64,000 nucleotides of DNA from Epithemia pelagica (lineage: Eukaryota > Protista > Bacillariophyta), in NCBI GenBank assembly GCA_946965045.2, contig OX337233.1, positions 1,798,001 through 1,862,000 of the forward strand. The letters are read 5' to 3'. A program made the translations under genes and the position numbers. Below are positions 1 through 64,000 of the stretch, one piece after another; the first letter of the stretch is position 1; every line of letters begins with the position of its first letter. Under the pieces are notes generated by a model that saw nothing but the letters and a program-made list of their open reading frames with translations, did not search any database and had not been told where the DNA came from.

Positions 1-1
1 C

Positions 2-604
2 AAAGACGCTGATATTGAATCTCTTTTCGACCGTATCTGTAAAGGGTTGAAGAACGAGCATGCTTTGATTGTATTTGACCGCACCGAATTGTTGGAAGAT
101 GACGAAGCCAACGAATTCCCCATGTTTCTGAGCAATTTGTTTCGTGAAACACGAAATGTCAGAGTTCTTCTCACGGCGAAAGAAACACTTGGAATTCCCT
201 CTATCGGTGGCCATGTGGAGCATTATTACAGACTGGGTCCCCTTACTTATGCGAACTCCGTTCGACTGTTTTCATCACTTTGCCCGTACATGCACACACC
301 CTCAGACCGTCGTCGCTTATACACAAAAATGGTGGCGAACATGGAAGAAGCAGAACTTTTGCCAACAGATCCTGGAATTAGCCGGTCGGTTCGTACCAAA
401 TTTGATTTGATCGGGAATGGGATCCCGTCCAACATTGAAAAAGCAGCGTATACAATATCCAAAGAAAACTTCATGTCGCTGTTCCGATCCGAGGGACAAG
501 AGGACAACGAACAGCAGCGAGAACATACACAAACTGGTTTTGAAAACTTGGACGAGGAGGAGCAGCGAGAACATCTTCAAATTGGTTTTGAAACCCTTGA
601 GTAG
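2..604 (+). CDS. 3' part of a STAND/NB-ARC-like NTPase protein (runs in from before the window)
   Basis: Frame is open from base 2 (KDADIESLFDRICKGLKNEH...). It shows a Walker-B-like ALIVFDRTELL, a sensor-like RVLLTAK, LGPL..NSVRLF and a GxP-like IGNGIP. It ends in a 16-aa (48-bp) imperfect duplication (EQQREHTQTGFENLD / EEQREHLQIGFETLE). Confidence 0.5.
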   Translation, partial: KDADIESLFDRICKGLKNEHALIVFDRTELLEDDEANEFPMFLSNLFRETRNVRVLLTAKETLGIPSIGGHVEHYYRLGPLTYANSVRLFSSLCPYMHTPSDRRRLYTKMVANMEEAELLPTDPGISRSVRTKFDLIGNGIPSNIEKAAYTISKENFMSLFRSEGQEDNEQQREHTQTGFENLDEEEQREHLQIGFETLE

Positions 605-1065
605 ATAGAAAGGGGTCTAAGCCTCGGACTTATTTTTGCAACCTTACCACTCTCGGAAACCTACTCCTAGAAACGTTGAGCTTGGAGATCTCTTCTTTCT
701 AAAACAGAATGAACGCGAGAGATCTTTGTCCATTTTGCATAATAACAACCGTACTGCAGAACAATGATATGAAGTCCTAGCACCTATTTGTTATGTGAGA
801 CCTCACAATGATGCCCTGACTTCCAGATACCGTGGTGCAGATTACTTTCATTCATTCATCCGAAAGTACTATCTCCAATAAGCTTGCGACCCAAGCCATT
901 GTACTATCTTCAAAACCTTTCCGTCGCTATAATACGATAGGAGATGAACACGGCCCGGTGCCAATCCATGAGTAAGGAACGATGTTCCAGTTCTCATTGT
1001 CACTTTTAATGCCCATACATCTCCAATCAAATGTCTGTTTTCGAACATCGGTAGGGCCCTGTTCC

Positions 1066-1671
1066 CTATTCCACTCTTTGACGTTTACGTCGTCTCTGTT
1101 CTTCAGGTCGTTGGTCCAAAAAGGGCAAAACACAACGTAGGATAGTAACAACTTCATTGCTTCGATAGTACGCCGTTTTGTTCGTTTTCCATCCCTCCGA
1201 GGCCCAAACCACCGCTGAAGTAAAGCTATTCAAGGCGGAGGAAGGAGCATGAATCTTACAAACAGTCTTCCACGCTGCCAATTCCAAAAAGTGCATATGA
1301 TGTAAATCCTCTGTTTGCGTCAAAATTCTCTTAACATTGCGATTGGCATTCTCATCACGATTATTAACAAGGGAGCGCGCAAAGATTGCATAACATGAAT
1401 CCCTCCAATAATCGTGAGCCAATCGCTCAATGCGAGGAACCAGGGACTGGAACTCACACACTTCCAGCATGATGCGCTTCATCGAATCATATGACTCTTG
1501 ATTGCTTATATGTCGGTGGCCCGCCAAGTGAGAGCTTAAATTGCCTTCCCCGACAAGTACGTTGCAGAGAAAACAAGCATACTTCTTATTCTCGATGTGC
1601 CGGTGGCTCACTAAGAAATTAATGAAGTTTGATAGACGACCAAAATGTTCCGAAGAATCCGTTGAATCCAT
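1066..1671 (-). CDS. Hypothetical protein with U1/matrin-type C2H2 zinc finger
   Basis: 201-aa ATG-started ORF with CFLC...LSSHLAGHRH and a basic C-terminus (RRRKRQR). Confidence 0.6.
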   Translation of the reverse strand: MDSTDSSEHFGRLSNFINFLVSHRHIENKKYACFLCNVLVGEGNLSSHLAGHRHISNQESYDSMKRIMLEVCEFQSLVPRIERLAHDYWRDSCYAIFARSLVNNRDENANRNVKRILTQTEDLHHMHFLELAAWKTVCKIHAPSSALNSFTSAVVWASEGWKTNKTAYYRSNEVVTILRCVLPFLDQRPEEQRRRKRQRVE

Positions 1672-1992
1672 TGTACCATTGGTATCTCCTGGTCTCCCAT
1701 TGGACGCAAAAAAAAGGTTTTCGTGGAACCGGGATCAAAATGTCAGTAGTCAGTAGCAAGTCTGTCCGTATTCGGAGTACTGTCAGCCATCTGGAGAAGG
1801 TTGAAGTTTTTGCGCCCCGACCGCCGACATACACTCTCTCACAATGGCGTCGAAGAGCTGTCTCGAGTAGTTTGACAGCGACGATGAAGCGATGAGCTAT
1901 CAGAATCATTGAGTTTAAAAAGCAGAAGGACTGATAGAGGACCAATCACGTCGTTCTCGACGGGTGTCTTTACTGGTCTTTCCGTCAGCGTC

Positions 1993-3123
1993 ATGAGATG
2001 GTCTAACACCTTCTTTTCCACTGGGTTTTGCGTGGGATGGACCAGCGGCTTACAACGTGAAAGACTTGCAAATGGCGTGTGGGTGGCTGGTCATAATCAC
2101 CGTTCGACGTCGAGATGGTCTCATACTGCATCAACATGTGCTCAATATACCTATGTTTTGAGCAAGGCACTCTACGTTCCCTTGACTAGTTGGAGTGACG
2201 ATGCTGTTTCCTTACCAGCCACCCGTGGCCCCGGCTTCACCTTGCCAGCACATGTCGTTGCGTCGTTATGCCGAGTGAGAGATGCCGAACAAGCATCGCT
2301 TTTCGAGTATGAAAAGGCCTCGTGTGTGAAACACCTGTCACAAGAAGAGGAACAAGCAGCAAGGCAGAAGCCTTCCAATCCTCCAGTGCAGTGGGAGCCA
2401 TGGTGCAAATGGCTGGATACACAAGTTGGATACCATCCCTTGCCTCCGCCACATAAGAGCTCGATAAGAGTAAAAGATTCAACACAAATCAACCCCGCTA
2501 CATGGCAAACAGAACTTCGGCAGCTGTTTTCAGCTACTGAGGAGAAGGGGCAGCTGCGTCCGTCTGTTGCAGAGTTGGTTGAAGAAACGCTGCAACAGAT
2601 TGGTCATGGAAGTAGTCCCAACGACATCATGCGGGACAGCGAAGAAGGGTTCGGTCTTGAATCCGTTGTTCTAGCGGGTGAGGGGGAACCACTCCTCCGA
2701 CTTTCATCTGCTCTGAAATTTCTGTCTCAGCTTCAAGAGAGAGCAAACCAGAAAGGAACGAAACTAGTCCCATTACGAATAGTCACAAATGGACTCGCAT
2801 GCACAAAGAGTCGACAGGATGCCAATGATCCACACGTCTTGGCATCGCAGCTTCATGATGCAGGTCTTACATCCATTAGTATTGCATTGCAGACCAACGA
2901 TCCTTTGCACTACGAGACGGTTTGTTTGAAAACGGATTCAACAATAACAGGGACAGAGGCTCATGAAGAAGTGTGTGAGTTTGTGCGTGCGTGCGTAGGT
3001 GCAGGAATTGATACGGAAACCACTGCTGTTGAACATCCGAATGTCGATCGGGGGGCAACGGAAAAGTTATCCGAGTCACTGGGTGTCACCACACCAGTTC
3101 GATGGCGTCCCTTTTATCCATAA
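1993..3123 (+). CDS. TatD-associated radical SAM-like protein lacking the CxxxCxxC motif
   Basis: Collinear motifs: YTYVLSKALYVPLTS, VVLAGEGEPLLRL, LRIVTNGL, SISIALQTNDPLHYETVC, AHEEVCEFVR, TETTAVEHPNVD. First ATG at 1993; the upstream in-frame TTG at 1909 is considered less likely. Confidence 0.7.
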   Translation: MRWSNTFFSTGFCVGWTSGLQRERLANGVWVAGHNHRSTSRWSHTASTCAQYTYVLSKALYVPLTSWSDDAVSLPATRGPGFTLPAHVVASLCRVRDAEQASLFEYEKASCVKHLSQEEEQAARQKPSNPPVQWEPWCKWLDTQVGYHPLPPPHKSSIRVKDSTQINPATWQTELRQLFSATEEKGQLRPSVAELVEETLQQIGHGSSPNDIMRDSEEGFGLESVVLAGEGEPLLRLSSALKFLSQLQERANQKGTKLVPLRIVTNGLACTKSRQDANDPHVLASQLHDAGLTSISIALQTNDPLHYETVCLKTDSTITGTEAHEEVCEFVRACVGAGIDTETTAVEHPNVDRGATEKLSESLGVTTPVRWRPFYP

Positions 3124-3279
3124 CTGACAACAACAAACGGGTGGCTGTATTGTTGGGCACCACGCCTTTCTCTATGACTTGAGGATGACTTTTTCTCAAA
3201 TCGAGCAAACTTTGCTTTGAAAATGTTGGTTATAGGTCGATTGCATCCCACCTGACTGGGATGCCTAGAATCGTCGTCA

Positions 3280-3561
3280 GAGCAGATCCATTCGGAGGTG
3301 GAATTGTTGAAGGATCTCCGTGCCGTTTTTACGGAAGAAGATTTCTCAGGGATGCGTCGGGTGTATAGAAATGCGGCTTTGTTTCGCACTCGAATTTCTT
3401 CCAAGATGATTCTAGTTTATTATTTGCTTCATACATTTCTATCGTTCGAGGCTTTCGAGCATGTTTTTCCAAAATGTATCTCTGAATGTCTGATGAGTAG
3501 AAATGTTCTCTCTTGAACCATTTGGTTGGTTTGATCGCAATCCAGGTTCGAGGTTTTGACT
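3280..3561 (+). repeat. Dispersed ~280-bp repeat, copy A (direct repeat of 12123-12402)
   Basis: Runs GAGCAGATCCATT.GGAGGTGGAATTGTTGAAGGATCTCCGTG ... CAATCCAGGTTCGAGGT.TTGACT in both copies, roughly 85% identical by eye. Similarity resumes (GACATTTTGT) just after the hAT insertion at ~10206. Confidence 0.9.
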
Positions 3562-3594
3562 TTTGACCATCGACATCGGGACCAGGGTATAGAA

Positions 3595-3925
3595 GTCAAC
3601 TCACACGACCTGCTAACTTAACTTTACCCCTTAAAGTCAAGTCACAAAAGTTAAGCGACTTAACTTCATCCACCAAAGTCATATCCAACCAACAAGCAAC
3701 TTGACTTTATGCATAAAGTCACATTCCTGCAACAGGCAACTTGACTTCAGACATAAAGTCAACCATCTAGATCACAGTGACTTGACTTTAACAGTTAAAG
3801 TCAACCATCTAGATCACAGTGACTTGACTTTAACAGTTAAAGTCACAATTCTGAATGCACCGACTTGACTTTAAGCGCAACCGACCTGACTTTAAGTCGA
3901 TGACTTTATGACTTTAAGTCGACTC
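3595..3925. repeat. Left subterminal array of hAT element 1 (TGACTT/AAGTCA palindromic units, ~42-bp period)
   Basis: Many TGACTTGACTTT...AAAGTCA units, including an exact ~42-bp duplication around 3759-3842. Confidence 0.85.
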
Positions 3926-4083
3926 AAGCACGTATTCCACATTCCACACTCTGTACTCTGGACAATCGTATCGAGCAGCCAAAAGCAAAGGAAACCATGA
4001 ACCCTCCACATTGTCAGAAACACCGACCATACGTTACAATATGCAGTTGTTGCAACATAAGCATCTCTCTCGAACATGCACCA

Positions 4084-5818
4084 ATGTCACTTTTTGACCT
4101 TATGCTTTCAGAAATCGACTCGGATTCACAAGAAGACTTTGAAGGAAGACTCGACTCCATAAAGAGCACTCTGATTCTTTGGATGAATTGCGAGCAAGGC
4201 ACAATCTCTGTAATTCCCAAAGATTTTGAATTGACCACCAGCCATACTTGCCAAACCCATTTTTGGTATACATTTGAAGAGGTTTTTGAGAAGGCCTCTC
4301 TTCTTATGTATACAGCAATGTTTGCAATACCGAAATCAAGTCATCTTTCAGAATACAAGTATCAATGCAAATCGCTCAAAGACAATCTCCCTTATATTCT
4401 CCTCAAGTTCTCCTGCAATCCGACATTCTCTGTTTCTCAAGATGCAACATTCCTTGAGTGTTGCAACTTTGTTGAAGACCTCATCAACGAATCTCCATCG
4501 TCTCCATTGAACCATGATGAAATCACTGATGCCTTTCATACTTGGATCACTCATCACGATGGCCGAATCCTTGTTTCATCATCGGGGTCTCCCATTCGGA
4601 CTTTCCCCCCTTCCATTCGCCCCTTAGTTCAATGCATTTCCCAGTCCATTCTACAAGCCATCGTCAACAGTCAACCCAAGGATGATTTCAACCAGAATAC
4701 TATTACTGACGAGGTTGAAGACCTGGAACAACAACAACCACTACAACAACCTGGGCTACCCAATTCACAATTGGATCATAATTCTCAGTCTCAGACCAAA
4801 AAGGGAGATACATCCTCCCCAATGACGAACAAGGATATAAAAAATTCCCCCAACAGCCTGATGTCAGCCTATGTTCCCAAAACACAACGACAATGTGCAC
4901 AGATGGCATTTATACTGAAGAATGCTGCAAGTTCAAAACAAAGCATACAATACAACAATGGAAAACGACATCTTCCTGGAACCAGACCGAAAACCAATCC
5001 ACCACAAGCATTCAGATACAGCCATTATTTCTAGCCGGATACAACTACTAGAAGACTTTGCCACCCTACACAAGAAATTCCAAGAGGACAATCTACGAAG
5101 TCCCCGAGACGATTGGGAAAAGTGGATTGACGATTACATTTCGGTTGACAAGGATTCGGACCGTGCTTTTATGTGCCTTATCGTTATACTCATGAGCTCA
5201 AGTACTTCGGACCGTCAACTCTCTTCCCTTGTACCTGGTCTGTTCAAACTTGGACTTACTTCATCCAAAGCGACAATTGAAATTGCAAATAAGTATGGAA
5301 TGGATGCACTTTGCAGTGTGTTGTCTCCATCTGGCCGGTACTATGACAATGCCGAACGCATAGTGAATGCCGCTGATTACTTCATTTATTTTCATCATGG
5401 TGGCATTTCACCTACGATAAGTCTCCACGAGCTTCAATGCATTTTTGGCATTGGACACAAACCTGCTCCCATTGTTCTGTCATTTGCTTTCAATCGACAT
5501 GAAGGCATACCAAGTGACACTCATGTAATGCGATGCTGTAAAGTACTTCACTGGATTCCAAGTTACGTTACAGATGGCTTAGAATCCTCTCTGATCCTCC
5601 AGTCATGGCTTCCAACTCAGTACTGGCACATTGTCAATCCGGTATTTGGTGCGTTTGGACAAATTCTCTCTACCAAACAAACCTCCGAATTGTCATTCAT
5701 GATTCTTATCAGCCATGTCTGTCCGAGAGAAGACGACGTGATACAAGAAACCAACCGTAAGAACAACCTGCACTACATCTATGTCGAGCTGATTAAAGAA
5801 TACCAAACCTGGAGTTGA
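4084..5818 (+). pseudogene. Transposon-borne N-terminal-domain + endonuclease III (HhH-GPD) glycosylase fusion, split by a +1 frameshift at ~4993
   Basis: ORF 3997/4084-5034 continues in ORF 4922-5818. Motifs: FMCLIVILMSSSTSD, SGRYYDNAERIVNAADYF, HhH IFGIGHKPA (catalytic Lys) and GIPSDTHV (catalytic Asp). No C-terminal Fe-S Cys motif. An in-frame ATG at 4922 could still give a 298-aa glycosylase-only protein. Confidence 0.85.
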
Positions 5819-5977
5819 CGCTAATTTTTTACTACTTACTAAGATTATTATGTTGTAATGACATCCGACATGTACTTTGTGTGTGATGTGATTGGTAGTG
5901 ATAATTTGTGGGATATCCGTGATGTGATTGTCTTGTTGTGATGATTCTCTTCTGATATGAATCTCTTGTCCTTTCCT

Positions 5978-8900
5978 CTACTTCCTAGTACGTGGACTTG
6001 TCCAAGTGCCCTTGGGTACTGATGAGGATGCTGATGCTGAGGACTCCTTTGATGCGGCTGCTGGCTGCTCTTGTTCCGTAGTATTCTCTGTTGTTGGAGG
6101 TGGTTTCTTTTTGGGGAACGCCTGTTGTAGTTTTGTTTGCCTTCGCTTTGATGGATTCTTTGACGACCGACTTCCCTTTGAACCTGGTGCCTTTCGGGCT
6201 CTTTTCTGTTTCTGTGTCGTCGAACTGGAAGCTGCACTGGTTGGGGTTGCATCAACAGAGCCTTTCCTCTTCCTGGCTGACGATGATGGAGTCTTCGTCA
6301 AGTTGCCAGGTCCATTCTCTGATACTTGATTGTTATTGAGTGCTTCCTCCTTATCAGTATCACCTCCGATTACTGACGCATATGCTTTCAGTGTTTCCTT
6401 TTCTTCTCTGGCTACAGTGACCAGAGCAAAATCCGAGTCATCTGTCGTTTGGTAAGTTCGTCCTCTATCCATCATCTCCACCTGGTCAATGTCGGTCATA
6501 TCAACGATGTCCAAAATTTCGACACTATCAACAGATCGGTCATCAGCAATCTCGTCGTTGTTGTTCGCACTAAACTTATAAGGTTCCATAAGAATCCCTT
6601 CGTCCAGACTGTTACCCTTGTCCAAGTGCTCTTGATATGAGTTGGTGGCTCGTACGATCTGTTCCATACGCAACATCTCTCCTTGTGTTGAATCTTCTGC
6701 AAGTTGCCCGATAGGTACTTGATGCTTCTTTGCCTGTGTCTTTGCCTCTTCATCCTGTGTTGGCTTCACACCCCCTGTTGTGGGGACTGATCGTGCTTCA
6801 TCTTCTTCATCTTCAGTCCACCACTGAGAGTCGTCTACCACGACTACTGCGTCCTCATCACCACCCCCCTCCGCTTCTCTCTTCTTCTTTTCGTCATCCA
6901 TGATCTCTTTTTCCCTTTTCCAGATAACTTCCACCAGAGGTCTTGTAAGACAACCCAATGTGCGCATCTCGAAGTTCTTATCCAGTTGCCGATTCATCCG
7001 CTTGTTGGCATCCATCAATGAGGCCGTAGAAAAAACACGTTATTGGAATGCATTTGTGGCGGGCTTGGCAGTCCAGATTATTGCCGTGGGAAAAATTTGA
7101 GGAAAGCGATCTTTGAAGATTGCCCACCACGAAAGGACGTCAAAGTACTTTCCAACTCGGCTGAAAAGTAACTTGTTACATGCAACTTTGAATCGGCTCC
7201 ATTGTTTTGGTGTCCAAGTAGCTGATTCTTTTCGAAACACTGCTGAAGGGAACTTTCTGATGTGACTTTCCCAAGAGCTCTGTACCATTCTCTCACTGTA
7301 GTCCATAAACTGCCCGAATTCATCGTTTATTTTCTCATATAGCTTGTCTCGAAGAACCTGTTTGTTGTTTTGACCGCCATTGCCTCCAGTAGTCATTCGC
7401 CGTGCATTTGCCTCACGATCTTGTGCTGCTTTATAGGAAGCAAATATGTTGAAGGCGTCGTCCTCTGACACTTCGGAATCATTATCGTTGTTGTCGTTGA
7501 CATCATTTGGGACTTCATTCGCCACTTCTTGTCCCCTAACATCAACAGTCACTTGCCGTGTCGTTTGAGTTGTCCCTTCTCTTGGGATCACTAGTAACCT
7601 GTCAACACAGTCATTGACATATTGCTCTCTAATTCGTTTGATATCTCGATCGTCGTAGATGTTGTTGTGTTTGAGAATGCTTGGAGCCAATTTGCATAGG
7701 AAGGGATGGCCCAGCATGGCATTCTCACCATGTATATCTTGTCCCTCCTCCATATAGTTGCAATATTCGATGAGCAACCGTTTAATCAGTAGCTGCGAAG
7801 AAGGTAGGAGCTTGTCATAGGGGATCTTTTTCCTCTTTGACTGTAGGGCGTCCATGGTCATCTTGGCATCCCACCTGGGAAGATTGTCATTGTCGTCCAC
7901 GTTCAACATCAAGACCCGAACACCGTCTTGTTTCATTTTCTTAATGACATGCTTCGAGTTGAAAATTTCTAATAGGGCAGCAGCTGAGGCAGATGGATCG
8001 TCAGATTGTAAAGTCATTGCACACGTTTTCAGAGGTGCTAGAATTGACTCGAACTGTGACATTGCTTCCCAGTCTTCTTTCTTGGGATATCTGTTCCGGA
8101 ATTCCTTATCCTTGTTGTCAAGGCAGCAGTGGTGGTAATATGCGTCGGTGACGTGCTTGATTCGTATGAAACCATGGAACATGATACCACAGCCTCCCAC
8201 ACGTGTTTGGTTGGGCATGGGTATCTCGATTATAGCTTTCCCATTCTTTTCGGCATAGTCTTTTACAAGGTCGAAACGTTTTGCCCGACCGCTCATGAGC
8301 CATGATCCAAATTTGAGGAAAATCTTGTACACGCGTAGAAAACTTGGATTCTCATCAATAACTTCACCCCTTCGTTTACGGACGGCTATTCCAGTAGCAT
8401 GTTTCAAAATCAGTTCGGCGCGATGCATGTCGCATTTGCCGCCTGTTTTGTTGCCAAGAATGTATTTTCCTGGAAGAACCGCTGAGTTTGTGTTGTCGTT
8501 TACGCTTGCACATAGGTCTTTCCGCGTGAATCCAACAGAGTGCAAGATTTTGAGAGTATGCGTGGCAACCTGTTGAGCTGTGTGACCTTTTGTAGTACAT
8601 AGGCCAACCGGAATCTTGTAGTCGATACAATTTCTGGGGTCGATGAATGTAACAACAACTCCAAGGACGTCCTTCTTATTTCCTTGCCAAATATCATGGC
8701 ATACAGAGGCGAAGGGTGTTTGATTATTGTTGCAGACACGTTTGTATGCGCTTCGAACATTCCGGCAAAGCATAGCAATGGTCTTCAAAAACTCATTATA
8801 TGACAACAGTCGCATCTTTGTTATGGCTTTGTTGCTGATGACAACATCTTGGCTACTCAGCCTTGGGGCGTGCTTGATAGTAAAGGACAGTAGGTCTCGA

Positions 8901-9649
8901 AAGTTTGGTTTCTCCACAGTGGAAGCAGGGAAACCATTGTCGTTGATAAACTCATAGACCTTTGTCCGAAATGTTTGGACCGTTTCTTCCCTTGACTTCA
9001 TTGGTTGGGAATACGAGGACATCAAGGGTTGTTTGGAATTTTCGAGAAGCGGTTCGCTTTTCTTTTCGGGAAGTTCTTCGTGCACTCGTAGATTGTGCTG
9101 TCCGATATTAGATGATACTCCTTCGGTGCAAAGAATTGTCGCTTTAAGGAGTGGAGAGCTGGCATTGTCAAAGCATCTCGGACATACAAAAAGTTGCTTG
9201 GCAATTGATTCATAAACCTCTTCTTGAGGGTCGTCTTCTGAAGCTTCATCCAATATTTCGAAACAGCGAAGTATACCTCCCATTGTCTCAAGTTCATTGA
9301 CACTTATTTCTGTCTTCAGTCTTCGCTTCAACGATCGAATGTGAGCGAAATCGACATGATGAACTGTCCACCATTTGGTGCCGGTCTTCTTGAATATTGA
9401 CTTGGGTGGTGAACGGAACTTAATGTAGGATTTTTCTTTTTGGATCGCTCTGAGGTGATCAGCTGTAACGTCTTGAACCTCATCATCTGCTGCGTCTTGG
9501 CCTTGCTCTGTTTCTGTTGAAGCAGCCGGGCACTCTGCGACATCGGCATCTGCTGAAACTGTAGAAGTGTTGTTAAGGACAGCCTCTTCCTCTTCCCCTC
9601 GGTTCGAAGATGAAGCTGGAGCACCAGAAGCTTGCTTCGAAGGGGACAT
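5978..9649 (-). pseudogene. hAT transposase with one in-frame nonsense codon at the catalytic Glu
   Basis: BED-like CPRC...HNLRVH, first Asp CHDIWQ, second Asp VNDNTNS, CxxH KCDMH, QTR, and C-terminal FDVLSWW...PATNAFQ*RVFST. TAA at 7040-7042 replaces the E of ERVFS seen in elements 2 and 3. ORF 5978-7018 is the in-frame continuation. Confidence 0.9.
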
Positions 9650-9929
9650 GGTGTCCGACGACGTACTGGATAAGGTTGATATAGATCTGCTGGGGCTTGG
9701 GTGGAGTTCAATCTGTTGAGTTAAGGACAAACGACCACACAGGCCAAATGACATGAACCCGTCTCCCCCTGTGTTGACACAGTGGAGGTGCAGAAATGGA
9801 ATGTATGGTGTAGGGACGAGATGTGTGTATGTGGTCGTTTGGAATATTGGGTCATTCATTCATTCATGTTTACTCTGTGTTTTTCTGTGCGGGGTGGATC
9901 GTATATCGTGTATCGTGTATCGTGTACGA

Positions 9930-10190
9930 AGTCAGTCTTGAAGTGAGTGTGACTTGACTTATGTAGACAAAGTCACTATCATGTAGACAGTGACTTGACT
10001 TTACGGTTAAAGTCAAGTAGCTACAGAGGCATGACTTGACTTTACGGTTAAAGTCAGGTAGATAATAGGGGTGACTTGACTTTATGGTTAAAGTCATGTA
10101 GCTATGCAGGGATGACTTGACTTTAAGTGATAAAGTCGTCGTAAAGTCAACGATAAAGTCGTGAAGTCAGAAATGTCTAAAGTTTGACTT
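9930..10190. repeat. Right subterminal array of hAT element 1
   Basis: About five units of TGACTTGACTTTA(C/T)GGTTAAAGTCA-like sequence with a ~41-42-bp period. Confidence 0.85.
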
Positions 10191-10525
10191 CCAAACCCTG
10201 ATCGGGACATTTTGTGTCTGAATCAGGAGTTACGCGATAGCTATTGTAGGCCGCGAAACTGTCTGGCCGTCCTCTCGCGTCTGGCGCGCCCGGCTTGTCG
10301 GAAAAATGACTCGACGGGCAATTATCTTGTCGGGCATGCGCCCTCATAGACCATTGCCCTCCTCGTCATTCTACCCGTCGCGCCGGGCGGTCCCTCCTTC
10401 AAAGGACACCGGGATTTTCAAGAAAACAACAAGCACAGTATCGAACACAACAAAGAACGAGAAGCGGTGGATAGTCGACTGTATAATCGTGCACAGCGGC
10501 AAAGCAAGTACTTGTCCTCCTCATC

Positions 10526-12109
10526 ATGGCAGGTGAAGCCACAGTCGCAGACGTACTAGAATCCTTGAATTCACCTCACATCAGCTTGTTTGTCGAACCA
10601 CTTTTTGGAGGCGGCTCGTTTCCGATCGCCTATGTTGACTTCGAAATTAGTCCTCATGGTATGAGCTTCCTTGAGCAGAATCTGTGGTCATCATTTAAAA
10701 AAGAATGTCAAAAATGGAAAAAGAACGGAAATAGACAACCTCCTGGAGCTCGGACACCGGCGGAGAAGTATATGGCCATTGGCGATCCTTCTGGATTTGG
10801 AAAACCATCAGGATGGTCCAAGTGGCAACGTGACAATCCATATCTTCCTATCATGTGCCACAGACCGGCAGGTATTTCTTGGGTTAACTTGTCAATTATC
10901 CACCCTGTCTTTGACCAAATTGTGAAACTCGTAGACTTTGGTGAGCCAGCCACCGATGACTTCCTTATGGCAGCAGAGTTGTGTGCCGTGATGCCCGATG
11001 CCTTTGATGTCAAAAACTCGCGGAGAGACAGGGTCACTCAAATTTTCAACGAGTACATACCCGGTAACGCCAGTGAATCAATTGGGGTCAAGTGTATTGC
11101 AAACAAGTTTGACACCGACGGTACAGCTGCGCATGCTGGAACAAACCTCGTATTCAAGAGCGAGAAGGGCAAAGGCGACTCCGACCCGTACATGCAAAAT
11201 ATTGCTTATTATATTCAATACTGGGGGGACGAAAATGCCAGGAAGAAACAAAAGAGAAAGCGTGGTTCGAACTCGACATCTCCCGGCCCTGGCCAGCATT
11301 GCTGCCCTTGGATGCTGATCGAGGTGATTGGCCAAGAAATTGGTGTTTCCGGCGCAGCGTATGTCGACGGAACGCCATGTGCTCAACCCCTTAGTTCCAA
11401 TATTCCTTTCCTCTCGCTACCTTTCGATCGCCGATCACGAGTGCAACAAGCTCGTCTTTGTCACGCCATTCGACACGGGTTCAACACGCTGAAGGCGTTC
11501 TATGCTGACGAACCAAGTGCTGACGATCCGCAAGCAGGCTTTCCTTTTATCAGAAAGTTCACGCCTAGGAACGCCAAAGAAGGAACAGCTGAAGTTTCCT
11601 TCTCGTATACTGCACCAGTCGTCAAAGGGGGAGGGAGAATGCTCTTTTTTGCCACCATCGATGAAACAGGGGAACGCGTGCTCGTCAAGTTCAGCGAAAA
11701 GTACAACTGTGAGGCTCACGAGTTGGCCGCTACCAATGGACTGGCTCCAGCCTTGCGGAGTGTCATGGAGCTTGATTGTGGATTGGTGATGATCGTCATG
11801 GACCCCGTGGTTGGAGCCCACCACTGGGGTGCCAACGAAAGTGCGAGTGCGAAACAAAATTTAACGCGGTTTCAAGAAATTTTCCGAAACGCCAACCTAG
11901 TGCATGGTGATTTGCGTTCTCCCAACGTATTGGTGGATGCCAAAGGCCACGTGTTTGTTGTTGATTTCGATTGGGCGGGATCTCATGAGACTGAAATCTA
12001 CCCAATTGCTGTAAACCCGGAGGAGGAATGGCATGAAGACGTACAAGTTGGCAAAGTCATGAAGCTAGAACACGATGCCTTTATGGTGCATAAATTGTTG
12101 TCGATGTAA
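10526..12109 (+). CDS. Crinkler/CR-effector-like protein: restriction-endonuclease-fold domain + protein kinase-like domain
   Basis: REase-like DTDG...LVFKSEKGKGDSDPYMQNIAYY. Kinase-like VLVKFSEKYNCEAHELAATNGLAP, VHGDLRSPNVLV and VVDFDWAG. Intronless, 527 aa. Confidence 0.75.
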   Translation: MAGEATVADVLESLNSPHISLFVEPLFGGGSFPIAYVDFEISPHGMSFLEQNLWSSFKKECQKWKKNGNRQPPGARTPAEKYMAIGDPSGFGKPSGWSKWQRDNPYLPIMCHRPAGISWVNLSIIHPVFDQIVKLVDFGEPATDDFLMAAELCAVMPDAFDVKNSRRDRVTQIFNEYIPGNASESIGVKCIANKFDTDGTAAHAGTNLVFKSEKGKGDSDPYMQNIAYYIQYWGDENARKKQKRKRGSNSTSPGPGQHCCPWMLIEVIGQEIGVSGAAYVDGTPCAQPLSSNIPFLSLPFDRRSRVQQARLCHAIRHGFNTLKAFYADEPSADDPQAGFPFIRKFTPRNAKEGTAEVSFSYTAPVVKGGGRMLFFATIDETGERVLVKFSEKYNCEAHELAATNGLAPALRSVMELDCGLVMIVMDPVVGAHHWGANESASAKQNLTRFQEIFRNANLVHGDLRSPNVLVDAKGHVFVVDFDWAGSHETEIYPIAVNPEEEWHEDVQVGKVMKLEHDAFMVHKLLSM

Positions 12110-12122
12110 GGGATGTTGAGTG

Positions 12123-12402
12123 GAGCAGATCCATTTGGAGGTGGAATTGTTGAAGGATCTCCGTGTCATTTTAACGAAAGAAGATTTCTCAGGGATACGT
12201 CGGGCACAGAAATGCGGGTTTGATTCGCACTCGAATTTCTTCTCAAATGATTCTATTTCATTAATTGCTTCAGACATTTCTATCGTTCGACACATTCGAG
12301 CATGTCTTTCCGAAATGTATCTCTGAATGTCAGACGAGTAGAAATGTTCTCTCTTCAACCATTTGATTAGTTTGATTGCAATCCAGGTTCGAGGTGTTGA
12401 CT
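12123..12402 (+). repeat. Dispersed ~280-bp repeat, copy B
   Basis: Direct repeat of 3280-3561; starts 14 bp after the kinase stop codon. Confidence 0.9.
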
Positions 12403-12541
12403 AAATTGACATTTTGTCTGCGTCACTGGTGGAACTAAATGATGGAGTCTTTGCGAAACTCCTTTTTGCAAGGATTGTTCTTGTCGTCATAAGTTATGAT
12501 TGAAACAAAACTTGTCGGACGTGGTTGAGAGAGCGACTCAT

Positions 12542-14291
12542 TCAGTCATCGTTCGTCGGAAGCGAACGACAGCTACCGCCTTCTTCTTTCGTATTCGAAT
12601 GGTTTCGAACAAGTTCCTCCCACGTCAAGGCTGATTTTGGCTTGGGATGGCATAATTGACACAGGCCCATCAATACTTCGGGAAGCTCGCTCTCCTCACG
12701 ACCTTCAATGACAAATCCCAAAACAGGCAAGGATTTGTGAAAGTATGATTCACGAAGATATACCAACGCCTTTTTGGTCACCCATGGAAACGAATGAAAC
12801 GATACTTCCATTTCCATCACGTCGATACTACTTTTATCATTCATCGCCTTTGCCTCCGTATCATCGTGGTTGCTATTATTGCTGCGATATAAGAACCCAG
12901 TCTTACCAACTCGTTTGATCAAAACTGGTTTCCCACTCCATTTGGAGATCCACGTTGGAAGACCCAGTTCGGAGAGATTGTTGGCATGAGCAATTAACTT
13001 GAACCGACTTTGCATTTTGGGATCATCAGGAGCATTCTTACACCACTCATTGAACAGTCGTACAGCATTCAGCTTGGGATTGCTCTCCTCCCCATTCAAC
13101 GAAAGCTGTGCATCATTTTCAGGGTATAAATGCTCCAGGAGCTGCCGGGTTTCCTCCCGCAAACCAAAGTACATTACAAGCGTATGAGTACGACCCATTT
13201 CGCTCCCTCCTTTGGCCCGTAGATCTAACGGGATGGACAGAGTCACCACAAAGAGCTGTGGTGCATGCCACCTTTGTTGAATTTTCTCATTAGGGACAAA
13301 GTTAGATAGGTCAAACCAATTTGAAATATGGGGAATGCGATGAGGAGTTTCGATAAAGTCTACTCCGATGCAATCATAGAGTTCTCCGAGTGAGGGCATT
13401 TTCTCGTGATTGGTGCAATATTGGGAAGATCGAACCATGAGTGTCTCGCCGGGTGCTTTGCACCATTGAATCGTGCCCTGACAAAGCTCACGATTAGCGG
13501 TGTCCTCATCCTCTAACAAGGCCGAATCAATTGAAATACTCGACTCTGTCCTTACTCTGGATCCCTCGTTTTCATCGCAGGATTCGTCATCCTCGTCCTC
13601 CTCTACCTCTATCCTTACTCTCGATCCCCCGTTTTCATCGCAGGATTTGTCCTCCTCGTCCTCCTCTTCTTCGCCCTCTTCTTCCTTTTCGTCTTCAACT
13701 GTGAAGCTACGTGAGGAACTTCGCCCTCTTCTTCCTTTTCGTCTTCAACTGTGAAGCTACGCGAGGAAGTCTGGCATGAGACCTGCGGTTTTTCTCCCTG
13801 TACCATGGAAGAGAAGGGTATTTCAACGGTCGAACTACCGGCAAGCGGTCGAATTTCTGGGATAACCAAGGGCTCCAAGGTAACCGTCGATGTAGTTGTA
13901 GGGTTGGTATTGCCCGTTTCGTCGCTGTGGTTCGTTCCCGCCTTGGCCTTGCTGCCAAATGACCAGGAAAGCGTTCGTTGTTTCGGCACTGTACAGGATC
14001 GTCCGATAGCATCCATATCAGAATGGACGGAAGAGCTCTGATGGTCATCGGACGACTGAGGAGCTTGTTTGGAAAACCCGAGTGGGAGCAAGGAATTCAC
14101 GGAAATTGACCGTTGCTTCTCTTTTCCGAGAGCAGCGGTTTCCGTATATACACGCCTCTGCTCGGAACCATCTTCATGAACGCTCTAATTTTTGAAGAGC
14201 AAAGCCCTCATGGTATGTTGGAGGGGATACTTCCACTATTCCCCAATGGACTTTTTCAGATGGGGATGTTGAATGTTGAATGTTGACCCAT
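12542..14291 (-). pseudogene. EDR2 C-terminal (DUF1336) domain gene, frameshifted in its 5' half
   Basis: The domain is intact in 12542-13519 (LMVRSSQY, IGVDFIE, RFKLIA, SGKPVLI, GFVIEGREESELPEVLMG). The upstream frame is broken by a 50-bp tandem duplication (~13669-13768), an apparent 1-nt indel near 14180 and a 7-bp (CAACATT) duplication near 14270. Confidence 0.7.
13549..13768. repeat. Two adjacent tandem duplications (63-bp period, then 50-bp period)
   Basis: TCCTTACTCT.GATCCC at 13549 and 13612 (period 63). TCGCCCTCTTCTTCCTTTTCGTCTTCAACTGTGAAGCTACG at 13671 and 13721 (period 50). Confidence 0.9.
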
Positions 14292-15537
14292 TGAAATGAC
14301 GATGACACTTTTTTGGAACAAACAACAACACACAACCGATGTTGCAAGTTGCAAGTTGCACAACAGGGGATCGGGGAAGAAGGTTATGTTTGGGGGAAAT
14401 GGGGGAGATTGGGGGGGAAATCTGTATCCTCTTGATGTCGTATGAGACGTCAGAGGAAAAGAAATCAAATATGTGTTGTAGATGTCTTCTGTCTTTATTC
14501 TGTCTTTCTTTTGTCTTTCTTCTGTTGTCCCTGTGTGAGCAAAGTCGACTACCGTACCACGAACTACGACTACCTCTTCTTTATTAGCTCTCTAGTAGAG
14601 GAGTTACTCCTACTCCTAGGAGTATGAGTTATGGAATCCGTAGAAGGTAGAAAGCTTGGATGCTTCTCCTCCTTCCTTACTCGATACTCGATCCATATTG
14701 TGGCAAGTGGTCTGTAGAGACGATGCCATCCTCTCTACTGAGCAGCAAGATGAACTACCAAGCCAAACCACGAAAAATGATGGGAATCTGTCCAATCAAC
14801 TCGAGCATGGCCGGATGTTAGAATTCACTGGTGTCGTGACCAAGACATAATGATGATACCCACAGCAGTCCTTAGCAAGGCATCAAGTTGACGAGCAATA
14901 ACAAGAGAATGAAAAATAAAAAGCAATTATCCATTGCGAAATCATTTTGACTCCTGGAGACGCAGAAAGATCCATTGCAACTGTCCACATCTAAAAGAAA
15001 GCGGGGGCTTGTTGCGGTGGTTCTTCCAGGGTTGGAGTAAAGTTGATACTCATTTACCTAAGTCGTTGTTGGTGTTTGCCATGATATTGCATAGATTTTC
15101 AAGGGAAGGCGCCATCAACGCCTTCCACGTGGAGATTCCCAGCCATCAGCAGTCGCGTGTCGGGCGTGCGCATGAGTTTGGAATTTCGAACTGTAGAATA
15201 TTTCGAGATTCGAGAGAGCGAGAGAGGTGGATCTTTCTGAACCACTGGCTGCGCGAGGGTTGTGCGTCCGCACAAGATTCTCACCACAAGATATACTACA
15301 TACATCAGACATCCATTGATATGCCTTTGTGCGTCAGTCTACTCCTGGTACATCCTGTTTGATCAGACCTGATCCTCTTGTGATCCCACATCCGACCCTT
15401 TTGCCATTGCCATCCATTGATTTCACAATTGTGGTATCGGCAATCTTAGCTGGGACATTGACTTGCACAGCACAGAGAGTCTAAAATTCATCGCATTACA
15501 CATTCTATTGTTTCTATAGAAGATACTCACCATCGCC

Positions 15538-16839
15538 ATGTGCCGAAGTGAAGTTCCGAAAGTATCCCTGACGGAAAAGCCGACCATGGTCGACAAGGAC
15601 AATCTTTGGGAAGCCACCACTGGAAAGCCTCTTCTCCTTCGAGTTGTCTTGTCTCACTTGGTTGCCTTGGAGAATGGATCGTTGACGCTACACCTCCCTG
15701 ATGGTGAATTGTTACGCATTGAGGGAAATCAACCGGGTGCCAATGGGTTTATCAAGCTTCACAGTTACGACCTCATCCAACGCGTTCTGAACAGTGGCGA
15801 CGTGGGCGTTGGTGAAAGCTTTATGGATGACGAATGGACTAGCCCCAATGTTACAGACGTTCTGCTCTTGTTTTGCCAAAACCAACACATGATGTTGGGC
15901 CGAAAGCGTTCGTTTTGGGCCAACCTATTTCTTTCCTTCATTCAATGGCGAGATCGCAATACCAAGACGGGATCAAAGCGAAACATCTCCGCACACTACG
16001 ATCTCGGAAACTCTTTCTATAGCAAGTGGCTTGATCCTTCCATGACCTATTCATCGGCTCTCTTTTCCACTTCCGACAAGGACCAACGTCAGCCACATGC
16101 CGACGTGGACGCACTGGAGAAAGCGCAAAAGGCGAAATACCAGAGTCTCATAGATCTCGTTGGCATTGGGCCTAACGATCATGTGCTGGAGATTGGGTGT
16201 GGATGGGGTGGTTTCGCTGAATATGCTGCCTCGACCGTTGGTTGCAAGATCACTGGTCTGACCATTTCTCGCGAGCAGCTGGAGTATGCAAAGCAGAGAA
16301 TCCAAAAGGCTGGCTTGGAGGACAAGGTGGAACTGGTCTTTCGTGACTACCGAGATGAAGGCCAAACGTATGATCGCATTGTGTCGATTGAAATGTTTGA
16401 AGCCGTTGGAGAAGAATATTGGCCCACTTACTTTGATTGTTTGAACAAATGTCTCAAGCCAGGGGGTACAGCAGGCGTCCAAGTCATTACCATTCAAGAG
16501 CGTTTGTTTGAACGCTATCGACAATCGACCGACTTTATTCAACGATACATTTTTCCTGGTGGAATGTTGCCCACTCCTACCATTATGGCGGATCTTGGGA
16601 AAGCACGAGGCCTATCTGTCACGGGCGAATTAAGTTTCGGCAAGGACTATGCGACGACGTTGGTCCATTGGCGAAACCGCTTTCAAGCCGCATGGAGCGA
16701 AATTGAACAAATGGATGGTAACTTTGACCTTCGATTCAAGCATATGTGGGAGTTTTACCTCCACTACTGCGAAGCTGGCTTTATCTCTGAAAATATCGGT
16801 GTGCGACAAATCATATTCAAAAAACCAGAGGAAGAGTAA
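15538..16839 (+). CDS. cfa: Cyclopropane-fatty-acyl-phospholipid synthase family SAM methyltransferase
   Basis: NISAHYDLGNSFY, MTYSSALF, VLEIGCGWGGFA, YDRIVSIEMFEAVG, FIQRYIFPGGMLP, MWEFYLHYCEAGF. Intronless, 433 aa. Confidence 0.9.
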   Translation: MCRSEVPKVSLTEKPTMVDKDNLWEATTGKPLLLRVVLSHLVALENGSLTLHLPDGELLRIEGNQPGANGFIKLHSYDLIQRVLNSGDVGVGESFMDDEWTSPNVTDVLLLFCQNQHMMLGRKRSFWANLFLSFIQWRDRNTKTGSKRNISAHYDLGNSFYSKWLDPSMTYSSALFSTSDKDQRQPHADVDALEKAQKAKYQSLIDLVGIGPNDHVLEIGCGWGGFAEYAASTVGCKITGLTISREQLEYAKQRIQKAGLEDKVELVFRDYRDEGQTYDRIVSIEMFEAVGEEYWPTYFDCLNKCLKPGGTAGVQVITIQERLFERYRQSTDFIQRYIFPGGMLPTPTIMADLGKARGLSVTGELSFGKDYATTLVHWRNRFQAAWSEIEQMDGNFDLRFKHMWEFYLHYCEAGFISENIGVRQIIFKKPEEE

Positions 16840-17290
16840 TTCTCTCAGGTCTTGTTAAAAACGGCATGTTAGGTTTGGCTAGATTGTGAAGTTCAACTCA
16901 GAGCCTTTCACCTGAACGGCGGAACGTGAATGGTTAAGGGAATAACACTTATTAGGTTATTAGGTTTTAATGATTATTCAATAGTTCTTTTCATTATCTC
17001 TTGTTCTGTTACGACGGCATCTCGCAGAAGCTTCAATATGATGTTGTTCAAACTGATTTCGACGCATGGTTCCGATTTTTCCATTGAAATTCCCCAGACG
17101 GCAGTTGGGATTTGAGGTATGTGGCATGTGGCCTCCCTTACAGCTGAGAATCTAGCGAAGAAAGAAGAAATGATAAGCACCTTGTCTCGCCGAGACAGGA
17201 TGAAGTGGCTCTCCAATACAATTCATTCTAATGTAAGGATCATGGTAGCATCTCGCAGAGAAGATATTCCAGAGTTTAACAGCAGTGCTT

Positions 17291-18709
17291 TCACATTAGT
17301 GACAACGAATATGCCCCGTAGTTTTGTTCATCTTCTGGTGTCTCTTTCAGCTGTCGCACGGCACGCAAGAATGGGGGCAAAATCACTTTATCGCTGCATC
17401 CAGTTCCGTTGAAGCCAGAATCGGGGGTCTTGTCAGCTTGATTCCCATCTCCTTCTATCTCTCCATTCATGTGAGTGCTGCCTTGCTCGTTTTCTTTGTG
17501 GTGTTCTTTATTAACTTCCACTTGTGCATGTAAGATGGACAATCCTTGGGCTGGCTGTTTGTAAATGTGAATAGTAAAGCTCTGTAGTTTGTACAAAAAG
17601 CTGACTCGCCGCTGTCGAACAATGTGGCGTCCGGGATCGCGAGAAAACAGTGCCGTGGCATACTCTCGTTGGGTAATAATTCGCTTTTGCTCAATCATTT
17701 CTCCATCTGAAGTGCGCGTGACATTGGTTGACTGATAGACACTATCCACGATAGTGCCACTTCCAGTGTCCACGACACTTCGTTTTCGGACAAAACTGTA
17801 GTTTTGCTGACCCGGATCAGTGAAGTTTGTGTCTCCGTCTTGGCTACGTTGCAAGTATACCTTTTCCACGTCAAACATCTGGAAAGGAATATCAGCAGGA
17901 AAGAGTTTGGTAATGTCGTCCAAGGGCAAGGGTTCCAACAGAAACTTGGCCGATCGCCGTTTCAAATTGGATGGTAAGCCAACAATTTTGGAAATGACGT
18001 CGACAAGCCGATTCATTTTCCCTTCAAAGTCAGTGGAGTTGTCAAAAACATACAAATGAGGATGTCCAACCCATGCGTTTTGCGTTCGTCTGTCGAGTTG
18101 GATCGCTTCTTCTGGGCTTTCGGTACGAACGGCGTTGTTGTCCAAGGTATAGTAGTTCAAGGCTCCATCCGCTGCAGTTACCAAATGGAATATTGCATCG
18201 TATCGATTGTCACGAACTTGCACAATATCTGTATTGCGTGGCATTAATATGCGTTGCTCAAAGGTCTGGCAATCTAAATAGACTGTATTGTCCATACTGC
18301 CTCGATCACACAAGATGACACCGGGCTTTCCACGAGCCTTCAAAACAGACTGAACGGAATTTTCCAACGTCATTTGTGTATCAAACACAGCTGACTGGAT
18401 ATAGAGGGGCATACCTTCGGTCGAGAAAAGGTGGGCCGACATACCGTTGGAGGACAATAACGTGTAGGCTTCAGGGCAGGTAATGGCTTCAAACCCGCGC
18501 TCACGTAAGAAGGAAAAGACCCGTGCCAAAGCGGTCGTTTTGCCACCGCACGGACCACCCGTGAATACAAATCGATAAATCGGCGGAGCACTATCACTAT
18601 TGTGATTGTTATCCGCCTCCGAAGAGGAAGTGTTGATCATTAGGTCTTTGTCATGCGTTTCCGCGTTGGCGGTCGTTCCACCGCCGTTTTCGACCGTCTC
18701 GGCGCTCAT
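17291..18709 (-). CDS. AAA_28 NTPase + CYTH-like domain protein (TTD14-like)
   Basis: FVFTGGPCGGKTTAL, VILCDRGSMD, YDAIFHLVTAADGA, AWVGHPHLYVFDNSTDFEGK, followed by a CYTH-like SFVRKR...FLYKLQSFTIHIY region. Confidence 0.8.
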   Translation of the reverse strand: MSAETVENGGGTTANAETHDKDLMINTSSSEADNNHNSDSAPPIYRFVFTGGPCGGKTTALARVFSFLRERGFEAITCPEAYTLLSSNGMSAHLFSTEGMPLYIQSAVFDTQMTLENSVQSVLKARGKPGVILCDRGSMDNTVYLDCQTFEQRILMPRNTDIVQVRDNRYDAIFHLVTAADGALNYYTLDNNAVRTESPEEAIQLDRRTQNAWVGHPHLYVFDNSTDFEGKMNRLVDVISKIVGLPSNLKRRSAKFLLEPLPLDDITKLFPADIPFQMFDVEKVYLQRSQDGDTNFTDPGQQNYSFVRKRSVVDTGSGTIVDSVYQSTNVTRTSDGEMIEQKRIITQREYATALFSRDPGRHIVRQRRVSFLYKLQSFTIHIYKQPAQGLSILHAQVEVNKEHHKENEQGSTHMNGEIEGDGNQADKTPDSGFNGTGCSDKVILPPFLRAVRQLKETPEDEQNYGAYSLSLM

Positions 18710-18891
18710 ATTGAAGGTCTCAGCACTACCACAGGCAAAGGCAAAGGTGGTCGCCTGGTCAACAACCTGTTTGCTTCAATAATGCTAAAGGACACGCTGG
18801 ATCTCTGATGACAACCGTGCGAACTGCGAACACAAGATCAAGAGGATGGATTGTCTGATGAGATTGATGATGTACTCCTAAGAACGAAAAA

Positions 18892-19162
18892 AAAAAAAAA
18901 AGTGATAGTCTATTTCAGCTGCCGTGGCAGTCCCGCAGGACATACTCGACCGACTGCCCTGACGCCATTTCGACGCGGGGGAACAGCCCTCCGGTGACGG
19001 GGGCCACACACAGACGACCATTTTTCCGGACCCTGTAAGTGGTCCTCCCAACCCAACAAAGCACGGTCGTGGGGAATCGAACCCTGGACCCTCGCATGAG
19101 AGACCAGAATCCGGCCACAGACAGCGGAGCGTCGTACCGCTCGACCAAGACGGCTGGTGATG
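18892..19162 (-). mobile_element. tRNA-derived SINE-like element (~270 bp) with poly(T) 3' tail
   Basis: Pol III A box TGGTCGAGCGG (19137-19147) and B box GGTTCGATTCC (19073-19083), D-arm GTCG/CGAC and an imperfect acceptor stem. A 15-nt T run (sense strand) lies at 18887-18901. Flanking 13-bp direct repeat TAAGAACGAAAAA at 18879-18891 and 19163-19175. Confidence 0.7.
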
Positions 19163-19520
19163 TAAGAACGAAAAACGACTGGTTAGACCGATCAGTTGTC
19201 GCGTTCTGGTCGCTGATGATTCAATCGTGCGCGAAAGAAAAAATAGAAATAAGTAGAACGCCCATATATACACGCGATGCTGGCGCGCATATCGGGCTGG
19301 CGACACGTCTGGCGGGGTTGCGGTCAGCGATCAGGGGGTCTGCAGCGCCACATTTTGGGCATTTATTGTTTCTTTACTCTTTTCTGCGATGCCCATGTGT
19401 TCAACGACAGTCAGTCAGTCAGCTCGATAACAATCTGTCTCTTGCTCTAGGCATCCCATACAATACACAACAGGAGAAGAAAGAAACTCAGTTTTGATCA
19501 AGGACTGTGGCCGGTATCAA

Positions 19521-21562
19521 ATGAGGATCCGCCCTGTTTCCATACTCGCTTCAACAGTAACTCTGTTTCTCTTAAATTCCAGTTTTGTGTCATCCGACAC
19601 AAATTCTCCACGATCAGTCAACCTGTCCAATGAAATTCAATCAGCGTCCATTCATGGATACTCCTATAACTCATCTTGGTTTCGACAGAAGTCTGAGAAT
19701 GGACACATTTCCGAACAACGGGTTTTGACGCAACAGACAAGAGGGTTCCTTAACGATGCGAACTTTCAGCAGGGATACATTGACTCTTTGGGCACCTTGT
19801 ATGACGAATCGGCTCAAGCATGGCGAATTCTAGGTGCATACATTGATTGCAGTGATGACGGCAGCAATGACCAAAATTACGAGAGGAGAGGACGACTGAA
19901 CCGACAAGAAAGGCGTTTGGAAAACCAAGATGGCGGGGATGACCACAATAGTGGCAGTGGAAGCGGTAGTGGTGACGGAAGTGGCGACTACGGAGGAAAC
20001 TCTGGCCAATGTTCCCGTTATCTACTCTGGGCTGCGGTACGTCTATGCTCTTGCGTGCAAGGTGTGAATGAGAAGGTCGTCTTATCATGTCCGTTTTGGT
20101 TTTTGTTCAGTATGCAGATGTCAACCATCAAGGAGGAGGTCTCGGCGAATACAAATTTTTCAATCCTCAAGCCAAGAGATGGGACGATTCCGCCTGTCGT
20201 CAATCTGGAAGTCGCCGTTGTGTGAGATTGGACTGCCACCTGGAGGTACGAGTGAATAGAAAGTCAGAAAAAAGCATGTGGTGGAACAGGGTTTTGTCTT
20301 ACCAGTAATATCTGATCTTATCGTTGCTTTAGTCCAGTCACAATTTTCGTTTGCTTGGCTATTACAAGCAATATAATTTCAATGACTTCATGGAACAACT
20401 GTCAGAACATCACGGTAGCTGTACATGGACGAATTCAATGCGCTCATTTATGGACAGTACTCTGAGCTTCTGGCCCAACGGATGCAGCTACAGTGGAGTA
20501 ACGACTGAAGACGGTATCAATATATACATAGATATTCAGCCAAAGTGGGGAGGAAAAATTGAAATTGGTCTATATGAGGATGACACTTGTGTCTCGAATT
20601 ACCATGGGACAGATGTGAATGTCGCCAAAGCATGGAAGACTTATCTCCGTACCTACGGTAACGACGGAGACAACTACCAATATGCCTACCAAGGGAGCTC
20701 GGTGCCTGAGTTAGGGTCGTCCGAGTACTTCAACGCATGGAACAACGCATTGGCTACCTATCAGATATGCCAACCATGTAAAGTAAGTAGCATTTATAAT
20801 CGAATGAACAATGCCGCTCAGCGCAGGCACTTGGAGGATGGCAACCAAGAGGCATTTCAGTGCCAAGATTCTGCAGGAGAGGTCAACATCAATCAGTGCG
20901 CACTTTTTGCCAAGGACACCCAAGTGAACCCTGCCTACTTCAATGATCTTCAGAAAGCATTAAGGCAGGGTTCCATTGTTGTCCCTCGAGGTCACGTGGT
21001 GACTCTGAGCAATGACTACTCACTTAGTCGATGGCAACACAATTGGGGTTTCTTTTGTTTCTCAATGCTAGTATTTATCGTGGGAGTGTTTACCTTCGCA
21101 TGCTTGGTCAAAATCAAGACTCGTGTTCGAGCCAATCCCAATGGAGGGAACGAACCACTCATAATGACAGTGACGCCACGAGCGTCTTCAATGGCGTCGT
21201 CGGTGACATCTGCGTTGGGCCCCTCGCCCTCGGCACTCTCTACCGCTACCAACGACAAGATTGGTGCGAACATTACCACTGGCAGCGTGCCCCATAGTGG
21301 ACTGATCAACACAACTGGGAGCGATCACAACAGCCGAGCAGGGGTAGTCTCCACAGGGAGATCACGAAGTAGCACCGGTGGAGGAGGGGAAAGACTTGTG
21401 GCCTCGTACGCTGACTACGGTGACACGAAAAATGTTATGGTAGGCGAAGAACCAATGAACCACAGCGGTATCCTCTTGAACAATTCCCAGCCTACACATT
21501 CGAGCCGCCCTGGGTGGCCGGTGGAGCTGGAAGATCATCGCCAACCAGGAGACATGTATTGA
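19521..21562 (+). CDS. Diatom-type Cys-rich type I membrane protein with RXL motifs (3 exons: 19521-20036, 20111-20245, 20333-21562)
   Basis: N-terminal signal peptide. GT-AG introns of 74 and 87 nt join CSRYLLWAA|YADVN...RCVRLDCHLE|SSHNFRLLGYYK in frame. ERRLE and RRHLE motifs, one TM helix (WGFFCFSMLVFIVGVFTFACLV) and an S/T/G-rich tail. Confidence 0.8.
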
Positions 21563-21878
21563 GCGGTATTAGTGAAAACGCCAAAACTGGACTGTTTTTA
21601 TCTGATGTAATGGAAAGCTAATTTTATATAATCTGTTGTTTGATGCTTCCGTAGAAACAAAAGTTGCTGATGGAAACTACCTATACCTACGAGGGTTGGG
21701 GATAGTGCGACTCCGAGCAGAGGAAATGCGCGGTGCGCGGTGCCCACGTATATGCATGCGCGCGATCGATCGGCTGTTTCTCGCAACAACAAAATGAGCG
21801 AGATCAAAAATGAAGATTATCGAATTGCCGATGCGTAATTCGTACCGGTTGCTGGATGAAACCATTTGAACTACCACA

Positions 21879-24800
21879 ATGTCAAGCAGGAGTAGTTCGA
21901 TGTCATCCCGTGATGTTCCAGGCGACGTTCTGCCAGCCATGCTGAGTCTTCGTGGCAACCTGTGGGGCAGAGAAAAGCAACTGGCCAAATTGGAAGAGCT
22001 CGCCTCAAAAGTTCATGGAGAAGACTCAGGGACCACTGATTCGAAGCAAGTCGCTTTTGTCCATGGTCCTTCCGGTAGTGGAAAAACTTCAATATGCAAC
22101 GCGCTGAAACGAAGGTTTCCATCTCATCGTTTCTTGTTTGGCAAGTTCGATCAATATCAAGACAACTCTGCTCCTTACTCTGCCCTTGTACAAGCTTTTG
22201 AAGGCTCCCTTATTGTCGAGTCTGATGATACAACAGTTGGACCCTTGCAACCAGAAATTATCTCAGAGAAAGTTGGAAGCGAAGCTTACCGGGTTCTCTG
22301 CGAACTTGTACCGTCCTTTTCACCCACGGCATCTGAAATTTCAGAAGAGCAATTTGACGACCAGGATCATAGTAGTAAATTGATGATGGCTGCCGAGCTG
22401 CTTGCTATTGCCGTCACTACTTTCCTGAGCGCAATCGCTTGCGAGGAAAGTCCTGCTGTTCTGGTTATGGACGATCTCCAATGGGCTGACGAAGATTCAC
22501 TGGTTGTGTTGAACGTCATTATTCAATCGCCAGAGGTGAAGAATCTTCTTCTCCTAGGCATCTACCGTGACGACGATGAGGAAACAATGGGAAAGCCGCT
22601 CGTCTCTTTCTTAGGCACTAATCATGGGATGTCACATGTGCATAGTATCTCAGTGAGAAACTTGGATCAAGCAAATGCGTTTGCGTTGGTGGCCGACGAA
22701 CTTTCTATAGATGTTGACAGCCCCGATCAAACATACGAACAATTGGTCAAACTTATATTTCGCAAGACACTGGGAAATCCTTACTTCATTGTACAGTTTC
22801 TGAGCATGCTGTATCGGAGTGGTCTTTTGAAGTTCAACTTCGCTACTGAAAAGTGGCAATGGGACTTGGCGACTGTGCAGGAGGCAACTTCAGTGGCTGA
22901 CAACGTTGTAGTCATGTTAACGCATGCCGTTCAAAGTATTCCTTTGTCGACACTAAACCTCTTACAACTGGCTTCATGTCTTGGATATGTCTTTGATGTT
23001 GACCTGTTGAAACAAATTTTTGAGCTCAGCCGGACGCACAAAGACGATACTTGCAAAGTGTTCCGCCCGTTCAAGGATCATGGAGAATCTAAAGACAACA
23101 TGGAGCAAGAAGGCATACTCTCGTTCTCGAGCATGTTGAAGAGACTGGTGGAAGAAAATTTTCTTCAACCAAGTGGCAAGAATCTTTATCGCTTCACCCA
23201 TGATCAGCTGCAACGAACAGTCTATGAGCTGGTTCCATCTGGGAAACAACGTGAAGAACTTCATTGGTACATTGGCAAATACATCGAAGCCATGATAACC
23301 AGTGAACCAAAAGCCAGAGCCAAATTCCTCTTTCTGGCCGCTGACCAGCTCAATCGTGGGTCTTCATGCATCGGAAACGAAGATGAACGTATTGGTTTGA
23401 TGAGATTGAATTGTGATGCCGCTCATATGGCGACGCAGCGAAATGGTTTAGATTTTATCGGACTTTTCTTGAACAAAGCACTGGATCTGATGAACGAAAC
23501 CGACTGGGAAACCTCTTACGAGCTGATTTTGAATATTCACAACAAATATGTATTTTTGCAAGCTTCCGGAGGACGGTACGAAGAAGGCATTGAAAAAATC
23601 AATGTCATTCTCGAGCGTGCCAAGCGGCAACAAGATACAATTGTTGCACTTATGTCCCGTGCCAAGATCCGAACTTCACAGCTCCACTTCCAATTGGCCC
23701 TTTGTGATGCAAAAAAAGCCCTTCGTCTCTGTGGGGAACGACTGCCGATCGCCCATTCTCTCTCAGTTTCCAGGGAACTCAATCGTGCCAAGCGTATGAT
23801 ACGAGACTTATCAGACGAAGATCTGCTGCGTCCTACAGGCGAAGTGACTGATGACCGTAAGAAGCTTGCAATGAAAACGTATCTGACAACCGCGATTTGT
23901 GGTTGGCAACTCAACCACCACTTGATTGCTTTGTCGTTTCTTGGCATGTTTCGAGCTACTTGTAAATATGGTCGGAGCATTTTTACTGGAACTGGATTCA
24001 CTTCGTTTGGCGCACTTTTGGCCACGAACGGAGATGTGGAGATGGCGTATCGCTTTGCGGATCTTGGCCTTCGCGCACAAAAGCCAGAGGACACCAGACC
24101 TGACACATCGATGCCGGCCTATTGCTCGGTGCTGCACGCAAAGTTGCCCCTTGCATCACTTGTAGAGCCTTGCCTTCTAGGCTATCGGAAAGGTCTGGAA
24201 ATGGGTAACACCTTTTATGGAAGCATAGCGATGGGAGTGTATGCTGATGCTTACAAGGGCTGTGGTCTTCCGTTGGACACCTTTGCGTCCGACTTGAACA
24301 AGTTCGCCAGTCAGTTGAAGATTTTGCGCTGCGAATTTATGTTGTGCTTCATTTTGCCTACAATGCAACTGGCCCTCAACCTGACAGGTCAATCAGTTGA
24401 TCCGGTCAAAGTGACTTGGGATGTTATTACAAAACATGGGCATTTGAACGATGGCGTCGATCCTTCTAGATCCCCAAAAGCTGAGCTGCAACGAGAGTTT
24501 ACACAAGCGTTCAATGCGTACATACTTCGTGATGTACACACTGCCGAAATGTCTCTGAAGCAACTGTGCAAGAAGCCGAGACGCAAACGTCGCTATGAAA
24601 TGAATCACTTCAATAACTATTTTTTTGCGTTAACCGAGGGTCTAGTTGGATTTTGGTTGGGGAAAGAGAAGCAAACGCGACGGTACCGACGTTTCGCTCT
24701 GAGTGCAATCAAATGGTTCCAGAAGCGACGGAATCTTAACACTGTTCCCCTTGTACTCCTGCTCGAGGCCCAAAAGGCAGCCACTGAAAGCTCTGTTGAC

Positions 24801-25139
24801 TATGCAAATGTTCGGAAGCTATATGACAACGTCATTGTGATGTTGGCAAGAAGTGGACAAATTCATTATGGAGCAATTGCGAACGAGCAAGCGGGAGAGT
24901 TTTTACTCGGTCACGATGACAGCATTGCTGCTATCCAATACTTCGAAAGCGCAGCACAGCTTTACCAAGAATGGGGCGCCTCTATCAAGGCACAGGACTT
25001 GATACAAAAACATAGCCTGCGTGCAGACAGAGTGGATAGCATAGGTACAACGTTGAGAGGGCGTGAACGTTTCAGTTCCAGGAAAGATTCGGCCGGTTTG
25101 AATGATTCTGCAAAACGGGATTTAATACAAGAACAGTGA
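21879..25139 (+). CDS. COG3899-type predicted AAA/STAND ATPase with TPR-like helical C-terminus
   Basis: 1086-aa intronless ORF. Walker A GPSGSGKTS, GKFDQY...PYSAL, Walker B LVMDDLQWAD, TLGNPYFIVQFL, YRFTHDQLQ. Confidence 0.85.
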   Translation: MSSRSSSMSSRDVPGDVLPAMLSLRGNLWGREKQLAKLEELASKVHGEDSGTTDSKQVAFVHGPSGSGKTSICNALKRRFPSHRFLFGKFDQYQDNSAPYSALVQAFEGSLIVESDDTTVGPLQPEIISEKVGSEAYRVLCELVPSFSPTASEISEEQFDDQDHSSKLMMAAELLAIAVTTFLSAIACEESPAVLVMDDLQWADEDSLVVLNVIIQSPEVKNLLLLGIYRDDDEETMGKPLVSFLGTNHGMSHVHSISVRNLDQANAFALVADELSIDVDSPDQTYEQLVKLIFRKTLGNPYFIVQFLSMLYRSGLLKFNFATEKWQWDLATVQEATSVADNVVVMLTHAVQSIPLSTLNLLQLASCLGYVFDVDLLKQIFELSRTHKDDTCKVFRPFKDHGESKDNMEQEGILSFSSMLKRLVEENFLQPSGKNLYRFTHDQLQRTVYELVPSGKQREELHWYIGKYIEAMITSEPKARAKFLFLAADQLNRGSSCIGNEDERIGLMRLNCDAAHMATQRNGLDFIGLFLNKALDLMNETDWETSYELILNIHNKYVFLQASGGRYEEGIEKINVILERAKRQQDTIVALMSRAKIRTSQLHFQLALCDAKKALRLCGERLPIAHSLSVSRELNRAKRMIRDLSDEDLLRPTGEVTDDRKKLAMKTYLTTAICGWQLNHHLIALSFLGMFRATCKYGRSIFTGTGFTSFGALLATNGDVEMAYRFADLGLRAQKPEDTRPDTSMPAYCSVLHAKLPLASLVEPCLLGYRKGLEMGNTFYGSIAMGVYADAYKGCGLPLDTFASDLNKFASQLKILRCEFMLCFILPTMQLALNLTGQSVDPVKVTWDVITKHGHLNDGVDPSRSPKAELQREFTQAFNAYILRDVHTAEMSLKQLCKKPRRKRRYEMNHFNNYFFALTEGLVGFWLGKEKQTRRYRRFALSAIKWFQKRRNLNTVPLVLLLEAQKAATESSVDYANVRKLYDNVIVMLARSGQIHYGAIANEQAGEFLLGHDDSIAAIQYFESAAQLYQEWGASIKAQDLIQKHSLRADRVDSIGTTLRGRERFSSRKDSAGLNDSAKRDLIQEQ

Positions 25140-25459
25140 ACATCTGTCAGTATTCAGGATGGAAATAAAACTGAAGCTACTTCCACGGGCATCTGGAAAT
25201 TTTGAACTGCAGGGAGCATTGGCCTTGGCATTGCCCGAACACTTTGTGGTTCTGTGCCCCTGGCGCGTTCCGAATTAATAGGGCTGGTCCTATCAACTTT
25301 ATTTGTATTCTTATGAACATATCTGCGATCTCACCGGTGTCGAGGATGAACGTTCTCTTGGGGCCTTCCTGACTACACTGCTGTAGGAGTTATGCTTTGA
25401 TTCGATCACTGGTTTGCTTTCAAAGATCCATTAGCGCTTCGAAAAATTATCTGAAAATA

Positions 25460-26857
25460 TCAAACATTTTGATGGTTGGCGGCCGTGCTCTTGGCGCGCG
25501 ACTTGGTGAAACATTCTTGTCTGTGATCGTGAATGTGCTTTGTATTATTTTCTTGAGCGAGGTCCACTTGTTTTTGACGCTCCAAGTATCGCTGTCTCAG
25601 CTGTTCCCTGTCCGGATCGGACATGCAATAGGGACAGGAAATGCCCTGTCGATACTCGGCGGTCATTTGATCTTCAGGGGTAAGAGGGTGACGACATGCG
25701 TTACAGGAGGTTGTAAAACGTGACGACGGACGCAACCCCTGTGTCACTGCAGTGCGCTGATCAAAAACATAACAGTCCCCCTCCCACATGGACTGAGATT
25801 CAGGAATTTGTTTTAAATAAGACAAAATTCCACCTTCCAAATGATACACAGGAACTGGTGATGAAGTTGGTGTACCGGAGGCTTGATCCGGTGGATTCAT
25901 TTTTGAAAGGCAATATGCACTGGCCTTTTCACAGCGAATCCCTCCTGTACAAAACATGGCCACTTTATCAAACGTCCCAGGACGACGTTCGAGTTGGTCT
26001 TGGAACCAAGACGGAAATTCAGTAAAGCTAGTAGTACCTGGGTTGGTGGAGTTGGGAAACGTTCCTAAGGCAATCTCATAATCATTTCGCATATCGATGA
26101 CCCAGCAGTTCGGATCTTTCAACAAAGCATGCCATTCAGCTCCTGGTTTGACATAGTTTCCCACGGCCAGTTCATCTCCATCACGTGAAAAATCATGAAT
26201 CTCAGCAACGCCCTGATTGTCGTCTTGCAAGCCAGTGGAAGGAAGATTTGGATCCACCGATTCTGATTTTCGAGATTCTTTGTCTGCACCATCGTTGCAT
26301 GAGATCTCTAGGAAACTGGGAATGATATGGCGAAGAGGGATACCGCCTGTCATGGACACAATTTCTTTCTTCTCCTTTATTTTTAAACGATGAAACACGT
26401 GTCGAGGATTGTTGTGTGAAACACAAAGTCTCAAGTTTTGGTATTGGGGGCGAACTCTATCACCGCCTTCTTGTTCGTTTAGGTCTTCCAAACATATCGA
26501 TGTCTTCAGAAAGTTGCGAATCTCCACATCATATACGGTTGGATAAGAAATGGTACCATTAATACCTTCCTCGGCTGCCAACAAGAGGAGACCCCGAACG
26601 AGACGAGGTCTCAGGAAGTCTTCCAAACGTGCTTTGATGGTGCTCACTGGTTCGGGAAGCAGAAAGAATTTGTAGAGAGCCAGAATGCTGAAAGCAACTT
26701 CCTCATCATCTTCAACGGGTTCGCCAGATGGGCAAGTCATTGCTATTGACAGGGGTTTCGTCGCATCACTCTCGCTGGAAGGAGTGGACATGATGTTCAA
26801 ATGGGTTGCTCTTCTTGCCCCGCATGATGGATGGAGTGGAAAAGCCCGTTCAGTCAC
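25460..26857 (-). CDS. trhO: TrhO/YceA (UPF0176) rhodanese-domain tRNA hydroxylase-like protein
   Basis: EGINGTIS, FHRLKIKEKKEIV, IDMRNDYEIALGTF, AMFCTGGIRCEKAS, VYHLEGGILSYL, WEGDCYVFDQR, CNACRHPL, GISCPYC. The start is uncertain (first ATG at 26791). Confidence 0.85.
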   Translation of the reverse strand: MTERAFPLHPSCGARRATHLNIMSTPSSESDATKPLSIAMTCPSGEPVEDDEEVAFSILALYKFFLLPEPVSTIKARLEDFLRPRLVRGLLLLAAEEGINGTISYPTVYDVEIRNFLKTSICLEDLNEQEGGDRVRPQYQNLRLCVSHNNPRHVFHRLKIKEKKEIVSMTGGIPLRHIIPSFLEISCNDGADKESRKSESVDPNLPSTGLQDDNQGVAEIHDFSRDGDELAVGNYVKPGAEWHALLKDPNCWVIDMRNDYEIALGTFPNSTNPGTTSFTEFPSWFQDQLERRPGTFDKVAMFCTGGIRCEKASAYCLSKMNPPDQASGTPTSSPVPVYHLEGGILSYLKQIPESQSMWEGDCYVFDQRTAVTQGLRPSSRFTTSCNACRHPLTPEDQMTAEYRQGISCPYCMSDPDREQLRQRYLERQKQVDLAQENNTKHIHDHRQECFTKSRAKSTAANHQNV

Positions 26858-26949
26858 GAGTCACCCCGCTGGGGTGTGGTAAAGATCGCGACAAAAATCA
26901 AACAGAAGACAACAGTACAGTCAGGTCTATTTGAACCTTTACACGCGAG

Positions 26950-27540
26950 GGCGTATAATTTGCCTCGCACCGAAACGCCAGAAAGTAGCTCGTCGTTCAA
27001 CGCAGCAACAATGGTGCCATGATCTGGCTGTACACCGGCCTTTCTGATTTCTGATATCAACGTGTTATAAATGTCGAGCTTGTCATGCAAACGTTCTGGA
27101 TCAAGGGGACGGTGCCGGTCCGGGGATAGCAATTGATGAAACCAAAATCCACCGGCGTCAAACAATCCATCTCGGTTTGCTCAGAGCCTTCAAACAAGCA
27201 TGGACGGGTTGTGCATTCGGCGATCCAAAGCGAGAAAACTCTTCAAAGTATTTCAGCGAGAGCTTGGCCCATTTATCAGCCTTTGTCGCACCAGAACTTT
27301 GATTACTAATGCTTCCACGGCGATTTGGCTTTCGAGAACATAAGATCCATTATGGTAAACGAAGACCGCATAGCAATGATTTCTTGTTCCGATACATTGG
27401 CGCTGAATCTGACTGGAACATTCATCACTTCAATGTCCAAATCGAATTCATCAATCTAAAGCGACTCCTCGGTACAAGCTACTGTGTCAGCAGCTTGAAC
27501 GACATCTTGACTCGATCCATCCGTCTTGTAGTAAAAACCA
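26950..27540 (-). pseudogene. Possible decayed PPR-like gene fragment
   Basis: Interrupted frames give PPR-like pieces (SPNAQPVHACLKAL; IYNTLISEIRKAGVQPDHGTIVAALN) separated by stops and frameshifts. Weak. Confidence 0.3.
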
Positions 27541-28739
27541 AAACAACTACCAGATAAGGCGAGGCCAAAGTGTTCCGGATTGTTGCTGTCGATCATCCAG
27601 CTGATGGAATATCCGTGACACCCTCCTCAAAGTCAAACACACGGATGTGCAATTGATCAAAACCGTTGATGCAAACACAATGCGGTTACTGACATGGCCC
27701 ATCATCACAAGGCCATCTATGACCTCGGCGTGACTGGTCAAATCACGAGACGTGACCCAGCGACGAAAGGAAAGAAGGAATGTATCTTGATGAATTTTTG
27801 CGATGCAAACACTCCTCTCCCATGACACGCAACCAACAACGTTTGGATCATAAAATTCACATCTCATTGCCACAACATGACCATTGGCCGAACTTGAAAC
27901 ATCTCGGCCATGAGAGTTGCCACCGCATGACAAATCATTGCCAATTGGTTCCCCTGAATCATCTTGTACCCCTTGACCTTGGTACCTCTACCCGACTTGT
28001 CTTTGCCACGGAGAGCAACAGTCGATGCATCGGACGACATGGCAGAAGATTCGCTAATCTTCAAATTGACCATTAAAGATGCGGTACATGTTCCGGGTGG
28101 TCGCGTTGTACTGATAGGAGTAAATAAGGTTGTTGACGTTGCCGCAGGGATCAGGGATGCCCGACCGCCATCATGGAACCGCCGCTCAAGAGCGAAATGT
28201 CTTTGCCAAATGTACATTGACAAGAGGAGTCAACAAGGCATCTCCTGCTGTGTACAAGCCATAATACCATCCACGGAATCAATGGTCAGCCACGAGATCG
28301 AGAGTAAGCAGAGAGACTAGACAGCTTTTGAAAGATTTCTTACATTCATTACGGCCATGGTAGAGATTCTTTTTGTGATATTCGCACTAGACAGAAAGCT
28401 GGAGCACGATCGATTGTCTTAACTGATAGCACTTTAGATGAAGCATTTTTTATGAGCACAAGGAGAGAGAGAGCATGGATGGGACAAACCCATGATCCAC
28501 CCTGCACCATCATCTCGCCGAACATGAATTTTGACGGTCCAGAAACGGTCCATGATACAAATTATACACCAAGGAGGTAGTGTACTACACAGATTATCAA
28601 TGGAATGGAATCCTGACATTTTCTGTGGCGTTGACTTTTTCGTGTTAACTAGATAACATAGAAGTAGGAAGGGCCCAGTTCTGAAAATGTATGATTGGAT
28701 TATTGAAGCAAAAACAAATGGTGAACTATTTCTAAGCAG

Positions 28740-29729
28740 TTATACAGTCATAGAAGTGAAATTCCACTTCGGTGATCGAATGCACATAAAATCACCGCAA
28801 TAGTTAAAGAATTGAAGCATATCGACGTCAGTACGACCGGATTGGTAAAAGTAGCAGGTGTATCCCAGACCGCGAAGTAAATGAAGTCCCTCCATGAGTT
28901 CATTGTGCGGTCGAAAACGAAAACAAAACTCGGTAAAAATCACAAAGGGACCCGTCTTTGGATTGTCACGAAGCAGTTGGGGAGAACCCATGAATATTTC
29001 CCTTTCTGCTCCTTGAGTATCGATTTTCATTGCGACAGCATCAGTCACGAAGCTATCTAACCGATTCAACGTTACTTTTTCCTTCCTTCTCCCAGTTCTT
29101 TCAAACTTCTTAACCTCTGGGGTGCGGGATTTGTTCACGGCAGATTCCAGAAGTGATGAGCTGTCATTCGCGTCATAGATTTCTGCAGTCTGATTACTGC
29201 AGTTTGATAGTGCCGTCTGGTGTAGAGTGATCAGATGGTCTAGGTGAGCCTCTTCGATCTTTCTCTTCACCTGGTTGTAGCCACTGAGACGTGCCTCAAA
29301 GGCCTGAACATGGTACCCATTACGGGCAAACTTTAGAGATTCCATGGGGAGACCAATGTCAATAATTGTTGTTGTTGGAGCAGGTACAACACCCAAATAA
29401 CGAAGAATTTGCAGAATGGCTTCGGTGTGGTCTTTCCTGTTGACTGGGAAAGGCATGGGCCCCACCATAAACTGGCCACTGGCAATACTCTTCTTAACAG
29501 GATCTTTCCACCAGAACTTGTTTATCTCCGTGTTCTCATTCCCACCATCTTGTAGAGAATTGCCGAAATGATCACTTCGAGTCAATCGGATGTGTAGTCC
29601 CACATCGACACGCATCTGGGAGACTACCAAAGCCAATATGACAAGCATGGCGGCAGTAGCGAATAGGCGATTTTTCGGAGAGATCGGATTCGCGGCTGCC
29701 TGTGTCTTTGTCTTTAATAGAAGCGCCAT
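28740..29729 (-). CDS. FkbM-family (Methyltransf_21) methyltransferase, type II membrane anchor
   Basis: IIDIG, VQAFEA, ITLHQTALSN, VTLNRLDSFV, MKIDTQGAE. An N-terminal TM (LFATAAMLVILALVVS) follows the ATG at 29729. Confidence 0.8.
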   Translation of the reverse strand: MALLLKTKTQAAANPISPKNRLFATAAMLVILALVVSQMRVDVGLHIRLTRSDHFGNSLQDGGNENTEINKFWWKDPVKKSIASGQFMVGPMPFPVNRKDHTEAILQILRYLGVVPAPTTTIIDIGLPMESLKFARNGYHVQAFEARLSGYNQVKRKIEEAHLDHLITLHQTALSNCSNQTAEIYDANDSSSLLESAVNKSRTPEVKKFERTGRRKEKVTLNRLDSFVTDAVAMKIDTQGAEREIFMGSPQLLRDNPKTGPFVIFTEFCFRFRPHNELMEGLHLLRGLGYTCYFYQSGRTDVDMLQFFNYCGDFMCIRSPKWNFTSMTV

Positions 29730-32195
29730 TGTCGTCGTTGTCAGTTGTTGGAAGGAGAACAATTGGAAAGAAAGTTTGAGAGGATGAAAGAGTGAAAATT
29801 GACCGTTGAACTTTTGTACTGTACGAGTGATAGTCGTACTGGTACCAATAATAAAGTGGCTGCGACTCAATATTACTGTGTTCAACACTTCGATATACTG
29901 TAAGAATAACGCAAAAATACAACTGCAGTAGTATTCTTCTTGACTGGGTCTCGAATCGCGTATTATTATAGTGGATGCAGGAGTATGCATCAGTCCAGTC
30001 AGTCCCATCAGGAGTATGTCTTCGTACTTCATAGTGTGCCTCTAGCTTATAGTTGCGAGAGTATGCCGTACAACTAAAAGTTGCCCTCTCAGTTGCGCAA
30101 ACCCATACCAAAAATACAACTCTGCACTATGAAAGTAAGTGTACTTCATGACTGAAATACAACTTTTCTCACATTTTTCATTTCACGTACTGCACGGTTA
30201 AGCTAGATAATAAAATCACAACCTCGCCATGACGCTCCGCTTTGGATACCACCGTTCATCAGACGAGGACACTGATAGAGGTCGAAGCTTTGTGCGTGTC
30301 GCAAAATGTATGCAATATACACGATTTTTAAGTTTCGTGGGGAAAATCGAAGGATTGGTAGAGATGAAGTCGTTCATCTGAGATGCTACGTGGCTTTTCT
30401 TCAATGTTGACTGTGCTGCTCCGTTTTTGCTGCTTCTTGTCCATTACACTTTCTCACGCCCTGATACTGCTTCCTATTCTCCTTCAGCAGTATTAAAAGC
30501 GATATGAAGTGGTGGATGTGGTGGGAGAAGTGCAGCTTAAGATAGCTTACCACTCCAAAACAGCTCGGTTTGGCACGTTAGCACACAACAATCAACGATT
30601 AAAAGACGAAACAGAGGCCTTCTTTTCGCAAGTATGGAGCAACAGTAAGCACAAAAGCAGTAGTGACATACATTGTGTTATATGTGCTTTCTAGTAGCTA
30701 TATCTAATTCATTCTCTATTTTAAGAAGGGACCTGCACGAGATTTTTTCCACATCGACATACAACAACACACCCAACACCAACCACAACAACAACATGTT
30801 GTCTTCCATGTTGTCATTCACGCCTATAACGGCTGACCAAACAAGAACCTTCCAAGCATGGCCCATTGTCGCCATTTGTGGAGTCTCTTGGGGTTGCCAA
30901 TAAGCATGGCCACGACGACAAGTACCACCACCACGAATACAACTCCATCCAACAGCTCCTCAGCTATTTTTCAACAAGATGCCACTCTATTGGATGCCAG
31001 TCATTCTCCCACTTGTGGTGCATCCTGGAATGGGCCTCTTCCCTCGGTGGCACCGGGCTCCCTCCAGTTGGGATGCTCCTGGTGGTGGTAGTGCTTGAGT
31101 TGGTCCTCGTACAATGATACGCCTTGTTTAGAGCTAGAATTGTTTTGATTGTCGCAAGGCAGTGTCATAGAACCAGCATTTCTTGTTTTGTGTGTGTATG
31201 GTCCACTGCGCTAATAGGATGTCTTTTCGTTGGGTCTATTCTTCTTTGCCACTAGCCAGGTCTATTCTAGCCAAGTTTGTCGTCCCATTCTTGTTTGATT
31301 GCTGTTTGAATCACACTCAATGATAATCCCACGTTGTAAGTTCATTTCTTACGGCCATCTGCAAGTGCCAGCCATATTCCTCTAGGAGTACTTAGACGTG
31401 TTGGAGGTTGGACCACATAGGAAAAGAAAGATAGGTAGCAAAGGTATCGTCTTGTGGATGCCAACCTACTATGAGGTCTAAAGTATAGTAGGAATGTACC
31501 AGGAGCTACGTAGTTTTACTCACCGTTGTATTTTGTTCGGATACTACGAGAGTACTGAATGCTCTAGTGCCTTCTTTCTGGGTGTGCCCATTACGGGCGA
31601 AAACGTACCATTCAGGGTTGTGAAGTAGCGGTATTTAGTATATGTACTTTAATTAGTTACTATCAAGTATGTCTAAATATGTAGTCAACTATACTTAATG
31701 AATAACAAGTAACTGCGTGATCGATAATGAATTTACTTCCACACTAATAAGTCACTATTGAAGCTTTTCTTACTTGACTTAGACTTTTCACCGTAAGTAA
31801 ATTCTTCATATTTATACCACTGACTTACTTACTCTCATTCCACCCGTGACTTTGACTTTGACTTTAATCCAAAAGTAATTACTTAAGTTTATTACTTAAG
31901 TAACAGCTCTAAGCGACTTAAGTAACCTATAATGCAGTATAGTGCTAAATACAACAAGGAGCAGCGTTAGGATAAGTCTCATCCAGTCAATTGTCTCTTG
32001 TCTCTTCCAGCGTTTCGTGTTCCTTTTGGCGCCGGTTCGACGGTGCTTCGCAAATCACCAGACTCTAACTCTCAATCCTGAATCCTGAAACCAAGCCATG
32101 ATGTTTTCATAATGTCGTTCTACCATAGTAACAACCACATCCTATTCAAATCCAGATGCCGACTTCACTTTGTCTTATACTGTCCTTTCTCCCTT

Positions 32196-33464
32196 ATGGA
32201 GTTCCTTGAGGAAGAGATTCAGACACATCTTGTCACTGATGACTCCGATGATGACGATGTATGTCTACTTCACCAAACCATTGTACAAGGCATCAACACT
32301 TGGCTCATCCGGACGGGTCGTACCATATCGATCCGACAGGTCAACACATTCCGGTCAAGGACGCATTACTGTGAATCCAACAGCATTCCCTCTCTGAAGA
32401 CAATCAACAAAATTTCCACCACAATTGTCCAAGCAATAATGGATCCCGAAGGATCTCACTCTATCAACACCAAATACCCATTGGATGGAAATCCCTGCCT
32501 CGAGATTACTTGTTCTCCTACCTTTTCCCGCATTCGAAGCAAAACCAGCAATATGTTGTTGTTGAAGTGTGCCGACTACATATTGGACCAACCCAATGTT
32601 ACTACCAAAGTGGGTTCCCTTGTTATGTCGTGGATGATACGAAGTAATTGCCGCTTCGCTGTTGAAACACCACTCCCCTATCAACAACAAGGTCCTCTGT
32701 TTGTGTTCGTGCCGAATACCATCTTTCCATTCCTTGAAATTTTACAACAAGAAATTCATGCGACACTGACAAGCCATAAAAAAAATACCTTGACAATGAT
32801 CCAATCCCCAACCCGCCCCTCCAATCAAAAGCACAATGTATCTCGCTCTTCATTGTTTTTCCATCCCTACCCTACTCGCAAGCGTAACCAACAGATGGCG
32901 AAGTACCTTCAATCTGCATCTTGTTCCAAAATCAAGATTAACTACCAGGCAGATCCTAACCGGCACATGCCGGGTACTCCACCCAAACTTACGGCCATTC
33001 ACCACCGCCATTTTCCTCCGGTTCCCAAACTGGACCCCGAACAGAAGGAAAAGCAACTTTCCATTCTCTTGTCTCTCCTTCGATTCCATCAGCACCTCCA
33101 AGACCAGGGGATAGTTGCACCCCGAGACAATTGGGAGCGATGGATGGACGACTACTTGGAAACCAAAGTAGATAAAGAAGACACCTACCCACCTGACAGA
33201 GCATTTATGTGCCTCGTCATTATCATTATGAGTTCAAGCACAACAGACAGTCAGTTGGGTAAGATCATCCCTCGGTTGTTCTCCATTGGCATCACCTCTT
33301 CATCAGCATGTATTGAGATCGCCATCCAATACGGAATGGACGCTTTCTGTTCACTCATTTCCGAATCGGGACGGTATTATCTCAATGCCGAACGCATTGA
33401 CAACTTCAACGACAACACCATTATTCGTAGTACCATGAACACCATGGCCCGAGTGTACCTATAA
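32196..33464 (+). pseudogene. Transposon-borne N-domain + Nth-like glycosylase fusion, truncated before the HhH motif
   Basis: One open frame runs from the N-domain through PRDNWERWMDDY, RAFMCLVIIIMSSSTTD and SGRYYLNAERI, then unrelated sequence and a stop (internal deletion). Confidence 0.8.
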
Positions 33465-33561
33465 CAATGACCCATCGTTCATATACTTTCTTTCTTATCA
33501 TGTATGTTTACTACTATTCCTTTGTCGTCTTCTTTGCTCAAATCATTCTCTCCGTAATCTT

Positions 33562-34795
33562 TCACGGCGAAGAGAGTCTTGTTGATGTTCTTTTTGGTCG
33601 TTTGCTAGGTGTTTGGTTGTCATCACTCTTATCACTTGATCTTGCCCGTGATTTCTTTTTGTCATGTTTGTCAGCGTTGTTGCTTCCTGTTGCTTCCTCA
33701 GACATTGGTTGCTTGGTTGCACCTTGCTTCTCTTGGTTTGCCGAAGGGGAACTGTACTGCTCCAATGTACTATCCGTTGTTTGGGTCCCTGTACCAGACA
33801 AAAGAGGTGTACCACGGGTCGATTCAACTTGTATGGCTGCAATCTCTTCTTTCAATGCACGAAGTAGACCAGCATCACTTTCGTCCATATCTTCGGCAGT
33901 TTCCCCATCTTGTTGGATAGTGTCACCCTCAACTGGTATGCTGACAACAATTATATCATCTGCCTCCATGGGGGTGTCACCCACATCGGGATCATCGCTC
34001 TCTGCAAAGAACTTCATCAATGATTGTTCATGCTCCTCACCCTCACATGTCGTTTGGGCTTTGTCGTTTTTCTCTTCATTCTTCCCGGCCTTCTGTGTCT
34101 TCTCTGAGTTCTCTTTTCGAGACGCTTCTCCCGTCCCTGAATTGTCAAGGTCTGGTACAACTGCTTTCTTGTTGTACGCCGACAACTCCTCCGTTGCTCG
34201 CTTGATTGCGGCGGCCATTCTTAGCTGTCTTCCTTGTTCTTTCTCTGCCTCACTGTGTGGATTTGTGGTTTCCTTTTGGACACTGTTAGCACCGAAACTG
34301 GTAGCATCATCTTGAGCCTCCACTCCGTTTTGTTCCGAGGGCTGTCCTGTAGAGTCTTGTACCAAAATGGCATTAGCTGCACTATCACCACCTTGCATGT
34401 CTTCATTGTTGTCCTGTGTCGTGTCAATTACCGTCTTGTCCTGCTTTCTACCTGCCTGGATAGGTTCATCCAACTGTTGTCGGCGAGTTAGTTCCTTCTC
34501 TCGCTCTATGATCTTCTTCCTTAAAGAGCGTGTCTGGTACTCAATGGTCCGCATTTCGTTGTGTTTCTCTAGTGTATTTGACATGAGCTTGTTTGAATGA
34601 AACCAAGTACTCGAAGAAAAAACACGCTCTTGAAAGGCGTTCGTGGGTGGTTTCGTGAGCCAAATCAATGCTGAAGGGAAGAGAAATGGATATTCATTTG
34701 CATGGTCCCTCCACCATTTCATCACATCAAAGTATCGGGCAACTGCCAGATAGTAGTTATTGGCACAAGCGTCATATGAGGACCTCCATTGTGCT
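33562..34795 (-). pseudogene. hAT transposase C-terminal fragment
   Basis: QWRSSYDAC...ARYFDVMKWWRDHANEYPFLFPSALIWLTKPPTNAFQERVFSS...EMRT, followed by an acidic then basic tail; homologous to element 1. Confidence 0.85.
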
Positions 34796-35389
34796 CAATT
34801 TTAGGCATGTGGGCACACTTGGAATCCAATGTGATATGTCATAGATGGGTGTCATGGAGTATCCAATGGTGACAGAGGATGTGTTAAGGAAAAAGTTTGA
34901 GCATCTACATGTTGCCGGAGGCCTAATATTGGTTGAGTTCTATCTAGTTGAACTATGTGCCCAATGGTACGTTTTCGCCCGTAATGGGCACACCCAGATA
35001 GAAGGCACTAGAGTGTCTCTTGTTCAGAGTATTCGGTATTCGTACTCGTACAAATACCGAGTCGAGAGACAAGTCTTGTGGTACTCACCATTGATAATCG
35101 CGCCGGCCGAAAGTCTCGCTCCCATACAATTATTTTTGATCTGTTACATTTCCATGGTGGACCGTGCTCCACACCGTTCCCCATAGATCCTTGCGATAGA
35201 CTGTCATCTAATCTAACTCTCTCTTAGTTCTGTGCGAAGAAGTTTAAGTATAGCCAATCGTCACAATCTTCGGAAACGATTCCATTGAGGCGGCGATTGC
35301 AACACAATCAATACACCGACAAGTTCCCGGTCGAACAAAACCAGGGTTAAGCACAAAAGCCAGCTACACAGACCAACTCATATGGCGTG

Positions 35390-37264
35390 TCACCCACTTT
35401 CCGACGGATAAATGACAAAATCATAATGTTCCCGAAATGCTTGGAGATTTTGCTCCGCCACAAGACCGAGCAAATCAAATCGTTCCTCACATGTCAAAGC
35501 AATACGCAAATAACTCCAGCAATGCACCGCTGAGGGATTTAGACTCAGTGTCTGTAAATAACATCGTGCTGCCTCAGCATAATGATGAAGGTTGGAATGC
35601 GAAATCGCCAAATTCAGCCATCCCCGAGCATACTTTGGTTTGAGTTTCAAGGCTTGATGATATGCCGGCAAGGCCTGTTCACTCCTGTGACTGTTCGCGA
35701 GAGTAGCGCCGAGTTTATTCCACAACTGATACTTGTCGCTCTCTTGTGTCGAGGAGTTTTGATTGGCCTGCAATGCCTTTTGAAACATGTCCACGGCCGC
35801 ATCATAGTCACCACTCACATTGTACACAACACCCAGTGCCTGTAAGACATCTGCCGATGGTGTTGGTTCCACTTCCAAGGCTCGAAGGAGAAGTTTCTGC
35901 ACTTCCTCAAATGCAGCCGAAGACGTGACTCGAGTGGTAGAATTGCCGTGCAACGTATTTGTACTGCTTCCATAGAGGTCGTCGGCTGCATTCAATAGTT
36001 CTACATGTCCAGCATACTTGGGATTGTGAGTGACCCAAGACAAGAGTGCCTCCAAAGCTTTCTCGTGATTGAGTTCGTTGACATAGGAAACTCCCAAATC
36101 CAAGAGAGCTTCGGCCGAATATGGATCTCGATCGACGGCATGTTCAAAGCAAAGAATGGCTTCGCGGTCTTGATCATTCTCCGCATGGCATCGACCCAGC
36201 ATTCTCCATGCTTTGGCATTGTTCGCATTGCCCAGCTGCAATTCATGTTCAAAAGCATGTATCGCTTCTTTGATGTCTCCGGATCGAAAATATTGCATTC
36301 CCTGTTCCATCCAATTCATATCGGGAAGTTCATTGGGCTGCTGGGCAACTTGATTGACAAATTGATAGGGTTGTAGTTCACCATCAGCAAGCCCCCCTTC
36401 CGCATCCAAGACTGAGGCTAAATGTGAGGCGTCTTGAGCCCACATTTCTTGTGCGTATTCTGCTTCCGCCTCAGCCCACGCCGCAGCTAAATCCTCAATG
36501 GACTGAGATGGAAGTTGATTCGCGTCCGAGACCGCATCATTCAAGTTATTGAGATCGTTTCTTTGTAGGTGATGAAGACTTTCCAAATGTTGTCGTATTT
36601 CATCCTTAAGCTGACTTTCATCTAACAAGTCATCTCCAAACGAAGCCTCAGTTCTTGTATCGGTGGCGGCAACGGAAGCGGTAGGCTCCAATTTCGCAGC
36701 AATCGATTGCTCATGACGTTGAGGTTGATGCTGTGCCTGATTCTGTTGATGCTGTGCCTGATTCTGTTGATGCACCATATGAGCTAGCTGTTGTTGTTGT
36801 TGCATCATCATAGATTGCATCATCATCATTTGCTGTGTATATGGATCGTGCTGCATCATAGGGTGTGATTGGTGTGGTGCCAACATTGATGGGGGTTGCT
36901 TTGGTAGGGGAATGGACGATGAAATCGATTGGCTTGGATGATCATAATAAACATCTCTCGGTAGAGAGGACTTTATTGCAGCTGCAGGCAATGGTTGAGT
37001 ACCGACAGTGGATGCCAGTAAATGCTGTGGATGCTGTGGTCGAGTTTCCGGAAGTGTCAATTCGGATGGAGGAGCCAAAGGCAGTGTTGTGGGTGCATGT
37101 TGATGAAACTTCCGTGGTTGCTGTTGTGAGGCATGACCCATCAAGGATTTCGCTGCAGCAGCGGCAACTTTGACGTCCATTACACCACCACTCGCGTTGG
37201 TCGATCCCAAGAGGGTTTGGACCGTTCGGTCAATCGCCGTGCCATTGACACCACAATCCGCCAT
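35390..37264 (-). CDS. PEX5: Peroxisomal targeting signal 1 receptor PEX5
   Basis: N-terminal MADCG Cys, WxxxY-type motif (WAEAEAEY) and a TPR array including AWRMLGRCHAENDQD, LGVSYVNEL and LWNKLGATLANS...ALKLKPKYARGWLNLAISHSNL. Confidence 0.93.
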   Translation of the reverse strand: MADCGVNGTAIDRTVQTLLGSTNASGGVMDVKVAAAAAKSLMGHASQQQPRKFHQHAPTTLPLAPPSELTLPETRPQHPQHLLASTVGTQPLPAAAIKSSLPRDVYYDHPSQSISSSIPLPKQPPSMLAPHQSHPMMQHDPYTQQMMMMQSMMMQQQQQLAHMVHQQNQAQHQQNQAQHQPQRHEQSIAAKLEPTASVAATDTRTEASFGDDLLDESQLKDEIRQHLESLHHLQRNDLNNLNDAVSDANQLPSQSIEDLAAAWAEAEAEYAQEMWAQDASHLASVLDAEGGLADGELQPYQFVNQVAQQPNELPDMNWMEQGMQYFRSGDIKEAIHAFEHELQLGNANNAKAWRMLGRCHAENDQDREAILCFEHAVDRDPYSAEALLDLGVSYVNELNHEKALEALLSWVTHNPKYAGHVELLNAADDLYGSSTNTLHGNSTTRVTSSAAFEEVQKLLLRALEVEPTPSADVLQALGVVYNVSGDYDAAVDMFQKALQANQNSSTQESDKYQLWNKLGATLANSHRSEQALPAYHQALKLKPKYARGWLNLAISHSNLHHYAEAARCYLQTLSLNPSAVHCWSYLRIALTCEERFDLLGLVAEQNLQAFREHYDFVIYPSESG

Positions 37265-37704
37265 GGCAATGCAAAGCTAATACGTGAAGCGCCTCTGCAC
37301 AACCAAATTACGGATCGCAATGACTTAATCAGACGAGAAGTGCTTTAGCCTTGGTTTCCGTTCCAAGATCAGCAGTGCATGCACCGGAAACAAACTCTCA
37401 AGAAGGTTCCTGGTTATGGTTATGGTTGGCCCAAATCCGAGTGTCCTGAGCGGTAACGACGATCGGTCATATAAAATGACCAAGAGAGGTTATGACGTTG
37501 TAGCGCTTGAGTGTATGATAGCGGGTGGCTAAGAGGGTTTAATTTCAGGTTCACTGATATTAAACCCTCAACACCGCCCCCGCTACGGAGTGGTCGTAGG
37601 GTTCGTACGATAGTCTTGAGGCTAAGTACCGTAAGGAGCATGGAAGACATGATGTGTGCAAGAGAGGTACTCCTACATCTTTATTCACAAATTTTATCGC
37701 CTCT

Positions 37705-38778
37705 CTACAGTGTTCCTTTGAAATTGGGACTGACCTGGGGTGGTGCTTGCAGGCCGTGAAGTCGATCTTCCGAGGACGCAGGAGTACGGGTACTGAACGA
37801 ACATACAAAGACGGATCGATAACCCGCCTCGACGGGCAAACCGGCATGTGTCACATCTCCTCCAAAAATCAAGGCAGAACCAGGTGGAGGTTGAAGCACC
37901 AAATCGGGCTCTGTTTGGGGATTCTCATCCACGTCACGATTGCCACTCCAGAATCCAGTTCCACCTCCCGTGAAATCAGACTCTGCCGCCGTCAATGGAA
38001 TCAAGACTGTCAAGGCCAAGTGGTCCTTGTGAGCACCAAAATATCCACTGCTTTCGTACACGTTGATTGCCGGTTCTCCCTCCGACCATTCCAATTCACC
38101 CATCATGTAAAGTTCACGGAGGCCATCGCACGTATCGGCGAGGTGGTCCAATGGTGGGACTGTGGGTTGTTCTAGGTAGGCATTCAAAGGCTGCCTAGAA
38201 AGCCATTCTGCGCTTGGTTCGAAAAGCGCTTTATATATAGAGGGAATCTCCTCATCAATGTAATCCAAGATACGCAACAGAATCTCATCGCATTGAAGTA
38301 CAATTTCATTGGAAAAGCACGTAGGGTCCGACACACTCATCCGAGTGCGCCCACGAGATGCACTCCCTCGTCGTTGACATGCTTCCATACCAACGGCAAA
38401 CAGCGCTTGACAATCCGAAGAACTTGCCATGTCTGGAAGGCACATTACCACCTCACCACGACCAATCGCTAAGCCGAGACTTGCTGTGATGCCGTCTTCT
38501 CCTCCCTCACTGTCGTAGTACTCGTCCTCTGCGCCGAGGTCCAGCCAATGTAGTGTATAATCATCCGGGGATTCAAGATAGGAATCATCCATCAAGTCGC
38601 TTGAATCAGTGGACGAAGCTCGGCTGGATATGATCGCACCTTCATTATTCCTTTCGTGACCACTGATTCTTATACCTTCAAAAGCAAGAGGCGAAAAGCC
38701 GTCGCAGATATATACAGAAGTGAAAAGCAAGTAGTAGAGGATTCTCCATTCCATGTTTCGCATCATCAGAATGAGCAA
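37705..38778 (-). CDS. 2-oxoglutarate/Fe(II)-dependent oxygenase (prolyl 4-hydroxylase-like), probably plastid-targeted
   Basis: INVY...FGAHKD (HxD), FTGGGTGF, THAGLPV (distal His) and RSVFV. Signal peptide ends CDG|FSP, an ASAFAP-like motif. Confidence 0.8.
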   Translation of the reverse strand: MLILMMRNMEWRILYYLLFTSVYICDGFSPLAFEGIRISGHERNNEGAIISSRASSTDSSDLMDDSYLESPDDYTLHWLDLGAEDEYYDSEGGEDGITASLGLAIGRGEVVMCLPDMASSSDCQALFAVGMEACQRRGSASRGRTRMSVSDPTCFSNEIVLQCDEILLRILDYIDEEIPSIYKALFEPSAEWLSRQPLNAYLEQPTVPPLDHLADTCDGLRELYMMGELEWSEGEPAINVYESSGYFGAHKDHLALTVLIPLTAAESDFTGGGTGFWSGNRDVDENPQTEPDLVLQPPPGSALIFGGDVTHAGLPVEAGYRSVFVCSFSTRTPASSEDRLHGLQAPPQVSPNFKGTL

Positions 38779-39161
38779 AGGGAGGAGAAAAGATTTTCAG
38801 ATAGAAAAATGAGGGGTTGGATTCCTTTCGTCTGTCATTGGTCAGTTTTGGATAAAAAATAATGTCAGGGAATGTCTGTCAGGAGTCAGGACTCAGGACT
38901 CAGGACCCCAACCACAACCACCCCCAACCAACCCCAAACACCAAACACACAAACCCAATCCAGAATCGGTATTGCATAGTAGGAGTACAGAGTACGAGTA
39001 CTCATAAAATATGAAGACGATCCGTTGAATCATTTCTTAAGTGACCATGACCATGTGATTGATGGTGTCTCCTGCGAAAAAGGGACTGAAAACTATCCAG
39101 TATGCGTTCCATCAGATCATTTCAAGCTGACAGAGATGACAAGATTTGTCTGTCTCATAAT

Positions 39162-39432
39162 TTGTTCAGTCACAAATATGTCACAGTCACCTTGGCAATC
39201 AAAACAATCGAACTTACATTCTGGGATACGGCAACGAGTGAAAAATAAAGTTCTACCATCGGATGATAGACAGGCCGAACCTTCATTACACAAACTATTG
39301 ATCGGGGGAGGGAAAGGTGTGGCTTCTGACCATAAACCGTCTTCGAGTTTACTGTAGTAAAGATCTTCGCTGTATTTGGAATTAATTCCGGTGAATTTCG
39401 AATCGTAGGTTTTCTTAGTGACAATCCGCCTG
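39162..39432 (-). pseudogene. Bacteroidota PD40/OmpA-family gene, 3' fragment (continuation of 49447-50166)
   Basis: This frame is not in the ORF track and was read by hand: RRIVTKKTYDSKFTGINSKYSEDLYYSKLEDGLWSEATPFPPPINSLCNEGSACLSSDGRTLFFTRC...CQGDCDIFVTEQ, a PD40 repeat signature. Confidence 0.85.
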
Positions 39433-39712
39433 CCCTCGGCGAATTGCTTGCTAACGCTGCAGTCCTTTGGTAGCTTTAGGGAAAGACTCCGCTGGTTGGT
39501 TGTGGCTTCTGATGACTAGGAGTCATCGGGAGCCTGCCAACAGCGGAAACGCTGAGGAGTAGATCATCGGGATCTAACCCTCTAGCGTCTGCACCACATG
39601 TCTTTGCCTTGACTAGCCACCACAGCTGACTGCGGAGTGTGAGGGAGTAGCCGATAGGACGATTGGAGGGCGTAGGACATGGGCACAAAGATACGGTTGC
39701 GGAAGAGGTGAG

Positions 39713-40693
39713 ATGAGTTCTGCAGCTCGGAGAAGAGAAGTAAGCGAAACGACGGCTGAACAACTGGATCGTTTAAAAACAGTTGTCGAGGCACAACGCA
39801 AAGAATTGCACTGCGCTTTAGGAGGAGTGGATATCGCGCAAACCGAGCTGGATAAGACTCGCGTGTTGCACGCCCAAGAGCGTCAACATTTGGAAGACGT
39901 GCAAGGCGGAATACTTGCATCCAAAGAGGCGTCGGTGATTCAGACGCAGAAAAACGTGCGAGAGTTGGTGGGCGACCATCAAGCGGAGATCGATCGACTA
40001 GTGACCCGTGTGTGTGAAACTTTTGCGGAGGAAGGAGGAGACGGGGAAGACTTCGTGGAAACGGTGTTTCGAAGAGCATCGCCAAGCAACAAGAAGGTCG
40101 TGGTGGCTCTAGAGCTGTTGTTTCCGCACCCGGAAGACCAAGAAGTCGTTTTCCACCAGATTTGTGGATTGGCCTTGGCTGGCGGACGGGAGAGGCCTTC
40201 TGCAGAGGAGGTTGTGGAACAAAAAGTGGCCGTTGTTCGTGAGTTGTTCGCACAGAACTCTGCCCGCCGTGGATTGCCTGTGCCAGTTCCCGGAGGGAGA
40301 GCCGCGACGGCTGCCGCAGCAGCCGACGGAAAAGATAAGAAACCCGAGGCGGGTAAAAAGAGGTCCGAAGGGAAAGGAACTGGTGAAGCGTTTTCGAAGC
40401 GCGAGAAGCGTTCTTTGGAAGAGTGGTTGGGCCAACCGGGTTTCAGTACCCTACCCAAGAAGCAGCGCAAAAGCAGTACCCCTGTGAAGAGGAGCGCGAG
40501 TGTTTTGCCCCAGGAGAAAGGCAAGGGGTCGAAATCGATTAAGGAAACTCCTACGAGGGAGAATACGGCGACGAGGGAAAACACGGCGACAGAGGACGAG
40601 CCGTTGTCGGGGAAGAAACATTTACCGGAAGTGGTTGTCCTGTCTGGCGATTCGTCGGGACGCGCGTCGAAGTTGGAATCAGACAGTGAATGA
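39713..40693 (+). CDS. Antisense ORF A inside the YR retroelement (coiled-coil, basic/low-complexity C-terminus)
   Basis: 326-aa ATG ORF with a heptad-like N-terminus and an 18-bp internal duplication (TRENTA x2). It lies within the element boundaries. Confidence 0.6.
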   Translation: MSSAARRREVSETTAEQLDRLKTVVEAQRKELHCALGGVDIAQTELDKTRVLHAQERQHLEDVQGGILASKEASVIQTQKNVRELVGDHQAEIDRLVTRVCETFAEEGGDGEDFVETVFRRASPSNKKVVVALELLFPHPEDQEVVFHQICGLALAGGRERPSAEEVVEQKVAVVRELFAQNSARRGLPVPVPGGRAATAAAAADGKDKKPEAGKKRSEGKGTGEAFSKREKRSLEEWLGQPGFSTLPKKQRKSSTPVKRSASVLPQEKGKGSKSIKETPTRENTATRENTATEDEPLSGKKHLPEVVVLSGDSSGRASKLESDSE

Positions 40694-41286
40694 AGATGGA
40701 GGAGATGGCCGAGTTGATTGACGAGCTGGATCAGATGGCGGATAGGCAGGCCCAAATGGCCGAGATTATGGGGGAGTTGGGACGGATGGCCGAGAGGCAA
40801 GTGGAGATCTCTAGTCGATTGCTTGAATTGAAGGAATTGACGGAGAGGAGAGTGCAGCAGGCGATTAATGTGGTGGCGGCAGCGAACGCGGCTGTGGCCG
40901 ACGGAGGAGGAGGGGGGGAGTGGGAGCCCGATGGAGTGGGCCCAACGGGCAGAGATGGAATGCGAGAGGGCACACCACGGGGCCGAGAGGAAGGGTCGAC
41001 GGCCCGTGGAGGAAGATGGGGCTGGCGAGTGGCAGGCAAAGGGGTGGGTGGACCGAGTCCCCGTGGACGTACGAGTCCACGAGCACAAGGTGGATTTCGG
41101 GGTCGGCGGGCGAGCCGTGGATCGGAGGAGCGTTTCAAAGTTGGGGAGCGGGTCCGGATTCGAAACCCAAACGATCCCGCTGACCCAACTGGGCGGGTGG
41201 TGAAGGTAACAGACGCACGTATCCACGTGGAGACCAACAATGGCGTGCGTTATTCTCGAGCGGACAAGAACGTAGCGAGGATTTAA
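40690..41286 (+). CDS. Antisense ORF B inside the YR retroelement (coiled-coil + RG-rich linker + KOW/SH3-like domain)
   Basis: 198 aa; starts in an ATGA overlap with the ORF A stop. C-terminus FKVGERVRIRNP...TGRVVKVTDARIHVETNNG is KOW-like. Confidence 0.65.
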   Translation: MKMEEMAELIDELDQMADRQAQMAEIMGELGRMAERQVEISSRLLELKELTERRVQQAINVVAAANAAVADGGGGGEWEPDGVGPTGRDGMREGTPRGREEGSTARGGRWGWRVAGKGVGGPSPRGRTSPRAQGGFRGRRASRGSEERFKVGERVRIRNPNDPADPTGRVVKVTDARIHVETNNGVRYSRADKNVARI

Positions 41287-41354
41287 TGTTGGAGCGGACG
41301 AAATAGTGATACCATAACAGAATAGTGAGATACATTTGATGTGAATAGTGGTAG

Positions 41355-42767
41355 TTAAATATTTAGGACGCCCGCAATGGCCGCTTGACTATGAGGACCA
41401 ATTGCTTTCGAGCAGTCACGGAGGTAGTGTTTGATCGAGTCTTCTTGCCATCTGAGTCGGAAGGCAATTTGGGGAAGGGGAACTTGAACGTTCCACAACG
41501 CCACAGCGGCTGTGACGCGTGTAGAATGGGCAACGAGCAAGTGGGCGTGACGCCGGTGGTAATTGTGAGGGTTTGGGTACGCCTCCAGGCAAGCTTGACG
41601 GAGGGCTTTGATGATATCGGCCGACCGAAGGTAGGCTATTTTCCCCGGTTTTACCTGATAGGAGGCCAGGGGCAGGTGGGCTCCGACTTGGAGGGAGAGG
41701 GAGCGGCGGGCAATTGAACAGGATGCGAGCACGGGACAGAGATAAGGGTGGCCGGAACGACGGAAGATGCGTTTCGTGAAATTATGAGCGCTTTTGTCAT
41801 GCCGAAAGCGGATCTGGACTGCCGAGACGGTGTGCTCGTGTTTGGGGAGGGAAGCAAGTGGAAGCATGTCGTTCGCTTGAGTCAAGAAGACGAAGTCACT
41901 GGAGACAAAGGCAATAGGTCGGTCGTTCCAGGATGGATCATTGGGACAATTGGGAACGGCCGCGAAGACAAACTTTGAGCCAGAGGTTTGGGCAAATTCA
42001 CTGGCACGGGAGCCGGTGAAGAGGCCAAGCCGGACCCAGTCGAAGAGAGTTGCGTCAAGTGACGAAGGAGGGGCCCCGACTGCACGGCAATAGAGCACGC
42101 TAAGGATGGCATCGGTGATGGGTTCCTTACGATCGCGTGGACGTTGCCAGCGACGATGAAATTGTAATGGGTCGGATAGCATTGGGTGCAGCAGGGTTGA
42201 GTTGGTTGGGTTGGAGATGTTAACAGGGCGGTTGAGGGCAACCTGAAGTGCGGAATGGGCAGCAGTTACGTAAGATTGAATGGTATCTGCCGCCAGGTCG
42301 GACCTCCGGTAGTAGTTCTCGCCGTTTGTGACGTGATGTAGGTAAAGGTGGAGGATGTGTATGCATTCGTTATCGGTCAGGCGAGATAAAAGTTCGGGGG
42401 TGAGGTGATTGCGAGCGGACCATCGGGAAAAGTGAGCGCCTCGAGAGTCCAAAGTTCGATCATTCTTGTTCCTAGGTCGTCCTCGGTCCTGTTGAATTTG
42501 AAGTTCGTTAATATCACTGATAGCAACCTGGAGGGCACGCGGTAGGCGGTGGATGGGTCCAGCACTGGCTTGGACTGCTCGATAACGGAGGCCCAAGTGG
42601 GCGCAAGGGACGGGCGGGACAACAGGTCGGCATTGTGATTGAGCTCGCCCGCAATATGCGAGGCCTGTAATTGAACGGGAATAGGGGCAGAAGTGAGCAT
42701 GGCTTGAAAAAGACGAGCAAGACGACGAGTTGCGGGCCGCTTGGCACGGGCGGCATGGGAGAGCCAC
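41355..42767 (-). CDS. Tyrosine recombinase of the retroelement
   Basis: LGLFTGSRASEF (Arg), FRHDKS (Lys), HSTRVTAA (HxxR), LRWQEDSIKHY (Trp/Tyr). Overlaps the RT ORF by 391 nt in another frame. Confidence 0.9.
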   Translation of the reverse strand: MALPCRPCQAARNSSSCSSFSSHAHFCPYSRSITGLAYCGRAQSQCRPVVPPVPCAHLGLRYRAVQASAGPIHRLPRALQVAISDINELQIQQDRGRPRNKNDRTLDSRGAHFSRWSARNHLTPELLSRLTDNECIHILHLYLHHVTNGENYYRRSDLAADTIQSYVTAAHSALQVALNRPVNISNPTNSTLLHPMLSDPLQFHRRWQRPRDRKEPITDAILSVLYCRAVGAPPSSLDATLFDWVRLGLFTGSRASEFAQTSGSKFVFAAVPNCPNDPSWNDRPIAFVSSDFVFLTQANDMLPLASLPKHEHTVSAVQIRFRHDKSAHNFTKRIFRRSGHPYLCPVLASCSIARRSLSLQVGAHLPLASYQVKPGKIAYLRSADIIKALRQACLEAYPNPHNYHRRHAHLLVAHSTRVTAAVALWNVQVPLPQIAFRLRWQEDSIKHYLRDCSKAIGPHSQAAIAGVLNI

Positions 42768-45229
42768 GAGAGCGCCGACGTGTTGTCGGTGCGCATGGAG
42801 ATGACAAGGGTCTGGGGTTGCGGGGTGGCGTGAGAAGCCACTCGCTGCAGGAACCAGAAGTTTATGAGAAGGACGACGAATTCAAGCAAGTTGATGTGCC
42901 ACAGGGCATCGGGCGTGTCTTGAGTTGGATCGGATAATTTGGTGGACTGCATATCTTTTGGCAGGATGAAGCCCAGGCGAAGTAAGTCGGGTTTGGTCAG
43001 TCTCCACATGAAGGGGTAGTGGGTGGATAACCAGCCTCCCAGCCCTTCAATGGAGGCGTCGCCCAAAATTTCAAATTGCGAAACCCGCGGGATGCATAAA
43101 GCAATGGGACGGGTCCAAATGTGGGTCCGAGAAGAATGGAGGGTGGCCAAGAGCGTTCGGAGGTCCATAACGGTTTCTCGGTTGAGGGTGAACCGGGTTT
43201 TGTGCCAAAAGGAGGCGGCACGGGTGGATTTGCCTGCTGCTGCGGTGGCACGGAGGCGGTCGTTGAGTGCATACTGTAGGGACAACGTGTAATAGATGCC
43301 CAAGAGTGAGACTGGGGCGCTGTGACGGACGAGGCCCAGAATCGTGGCCGCCATTTGCGGGGAAAGCCGACGCCCGTCGGAGGGCGTGGTGGGAAGGTCG
43401 AGGGCGTGTTGAAGATAGACCTGTAGTTGTGTCTGTTTATGGGACGGCCAGGAAATTGTCATAGTTCGAGTGTTGATGATATACCCCAAGAATTTCAGGC
43501 TGTGACTGATGTCACGCACAAATTTTATTGGATTAATAGGGTCGGGTCGATGGGGGTCTTCGTTGGGGAAGCCGAAGGTGACGTATGCGGCGAGAATACT
43601 GCTATTGACTAACCGGTGGATCTCCGAGCGGATGGCCGCTCCACCGGTGTCGTCAACGAACGGAGCATACACCGGACGAGGAAAGGAGGACGGTTGGGAT
43701 GCTAGCAAGTGGGAGGTGCCTTGATTGAGAGCGTCGGGAGTGGCGGTCGTTAAGGTTCTGAGGGTGCGGGGGGACGGAGGGGGTGGGATAGCAATGGTGT
43801 CCGCCAAGAGAGTACGAGCGGAAGTGAGCTCGGCAAGGTAACGAGAGAGATGGGCTCGTAGCTCCCCCGGTAGCATGTAGTAGGAAGGACTGTTTTTGGC
43901 GCCAAAAATCATTCCAATGGGTATGATTAGGAACCAGCCGAGGACGCTTGCAAATGCTAAGGCAGCGTTGGGGTTGTATGTGACCCGACGGAAGGCGGCA
44001 CTGATATCATCGGCGCTGAGCAGTATGTCTTCCGAGGGATGGTCAATACGCAGATTGTAGATGTACCGCAAAAAGCGTAGGAAAGCCGTGCCGTAAGCCA
44101 CCGCGGGGTTACAGTCATCGTCATGTCCAGCATCAGGAATTTGGGCATTGGTGTTGCCGTCATCAGTGTCTGTGATTTTGGAGCTTGGATCGATGCACAA
44201 GCGGCCGGTGTCGCCGATGCGGTGGGGTTTGGGCGCTACCCAGTTAATGAGTGAAATGAAAAGACCTGGGAGGAACCGCCAGATAATGCGGGGAAGGAAA
44301 AGATGATACTGTAGCTGTTCCTCTTTCTTGAACTTTTTGGTGATTTCCTCTAAGTTTTCTTGGACCCCGGGGTAGTTGTCAAGGAGGTTGCGTTGGGAAA
44401 CGGCAACGCGACTACAGGAATAGTGGCCTGCGAGAGGGGCGCCCAGGTGAAAAAGTTGCCAAGTGCGGGCATAGTCCAACCGTGGATAGTCCGGTGGGGG
44501 CTCAAAAGCTTTGACGCGGTCAATGATGTCGAAGGTGTCTGCCAGGCGTCTGTGATGATTATTGTAGATTCCGCCAAGCCAGCGGTACATGTCCGCATAG
44601 ACGAAGTTTGCGCGACAAAGGGCAACGGCAAGCAGAAAAGCCTTACGGAATGGAAGGGGTTGGGATTTGTCTTCGCAGGGGGGTATGCGACAGACAGCGA
44701 GAGAGGTGCCATGAGCAGCGGCAACGCGGAGACGATGATAGAAGTGGAAGCTTGGCGAGGAGGCGACTAGGTTTTGTTGGTCCTGTGGGGACAAAAAATC
44801 CCATGCGTAGTGACCGAGCAATTCAGGGGAAACAACATGGGGTGAGGTTGCAGCAAGGGGAGTGCCGTCAGGAGCAGCATGGGATGTGCCGACGTTGAGA
44901 CGGTCGGGACCGAAACCAATTCTTTTGCGATGGTGTGTGAACGACCAGAGAGGGAACAGGGGAAGAATTCCCCAGTTGGGCACCAAGGAGGAAGAGGCAA
45001 GGAGGAGTTGGGAGCGATCGGCGTCGGTCAAAAAGGGGTTGACGGTGGTTAACACCGTGTGCAACGTTGGCAACTCATAGGAGATCCGAGAGGGGGCAGC
45101 ACGTGGGTGAGAAGGAAATACTGGTAGCTTGGGGACAGTAGGGACAGCCTCAGTAGTGGGAGCGGGAAGGGAGAGGAGAAGATCTGCCGTAGAGGTGGGA
45201 TAAAATGTTTCTGGTGAAGTGGGAGGCAT
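42377..45229 (-). CDS. Reverse transcriptase / RNase H (DIRS-type)
   Basis: SADDISAAFRRV, GMIFGAKNSP, FVDD, LKFLGYII; RNase H motifs GDAS, HINLLE, TDNTSA and NHNADLLSR. Confidence 0.92.
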   Translation of the reverse strand: MPPTSPETFYPTSTADLLLSLPAPTTEAVPTVPKLPVFPSHPRAAPSRISYELPTLHTVLTTVNPFLTDADRSQLLLASSSLVPNWGILPLFPLWSFTHHRKRIGFGPDRLNVGTSHAAPDGTPLAATSPHVVSPELLGHYAWDFLSPQDQQNLVASSPSFHFYHRLRVAAAHGTSLAVCRIPPCEDKSQPLPFRKAFLLAVALCRANFVYADMYRWLGGIYNNHHRRLADTFDIIDRVKAFEPPPDYPRLDYARTWQLFHLGAPLAGHYSCSRVAVSQRNLLDNYPGVQENLEEITKKFKKEEQLQYHLFLPRIIWRFLPGLFISLINWVAPKPHRIGDTGRLCIDPSSKITDTDDGNTNAQIPDAGHDDDCNPAVAYGTAFLRFLRYIYNLRIDHPSEDILLSADDISAAFRRVTYNPNAALAFASVLGWFLIIPIGMIFGAKNSPSYYMLPGELRAHLSRYLAELTSARTLLADTIAIPPPPSPRTLRTLTTATPDALNQGTSHLLASQPSSFPRPVYAPFVDDTGGAAIRSEIHRLVNSSILAAYVTFGFPNEDPHRPDPINPIKFVRDISHSLKFLGYIINTRTMTISWPSHKQTQLQVYLQHALDLPTTPSDGRRLSPQMAATILGLVRHSAPVSLLGIYYTLSLQYALNDRLRATAAAGKSTRAASFWHKTRFTLNRETVMDLRTLLATLHSSRTHIWTRPIALCIPRVSQFEILGDASIEGLGGWLSTHYPFMWRLTKPDLLRLGFILPKDMQSTKLSDPTQDTPDALWHINLLEFVVLLINFWFLQRVASHATPQPQTLVISMRTDNTSALSWLSHAARAKRPATRRLARLFQAMLTSAPIPVQLQASHIAGELNHNADLLSRPSLAPTWASVIEQSKPVLDPSTAYRVPSRLLSVILTNFKFNRTEDDLGTRMIELWTLEALTFPDGPLAITSPPNFYLA

Positions 45230-45286
45230 TTCATCAGACCACGGCGAACGGGCGCAAGTCGAACCTGGGCAATGATGTGCCGGTAG

Positions 45287-48200
45287 TCACGACGAGGGCG
45301 GGGGTTGTTGAGGGGCGTTTGGACGGTTCGGACGGTCTGAAGCCATGTGGGCTGCAAATTCCGGTGTAGGTTGGAGAAGGTGCCGAACGCGATCATGGTG
45401 ACAGAACTCCCAGAGCGGTTTAAGGGAGAATAAGGGCCAGTTGGAGATAGCCTGGGGAGAAAGGCAGACGTGGTGTCGATTGCATTGCAACGGTTGGCCT
45501 TCCGAGTTTGTGCGTGAACGATGGGGACCGGTGCACCCGACAACAGAGTTCTTGTCGATGTACATAAAGCAATATTGCTTTTGGTCGAAACGGGGAATGG
45601 TGAGGGAAGACGCGAGGTCGGCAAGGAGCTTACCTGAGTGGGTATAACGTTTTTTCCCTGCCGCAGTGAGGGTGACAAGCGGGACGAGAGCTTTTTGGCC
45701 AGGGCGACGCTGGGGTTGAGCGGAGTCAGAACGAGCACGCTTGGGCGGTGGTTGGTCGGCAGCACGGTCAGGAGGACGGTCCGAGGGAGAGCGACGCCGT
45801 TGGGCACGATCGTAGCGGTCAAGAGGAGAACGAGAGTCACCCCGGTGATCAGGACGAGATGGTAGGAGATAGTTGGGGGTGGAGCGGCAAAACAAGGGTG
45901 ACATGGAGTTGGTGTGTTGGTGGGAGAGTATTGTAGGAGCCGTAAATAATAGGGTAAAGGTGGATCTCCAATCCAAACAGTAGGTGAGATTTGAGTCGGT
46001 TGAGTGCGGGCTCACATCGTAGATGAGAGTGCACTGGGGAACAAAGCCTTCAGGGTCTGCGGTGGCGGGGCAAGCTATTTTGGTACGATTCTGGGCGCCC
46101 CAGCGGAGGAATTGTTGAAACAGGTCACAGGTGTGATGGAGAAGGGCCTGAGACAGTTGTAGCGTGTGACTGGGTTGCGAGGAAGCCAATGTCGACCATG
46201 CATCTCGAGTTTGCGCTTGATCAAACTGATGAGCTGCCCAAAGCAATTGACCGGCAAGGGGACCGCGGAGAAGAAAGGGGCTAAAACCTGGAGGGAATTG
46301 GGGGAAGGAGTCGTCGTTGGTGAGTACCGTGTTTAAGAAAAACACAATATGATGGAAGAACAGCTTAAACTGGGTGCAGGAGAGACCTTGTTGCGGGAGG
46401 CGACCCTCTGGGGACAAGGGGATGGACCAGAGGAAGTGCCAAGGAGTGAGGGATAGATATAATGACTTAGGGTCGTCGAGATGAAGAGTCTGACCTGCGT
46501 TGATTCGGAATGTTCTCAGTGCTTTGCGCGGGGCTTCTGCGTGAAGGAAAGACTGAGCAAAATCGACGCGGAACGGAGCCACCGGGTATTTGGAAGCTTC
46601 AATGGCGGCGGCGAGGAGGTCAATGGCCGCTACCTCGGCGGCAGAGCTGCGATGATCAGCGCCTGCGTAGGGCAGAACTTGGCGCAGCCAATCGTTGTTG
46701 AGATGGCTGGGGGTATGGAGAAGCTCGTGGGAATAGGAGGGACGTCTCGTGGTTGTGGGCAAGTTGGGGTCAACCAAACGTAGATCAGTAGGTAGAGCAA
46801 CGATGCCCAGGAAGGCCCATTGGACTACATGAGGTGGGAGTTGGTCTGTTTCCTGGAAAATAAAGCGGTCAAAAGTAAATTGACTGCGCTCTTCCATGGT
46901 GCGTCGGATGAGGGGAAGATACGCAGAGGAAGCCAAGGTGGAATGCACATATTTGAGCCGTGTGCTCGTAAACCAAGTTGGGTTGTCAACCGGGAGATAC
47001 CACGGTGAGGTAGTGGTGGAAACCAGGGGTGCGTCCCAGGCCTGACGTTGGTGTGCCAAGGGGTTGAAGGATTGGGAGTGGTAGGACTCCATGGCTGGAG
47101 AGGCTGGGTGATAATGAGTGGGTCGACGTGGTGGGTTGTGGGGTGCATGAGGAGAGGCGTTGGAATAGGCATTGGCTGTAGAGGTTGAAGGAGACCGCTG
47201 GAGGCGGGGGGGAGGAAGGGGGGGGGGGGGGAGGAAATGCTCCTGTCGCGAGGGAGGACGAGGCGGAAGTTGCTGAATGGGGGTTCGAGTGGTAAAGGGC
47301 GGTGGGTCCGGACCGACGAGGAGACGATTCTGATGGGGTTGAGGTGGCGGCTGCTGTGGTTCCAGCTGTTGAGGGGGTGGAGGAGCACGCTGTTGTGGTT
47401 CCATCGGCTGGGGTTGTAGAGGAGCACGAGAGACAGGGACTGGGACAGGAAACCCTGGCGAGGGGTCCAGGGCTGCTGGTGAGGAAATGCGAGCCGTTGG
47501 AGGGTGAAAGGCTGTAGGACGACGAGAGAGGCTTTCTGCGGGAGGTTCCAGAGGGAATGGTCGAACTTCCGGTGTCTGGAGAGAGGAAGGAGGGTTTTTT
47601 TGCGAGGGTTTGTCCGGGGAATCGACATTCAAACGGGTAACCGTGTTGGGTTGGGTTGGGTTGAGGGACGAAGATGGTGACCGATCGTGTGGGGTGGATA
47701 TGACGCGTTGAGCAAGATGATCGTTTGGGAGGTGATTCAAGAAATCCGGAAGGTATTTTTGGACATCAAAGGAAGAAAAGGATTTGAAACCGTAGGAGGT
47801 GGACCATGACTGTGTTTGAGGGCGAAAGAGGAAAGGAACGTATGTGTGGGTGTTGTCCACGTGAGGGATGTTTTGAGGGAGGAACAGGTCGACGTCTTGG
47901 GAGGATAGCATGTTTGCTTTCTCCCGAAAGAAAGTGAAGAATTTGGTTCGCATGGTATGCAACGGATTGTTTTGGAGGAGTGCATCTGAGAAAAGCTTGG
48001 TTGTAAGGGAGAAGAAAGGATGCACAAACAGGGCTTCATAAGGGTGGATACGAGCCGGATAAGAACGGGGAAGGTTGGTAGAGATGGGGACGTTCTTGAG
48101 GGTGGTGAGGTCGGATGCTATCTGCTTGGAAGTGTGCCAAACAGTAGCAAAGTCGTCGGCGCGTTGACTCACGGTGAGGAGCCAATCGTTGACAAAAGGG

Positions 48201-49393
48201 ACGTCAAGCCAAGAGAGAGTTGTTGCCAAGTCTTTGAGATGGGAAGAACGAGTGGCTGGCATCGGGTTGTAGGTTTGATTCCAACCAAGAATAGCGTTAA
48301 TTAAACTGGCGGAGTCAGGAATGGAGGCAGGATCGAAAAGGAGACCAATAGGAAGATGATGATGACGAGGAAGGGGAAGGGCGGAAAGAGCAATCCAGGA
48401 GCCCTCGATAGGAGAAGTGTTCTCAACGGGAATTGTGAGAATGGGTTCGTCGACGCGATGGAGGCGCGAGAAAATTTGATGGGCATGTGGGGGGGAGTCT
48501 TGGGAGGGGATCCAAAGAGAATGCCACGGGTCGTCAGGCGAGTGGAGGCGTGACGTAAACTGTTCAAGGATAACAGTGGAAAATAGGGCTCGGTGAGCAC
48601 GGAGGGAGGCCAGTATGGAACTGGGGTGGGAAGTAATCCACGAGTAGGGGTTAAGTTGTGAAATGGATTGGGGACGGATGCCCGATTGGAAAGCGAACGC
48701 GGGGGCAATTAACGTTGTAGGAAAACGAAACTGCGAGGAGCTGATTTTCTGCGGGGTATCGGAAAATACATGTGCTTGCAAGCCTTTTCCATTGAAGGCA
48801 AACGCCGTGGGCCCGAGGACAACCAGGTAAGGGCCGGACGGGGGTGGGATTTTGGAGGAAAGCTTGCTGGGATCGGTGGTGGGAGCCGAGTCAAGCTGGA
48901 CAACGGCTAGGAAGCCGGCAATAGTAGGTGAGTCCGCAGCCAGGGTATACTTGGCAGGGGAAGTAACTACGGTAGCGTCGGGAGAGGAATTATTTGGCCC
49001 AAAATTCAAGGAAAGAAGATTGGCCAAAAATTCCTTCTGGATTTCCTTGGATTTTTCTTCAGGGGACAAGAAAATAAAGTCTTTAGAGTTTTGGAGATCG
49101 GTAGGGTGAAGAGGAGACATGCCGGAGAACTGATTTGGATAGGTTGTGGTGGATGCCACAGGCTTGAACAAACCAGAGGGGGAAAATGAAAGGAACGACT
49201 GGGTTGTATCGGGAGAGATTAATCCGCGAAGGGTAGGATTAATAGCGAAAGATAACGACATGACAAAGGAAGCAAAGGCAAAGACAAGAAAGAAAGAAGA
49301 AAGGAAGAAAAACACCAACAGCAAACTTGATAGAGATTGCGTTGCTCCAAAAACTCTGAGCTCCATGGCTGCTGTTGGCAGACTCCTAGACAT
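45287..49393 (-). CDS. Gag-like ORF1 of the YR retroelement
   Basis: 1368-aa ORF directly upstream of RT, with a Pro/Gln-rich hinge and a C-terminal Cys/His cluster (YCF...GCTGPH...CNRHHVC). The true start may be downstream of 49393. Confidence 0.75.
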   Translation of the reverse strand: MSRSLPTAAMELRVFGATQSLSSLLLVFFFLSSFFLVFAFASFVMSLSFAINPTLRGLISPDTTQSFLSFSPSGLFKPVASTTTYPNQFSGMSPLHPTDLQNSKDFIFLSPEEKSKEIQKEFLANLLSLNFGPNNSSPDATVVTSPAKYTLAADSPTIAGFLAVVQLDSAPTTDPSKLSSKIPPPSGPYLVVLGPTAFAFNGKGLQAHVFSDTPQKISSSQFRFPTTLIAPAFAFQSGIRPQSISQLNPYSWITSHPSSILASLRAHRALFSTVILEQFTSRLHSPDDPWHSLWIPSQDSPPHAHQIFSRLHRVDEPILTIPVENTSPIEGSWIALSALPLPRHHHLPIGLLFDPASIPDSASLINAILGWNQTYNPMPATRSSHLKDLATTLSWLDVPFVNDWLLTVSQRADDFATVWHTSKQIASDLTTLKNVPISTNLPRSYPARIHPYEALFVHPFFSLTTKLFSDALLQNNPLHTMRTKFFTFFREKANMLSSQDVDLFLPQNIPHVDNTHTYVPFLFRPQTQSWSTSYGFKSFSSFDVQKYLPDFLNHLPNDHLAQRVISTPHDRSPSSSLNPTQPNTVTRLNVDSPDKPSQKNPPSSLQTPEVRPFPLEPPAESLSRRPTAFHPPTARISSPAALDPSPGFPVPVPVSRAPLQPQPMEPQQRAPPPPQQLEPQQPPPQPHQNRLLVGPDPPPFTTRTPIQQLPPRPPSRQEHFLPPPPLPPPRLQRSPSTSTANAYSNASPHAPHNPPRRPTHYHPASPAMESYHSQSFNPLAHQRQAWDAPLVSTTTSPWYLPVDNPTWFTSTRLKYVHSTLASSAYLPLIRRTMEERSQFTFDRFIFQETDQLPPHVVQWAFLGIVALPTDLRLVDPNLPTTTRRPSYSHELLHTPSHLNNDWLRQVLPYAGADHRSSAAEVAAIDLLAAAIEASKYPVAPFRVDFAQSFLHAEAPRKALRTFRINAGQTLHLDDPKSLYLSLTPWHFLWSIPLSPEGRLPQQGLSCTQFKLFFHHIVFFLNTVLTNDDSFPQFPPGFSPFLLRGPLAGQLLWAAHQFDQAQTRDAWSTLASSQPSHTLQLSQALLHHTCDLFQQFLRWGAQNRTKIACPATADPEGFVPQCTLIYDVSPHSTDSNLTYCLDWRSTFTLLFTAPTILSHQHTNSMSPLFCRSTPNYLLPSRPDHRGDSRSPLDRYDRAQRRRSPSDRPPDRAADQPPPKRARSDSAQPQRRPGQKALVPLVTLTAAGKKRYTHSGKLLADLASSLTIPRFDQKQYCFMYIDKNSVVGCTGPHRSRTNSEGQPLQCNRHHVCLSPQAISNWPLFSLKPLWEFCHHDRVRHLLQPTPEFAAHMASDRPNRPNAPQQPPPSS

Positions 49394-49446
49394 AGCTAGT
49401 GTGATCTAGCTAGACTACGTGTAGCTACCTGAGTGTCCTGTCGCTG

Positions 49447-50166
49447 ACGCACAATAGAATGAAATCATCCCTCATGGAGATTGACGGACCGTAATCTGCT
49501 ACTTTTCTATCGTTGATTTCCGATCCCATGTTGAGGAGTACACTTCTTGGAGGGTGTAAAGTGTCTATTTGCTTTCTGTATTCAACCAACTCGTAGTAAT
49601 AGTCAATAGGAACGTAGTAATCTTTTTCTAATTCCGTTAACTCATCGTAATGGTTTCTAATTTTGAAGTACTGTTGGATTTCTTTAACAACTTCTGCTTT
49701 GTGGTGTTTTAAAACGAGGCGATAGGCAGCTTTGGCCTTATCCAACATTTCTTTCATAAAGTTGGGCTAGCATCCAAAGGAGATCTGTCTCTTCTGAAAA
49801 GTTTAAAATGCCCCAGTATGCGATGTATTCCTCTAAAGCGTTCATGAGAGTTGCCTCATCTCCTCGACTTTGAAGGGTTTCTATTTTCTTGACTTGATTT
49901 GGGTTAACATATCGGTCGACTTTATTTATGTTGTTGAACTCGAAAAAATAATCTTCGGTACTGCGCGACTGAATTAACAGGTTTTTGTTAATCTTTTTGG
50001 CTGTGTAACCCTTTTCGTAAGCTTCGTTTTCCTTCTTAAGATCTTTCTTGGTGAACTTTTCCTCTTTGTCTTGGGCATAAGATACAGTAATGCTGCAGAC
50101 CAATGTCAGCATAAAAAGGATTTTACAGAACTTGGGTGAACTGATGTGTGTTTTTATCCAGTACAT
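49447..50166 (-). pseudogene. Bacteroidota PD40/OmpA-family gene, 5' part (frameshift near 49750; cut by the YR element)
   Basis: Sec signal ending SYA|Q. Frame changes at LYERN/MLDKAKAAY. VEYRKQIDTLHPPRSVLLNMGSEINDRKVADYGPSIS starts a PD40 repeat. AT-rich, intronless and divergent from lon. Confidence 0.75.
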
Positions 50167-50216
50167 TAAATTAAATCGGCCCCTCCGGATAAATATAGGT
50201 ATATTACAAAATCGTT

Positions 50217-50232
50217 TGGCATAAGTATTGCA
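50217..50232 (+). promoter_or_regulatory. Candidate sigma-54 (-24/-12) promoter upstream of lon
   Basis: TGGCATAAGTATTGCA: GG and GC separated by 10 nt, matching the TGGCA-N-TTGC consensus, ~90 bp upstream of the likely GTG start. Confidence 0.5.
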
Positions 50233-51106
50233 AAACTTACGCTTATATTCCAAAAATAGGGATTTTACTCGTATAGTTGCACTAATTGTGCCAATTTGAC
50301 AGAAGAGAATTAAAAAAAGTGAAGAAGGACACGATAGAAAACTTAGTTATAAACCAGCTAATGAGTGAAGAGAAAAACGAAATGATTCCTCTTTTAACGG
50401 CTGAAAAAGAGAAAGAACTGCAGAATGAAGGGGTTCCTGACGTACTGACAATTCTTCCTGTCAAGAATACAGTCTTGTTTCCAGGGGTTGTACTACCAAT
50501 AACGGTTAGCAGAAAAAAATCAGTGAAGCTAGTGAAGAATTGCTACGGCAATCAGGGTTTGGAAGTTGTAAATTCACTTTTTTCCAATTTGTACGAATTT
50601 AAGCACAAATTAGCCAATTTGGCCAAAATGAACTCAATTTTCTTTATTTTTCAACGCAAATTGACTCCAAAAACTCCATTTTCTCTCTTTTTCAATCAAA
50701 TTTCCATGTCACATTCAATTTTGTACTATTCTCATTCCAAATTAAATACGTAAGTTGATTCGCAGAGATTTAAAAATGAATTTTAACTTCAAACTCAATT
50801 CACCGTTCTTTATTATACGAATTCTATCACCAACTCAACTCGTTGTCTTCTAAGACAAAATTCGAATTCACAAATTTAACCATCATATTCAACATTATTA
50901 TATCACACGATACACGGTACTCCATTGTATTTGAGTGACCATAACATACTTGAAACTTAACATATCTCTTTACCTTTTCTTGTCTTCTTGTTACCTCCTA
51001 TCTTCTTACTACAATTCTCCATTCGATGCATTGCAACTATCTCATACAGATATCTGACTCCCCAACCACAGCCACATCTTCCCTGTCTCCCAATACTTCT
51101 TTCTCT

Positions 51107-52687
51107 ATGTCTTCCACAGCAGGAGCGGTGCAAGGCACCTCTGCAGACGACGACAATATTCAACAAGAACAAGAACAAGGACAAGCAGACGAAGCTCCTC
51201 CTTCGAATGAGAATGAGAACAACACATCCAACCATAACAATGCCTCAATCAATAAAAAGATCCCACCCCTCTCCGAAGAAGCACGAGCCTTAGTCAAGGA
51301 AGAAAAAGAAGCCATCTTTTTCCGTCCACCTCCCAGGAAACACTTCAAGAACCTTACCACTCTTTGGGGTAGTGTCGAGCATCTTGATTGGGACAGGGTG
51401 GCACGTTATCGAGAGAATATCCTTGATAAGAGCAAACTGAAGAAAAATCAATACCCTGGACTCATTCAGTGCTACGAAACAGCCATGCTCTGGTTGAGTA
51501 AACCCTCCACCAATGCGTTTGCTGAGAGGGTGTTTTCCATGGCTTCCTGGTTTGCATCAAACCGACGAATGAATCGACAGGGCAGCAAGGTTTTTGAGAT
51601 GAGAACCCTGGATTGCATCAACAGGAAAGTTTTGGAAAGCATTTGGGTTGCCGAACAAGAGTTGGTTGAACAAGAGATTGTAGAAGGCAAGACTGTTTTG
51701 ACTGTATCGGATGAGCACGGTCGTGAATCAGTCAACAACCAGGATGTACTACTTCTCTCTGAGCAGTCTCATCAAGGAGATGTGCGTAGATACCATCAGA
51801 TGATCAATGGTCTCCCAGACCACATGGACTACAATGACAAAGCGTCCGAATCTTTGGTGGTGGAAGATGATGATGGTCCCCAAAAATTCTCCTATATTGG
51901 GGACGATGGCAAGACATACGAAGCAGACTCCATCGACATAGTCGACATTACCAGAGATGATGTCCCTGAACCAAGCAAAGGTGAAGTCGAAGGTAATGGT
52001 GAAGGTGAAGGTGAAGTTCCCACTGAAAACCAGGCACCTGCTACCCAAGCATTGACATCAACAGTGACCGATCAACATCAAATGAATGAATCTGATGACG
52101 AAAGTGATGGGGACTTAGGGGATGCCGATCTGTTAGAATATTTGAAAGAACGAAAGGACGAAGTTGAACACGAGGGAGACATGACGGTTGTTTCCTTATC
52201 TACTGTCCAAACTAAGGGGCAGGACACTGCCCGGTCGAGTGCTGGAGGGAAAACCTCTTTGGATTCGTCATCGAAGAAGAGGGCTGCCTCAAAGACATCG
52301 TCGGTGTCCTCTGACAAGGGAGGAACTGCCAAGAAACAGAAACGATCCGTAGCGGGTAAGAAGCCATCTCCTGAAGAACGATTGAGAGCCAAAAAGAAGG
52401 ATGGAAATAAAGATGGAAAGAAACGAGCAACTGTGACGAGTCTTCCCTTACGCCGCAATACAAGGACTCCATCGCCTAATAGGCAAGGGTCAAAAGGAAA
52501 AAAGGCGGTAAGACGTTCTCCACGCGATAAGAAAAGGAAGCAGCAGTCAAAATCCCGTGCACAAAAGGCAATAGTGTATGAAGTCGAGGACACTGAAGAG
52601 GAAGACAATGAAGAAGAGGAGGAGGAGGAGGAGGGCTCATACAGTGATGATGACGACGAGGATGGCAACGATGATACGGAAGATTAG
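51107..52687 (+). CDS. In-frame internally deleted hAT transposase (N-terminus fused to C-terminal region)
   Basis: FRPPPRKHFK..LW...GLIQCYE matches element 1 FRSPPKSIFK..WW...GILRCFE. It then joins directly (~51478) to TAMLWLSKPSTNAFAERVFS; the BED finger and both catalytic Asp regions are absent. Confidence 0.75.
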   Translation: MSSTAGAVQGTSADDDNIQQEQEQGQADEAPPSNENENNTSNHNNASINKKIPPLSEEARALVKEEKEAIFFRPPPRKHFKNLTTLWGSVEHLDWDRVARYRENILDKSKLKKNQYPGLIQCYETAMLWLSKPSTNAFAERVFSMASWFASNRRMNRQGSKVFEMRTLDCINRKVLESIWVAEQELVEQEIVEGKTVLTVSDEHGRESVNNQDVLLLSEQSHQGDVRRYHQMINGLPDHMDYNDKASESLVVEDDDGPQKFSYIGDDGKTYEADSIDIVDITRDDVPEPSKGEVEGNGEGEGEVPTENQAPATQALTSTVTDQHQMNESDDESDGDLGDADLLEYLKERKDEVEHEGDMTVVSLSTVQTKGQDTARSSAGGKTSLDSSSKKRAASKTSSVSSDKGGTAKKQKRSVAGKKPSPEERLRAKKKDGNKDGKKRATVTSLPLRRNTRTPSPNRQGSKGKKAVRRSPRDKKRKQQSKSRAQKAIVYEVEDTEEEDNEEEEEEEEGSYSDDDDEDGNDDTED

Positions 52688-52704
52688 GGACAAGTACTTA
52701 GTGA

Positions 52705-54545
52705 TTAGTAGTTTATTGATCGAACGATCTTGTTAAGATCTGTGACTGTAGGGTATTTCAACATGAAGTCTCCAACACATCGTCTCACCTGTTGTTTTGT
52801 ACCCTTCGACCCAAGTAATTGTCCAAGTGAACCAAACAGCGGGTTTACTTCTTGCCATTGTTGTTTGGGGATCCAGCACTCGAGTAAATTAGAGCATTGC
52901 GATCCATCTTGGCAATATGGGGGAATCCATTTGAGATGTCTTGCCCATTTGAGGACGTGGATGTCGCTTGGAATGCCATCGTTTCTCCGGAATGAATACG
53001 AAATCACCAAAGTTGCCGTCTTGTACCCAACACCAGGAAGAGTGGTTAATTCTTCGATGGTAATTGATGAGGGGAGTTGGCCATTATGGCGGACGATGAA
53101 ATAGTCGGCAGCATTGACTATTCGTTCTCCATTCACATAGTATTTGCCTGATTCCGACATGAGGCTACAGACAACATTCATGCCATAAGTGGTGGCAATG
53201 TCGATTGTAGATTGGGCATTGATGAATCCCATTGAGAACAGCCTTGGTACCAACAATGCTAATTGCTTGTCGGAAGTACTGCTGCTCATAAGAATGACCA
53301 CTAGGCACATAAAACCACGGTCAGCATCGGGTGAATCGGCATATTCATCGATCCATTGTTCCCATGTGTCCCGGGGTGCCAGTAGATTGTATGTGTTTGT
53401 GATGTACTGGTGAAGAGAGAGGAGATCGTTCAAGCATCTCAACCTTTCCTCCTTGGGTGTTGGATGATTCCATTTTAGTGGGGGGTCTGGTCGAACAATA
53501 GCCAATTGTCAATTTGGGCATTGTTCCTGGAAGATGCTGAATTGAATTGTTGTATTGATTGATGCCAGTCCTTTTCAATAAAGACTGCTTGAACTTGTCA
53601 AGACGTGCTCGGGTAAGAGGACTCCCTTGAAAGACATTTCTCTTTCAGAATCCAAAGATAGGATACGGAGCATGTTGTTGGGTTTTGGGTTCTAGATGAT
53701 GGTGGTTCTTTTCTGTAGGTGAAAGATGTGGAGGACAATTGGATATAGGGGTTTCACTGGCATTGGAAGGTGGACTGGGTGATGAGGTAGGTGGGAGGGT
53801 AGGACAATTAGATATGTGAATAGGACCTGGTGATGGAGTAGGCGACAGGGGAATGATGGGGCTGTCCGTGATATTGACACTGTAGTTCGGAGGAATGTTC
53901 TTTTTGAGTCGATGGAGAACATCTTCTATAACAAGGTTGATGAGGAGAGACATGTCAGGTGGGCAGCCATAGGTCTGTTGTGATGTGTTATGAAGCAGGA
54001 AAGGGGTGTCGTGTTGTGATAACCAGGATAACAGCAATGACGAGATTCGACGGTCTTGGTTTTTTCTTGCACAGTTCTCCAAGTGACTCTGGATGAAATC
54101 AACAATCTTGAGATAGGTTTCATTGGGTTGAATGTAGAAGGAGGGTTGGCAGGTGATTTGAAGGTTGGAAACAAGTTGTGTTGAATTGTTGATTGGTGGT
54201 GAGTTGTTGGAGGCATAAGGAATGTTGTCGTGACGTATTTGATTTTGTTATTCTTGAACAACGTGGTGAAGAAGGGAGGAAAACTTGGTATCAATAAACA
54301 TTCGGAGGAAGGATAGATTCTTTGTTCCGAAAGATATGGAGCTTGGGATGAATTGGACATGAGGAACAATGGTAGCATCGAAGCGGCAGAGCCAGCAAAG
54401 TACAGCCTTGGAGATACACTGGGATATTGCATCTTCTGTCTTGGGGGGGGGGGGGGGGGGGGGGTTGATGTTCAACTTGATCCAGGACAAAAGAGACAAG
54501 AGATTGATTTGTTGCAAGTCGGTGTTCAATTCGACATGAACATTT
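52705..54545 (-). pseudogene. Transposon-borne N-domain + endonuclease III-like glycosylase (glycosylase domain intact in 52705-53505; upstream part frameshifted)
   Basis: PRDTWEQWIDEY, RGFMCLVVILMSSSTSD, SGKYYVNGERIVNAADYF, HhH ELTTLPGVGYKTA and GIPSDIHV. N-domain pieces lie in ORFs 54248-54529, 53645-54082 and 53345-53578. Confidence 0.88.
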
Positions 54546-57446
54546 GACTATGATGATCTGAGACATGCTGATTTGTGGCTCCCTTGGAGGACAAGTGTTC
54601 AGTGTTCAGTTCGGTGTCCGTGTTACAGCAAACAAAGGGGGTTGGGTTTTGGTGGGGAGTGTGGAATAAGAAGTGGACATTGTTGACACTGTATTGCATA
54701 TTGGAGTAGAATGGCGTAGATTGTAGGTGAATGGAATCAGAAAGGATCGGGGTGTTGGGTGGAATTGAGTTGTGACACGGGTAATTCATGAATTGAATTC
54801 GGAATTTGGCAAATTCAATTTTCTCTGAATTCGTGGTAGGGGAGTGTGAATTCAATTCATTACAGAATGGGCGACGAATTCATATGGGAATTCAATTCAT
54901 AGCTAGGTAATATATGAGTTTCGAATTGAAGTTAATTTGTGTGTGTCGATATACGAGTTTTGTTTCATAATTTAATTCGTGATAGTACAGTATATGAATT
55001 GTATTTCAAACTTAATTCGTCTTATGTCAAAATACGAATTAATATTCTTATTTCATTCAGATATATAAAGAAATGAGTTGGTTGAATTAAGTTAATTTCA
55101 GGAGATTTCGCCTGTGAATTATTTTCGGTAATTCAATTCAGATTTTAATATTTACAACTTCCAAACCGTGACGGCAATGATGGGATTCTTGGTGTAGTCG
55201 CTCAGCGAAAAATTAGTGATGAGCCAAAATCATCTGACCAATATAAAGTTGGAACAGTAGCTCGCATTGTAAAAATGCTGGTTTTACCTGATGGTAATAC
55301 GACAATTATCATTCAAGGTAAAAAACGATTCGAGGTAAGGGAGTTTCTTGAAGAAGATCCATATATCAAGGCTGAAGTAAATGTGTTAGGAGAGGAATTT
55401 CCAAATCCAAAAAACAAAGAGTTCAAAGCATTACACCAAGCTTTGAAGGATTCAGCGCATAAAATTGTAGCCTTAAATCCTGAGTTACCGCCAGAAGCAA
55501 AAGTAGCTATTGACAATATTGAAACGGCTAGTTTTTTGACTCACTTTTTGTGTTCGAATTTGAACGTAGATGTAAAGTCAAAGCAGCAATTGCTGGAGAC
55601 CAACCGTGGTCAGGAAAGAGCAACTCATTTATTGGAGCATTTGAACAAAGAGATTCAGATGCTAGAGATCAAGAATGAGATTCAATCTAAAGTGCATACG
55701 GATATTGATCAGCAGCAACGCGATTATTATTTGAGGCAACAGATGAAGATTCTGCAAGATGAGCTTGGAGAAGATACTCCCGAAAAGGACCTAGATCGAT
55801 TAAGAAAATTAGGTAATGAAAAGGACTGGCCTTTATACGCGGCCAAACATTTCGATAAAGAACTCCAGAAGTTGAGTCGAATGAATCCTGCTGCAGCAGA
55901 TTATCCGGTGACGTTGAATTATGTGGAGTTCTTGGTAAATCTTCCTTGGAACGAAACTACTGAGGATAATTTTGATTTAAAAAGAGCAAAACGCATTCTT
56001 AATCAAGAACATTATGGCCTTGAGAAGGTGAAAGAGCGTATTCTTGAGTATTTGGCCGTTCTTAAACTAAAGAACGAAATCAAAGGGAATAATGATGGAA
56101 CAATGCGTGGTCCTATTTTGTGTTTGTATGGTCCTCCTGGTGTTGGTAAAACATCCTTAGGAAAGTCAGTGGCAAGGGCGTTGAATCGTGAGTACGTCAG
56201 AATGTCTTTAGGTGGCATGCATGATGAAGCAGAAGTACGTGGCCATAGAAAAACCTATATCGGTGCAATGCCAGGTAAAGTTATTCATAACCTCAATAAA
56301 GCTGGAAGCTCAAATCCGCTATTTGTTCTTGACGAAATTGACAAAGTAGGACGTGATTTTAAGGGTGATCCGAGCTCAGCATTGTTAGAGGTCTTGGACC
56401 CTGAGCAAAACAGTAGTTTTGTTGATAACTACCTTGAAGTTGAATATGACTTGAGTAAAGTGCTCTTCATTGCAACTTCAAATGCGATGCATACCATTCA
56501 ACCAGCCTTGCGAGATAGAATGGAAATCATCGAGATCAGTGGTTATACACAAGAAGAAAAAGCTGAGATCGCTAAAAGACATTTGATCCCTCGTCAAAGA
56601 GAGGATCACGGATTGGAGGAAGATGACGTGATATTCACTAAGCCGGGAATTGTCAAAGTCGTTGAGGGTTATACAAGAGAATCTGGTGTACGTGGTTTGG
56701 ATCGGAAGATCGGTGCAATTATGCGCTTTGTAGCGAAGTCGATAGCACTTGAAGAAGAGTATACGAAGAAGATAGGACCAAAAGAGGTCGAAGAGATATT
56801 GGGTGCTCCTGTATTTGAAAAAGATGCTTACGAGAAAAATGAGGTGGCAGGTCTAGTAACTGGTCTTGCTTGGACTTCTGTTGGAGGAGAAATATTGAAT
56901 ATCGAAAGCATCTTGAGTAAAGGCCGTGGTAAATTGACTTTAAGCGGTCAGTTGGGTGATGTTATGAAAGAATCAGCCATCACAGCTCTAAGCAATTTGA
57001 AAGCCAATGCTGCTGCCTTTGGCATTGATCATCGTTTGTTTGATCAATATGATCTTCATATTCACGTGCCGGCTGGAGCTGTTCCTAAAGACGGTCCTTC
57101 GGCAGGCATTACGATGTATACTTCCATATTCTCTTTATTTACCCAACGAAAGGTAAAAGAGAAGTTGGCTATGACAGGTGAGGTAACGTTGACAGGTAAA
57201 GTCTTACCGGTTGGCGGAATTAAGGAAAAAATATTAGCTGCAAAACGTGCTGGTATCACCGAAATTATCTTGTCCAAGCGAAATAAAAAGGACATTGATG
57301 AAATCGAAGAACGATACATCAAAGGCTTAAAAATCAATTATGTGAAGCGCGTTGAGGAAGTAATCGATATTGCTGTTTTAAAAACAAAAGTGAGTAAACC
57401 TTTCCCATTGACAATTGATGAGAAGGAAAATTCAAAAAAGGCTTAA

Positions 57447-58468
57447 CGCCAATCGTAAAGAACGGGTTTTAAGCTTATCGGAGTATCAAATAGCTGTGTC
57501 CCATAAATTTTATGGGAGTCAACCAGATGCTCGAATTTGCTGTCTCCCATGCGAGCGCCTTAACAGAGGCTGTTTTAACCTTAAAACACAGGTCTCATCG
57601 AATTACAATGGCCCCCTCCGTCATACAAGTGGCACCTAGTCTGTGATGGTGGCACCTAGTCCATGATGGTGGCACCATGATGTGACCATGATGTAGCGAC
57701 CATGATGTAGTGATACGAGAAGTCAACAAAATAACTCTTCACATTTACAAATCTCTGTTTATTCCTATCTACTGTTGTTCTCACAATCCATGGATTTCTG
57801 TCGTGTTGTCCTCACCATTATCGTTGTTGTCTCGTGTTTTGTTCTCGTCTTCTTCCATATTGCTGTTGTCGGCAGTCCTTCTCCTCTTTCTTGTGTATAT
57901 CCGCCTCCTCATCATCAGCTTCCTCGGGTACTGTTGTACTGGCTTCAGGTGCAAGGTTGGTAGCACCTTGGACGGGTCACTTGGCATCTGGGATCGATAT
58001 CTTGGACGGGTTGCTCGGCATGTGGCTCGATGAGCCATCGCGACGAATCCAGTTGCGCCGACTCACGGTCGTCATTTTCCGCAGGGAAGGGTCGGAAGGA
58101 CATTTCCTTTGGTCAAGGCCTTCTTTGCCATATAGACTTGCAGAATGGAGAGTCCTGCAACAATCGGTGCAGATGTCACATATATAAAGGGTACTAAAGT
58201 TGGGGCTCAGCCGATGGAAGACGTAAATGAGTGAAAATGAGGAAAATCACCAATTTTTCAAGTTCAAATATCAAGCTCATGAGTGGATCTTTACTGTAGA
58301 CTATCATATATGAAGTTGTTCAGAATTCTAAGATCTATCGAACGATGAAGTCAGATTTGGATGAAAGTGAATTTTGATGAAGTTAATGGAAGTCAAAGTT
58401 AAGGGAGTAGCGCATAGCTGTCTCCCATACATGGGAGACAGCTATGCGCTACTCGATTACGATTGGCG
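57447..58468. mobile_element. piggyBac-like non-autonomous element (1022 bp) inserted at TTAA overlapping the lon stop codon
   Basis: TTAA at 57443-57446 and 58469-58472. Perfect 12-bp TIR CGCCAATCGTAA. Internal inverted repeats (GAGTA....ATAGCTGT.TCCCAT) are separated from the TIRs by 22 bp (left) and 2 bp (right). Removal leaves lon and porQ 42 nt apart. Confidence 0.75.
58405..58454. repeat. Perfect 24-bp-stem palindrome at the right end of the piggyBac-like element
   Basis: GAGTAGCGCATAGCTGTCTCCCAT-AC-ATGGGAGACAGCTATGCGCTACTC. Confidence 0.95.
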
Positions 58469-58514
58469 TTAATAAAAACAGGAAATCTACGTTCAGGATA
58501 GCAAACAACAATAT

Positions 58515-59570
58515 ATGCCCAAGTTAACTTTTTTGCTTTTACTCTTTGCTAGCCTTACGGTGTGTGCACAGGTAGGAGGATTGTACACCTATAACTTTTT
58601 GGATTTATCAGAAAATGCGCGTGTTGCTGCCCTGGGTGGTCAAAATGTAAGTTTGTCAGACGATGATCCCAATATGTTCAAGTATAATCCTGCCACCATC
58701 AACAATGATATGATGGGTGGCGCCTCGTTCAATGTTGCTCCTTTCGTCACAGGAATTTCTAAATTCAGTACCGTCTACGGTCACAAACTAAAGGGTAAAA
58801 TCAACTTAGTAGGGGCGGTAGAATCGATCAATTATGGTAGTTTTCTTCGAACAGATATTGCTGGTAATGAGCTAGGGGAGGTGTCTGCCAGCGAAACAGC
58901 TATTACAGTCGGAACGAGTCATCAAATTGATAATTATCGGATTGGCGTTAACCTGAAATTGGTATCGTCAAATGTGGCTGATTACTTTTCTTTTGCAACG
59001 CTGATGGATATTGGAGGCTTATATGTTCATCCAAGAAAAGATCTGAAAATCGGATTAGTGTTTAAGAACGTTGGAGCGGTCGTTAAGAAGTATCATTCCG
59101 ATGCCGATATGACGGTACCGTTTGATGTGCAATTTGGCTTAAGTTATAAGCTCGAGCACATGCCGCTACGCTTTAACATGTTAACGCATCATTTGCATGT
59201 ACTTGATGTACAATATTTAGATCCGACACGTACATTTACGTTTGATGATTTAGGTGAAGAGGTGCCTGGAGAAAAACAGCTTTCTGAAAAGATTGCAAGG
59301 CATTTTACCTTTGGAGGCGAATTTGTCTTCTCTAAGAACTTTTACCTGAGAGCAGGTTATAATCATTTGAGAAGAAGGGAATTGAAATTGGAAAATGCCG
59401 CAACGGCAGCCGGATTTTCTTTTGGAGGAATGATGAGAATGCGCGGGTTTGAATTCAACTACACTAGAGCGATTTATCACGTTTCTGGTGGAACCAATCT
59501 GATCACGATTTCAACGAATTTTGGATACATGTTTAAAAATGGCTTGAAGAGCACCGGAGAGACATTCTGA
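58515..59570 (+). CDS. porQ: Bacteroidota type IX secretion system protein PorQ-like outer-membrane barrel
   Basis: Signal ending VCA|Q, FLDLSENARVAALGG, NPAT, alternating beta-strand pattern, LRAGYNHLRRRELKL and GFSFG. Directly downstream of lon. The last ~10 codons may be read-through into host DNA. Confidence 0.75.
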   Translation: MPKLTFLLLLFASLTVCAQVGGLYTYNFLDLSENARVAALGGQNVSLSDDDPNMFKYNPATINNDMMGGASFNVAPFVTGISKFSTVYGHKLKGKINLVGAVESINYGSFLRTDIAGNELGEVSASETAITVGTSHQIDNYRIGVNLKLVSSNVADYFSFATLMDIGGLYVHPRKDLKIGLVFKNVGAVVKKYHSDADMTVPFDVQFGLSYKLEHMPLRFNMLTHHLHVLDVQYLDPTRTFTFDDLGEEVPGEKQLSEKIARHFTFGGEFVFSKNFYLRAGYNHLRRRELKLENAATAAGFSFGGMMRMRGFEFNYTRAIYHVSGGTNLITISTNFGYMFKNGLKSTGETF

Positions 59571-60844
59571 TTTGCCAGATAGTCGGTTGAAAGTAGCTAT
59601 AATACTGTGAAGGATTACGTAATGCTTTCTTTCTGACTAAAGATGTGTCTGAAGTGTATGTAATGATGCCCAGAGAACGCGATATCAAAACTGTACTAAT
59701 TGGACTGTACTAATACTTCCTTGCATTGAAAAACAGATCCCTCAAAGATGAAATCGATAAGACGTGCGAATACCTCATTGAAGAATAGATGCAACTATCC
59801 GTATTGTTTGATGAAACCAGGAGAGACAAAATGAGACCTTTCTTCGAGTAATCTCTTTTATTGTCAACGTTGCGTAATTCAAGTTGGCTCTTGGACTCTT
59901 TGCAGAGCCACTCTCAACATAAAAACCTTCGACATGCCAATGCCCACCAAGGACAGGAAAATGCAGAGCAGAAACCTTTCATGAATCAGAATGGTTATTG
60001 AATGAAGTAAATAAATTGTAAGACTTGAAGGACAGACAGAAAGATCATATAGTAACGGAAATGCTAAATGGAGATTCCGAATGAATGATCAGAAACAATT
60101 GGGGCAAGGTTGTGGAAATCACGATATCTTTCTGTGAATCAAAGAACAATCGTCATTTTTTACGGCCCTCAAGTCTATCATATGTCTCTATGACGCTTCG
60201 GAATCCTTTGGCAGGAACAGGACAGGGAGAAGAGTCCCATAACTTCTCAGATGAGAAATTCCTTGTGGAAATTAAGAACTACAGTCAAGCTGAGCTAAGA
60301 AGATATCAATGGAATGCATTGGAACATCTACACTTTGCCAACTAGGTCTGGAAATACGAGCGGGAGAAAGAAGAACAGCACCGAAGACTGTCTCCCATAT
60401 TCGAGGACTGTGAAGCCCTGCTATATTTAGAGAACATCTAGATGAACGAAGGGAGATCACGAGGATCGCCTCTCATAATCGTTACCATTGGCGCTGTGGT
60501 GCGCGGATTTTGTGTACCAGAATCAACAATATTTCTCTACGAAAAAGTGTCTCTCCTCAGATCGAGACAGAGTGCTTGGCAGGCCATTCATTCATATTTC
60601 TATTCCTATTATGATTTTGGTAGGGCTTTCTCAGAAAACTTTAAATAAGAATCAATGGTGCCATCTCATTAGATTCCACCTGCGCCGCGTCAACAATGTT
60701 AAAGAATGATTCAAATATAATCGCAACACGACTGTGAATGTTACGCAACTCTAAGGCGAGTTTAACTAATTTTGTCTCATACTCACCATACTCGCCATTT
60801 CCATGCAACTTTTTACAAACGCCTCAAACTGCACTGAGCTTCTC

Positions 60845-61841
60845 TTAAACAGTTATCGGAGCTCCAGGTTTATGCCCTGTGCTTGTGCAGCAAGCTCCAG
60901 GATGCGTTTCATAATTTCCAGTGTGACGGAGGATTTGTGCCGTTACACAGCATCCGCAAAAGAATGAGCAACAAAGATCCTCGCAACCACTGCAGTACTG
61001 TTCAGGAATTTGGTAACGTGCTCGGACTGTTTCACGGGTTCGACAGAGCGAATAGATTGCCCATATCGTGAAGAGAAAATTTCCAATGAATTTCAGGGAT
61101 GGCATGTAAGCGGGGGTCTCTTCCAACGGATAAGGCATTGATGCCAATTCGAGCGCAATAGAGTAGGTGTAGAAACTACCGACAAGCAAACAGATGGCCA
61201 GGAAAGCCTGTCGGGTCCTAGTAATGGGGCCGGGTTCTCCAAGCCATGTAAGGCTTAAACGGGTAATCGCCTGGCCGACTGCAATCTGAGTACAGCACAA
61301 TGCACACCAGAGAGAAGGATGGCAAAAGCCAGCATTGAAGAAATCACAGAGCCCATCCTTCCAGCGACCTGTTGGAACATCCAAACGCGGAGCTTTGTAA
61401 AATTGAGGCAAAGGTACCAAGAACATTTGGCCCTCTTCTACACCACCTTCGGGCTTTTGTTCAGAACGATTTCATCATGAGCCAGTGTTTCATCATGAGA
61501 CAGTATTCTTATAAAGAAAAGTTCACAAGAGTCTAGTCAACACGTACCACAGTTACAGTAATCATCTTTTCAGGAATACCGTTGACTTCAGCCTCAAAGG
61601 TATAACCAGCGGGAAGACTGGCAGGGGCAATCACATGAACCAACGTGGATAGTTCCCCATATTCCATGCTTACGCTTTGGTTCAAAGGAGTTTCCTTGTC
61701 CGTCATGGCTCTGAATACTTGTTCTTGGTCAGTCAATTCAACTTTTGAGAGGTCGACCGGCTTATCGTTGTCGATGCTTCTGGTCGAGTCGTCTGGTTGT
61801 TTACTGCATCCAGACATGCGAGAGAGAAAAGAGAAAACCAT
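60845..61841 (-). CDS. PLAC8-family Cys-rich membrane protein (intron 61454-61547; 5' end uncertain)
   Basis: VIAPASLPAGYTFEAEVNG...TV|PEGGVEEGQMFLVP joined by a 94-nt GT-AG intron. GRWKDGLCD, LWCALCC, RETVRARYQIP and EDLCCSFFCGCCVTAQ. Confidence 0.85.
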
Positions 61842-64000
61842 CTTGCAAGGTAAGTCCTTTTACCATGAATGTGGCCACCGTCCAGTCCAGAGTTGTCTTT
61901 GAACGCCGTAAAGGCAATACGAACGAACCCCATGCATCCCCGTGCCCGAAACATCTGGGACCAGTATGTGATCCAAATCGTGGCTGGCAGCGTGGTACAT
62001 ACGCGTAGACCCATATCTGTATTGACTATTAGAAAAGCCACAATACAGCTGCCAAAGTTCATATCGTTTGCAAGTATGAGGCTGGGCCTTCCCATAAAAA
62101 GCGGAGCAAAAGTTCCACCAGAGTAACCAAAAAGCACGGACAAAAAAATGCATGGAACCAGTGCAGCTTTCTGTCCCGATTACGGCCCTTTCGAACTATA
62201 ATTGCGGCCTCAATGGCCATTCCAAGTGCGAGGCTTTCATTCGCGTACGGAAAGTCTCCTATCAACAGTTTCTCTACGAAATCCATGATGTTGTACAGAC
62301 TATCCTCGATGTTGTAGCACAATTAGACGAGAAAAGAATGCTCCTCAAGAAGCTAAATGCACATTTGGAAGTGTTGGTACGATCTTCCTGTGGAAGGTAC
62401 GTCTGAATCCGCTGATGGTTTTGTTCCTCACTACTAGTACAAAAAAACGTTCGTACGTATCTAGGGTTGATCACTCGGTAAGTCTACGTCTTAGCATGTA
62501 TGCATTCAAAACGGTTCCCGAGTGATCGCCGAGAAAAGAGAACACAGAAAATATCCTTACTAGCTAGGCTTACGTTGCACTGGATAAGAATATTAAAAGA
62601 AAAGAGAGATTACTTTAGGCTGCTCTCTAGAGAGTTGCTGCCTTAGGGAATGTGGTCTAACGTATCACCTCTCACCCCATGAACTTTCATTTTTCCAGCA
62701 GAATGTTTCTTTTTCGTATACCTTGCGGGATTCTTACTCTGAAGACAATCTGTCACGACGAAGTCACATGCTTTCGATCGAACCATGTCTTCGACATTCT
62801 ACGCGCTCATACTTTACCGTTCGTAGTAGCCTCTAGACTTGCGGACGACTCTAGGTCACGGAAGGCATCTACTGGCAGGCCATACGGATATATGTAGCAA
62901 GCATTGCTCATGGAGATCATCGCCTGAGTAGTAATCTTTCATGGCCTTCGGTATGTTGTCGAAGTCATTCTTTCAGCCCCCCCCCCCCCCCCCCCCGTTC
63001 GCCCGCATCTAATGGCTGACAAAAGTTAGAGAATCCAACTTGAAAAAATCTCATCCGTACTGAAATTCAACCTCATGAAGACTAGGTGTCATGCTCATCC
63101 ATGCCAGTGATCGACTAGGAAGAAATCTGGCTTCTATCCACCATAGCCTCAGAAACAGAGGATACGAACGAAAATGCAAAAATGAAGCAAAACAATTTTC
63201 GAATGGAAAAAACCTTCGGAGATAATTAGAGCAGGCTTCCTTTGAAAAAATGTGTAATGGGTAGAGCTTCTGGAAGAGTCACCTTATGGACAGTTTTCTT
63301 TATCACCCAGTTTCGTGGCCTAATGCATCATCCAACTTCCCTACCGAGATCTGCCCTGTTTAGAACGGTAACAGATGTCCACGTCACCCAACGTCGTAAT
63401 TTCTGTCGAAACAACACGAAAACGGCCATTGCACAAAAATGGCGTTCAAAGTTAGCCTGTTTCAGTTTCATAGACCTGATGTGAGTCCATTCCTCGGTGA
63501 TATTGACATCTCATCTTGCTACAGTGAAAGTTACCGACATCATGATCCATTGTCACAACATGAGTCTGATGTCGTTTTATAATCCTCTTGCTGGCCATAA
63601 TGAAAACGACGAGAATGCTGCTGTTGATCCTGTTTATGGAACCCAGAATATTCAAGCTCAGGTTCTTTTGGATGCAACCGAAATGGCGATATGGCGATCA
63701 AGGGCTCAGCATCTCTACGCAGTTAGTCATGATGGATTAACTCAAGGCAAGGAAACTCAAAAAAGAAAGCGAAAACCAAAAAGGCAAATGCCGGTTGCTT
63801 GCGGCGCTTTGAATCCTTTTTTGTTGCAAGATCGATGGAATTCCTCAATGAAGCGCGATATAAACATCGAATCACTGGCCAGTCTCATATCGAGGAAAAC
63901 GCCTTGGTGAAACCAAAGGAATCACCCGGGAGACCCAATAAACAAACGGAGCTGTACTGGTTTCTCAATCTATGTTGTTCAATAATTGATGGAATACAGA

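Follow-up and report, generated by a model that had tools for sequence, protein, structure and literature searches.

Bacterial chromosomal DNA, very probably non-functional, integrated in the nuclear genome of Epithemia pelagica, a pennate diatom, and interrupted by three host transposons

The window analysed here, a 64,000-nt stretch of Epithemia pelagica contig OX337233.1, contains DNA from a bacterial chromosome that was very probably integrated into the nuclear genome of a pennate diatom without becoming functional; i.e., a ‘dead-on-arrival’ horizontal transfer. The Bacteroidota DNA lies within positions 39170-59570 and amounts to 4,717 bp when rejoined. Its GC content is 39.4%, compared with 45.9% elsewhere in the window, and it carries the 5′ fragment of a PD40/OmpA-type gene on the minus strand and full lon and porQ genes on the plus strand (Table 1). 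About 4.7 kb of AT-richer bacterial DNA with these three genes had been predicted, and all of its parts were present. The predicted left start (39162) was misplaced, as the bacterial DNA begins at 39170 and the sequence at 38987-39169 was copied from elsewhere in the host genome. Each bacterial piece occurs only once in the diatom genome.

Table 1. Positions of the bacterial gene pieces, the filler and the interrupting elements in the window.
Feature	Position	Strand	Basis
Filler at left junction, 183 bp, inverted copy of host locus G000:C6:499068-499250	38987..39169	.	98.9% identical
Distal piece of truncated PD40/OmpA-type gene	39170..39421	-	tblastn to Cytophagales homologues and alignment
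Putative DIRS-like tyrosine-recombinase (YR) retrotransposon, 10,032 bp, no TSD	39422..49453	-	copies on C1 and C2; head-to-tail junction
YR-type ORF in YR element	41358-42881		R...HxxR...Y motifs
RT-type ORF in YR element	42377-45229		motifs FVDD, KFLGY
Proximal piece of PD40/OmpA-type gene, signal peptide onward	49454..50166	-	tblastn and alignment to homologues
lon, first 64 codons	50361..50552	+	Pfam LON_substr_bdg; final 8 bp (50545-50552) form the left copy of the hAT TSD
hAT-like element, 4,618 bp, heterozygous or polymorphic	50553..55170	+	8-bp TSD ACGGCAAT, TIR CAGGGTTTGGAAGTTGTAAAT
Right copy of the hAT TSD (55171-55178), then the remainder of lon through its stop codon (55179-57446)	55171..57446	+	Pfam, TIGR00763
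TTAA-target element, non-autonomous, 1,022 bp	57447..58468	.	TIR CGCCAATCGTAA; TTAA both sides
Bacterial lon-porQ intergenic spacer, 42 nt	58473..58514	+	sequence; 39 nt in relatives L001 and L002
porQ, intact 351-codon ORF	58515..59570	+	NF033711; homologues named PorQ, from Cytophagales

The identity of the genes was established by profile searches and by alignment to homologues. Once the hAT-like element is removed, lon is an ORF of 819 aa with LON_substr_bdg, AAA, Lon_lid and Lon_C Pfam domains; its product scored 868.7 bits against TIGR00763 (cut-off 608), which makes it a Lon protease, and Walker A, Walker B and the Ser-Lys dyad can all be read from its sequence. The porQ product matched the NCBIfam equivalog model T9SS_PorQ (NF033711) at 336.3 bits, against a cut-off of 220, over profile positions 6-334 of 335. 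The PD40/OmpA-type pieces align to residues ~32-365 of the 782-785-aa PD40/OmpA proteins encoded upstream of lon in Cytophagales contigs, and on a 756-aa homologue the distal piece extends to approximately residue 346; the gene is represented by its 5′ 45% and lacks the C-terminal half with the OmpA domain. The pieces themselves gave no Pfam match, yet they show homology (62% over 183 aa) to N-terminal regions of proteins that have PD40 and OmpA matches, which indicates a truncated homologue rather than a complete family member, as judged by alignment.

The arrangement of the genes is also that of a bacterial chromosome. In a synteny comparison, the order PD40/OmpA (-), lon (+), porQ (+) was found in two Cytophagales contigs (L001 and L002), the spacing of the insert genes agrees with Cytophagales genomes, and 29 of the compared loci have porQ downstream of lon at a distance of no more than 400 nt. 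The predicted 42-nt gap between lon and porQ was recovered on removal of the TTAA element. No further bacterial genes were found in the window, where ORFs from 40 Bacteroidota loci matched the known pieces only. The insert has both the bacterial origin and the bacterial gene order by which such a nuclear integration is recognised.

Three elements interrupt the bacterial DNA. Each has copies at 97-99% identity on other chromosomes, and removal of each yields a colinear, ungapped alignment to bacterial homologues. A YR retrotransposon of about 10.0 kb, bounded by CTG junctions, had been predicted in the PD40 gene. The element and the restoration of the frame were upheld, and without the element the L007 homologue aligns across the junction over 183 aa, with no gap and at 62% identity. 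The CTG junctions were rejected, however: three copies and a head-to-tail junction set the ends at 39422 and 49453, and only with these ends is the homologue alignment ungapped. Removal from CTG to CTG had kept the frame only because 33 nt of the element ends stayed behind. No TSD was found around the element, which has two long ORFs besides those of RT and YR type. Pfam searches with its ORFs were blank even at E = 10; their Atlas feature neighbours were eukaryotic RVT_1/Dam and Phage_integrase clusters.

The predicted 4.6-kb hAT element with an 8-bp TSD was indeed found in lon, with its right end corrected to 55170. It combines this TSD with short (21-bp) terminal inverted repeats, as is typical of the hAT superfamily, and the empty site has a single copy of the TSD sequence. 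Copies at 97-99% identity are located on C9, C5 and C10, that on C9 having its own 8-bp TSD, GTACGAGT. The element bears an HhH-GPD glycosylase-like ORF. Its match to Dimer_Tnp_hAT was weak and sub-threshold (E = 0.06, 13.6 bits vs 21.4) and no DDE domain was found in it, and so the element is probably non-autonomous.

The third element, which had been expected at 1.0 kb, is flanked by TTAA on both sides and entered at a TTAA containing the lon stop codon. Near-full copies number at least 12, of which four are 98-99% identical, and the copy on C4 is likewise flanked by TTAA, as expected of a TTAA target duplication. The TSDs of the interrupting hAT-like and TTAA elements are thus reproduced at their other copies. 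No transposase-length ORF was present among the ORFs listed for the TTAA element. The usual piggyBac ends are CCC...GGG; the termini of this element differ from them, and neither transposase nor termini place it in piggyBac. The idea that foreign DNA is a special magnet for transposons found no local support: approximately eight young repeat insertions are present in the 39 kb of host sequence on the left side, a local density that the insert exceeds only ~2x.

In a phylogenetic tree, Lon falls in a clade of uncultured Cytophagales MAGs (SH-aLRT 100), in line with the Cytophagales-like donor that had been anticipated. This affiliation stands, but a close donor was found neither by a protein search covering 5.8 billion sequences (PorQ identity no higher than 51%) nor by GTDB genome scan (Lon at most 74% identical) or JGI metagenome scan (PorQ at most 43% identical), which leaves the nearest relatives at up to 74% for Lon and ~50% for PorQ. 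The donor is best placed, on sequence evidence, in an unsampled Cytophagales lineage. As no high-identity donor is known, divergence since the transfer is not directly measurable.

The insertion site is 1.8 Mb inside a 3.86-Mb scaffold, in an intergenic, transposon-rich neighbourhood between a 2OG-oxygenase gene on the left, with diatom and MMETSP homologues, and a PLAC8 gene on the right. The filler at the left junction stops precisely at the limit of the bacterial protein alignment. It differs from its source locus, 1.3 Mb away, by 2 mismatches (1.1% diverged), and these are the only two copies in the genome. On the right, the assigned bacterial DNA stops at 59570, and the adjoining 59571-60345 is also AT-rich.

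This junction anatomy points to end-joining with filler capture as the probable route of entry. An unbroken stretch of 4.7 kb or more, derived from an unsampled Cytophagales bacterium and holding lon and porQ together with the divergent promoter region and the 5′ 45% of a PD40/OmpA-type gene, would have entered an intergenic double-strand break, and the 183-bp scrap of host DNA would have been captured at its left end. The unrelated filler, and the lack of an assigned origin for the AT-rich sequence to the right, are also compatible with indirect arrival, either as the cargo of a vector (a giant virus or large transposon) or as a piece of a larger foreign patchwork, instead of direct uptake and end-joining. 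However, the insert is not bounded by viral or transposon termini, its flanks are single copy, and alignment to homologues showed the bacterial part to be one colinear block and not a mosaic, all of which make indirect arrival very unlikely.

The same insert was found in a second assembly (ENA contig ctg1357l; L098 and L099) at 99.4-99.8% identity. This contig shares the filler, YR and TTAA junctions with the reference, and has an exact empty hAT site (L099). An E. pelagica UHM3201 metagenome has been assembled with metaMDBG (PMC11167328). All read and assembly evidence is apparently from one culture, and the second assembly is therefore probably the other haplotype, built from the same reads, and not an independent isolate. 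A third haplotype, proposed from run X1, was an over-reading, as alleles may be mixed in Logan contigs.

The two alleles differ by 0.17%, and their coding differences are 4 or 5 non-synonymous and 2 synonymous, a ratio of ~2:1 as would be seen under neutrality. The single predicted frameshift was located in the PD40 gene at 49747-49751, and a 4-nt indel separates the alleles at this site (49751). There are no stops or indels in the 3,516 bp of lon and porQ, which sets an upper bound of ~0.3-0.9% neutral divergence, and one of 170 invariant Lon columns is changed. Each allele has one radical substitution at a conserved Lon site: Q85 on the reference allele (L85Q), at a position occupied by L, I, V or M in each of 86 bacterial Lons, and K516 on the other (E516K), where the same Lons have E, D or N. 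These values agree with the fairly recent transfer in early decay that had been proposed. The insert predates the allele split, however, and is therefore not brand new.

Use of the bacterial Lon or PorQ by the diatom would be suggested by the intact ORFs, by the uninterrupted lon of the second assembly (called as one 833-aa ORF), by the retained catalytic motifs of Lon and by the near absence of changes in its invariant columns. Against this, the genes have no introns or eukaryotic leader and are spaced as in bacteria, the hAT-like element splits lon on one allele, a radical substitution is present on each, non-synonymous differences exceed synonymous ones in a neutral-like proportion, and PorQ is an outer-membrane part of the T9SS that would be partnerless in a eukaryote. 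No expression of the bacterial DNA was seen either, the polyA metatranscriptome contigs being confined to the neighbouring host gene and covering only host sequence from 60346 onward. Domestication is therefore highly improbable.

Physical continuity with the host chromosome was evident at the contig level from the junctions shared by two assemblies, the nested transposons and equal depth. A 5,751-bp contig runs from the end of the TTAA element (58445) through porQ to host DNA beyond 60900, and both short-read and long-read contigs join porQ to host DNA at host depth. The predicted integration, with coverage matching that of the flanks, was thus substantiated: in assembled contigs, depth over lon was 281 and 91, compared with 337 and 105 on the host flank. 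A misjoining of bacterial reads into the diatom scaffold might be suspected from the xenic culture, the AT-richness of the insert and the Cytophagales MAG (Ekhidna) among the cobionts of E. pelagica UHM3201 (PMC11167328), but is effectively refuted by three diatom transposons inside bacterial genes, with exact TSDs and copies on other chromosomes, by identical junctions in two assemblies that show allelic differences including the empty hAT site, by the host depth of the insert with no alternative uninterrupted bacterial contig among those examined, and by the 65-68% identity of Lon to Reichenbachiellaceae loci L011 and L015 (a comparison that left out Ekhidna itself).

After a non-functional integration, the bacterial genes would have retained bacterial signals that were never used. 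The YR retrotransposon, the TTAA element and the first PD40 frameshift would have arisen before the two sampled alleles diverged. Subsequently, the reference allele alone would have acquired the hAT-like element in lon, lost 4 more bases at the frameshift site and undergone the change of Lon L85 to Q, and the other allele would have gained Lon E516K.

Claimed bacterial DNA in eukaryote genomes often proves to be contamination. In the present case integration can hardly be disputed, given two haplotypes, an empty site on one allele and host transposons nested in the insert with their TSDs. The insert also provides a relative time-line from integration, through the YR and TTAA insertions and the allele split, to the hAT insertion. 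The insert shows a raw, early stage of bacterium-to-alga transfer, before selection acts, with operon layout intact, frames open, no expression detected and decay that appears neutral. Wolbachia DNA inserted in insect and nematode nuclei is likewise raw and mostly non-functional, and is sometimes later interrupted by host transposons. The donor in those cases is an intracellular germline symbiont known at near identity, whereas the donor here is unsampled and presumably an extracellular associate.

The NUDTs of Epithemia clementina, nuclear integrations of DNA from the diazoplast endosymbiont (PMC11383321), are also multi-kb bacterial DNA with source-like low GC in a diatom nuclear chromosome; they too are unexpressed, decaying, supported by long reads, and homozygous or heterozygous. 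They differ in deriving from the diazoplast, whereas the present source is a non-endosymbiont Cytophagales bacterium, and in consisting of 8-42 shuffled fragments as opposed to one colinear block; in addition, the three host transposons nested in the present insert both date it and prove it. It provides a non-endosymbiont baseline for judging endosymbiotic gene transfer. No diazoplast insert was found in the 60-Mbp E. pelagica genome, which was suggested to tolerate insertions poorly (PMC11383321), and the insert qualifies that idea. It is conceivable, though somewhat doubtful, that E. pelagica repeatedly integrates raw environmental-bacterial DNA into transposon-rich chromosome parts, without detectable DNA from its own permanent nitrogen-fixing endosymbiont. 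If so, nuclear access of DNA, and not insertion tolerance, would limit endosymbiont-to-nucleus transfer, and diatom HGT would start from multi-gene, dead-on-arrival inserts. Bacterial HGT has been put at 3-5% of diatom proteomes (Vancaester et al. 2020, as cited in PMC11383321). Such gene-level catalogues share bacterium-to-diatom transfer with the present case but comprise expressed, ameliorated and often intron-bearing genes detected via gene models, whereas the insert described here is unprocessed, is still organised as in the bacterium and is very probably unused.

The insert is a real, single-copy and probably non-functional integration of Cytophagales DNA, which host transposons have invaded three times. 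The four bacterial pieces are 39.4% GC, against 45.9% in the remainder of the window. The identity of the genes is supported by family models: PorQ matches the T9SS equivalog and Lon exceeds the TIGR00763 cut-off (869 versus 608). The minus-strand gene has no Pfam match of its own, and aligns with the N-terminal 45% of proteins of 756-795 aa that are encoded upstream of lon in Cytophagales genomes and bear PD40 and OmpA matches there. The order PD40/OmpA(-), lon(+), porQ(+) is common to the insert and to these genomes, with a lon-porQ spacer of 42 nt in the insert and 39 nt in the genomes. The gene that follows porQ in the relatives is missing from the window, and a search of the window for further bacterial neighbor genes found none.

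Positions of the insert, its transposons and the adjoining host genes in the window (the four bacterial pieces total 4,717 bp)
Feature	Position	Strand	Length	Remarks
Bacterial piece 1	39170-39421			
Bacterial piece 2	49454-50552			
Bacterial piece 3	55179-57446			
Bacterial piece 4	58473-59570			
porQ	58515-59570			NCBIfam equivalog T9SS_PorQ, 336 bits (cut-off 220)
YR element	39422-49453	minus (coding)	10,032 bp	
hAT-like element	50553-55170		4,618 bp	21-bp TIRs beginning CAGGG/CACGG; TSD ACGGCAAT
TTAA element	57447-58468		1,022 bp	12-bp TIRs; target TTAA overlaps lon stop codon
2OG-Fe(II) oxygenase gene	37705-38778			directly left of insert; closest homologues come from transcriptomes of diatoms and other marine algae
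PLAC8 gene				right of insert

The window (G000:C6:1798001-1862000) lies within a 3.86-Mb scaffold of the 60.5-Mb, 23-sequence diatom assembly. Approximately eight young repeats also occur in the 39 kb of host DNA left of the insert, which is situated in a transposon-rich neighborhood and was no unique target. These repeats (3571-12124 and 27848-35013) include a 6.6-kb element with 98% identity to C6:2024661, a MITE of approximately 150 bp present in dozens of copies (93%), and elements of 1.65 kb and 3.2 kb (97-99%); some long ORFs in this flank are therefore transposon genes rather than host genes.

At the left junction, positions 38987-39169 are an inverted copy of C6:499068-499250, with two mismatches in 183. 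This 183-bp sequence has just two copies in the genome and is present in both alleles; it is probably filler that was caught during end-joining. Read evidence for the junctions consisted of Logan contigs only. A 750-bp contig from run X1 spans 59570, and a 5,751-bp contig from run X2 covers the final 24 nt of the TTAA element and all of porQ and continues into host DNA beyond 60,900. A further X1 contig (2,330 bp) extends from 30 nt within the hAT-like element, across lon, to 24 nt within the TTAA element. The original prediction had called for coverage to be compared with the flanks, and the depth of lon in these contigs (281 in X1 and 91 in X2) is close to that of the host flank (337 and 105, respectively).

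The ends of the YR element were set by its copies on C1 and C2 (97-98% identity), together with a head-to-tail junction within the latter. The CTG junctions originally proposed were wrong; they leave behind 8 and 25 nt of the element ends, together a multiple of three by chance. When the element is removed at its true ends, the PD40 frame runs ...DDFIL/FTKKTYD... (slash, junction), and the reading across the junction aligns without gaps to the homologue from the Cytophagales locus L007 (183 aa, 62% identity). The insertion site has no TSD. The element has open frames of 1,372, 969, 508 and 469 codons on its pyrimidine-rich strand, where a chance ORF would be approximately 35 codons long by our own estimate from base composition. 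Its 950-aa ORF contains the reverse-transcriptase motifs FVDD and KFLGY, the 508-aa ORF has the recombinase pattern R...HxxR...Y, and the Atlas feature neighbors of these ORFs are eukaryotic RVT_1/Dam and Phage_integrase clusters. Because a Pfam search of the ORFs was blank, membership in the DIRS-like class is probable but unproven. The number of 330-bp units at the element's left end varies; each unit joins 174 bp from the left end to 140 bp from the right end across a 16-bp G-rich spacer (L098:8705-9191, a piece of the second allele, against window 39422; L003:587-916): the window has none, the C2 copy one and the other allele two. They look like circle-junction or split-direct-repeat units.

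Copies of the hAT-like element on C9, C5 and C10 are 97-99% identical to it, the C9 copy having an 8-bp TSD of its own; the match to the hAT dimerization domain is weak only. A region common to all full copies (52705-53505, minus strand) encodes a 266-aa ORF that weakly matches HhH and HhH-GPD glycosylase. The TTAA element has many copies, four at 98-99% identity, and the copy on C4 is likewise flanked by TTAA on both sides. Just within its right end is a near-perfect inverted repeat (58404-58455, approximately 22 nt per arm), with a partial counterpart near the left end (57490-57525).

A second allele was found via the protein database. The ENA contig ctg1357l (ERZ21939226; 1,997,458 bp) bears the host neighbor gene and porQ, and is 99.4-99.8% identical to the window over the host flank, filler, bacterial DNA, YR element and TTAA element. 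It is without the hAT-like element, having instead an empty site with a single TSD copy (...GAATTGCT-ACGGCAAT-GATGGG...), and lon is consequently one unbroken ORF there. The X2 contigs carry the SNPs of this allele, and the match of the X2 lon contig ends exactly at 55171; the next 22 letters are different, consistent with the empty site. The ENA contig also has, at the left end of its YR element, two additional left-end/spacer/right-end units, and it carries four additional bases at the PD40 frameshift site (49751). Both alleles are out of frame at this site, where homologues read LAQLYE-KN-E..: the ENA allele lacks one base of an A-run, and four further bases are missing from the window allele. 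The style of the contig name and the metaMDBG metagenome assembly described in the genome note of Epithemia pelagica UHM3201 (PMC11167328) suggest that ctg1357l represents the culture's other haplotype; an independent isolate is an unlikely source.

Over the 4,717 bp of bacterial DNA, 8 sites distinguish the alleles (0.17%), similar to the 13 in 7,389 of the right-hand stretch that reaches into host DNA (55171-62559), and the insert predates their split. The 3,516 bp of lon and porQ contain no stop and no indel. As approximately 4.8% of substitutions would give a stop codon, and with assumed indel:substitution ratios of 0.05-0.2, this places the 95% upper bound on neutral divergence at 0.3-0.9%. 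The age of the insert is less than approximately 1% neutral divergence and greater than the split of the two alleles. Only one of the 170 invariant columns of bacterial Lons differs in the window (I733V), real bacterial genes differing at 0-4. The coding differences between the alleles are K5N, K16Q, Q85L and E516K versus two synonymous changes, a neutral pattern that suggests that the genes are not under selection. Residue 85 is Gln in the reference allele and Leu in the other, all bacteria having Leu, Ile, Val or Met; residue 516 is Lys in the other allele, and Glu, Asp or Asn in bacteria.

In a tree of 86 Bacteroidota Lon sequences, the window Lon groups with uncultured Cytophagales MAGs in a four-member clade (SH-aLRT 100), where L007 is its sister (support 93; 74% identity). 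The terminal branch of the window Lon has an ordinary length. The best PorQ relative in 5.8 billion proteins and the JGI metagenomes was approximately 50% identical at most; the donor lineage is unsampled.

Beyond the porQ stop, 775 bp (59571-60345) precede the polyA-supported host transcript. This stretch is single copy, AT-rich (approximately 40% GC) and contains no long ORF. X1 contigs break within it at 59739/59783 with a 24-nt unlike end, and contigs of the polyA metatranscriptome X4 cover the region from 60346 on only, the 3' side of the PLAC8 gene. Two short contigs from a 2025 biofilm metagenome (X5) match 57213-57400, with 100% identity to the lon 3' end, and 59544-59759, with 99% identity to the porQ end and 189 nt downstream; the multi-copy TTAA and hAT elements had no coverage in this run. 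These contigs could derive from the diatom, from the actual donor bacterium or from carry-over; in the second case, the foreign DNA would reach past 59570.

Integration of bacterial DNA is an already known kind of event. In E. pelagica, no integrations of endosymbiont DNA were found (PMC11383321). Decaying integrations of endosymbiont DNA have been described in E. clementina (PMC11383321), and the Cytophagales insert, which is decaying too, is comparable to these.
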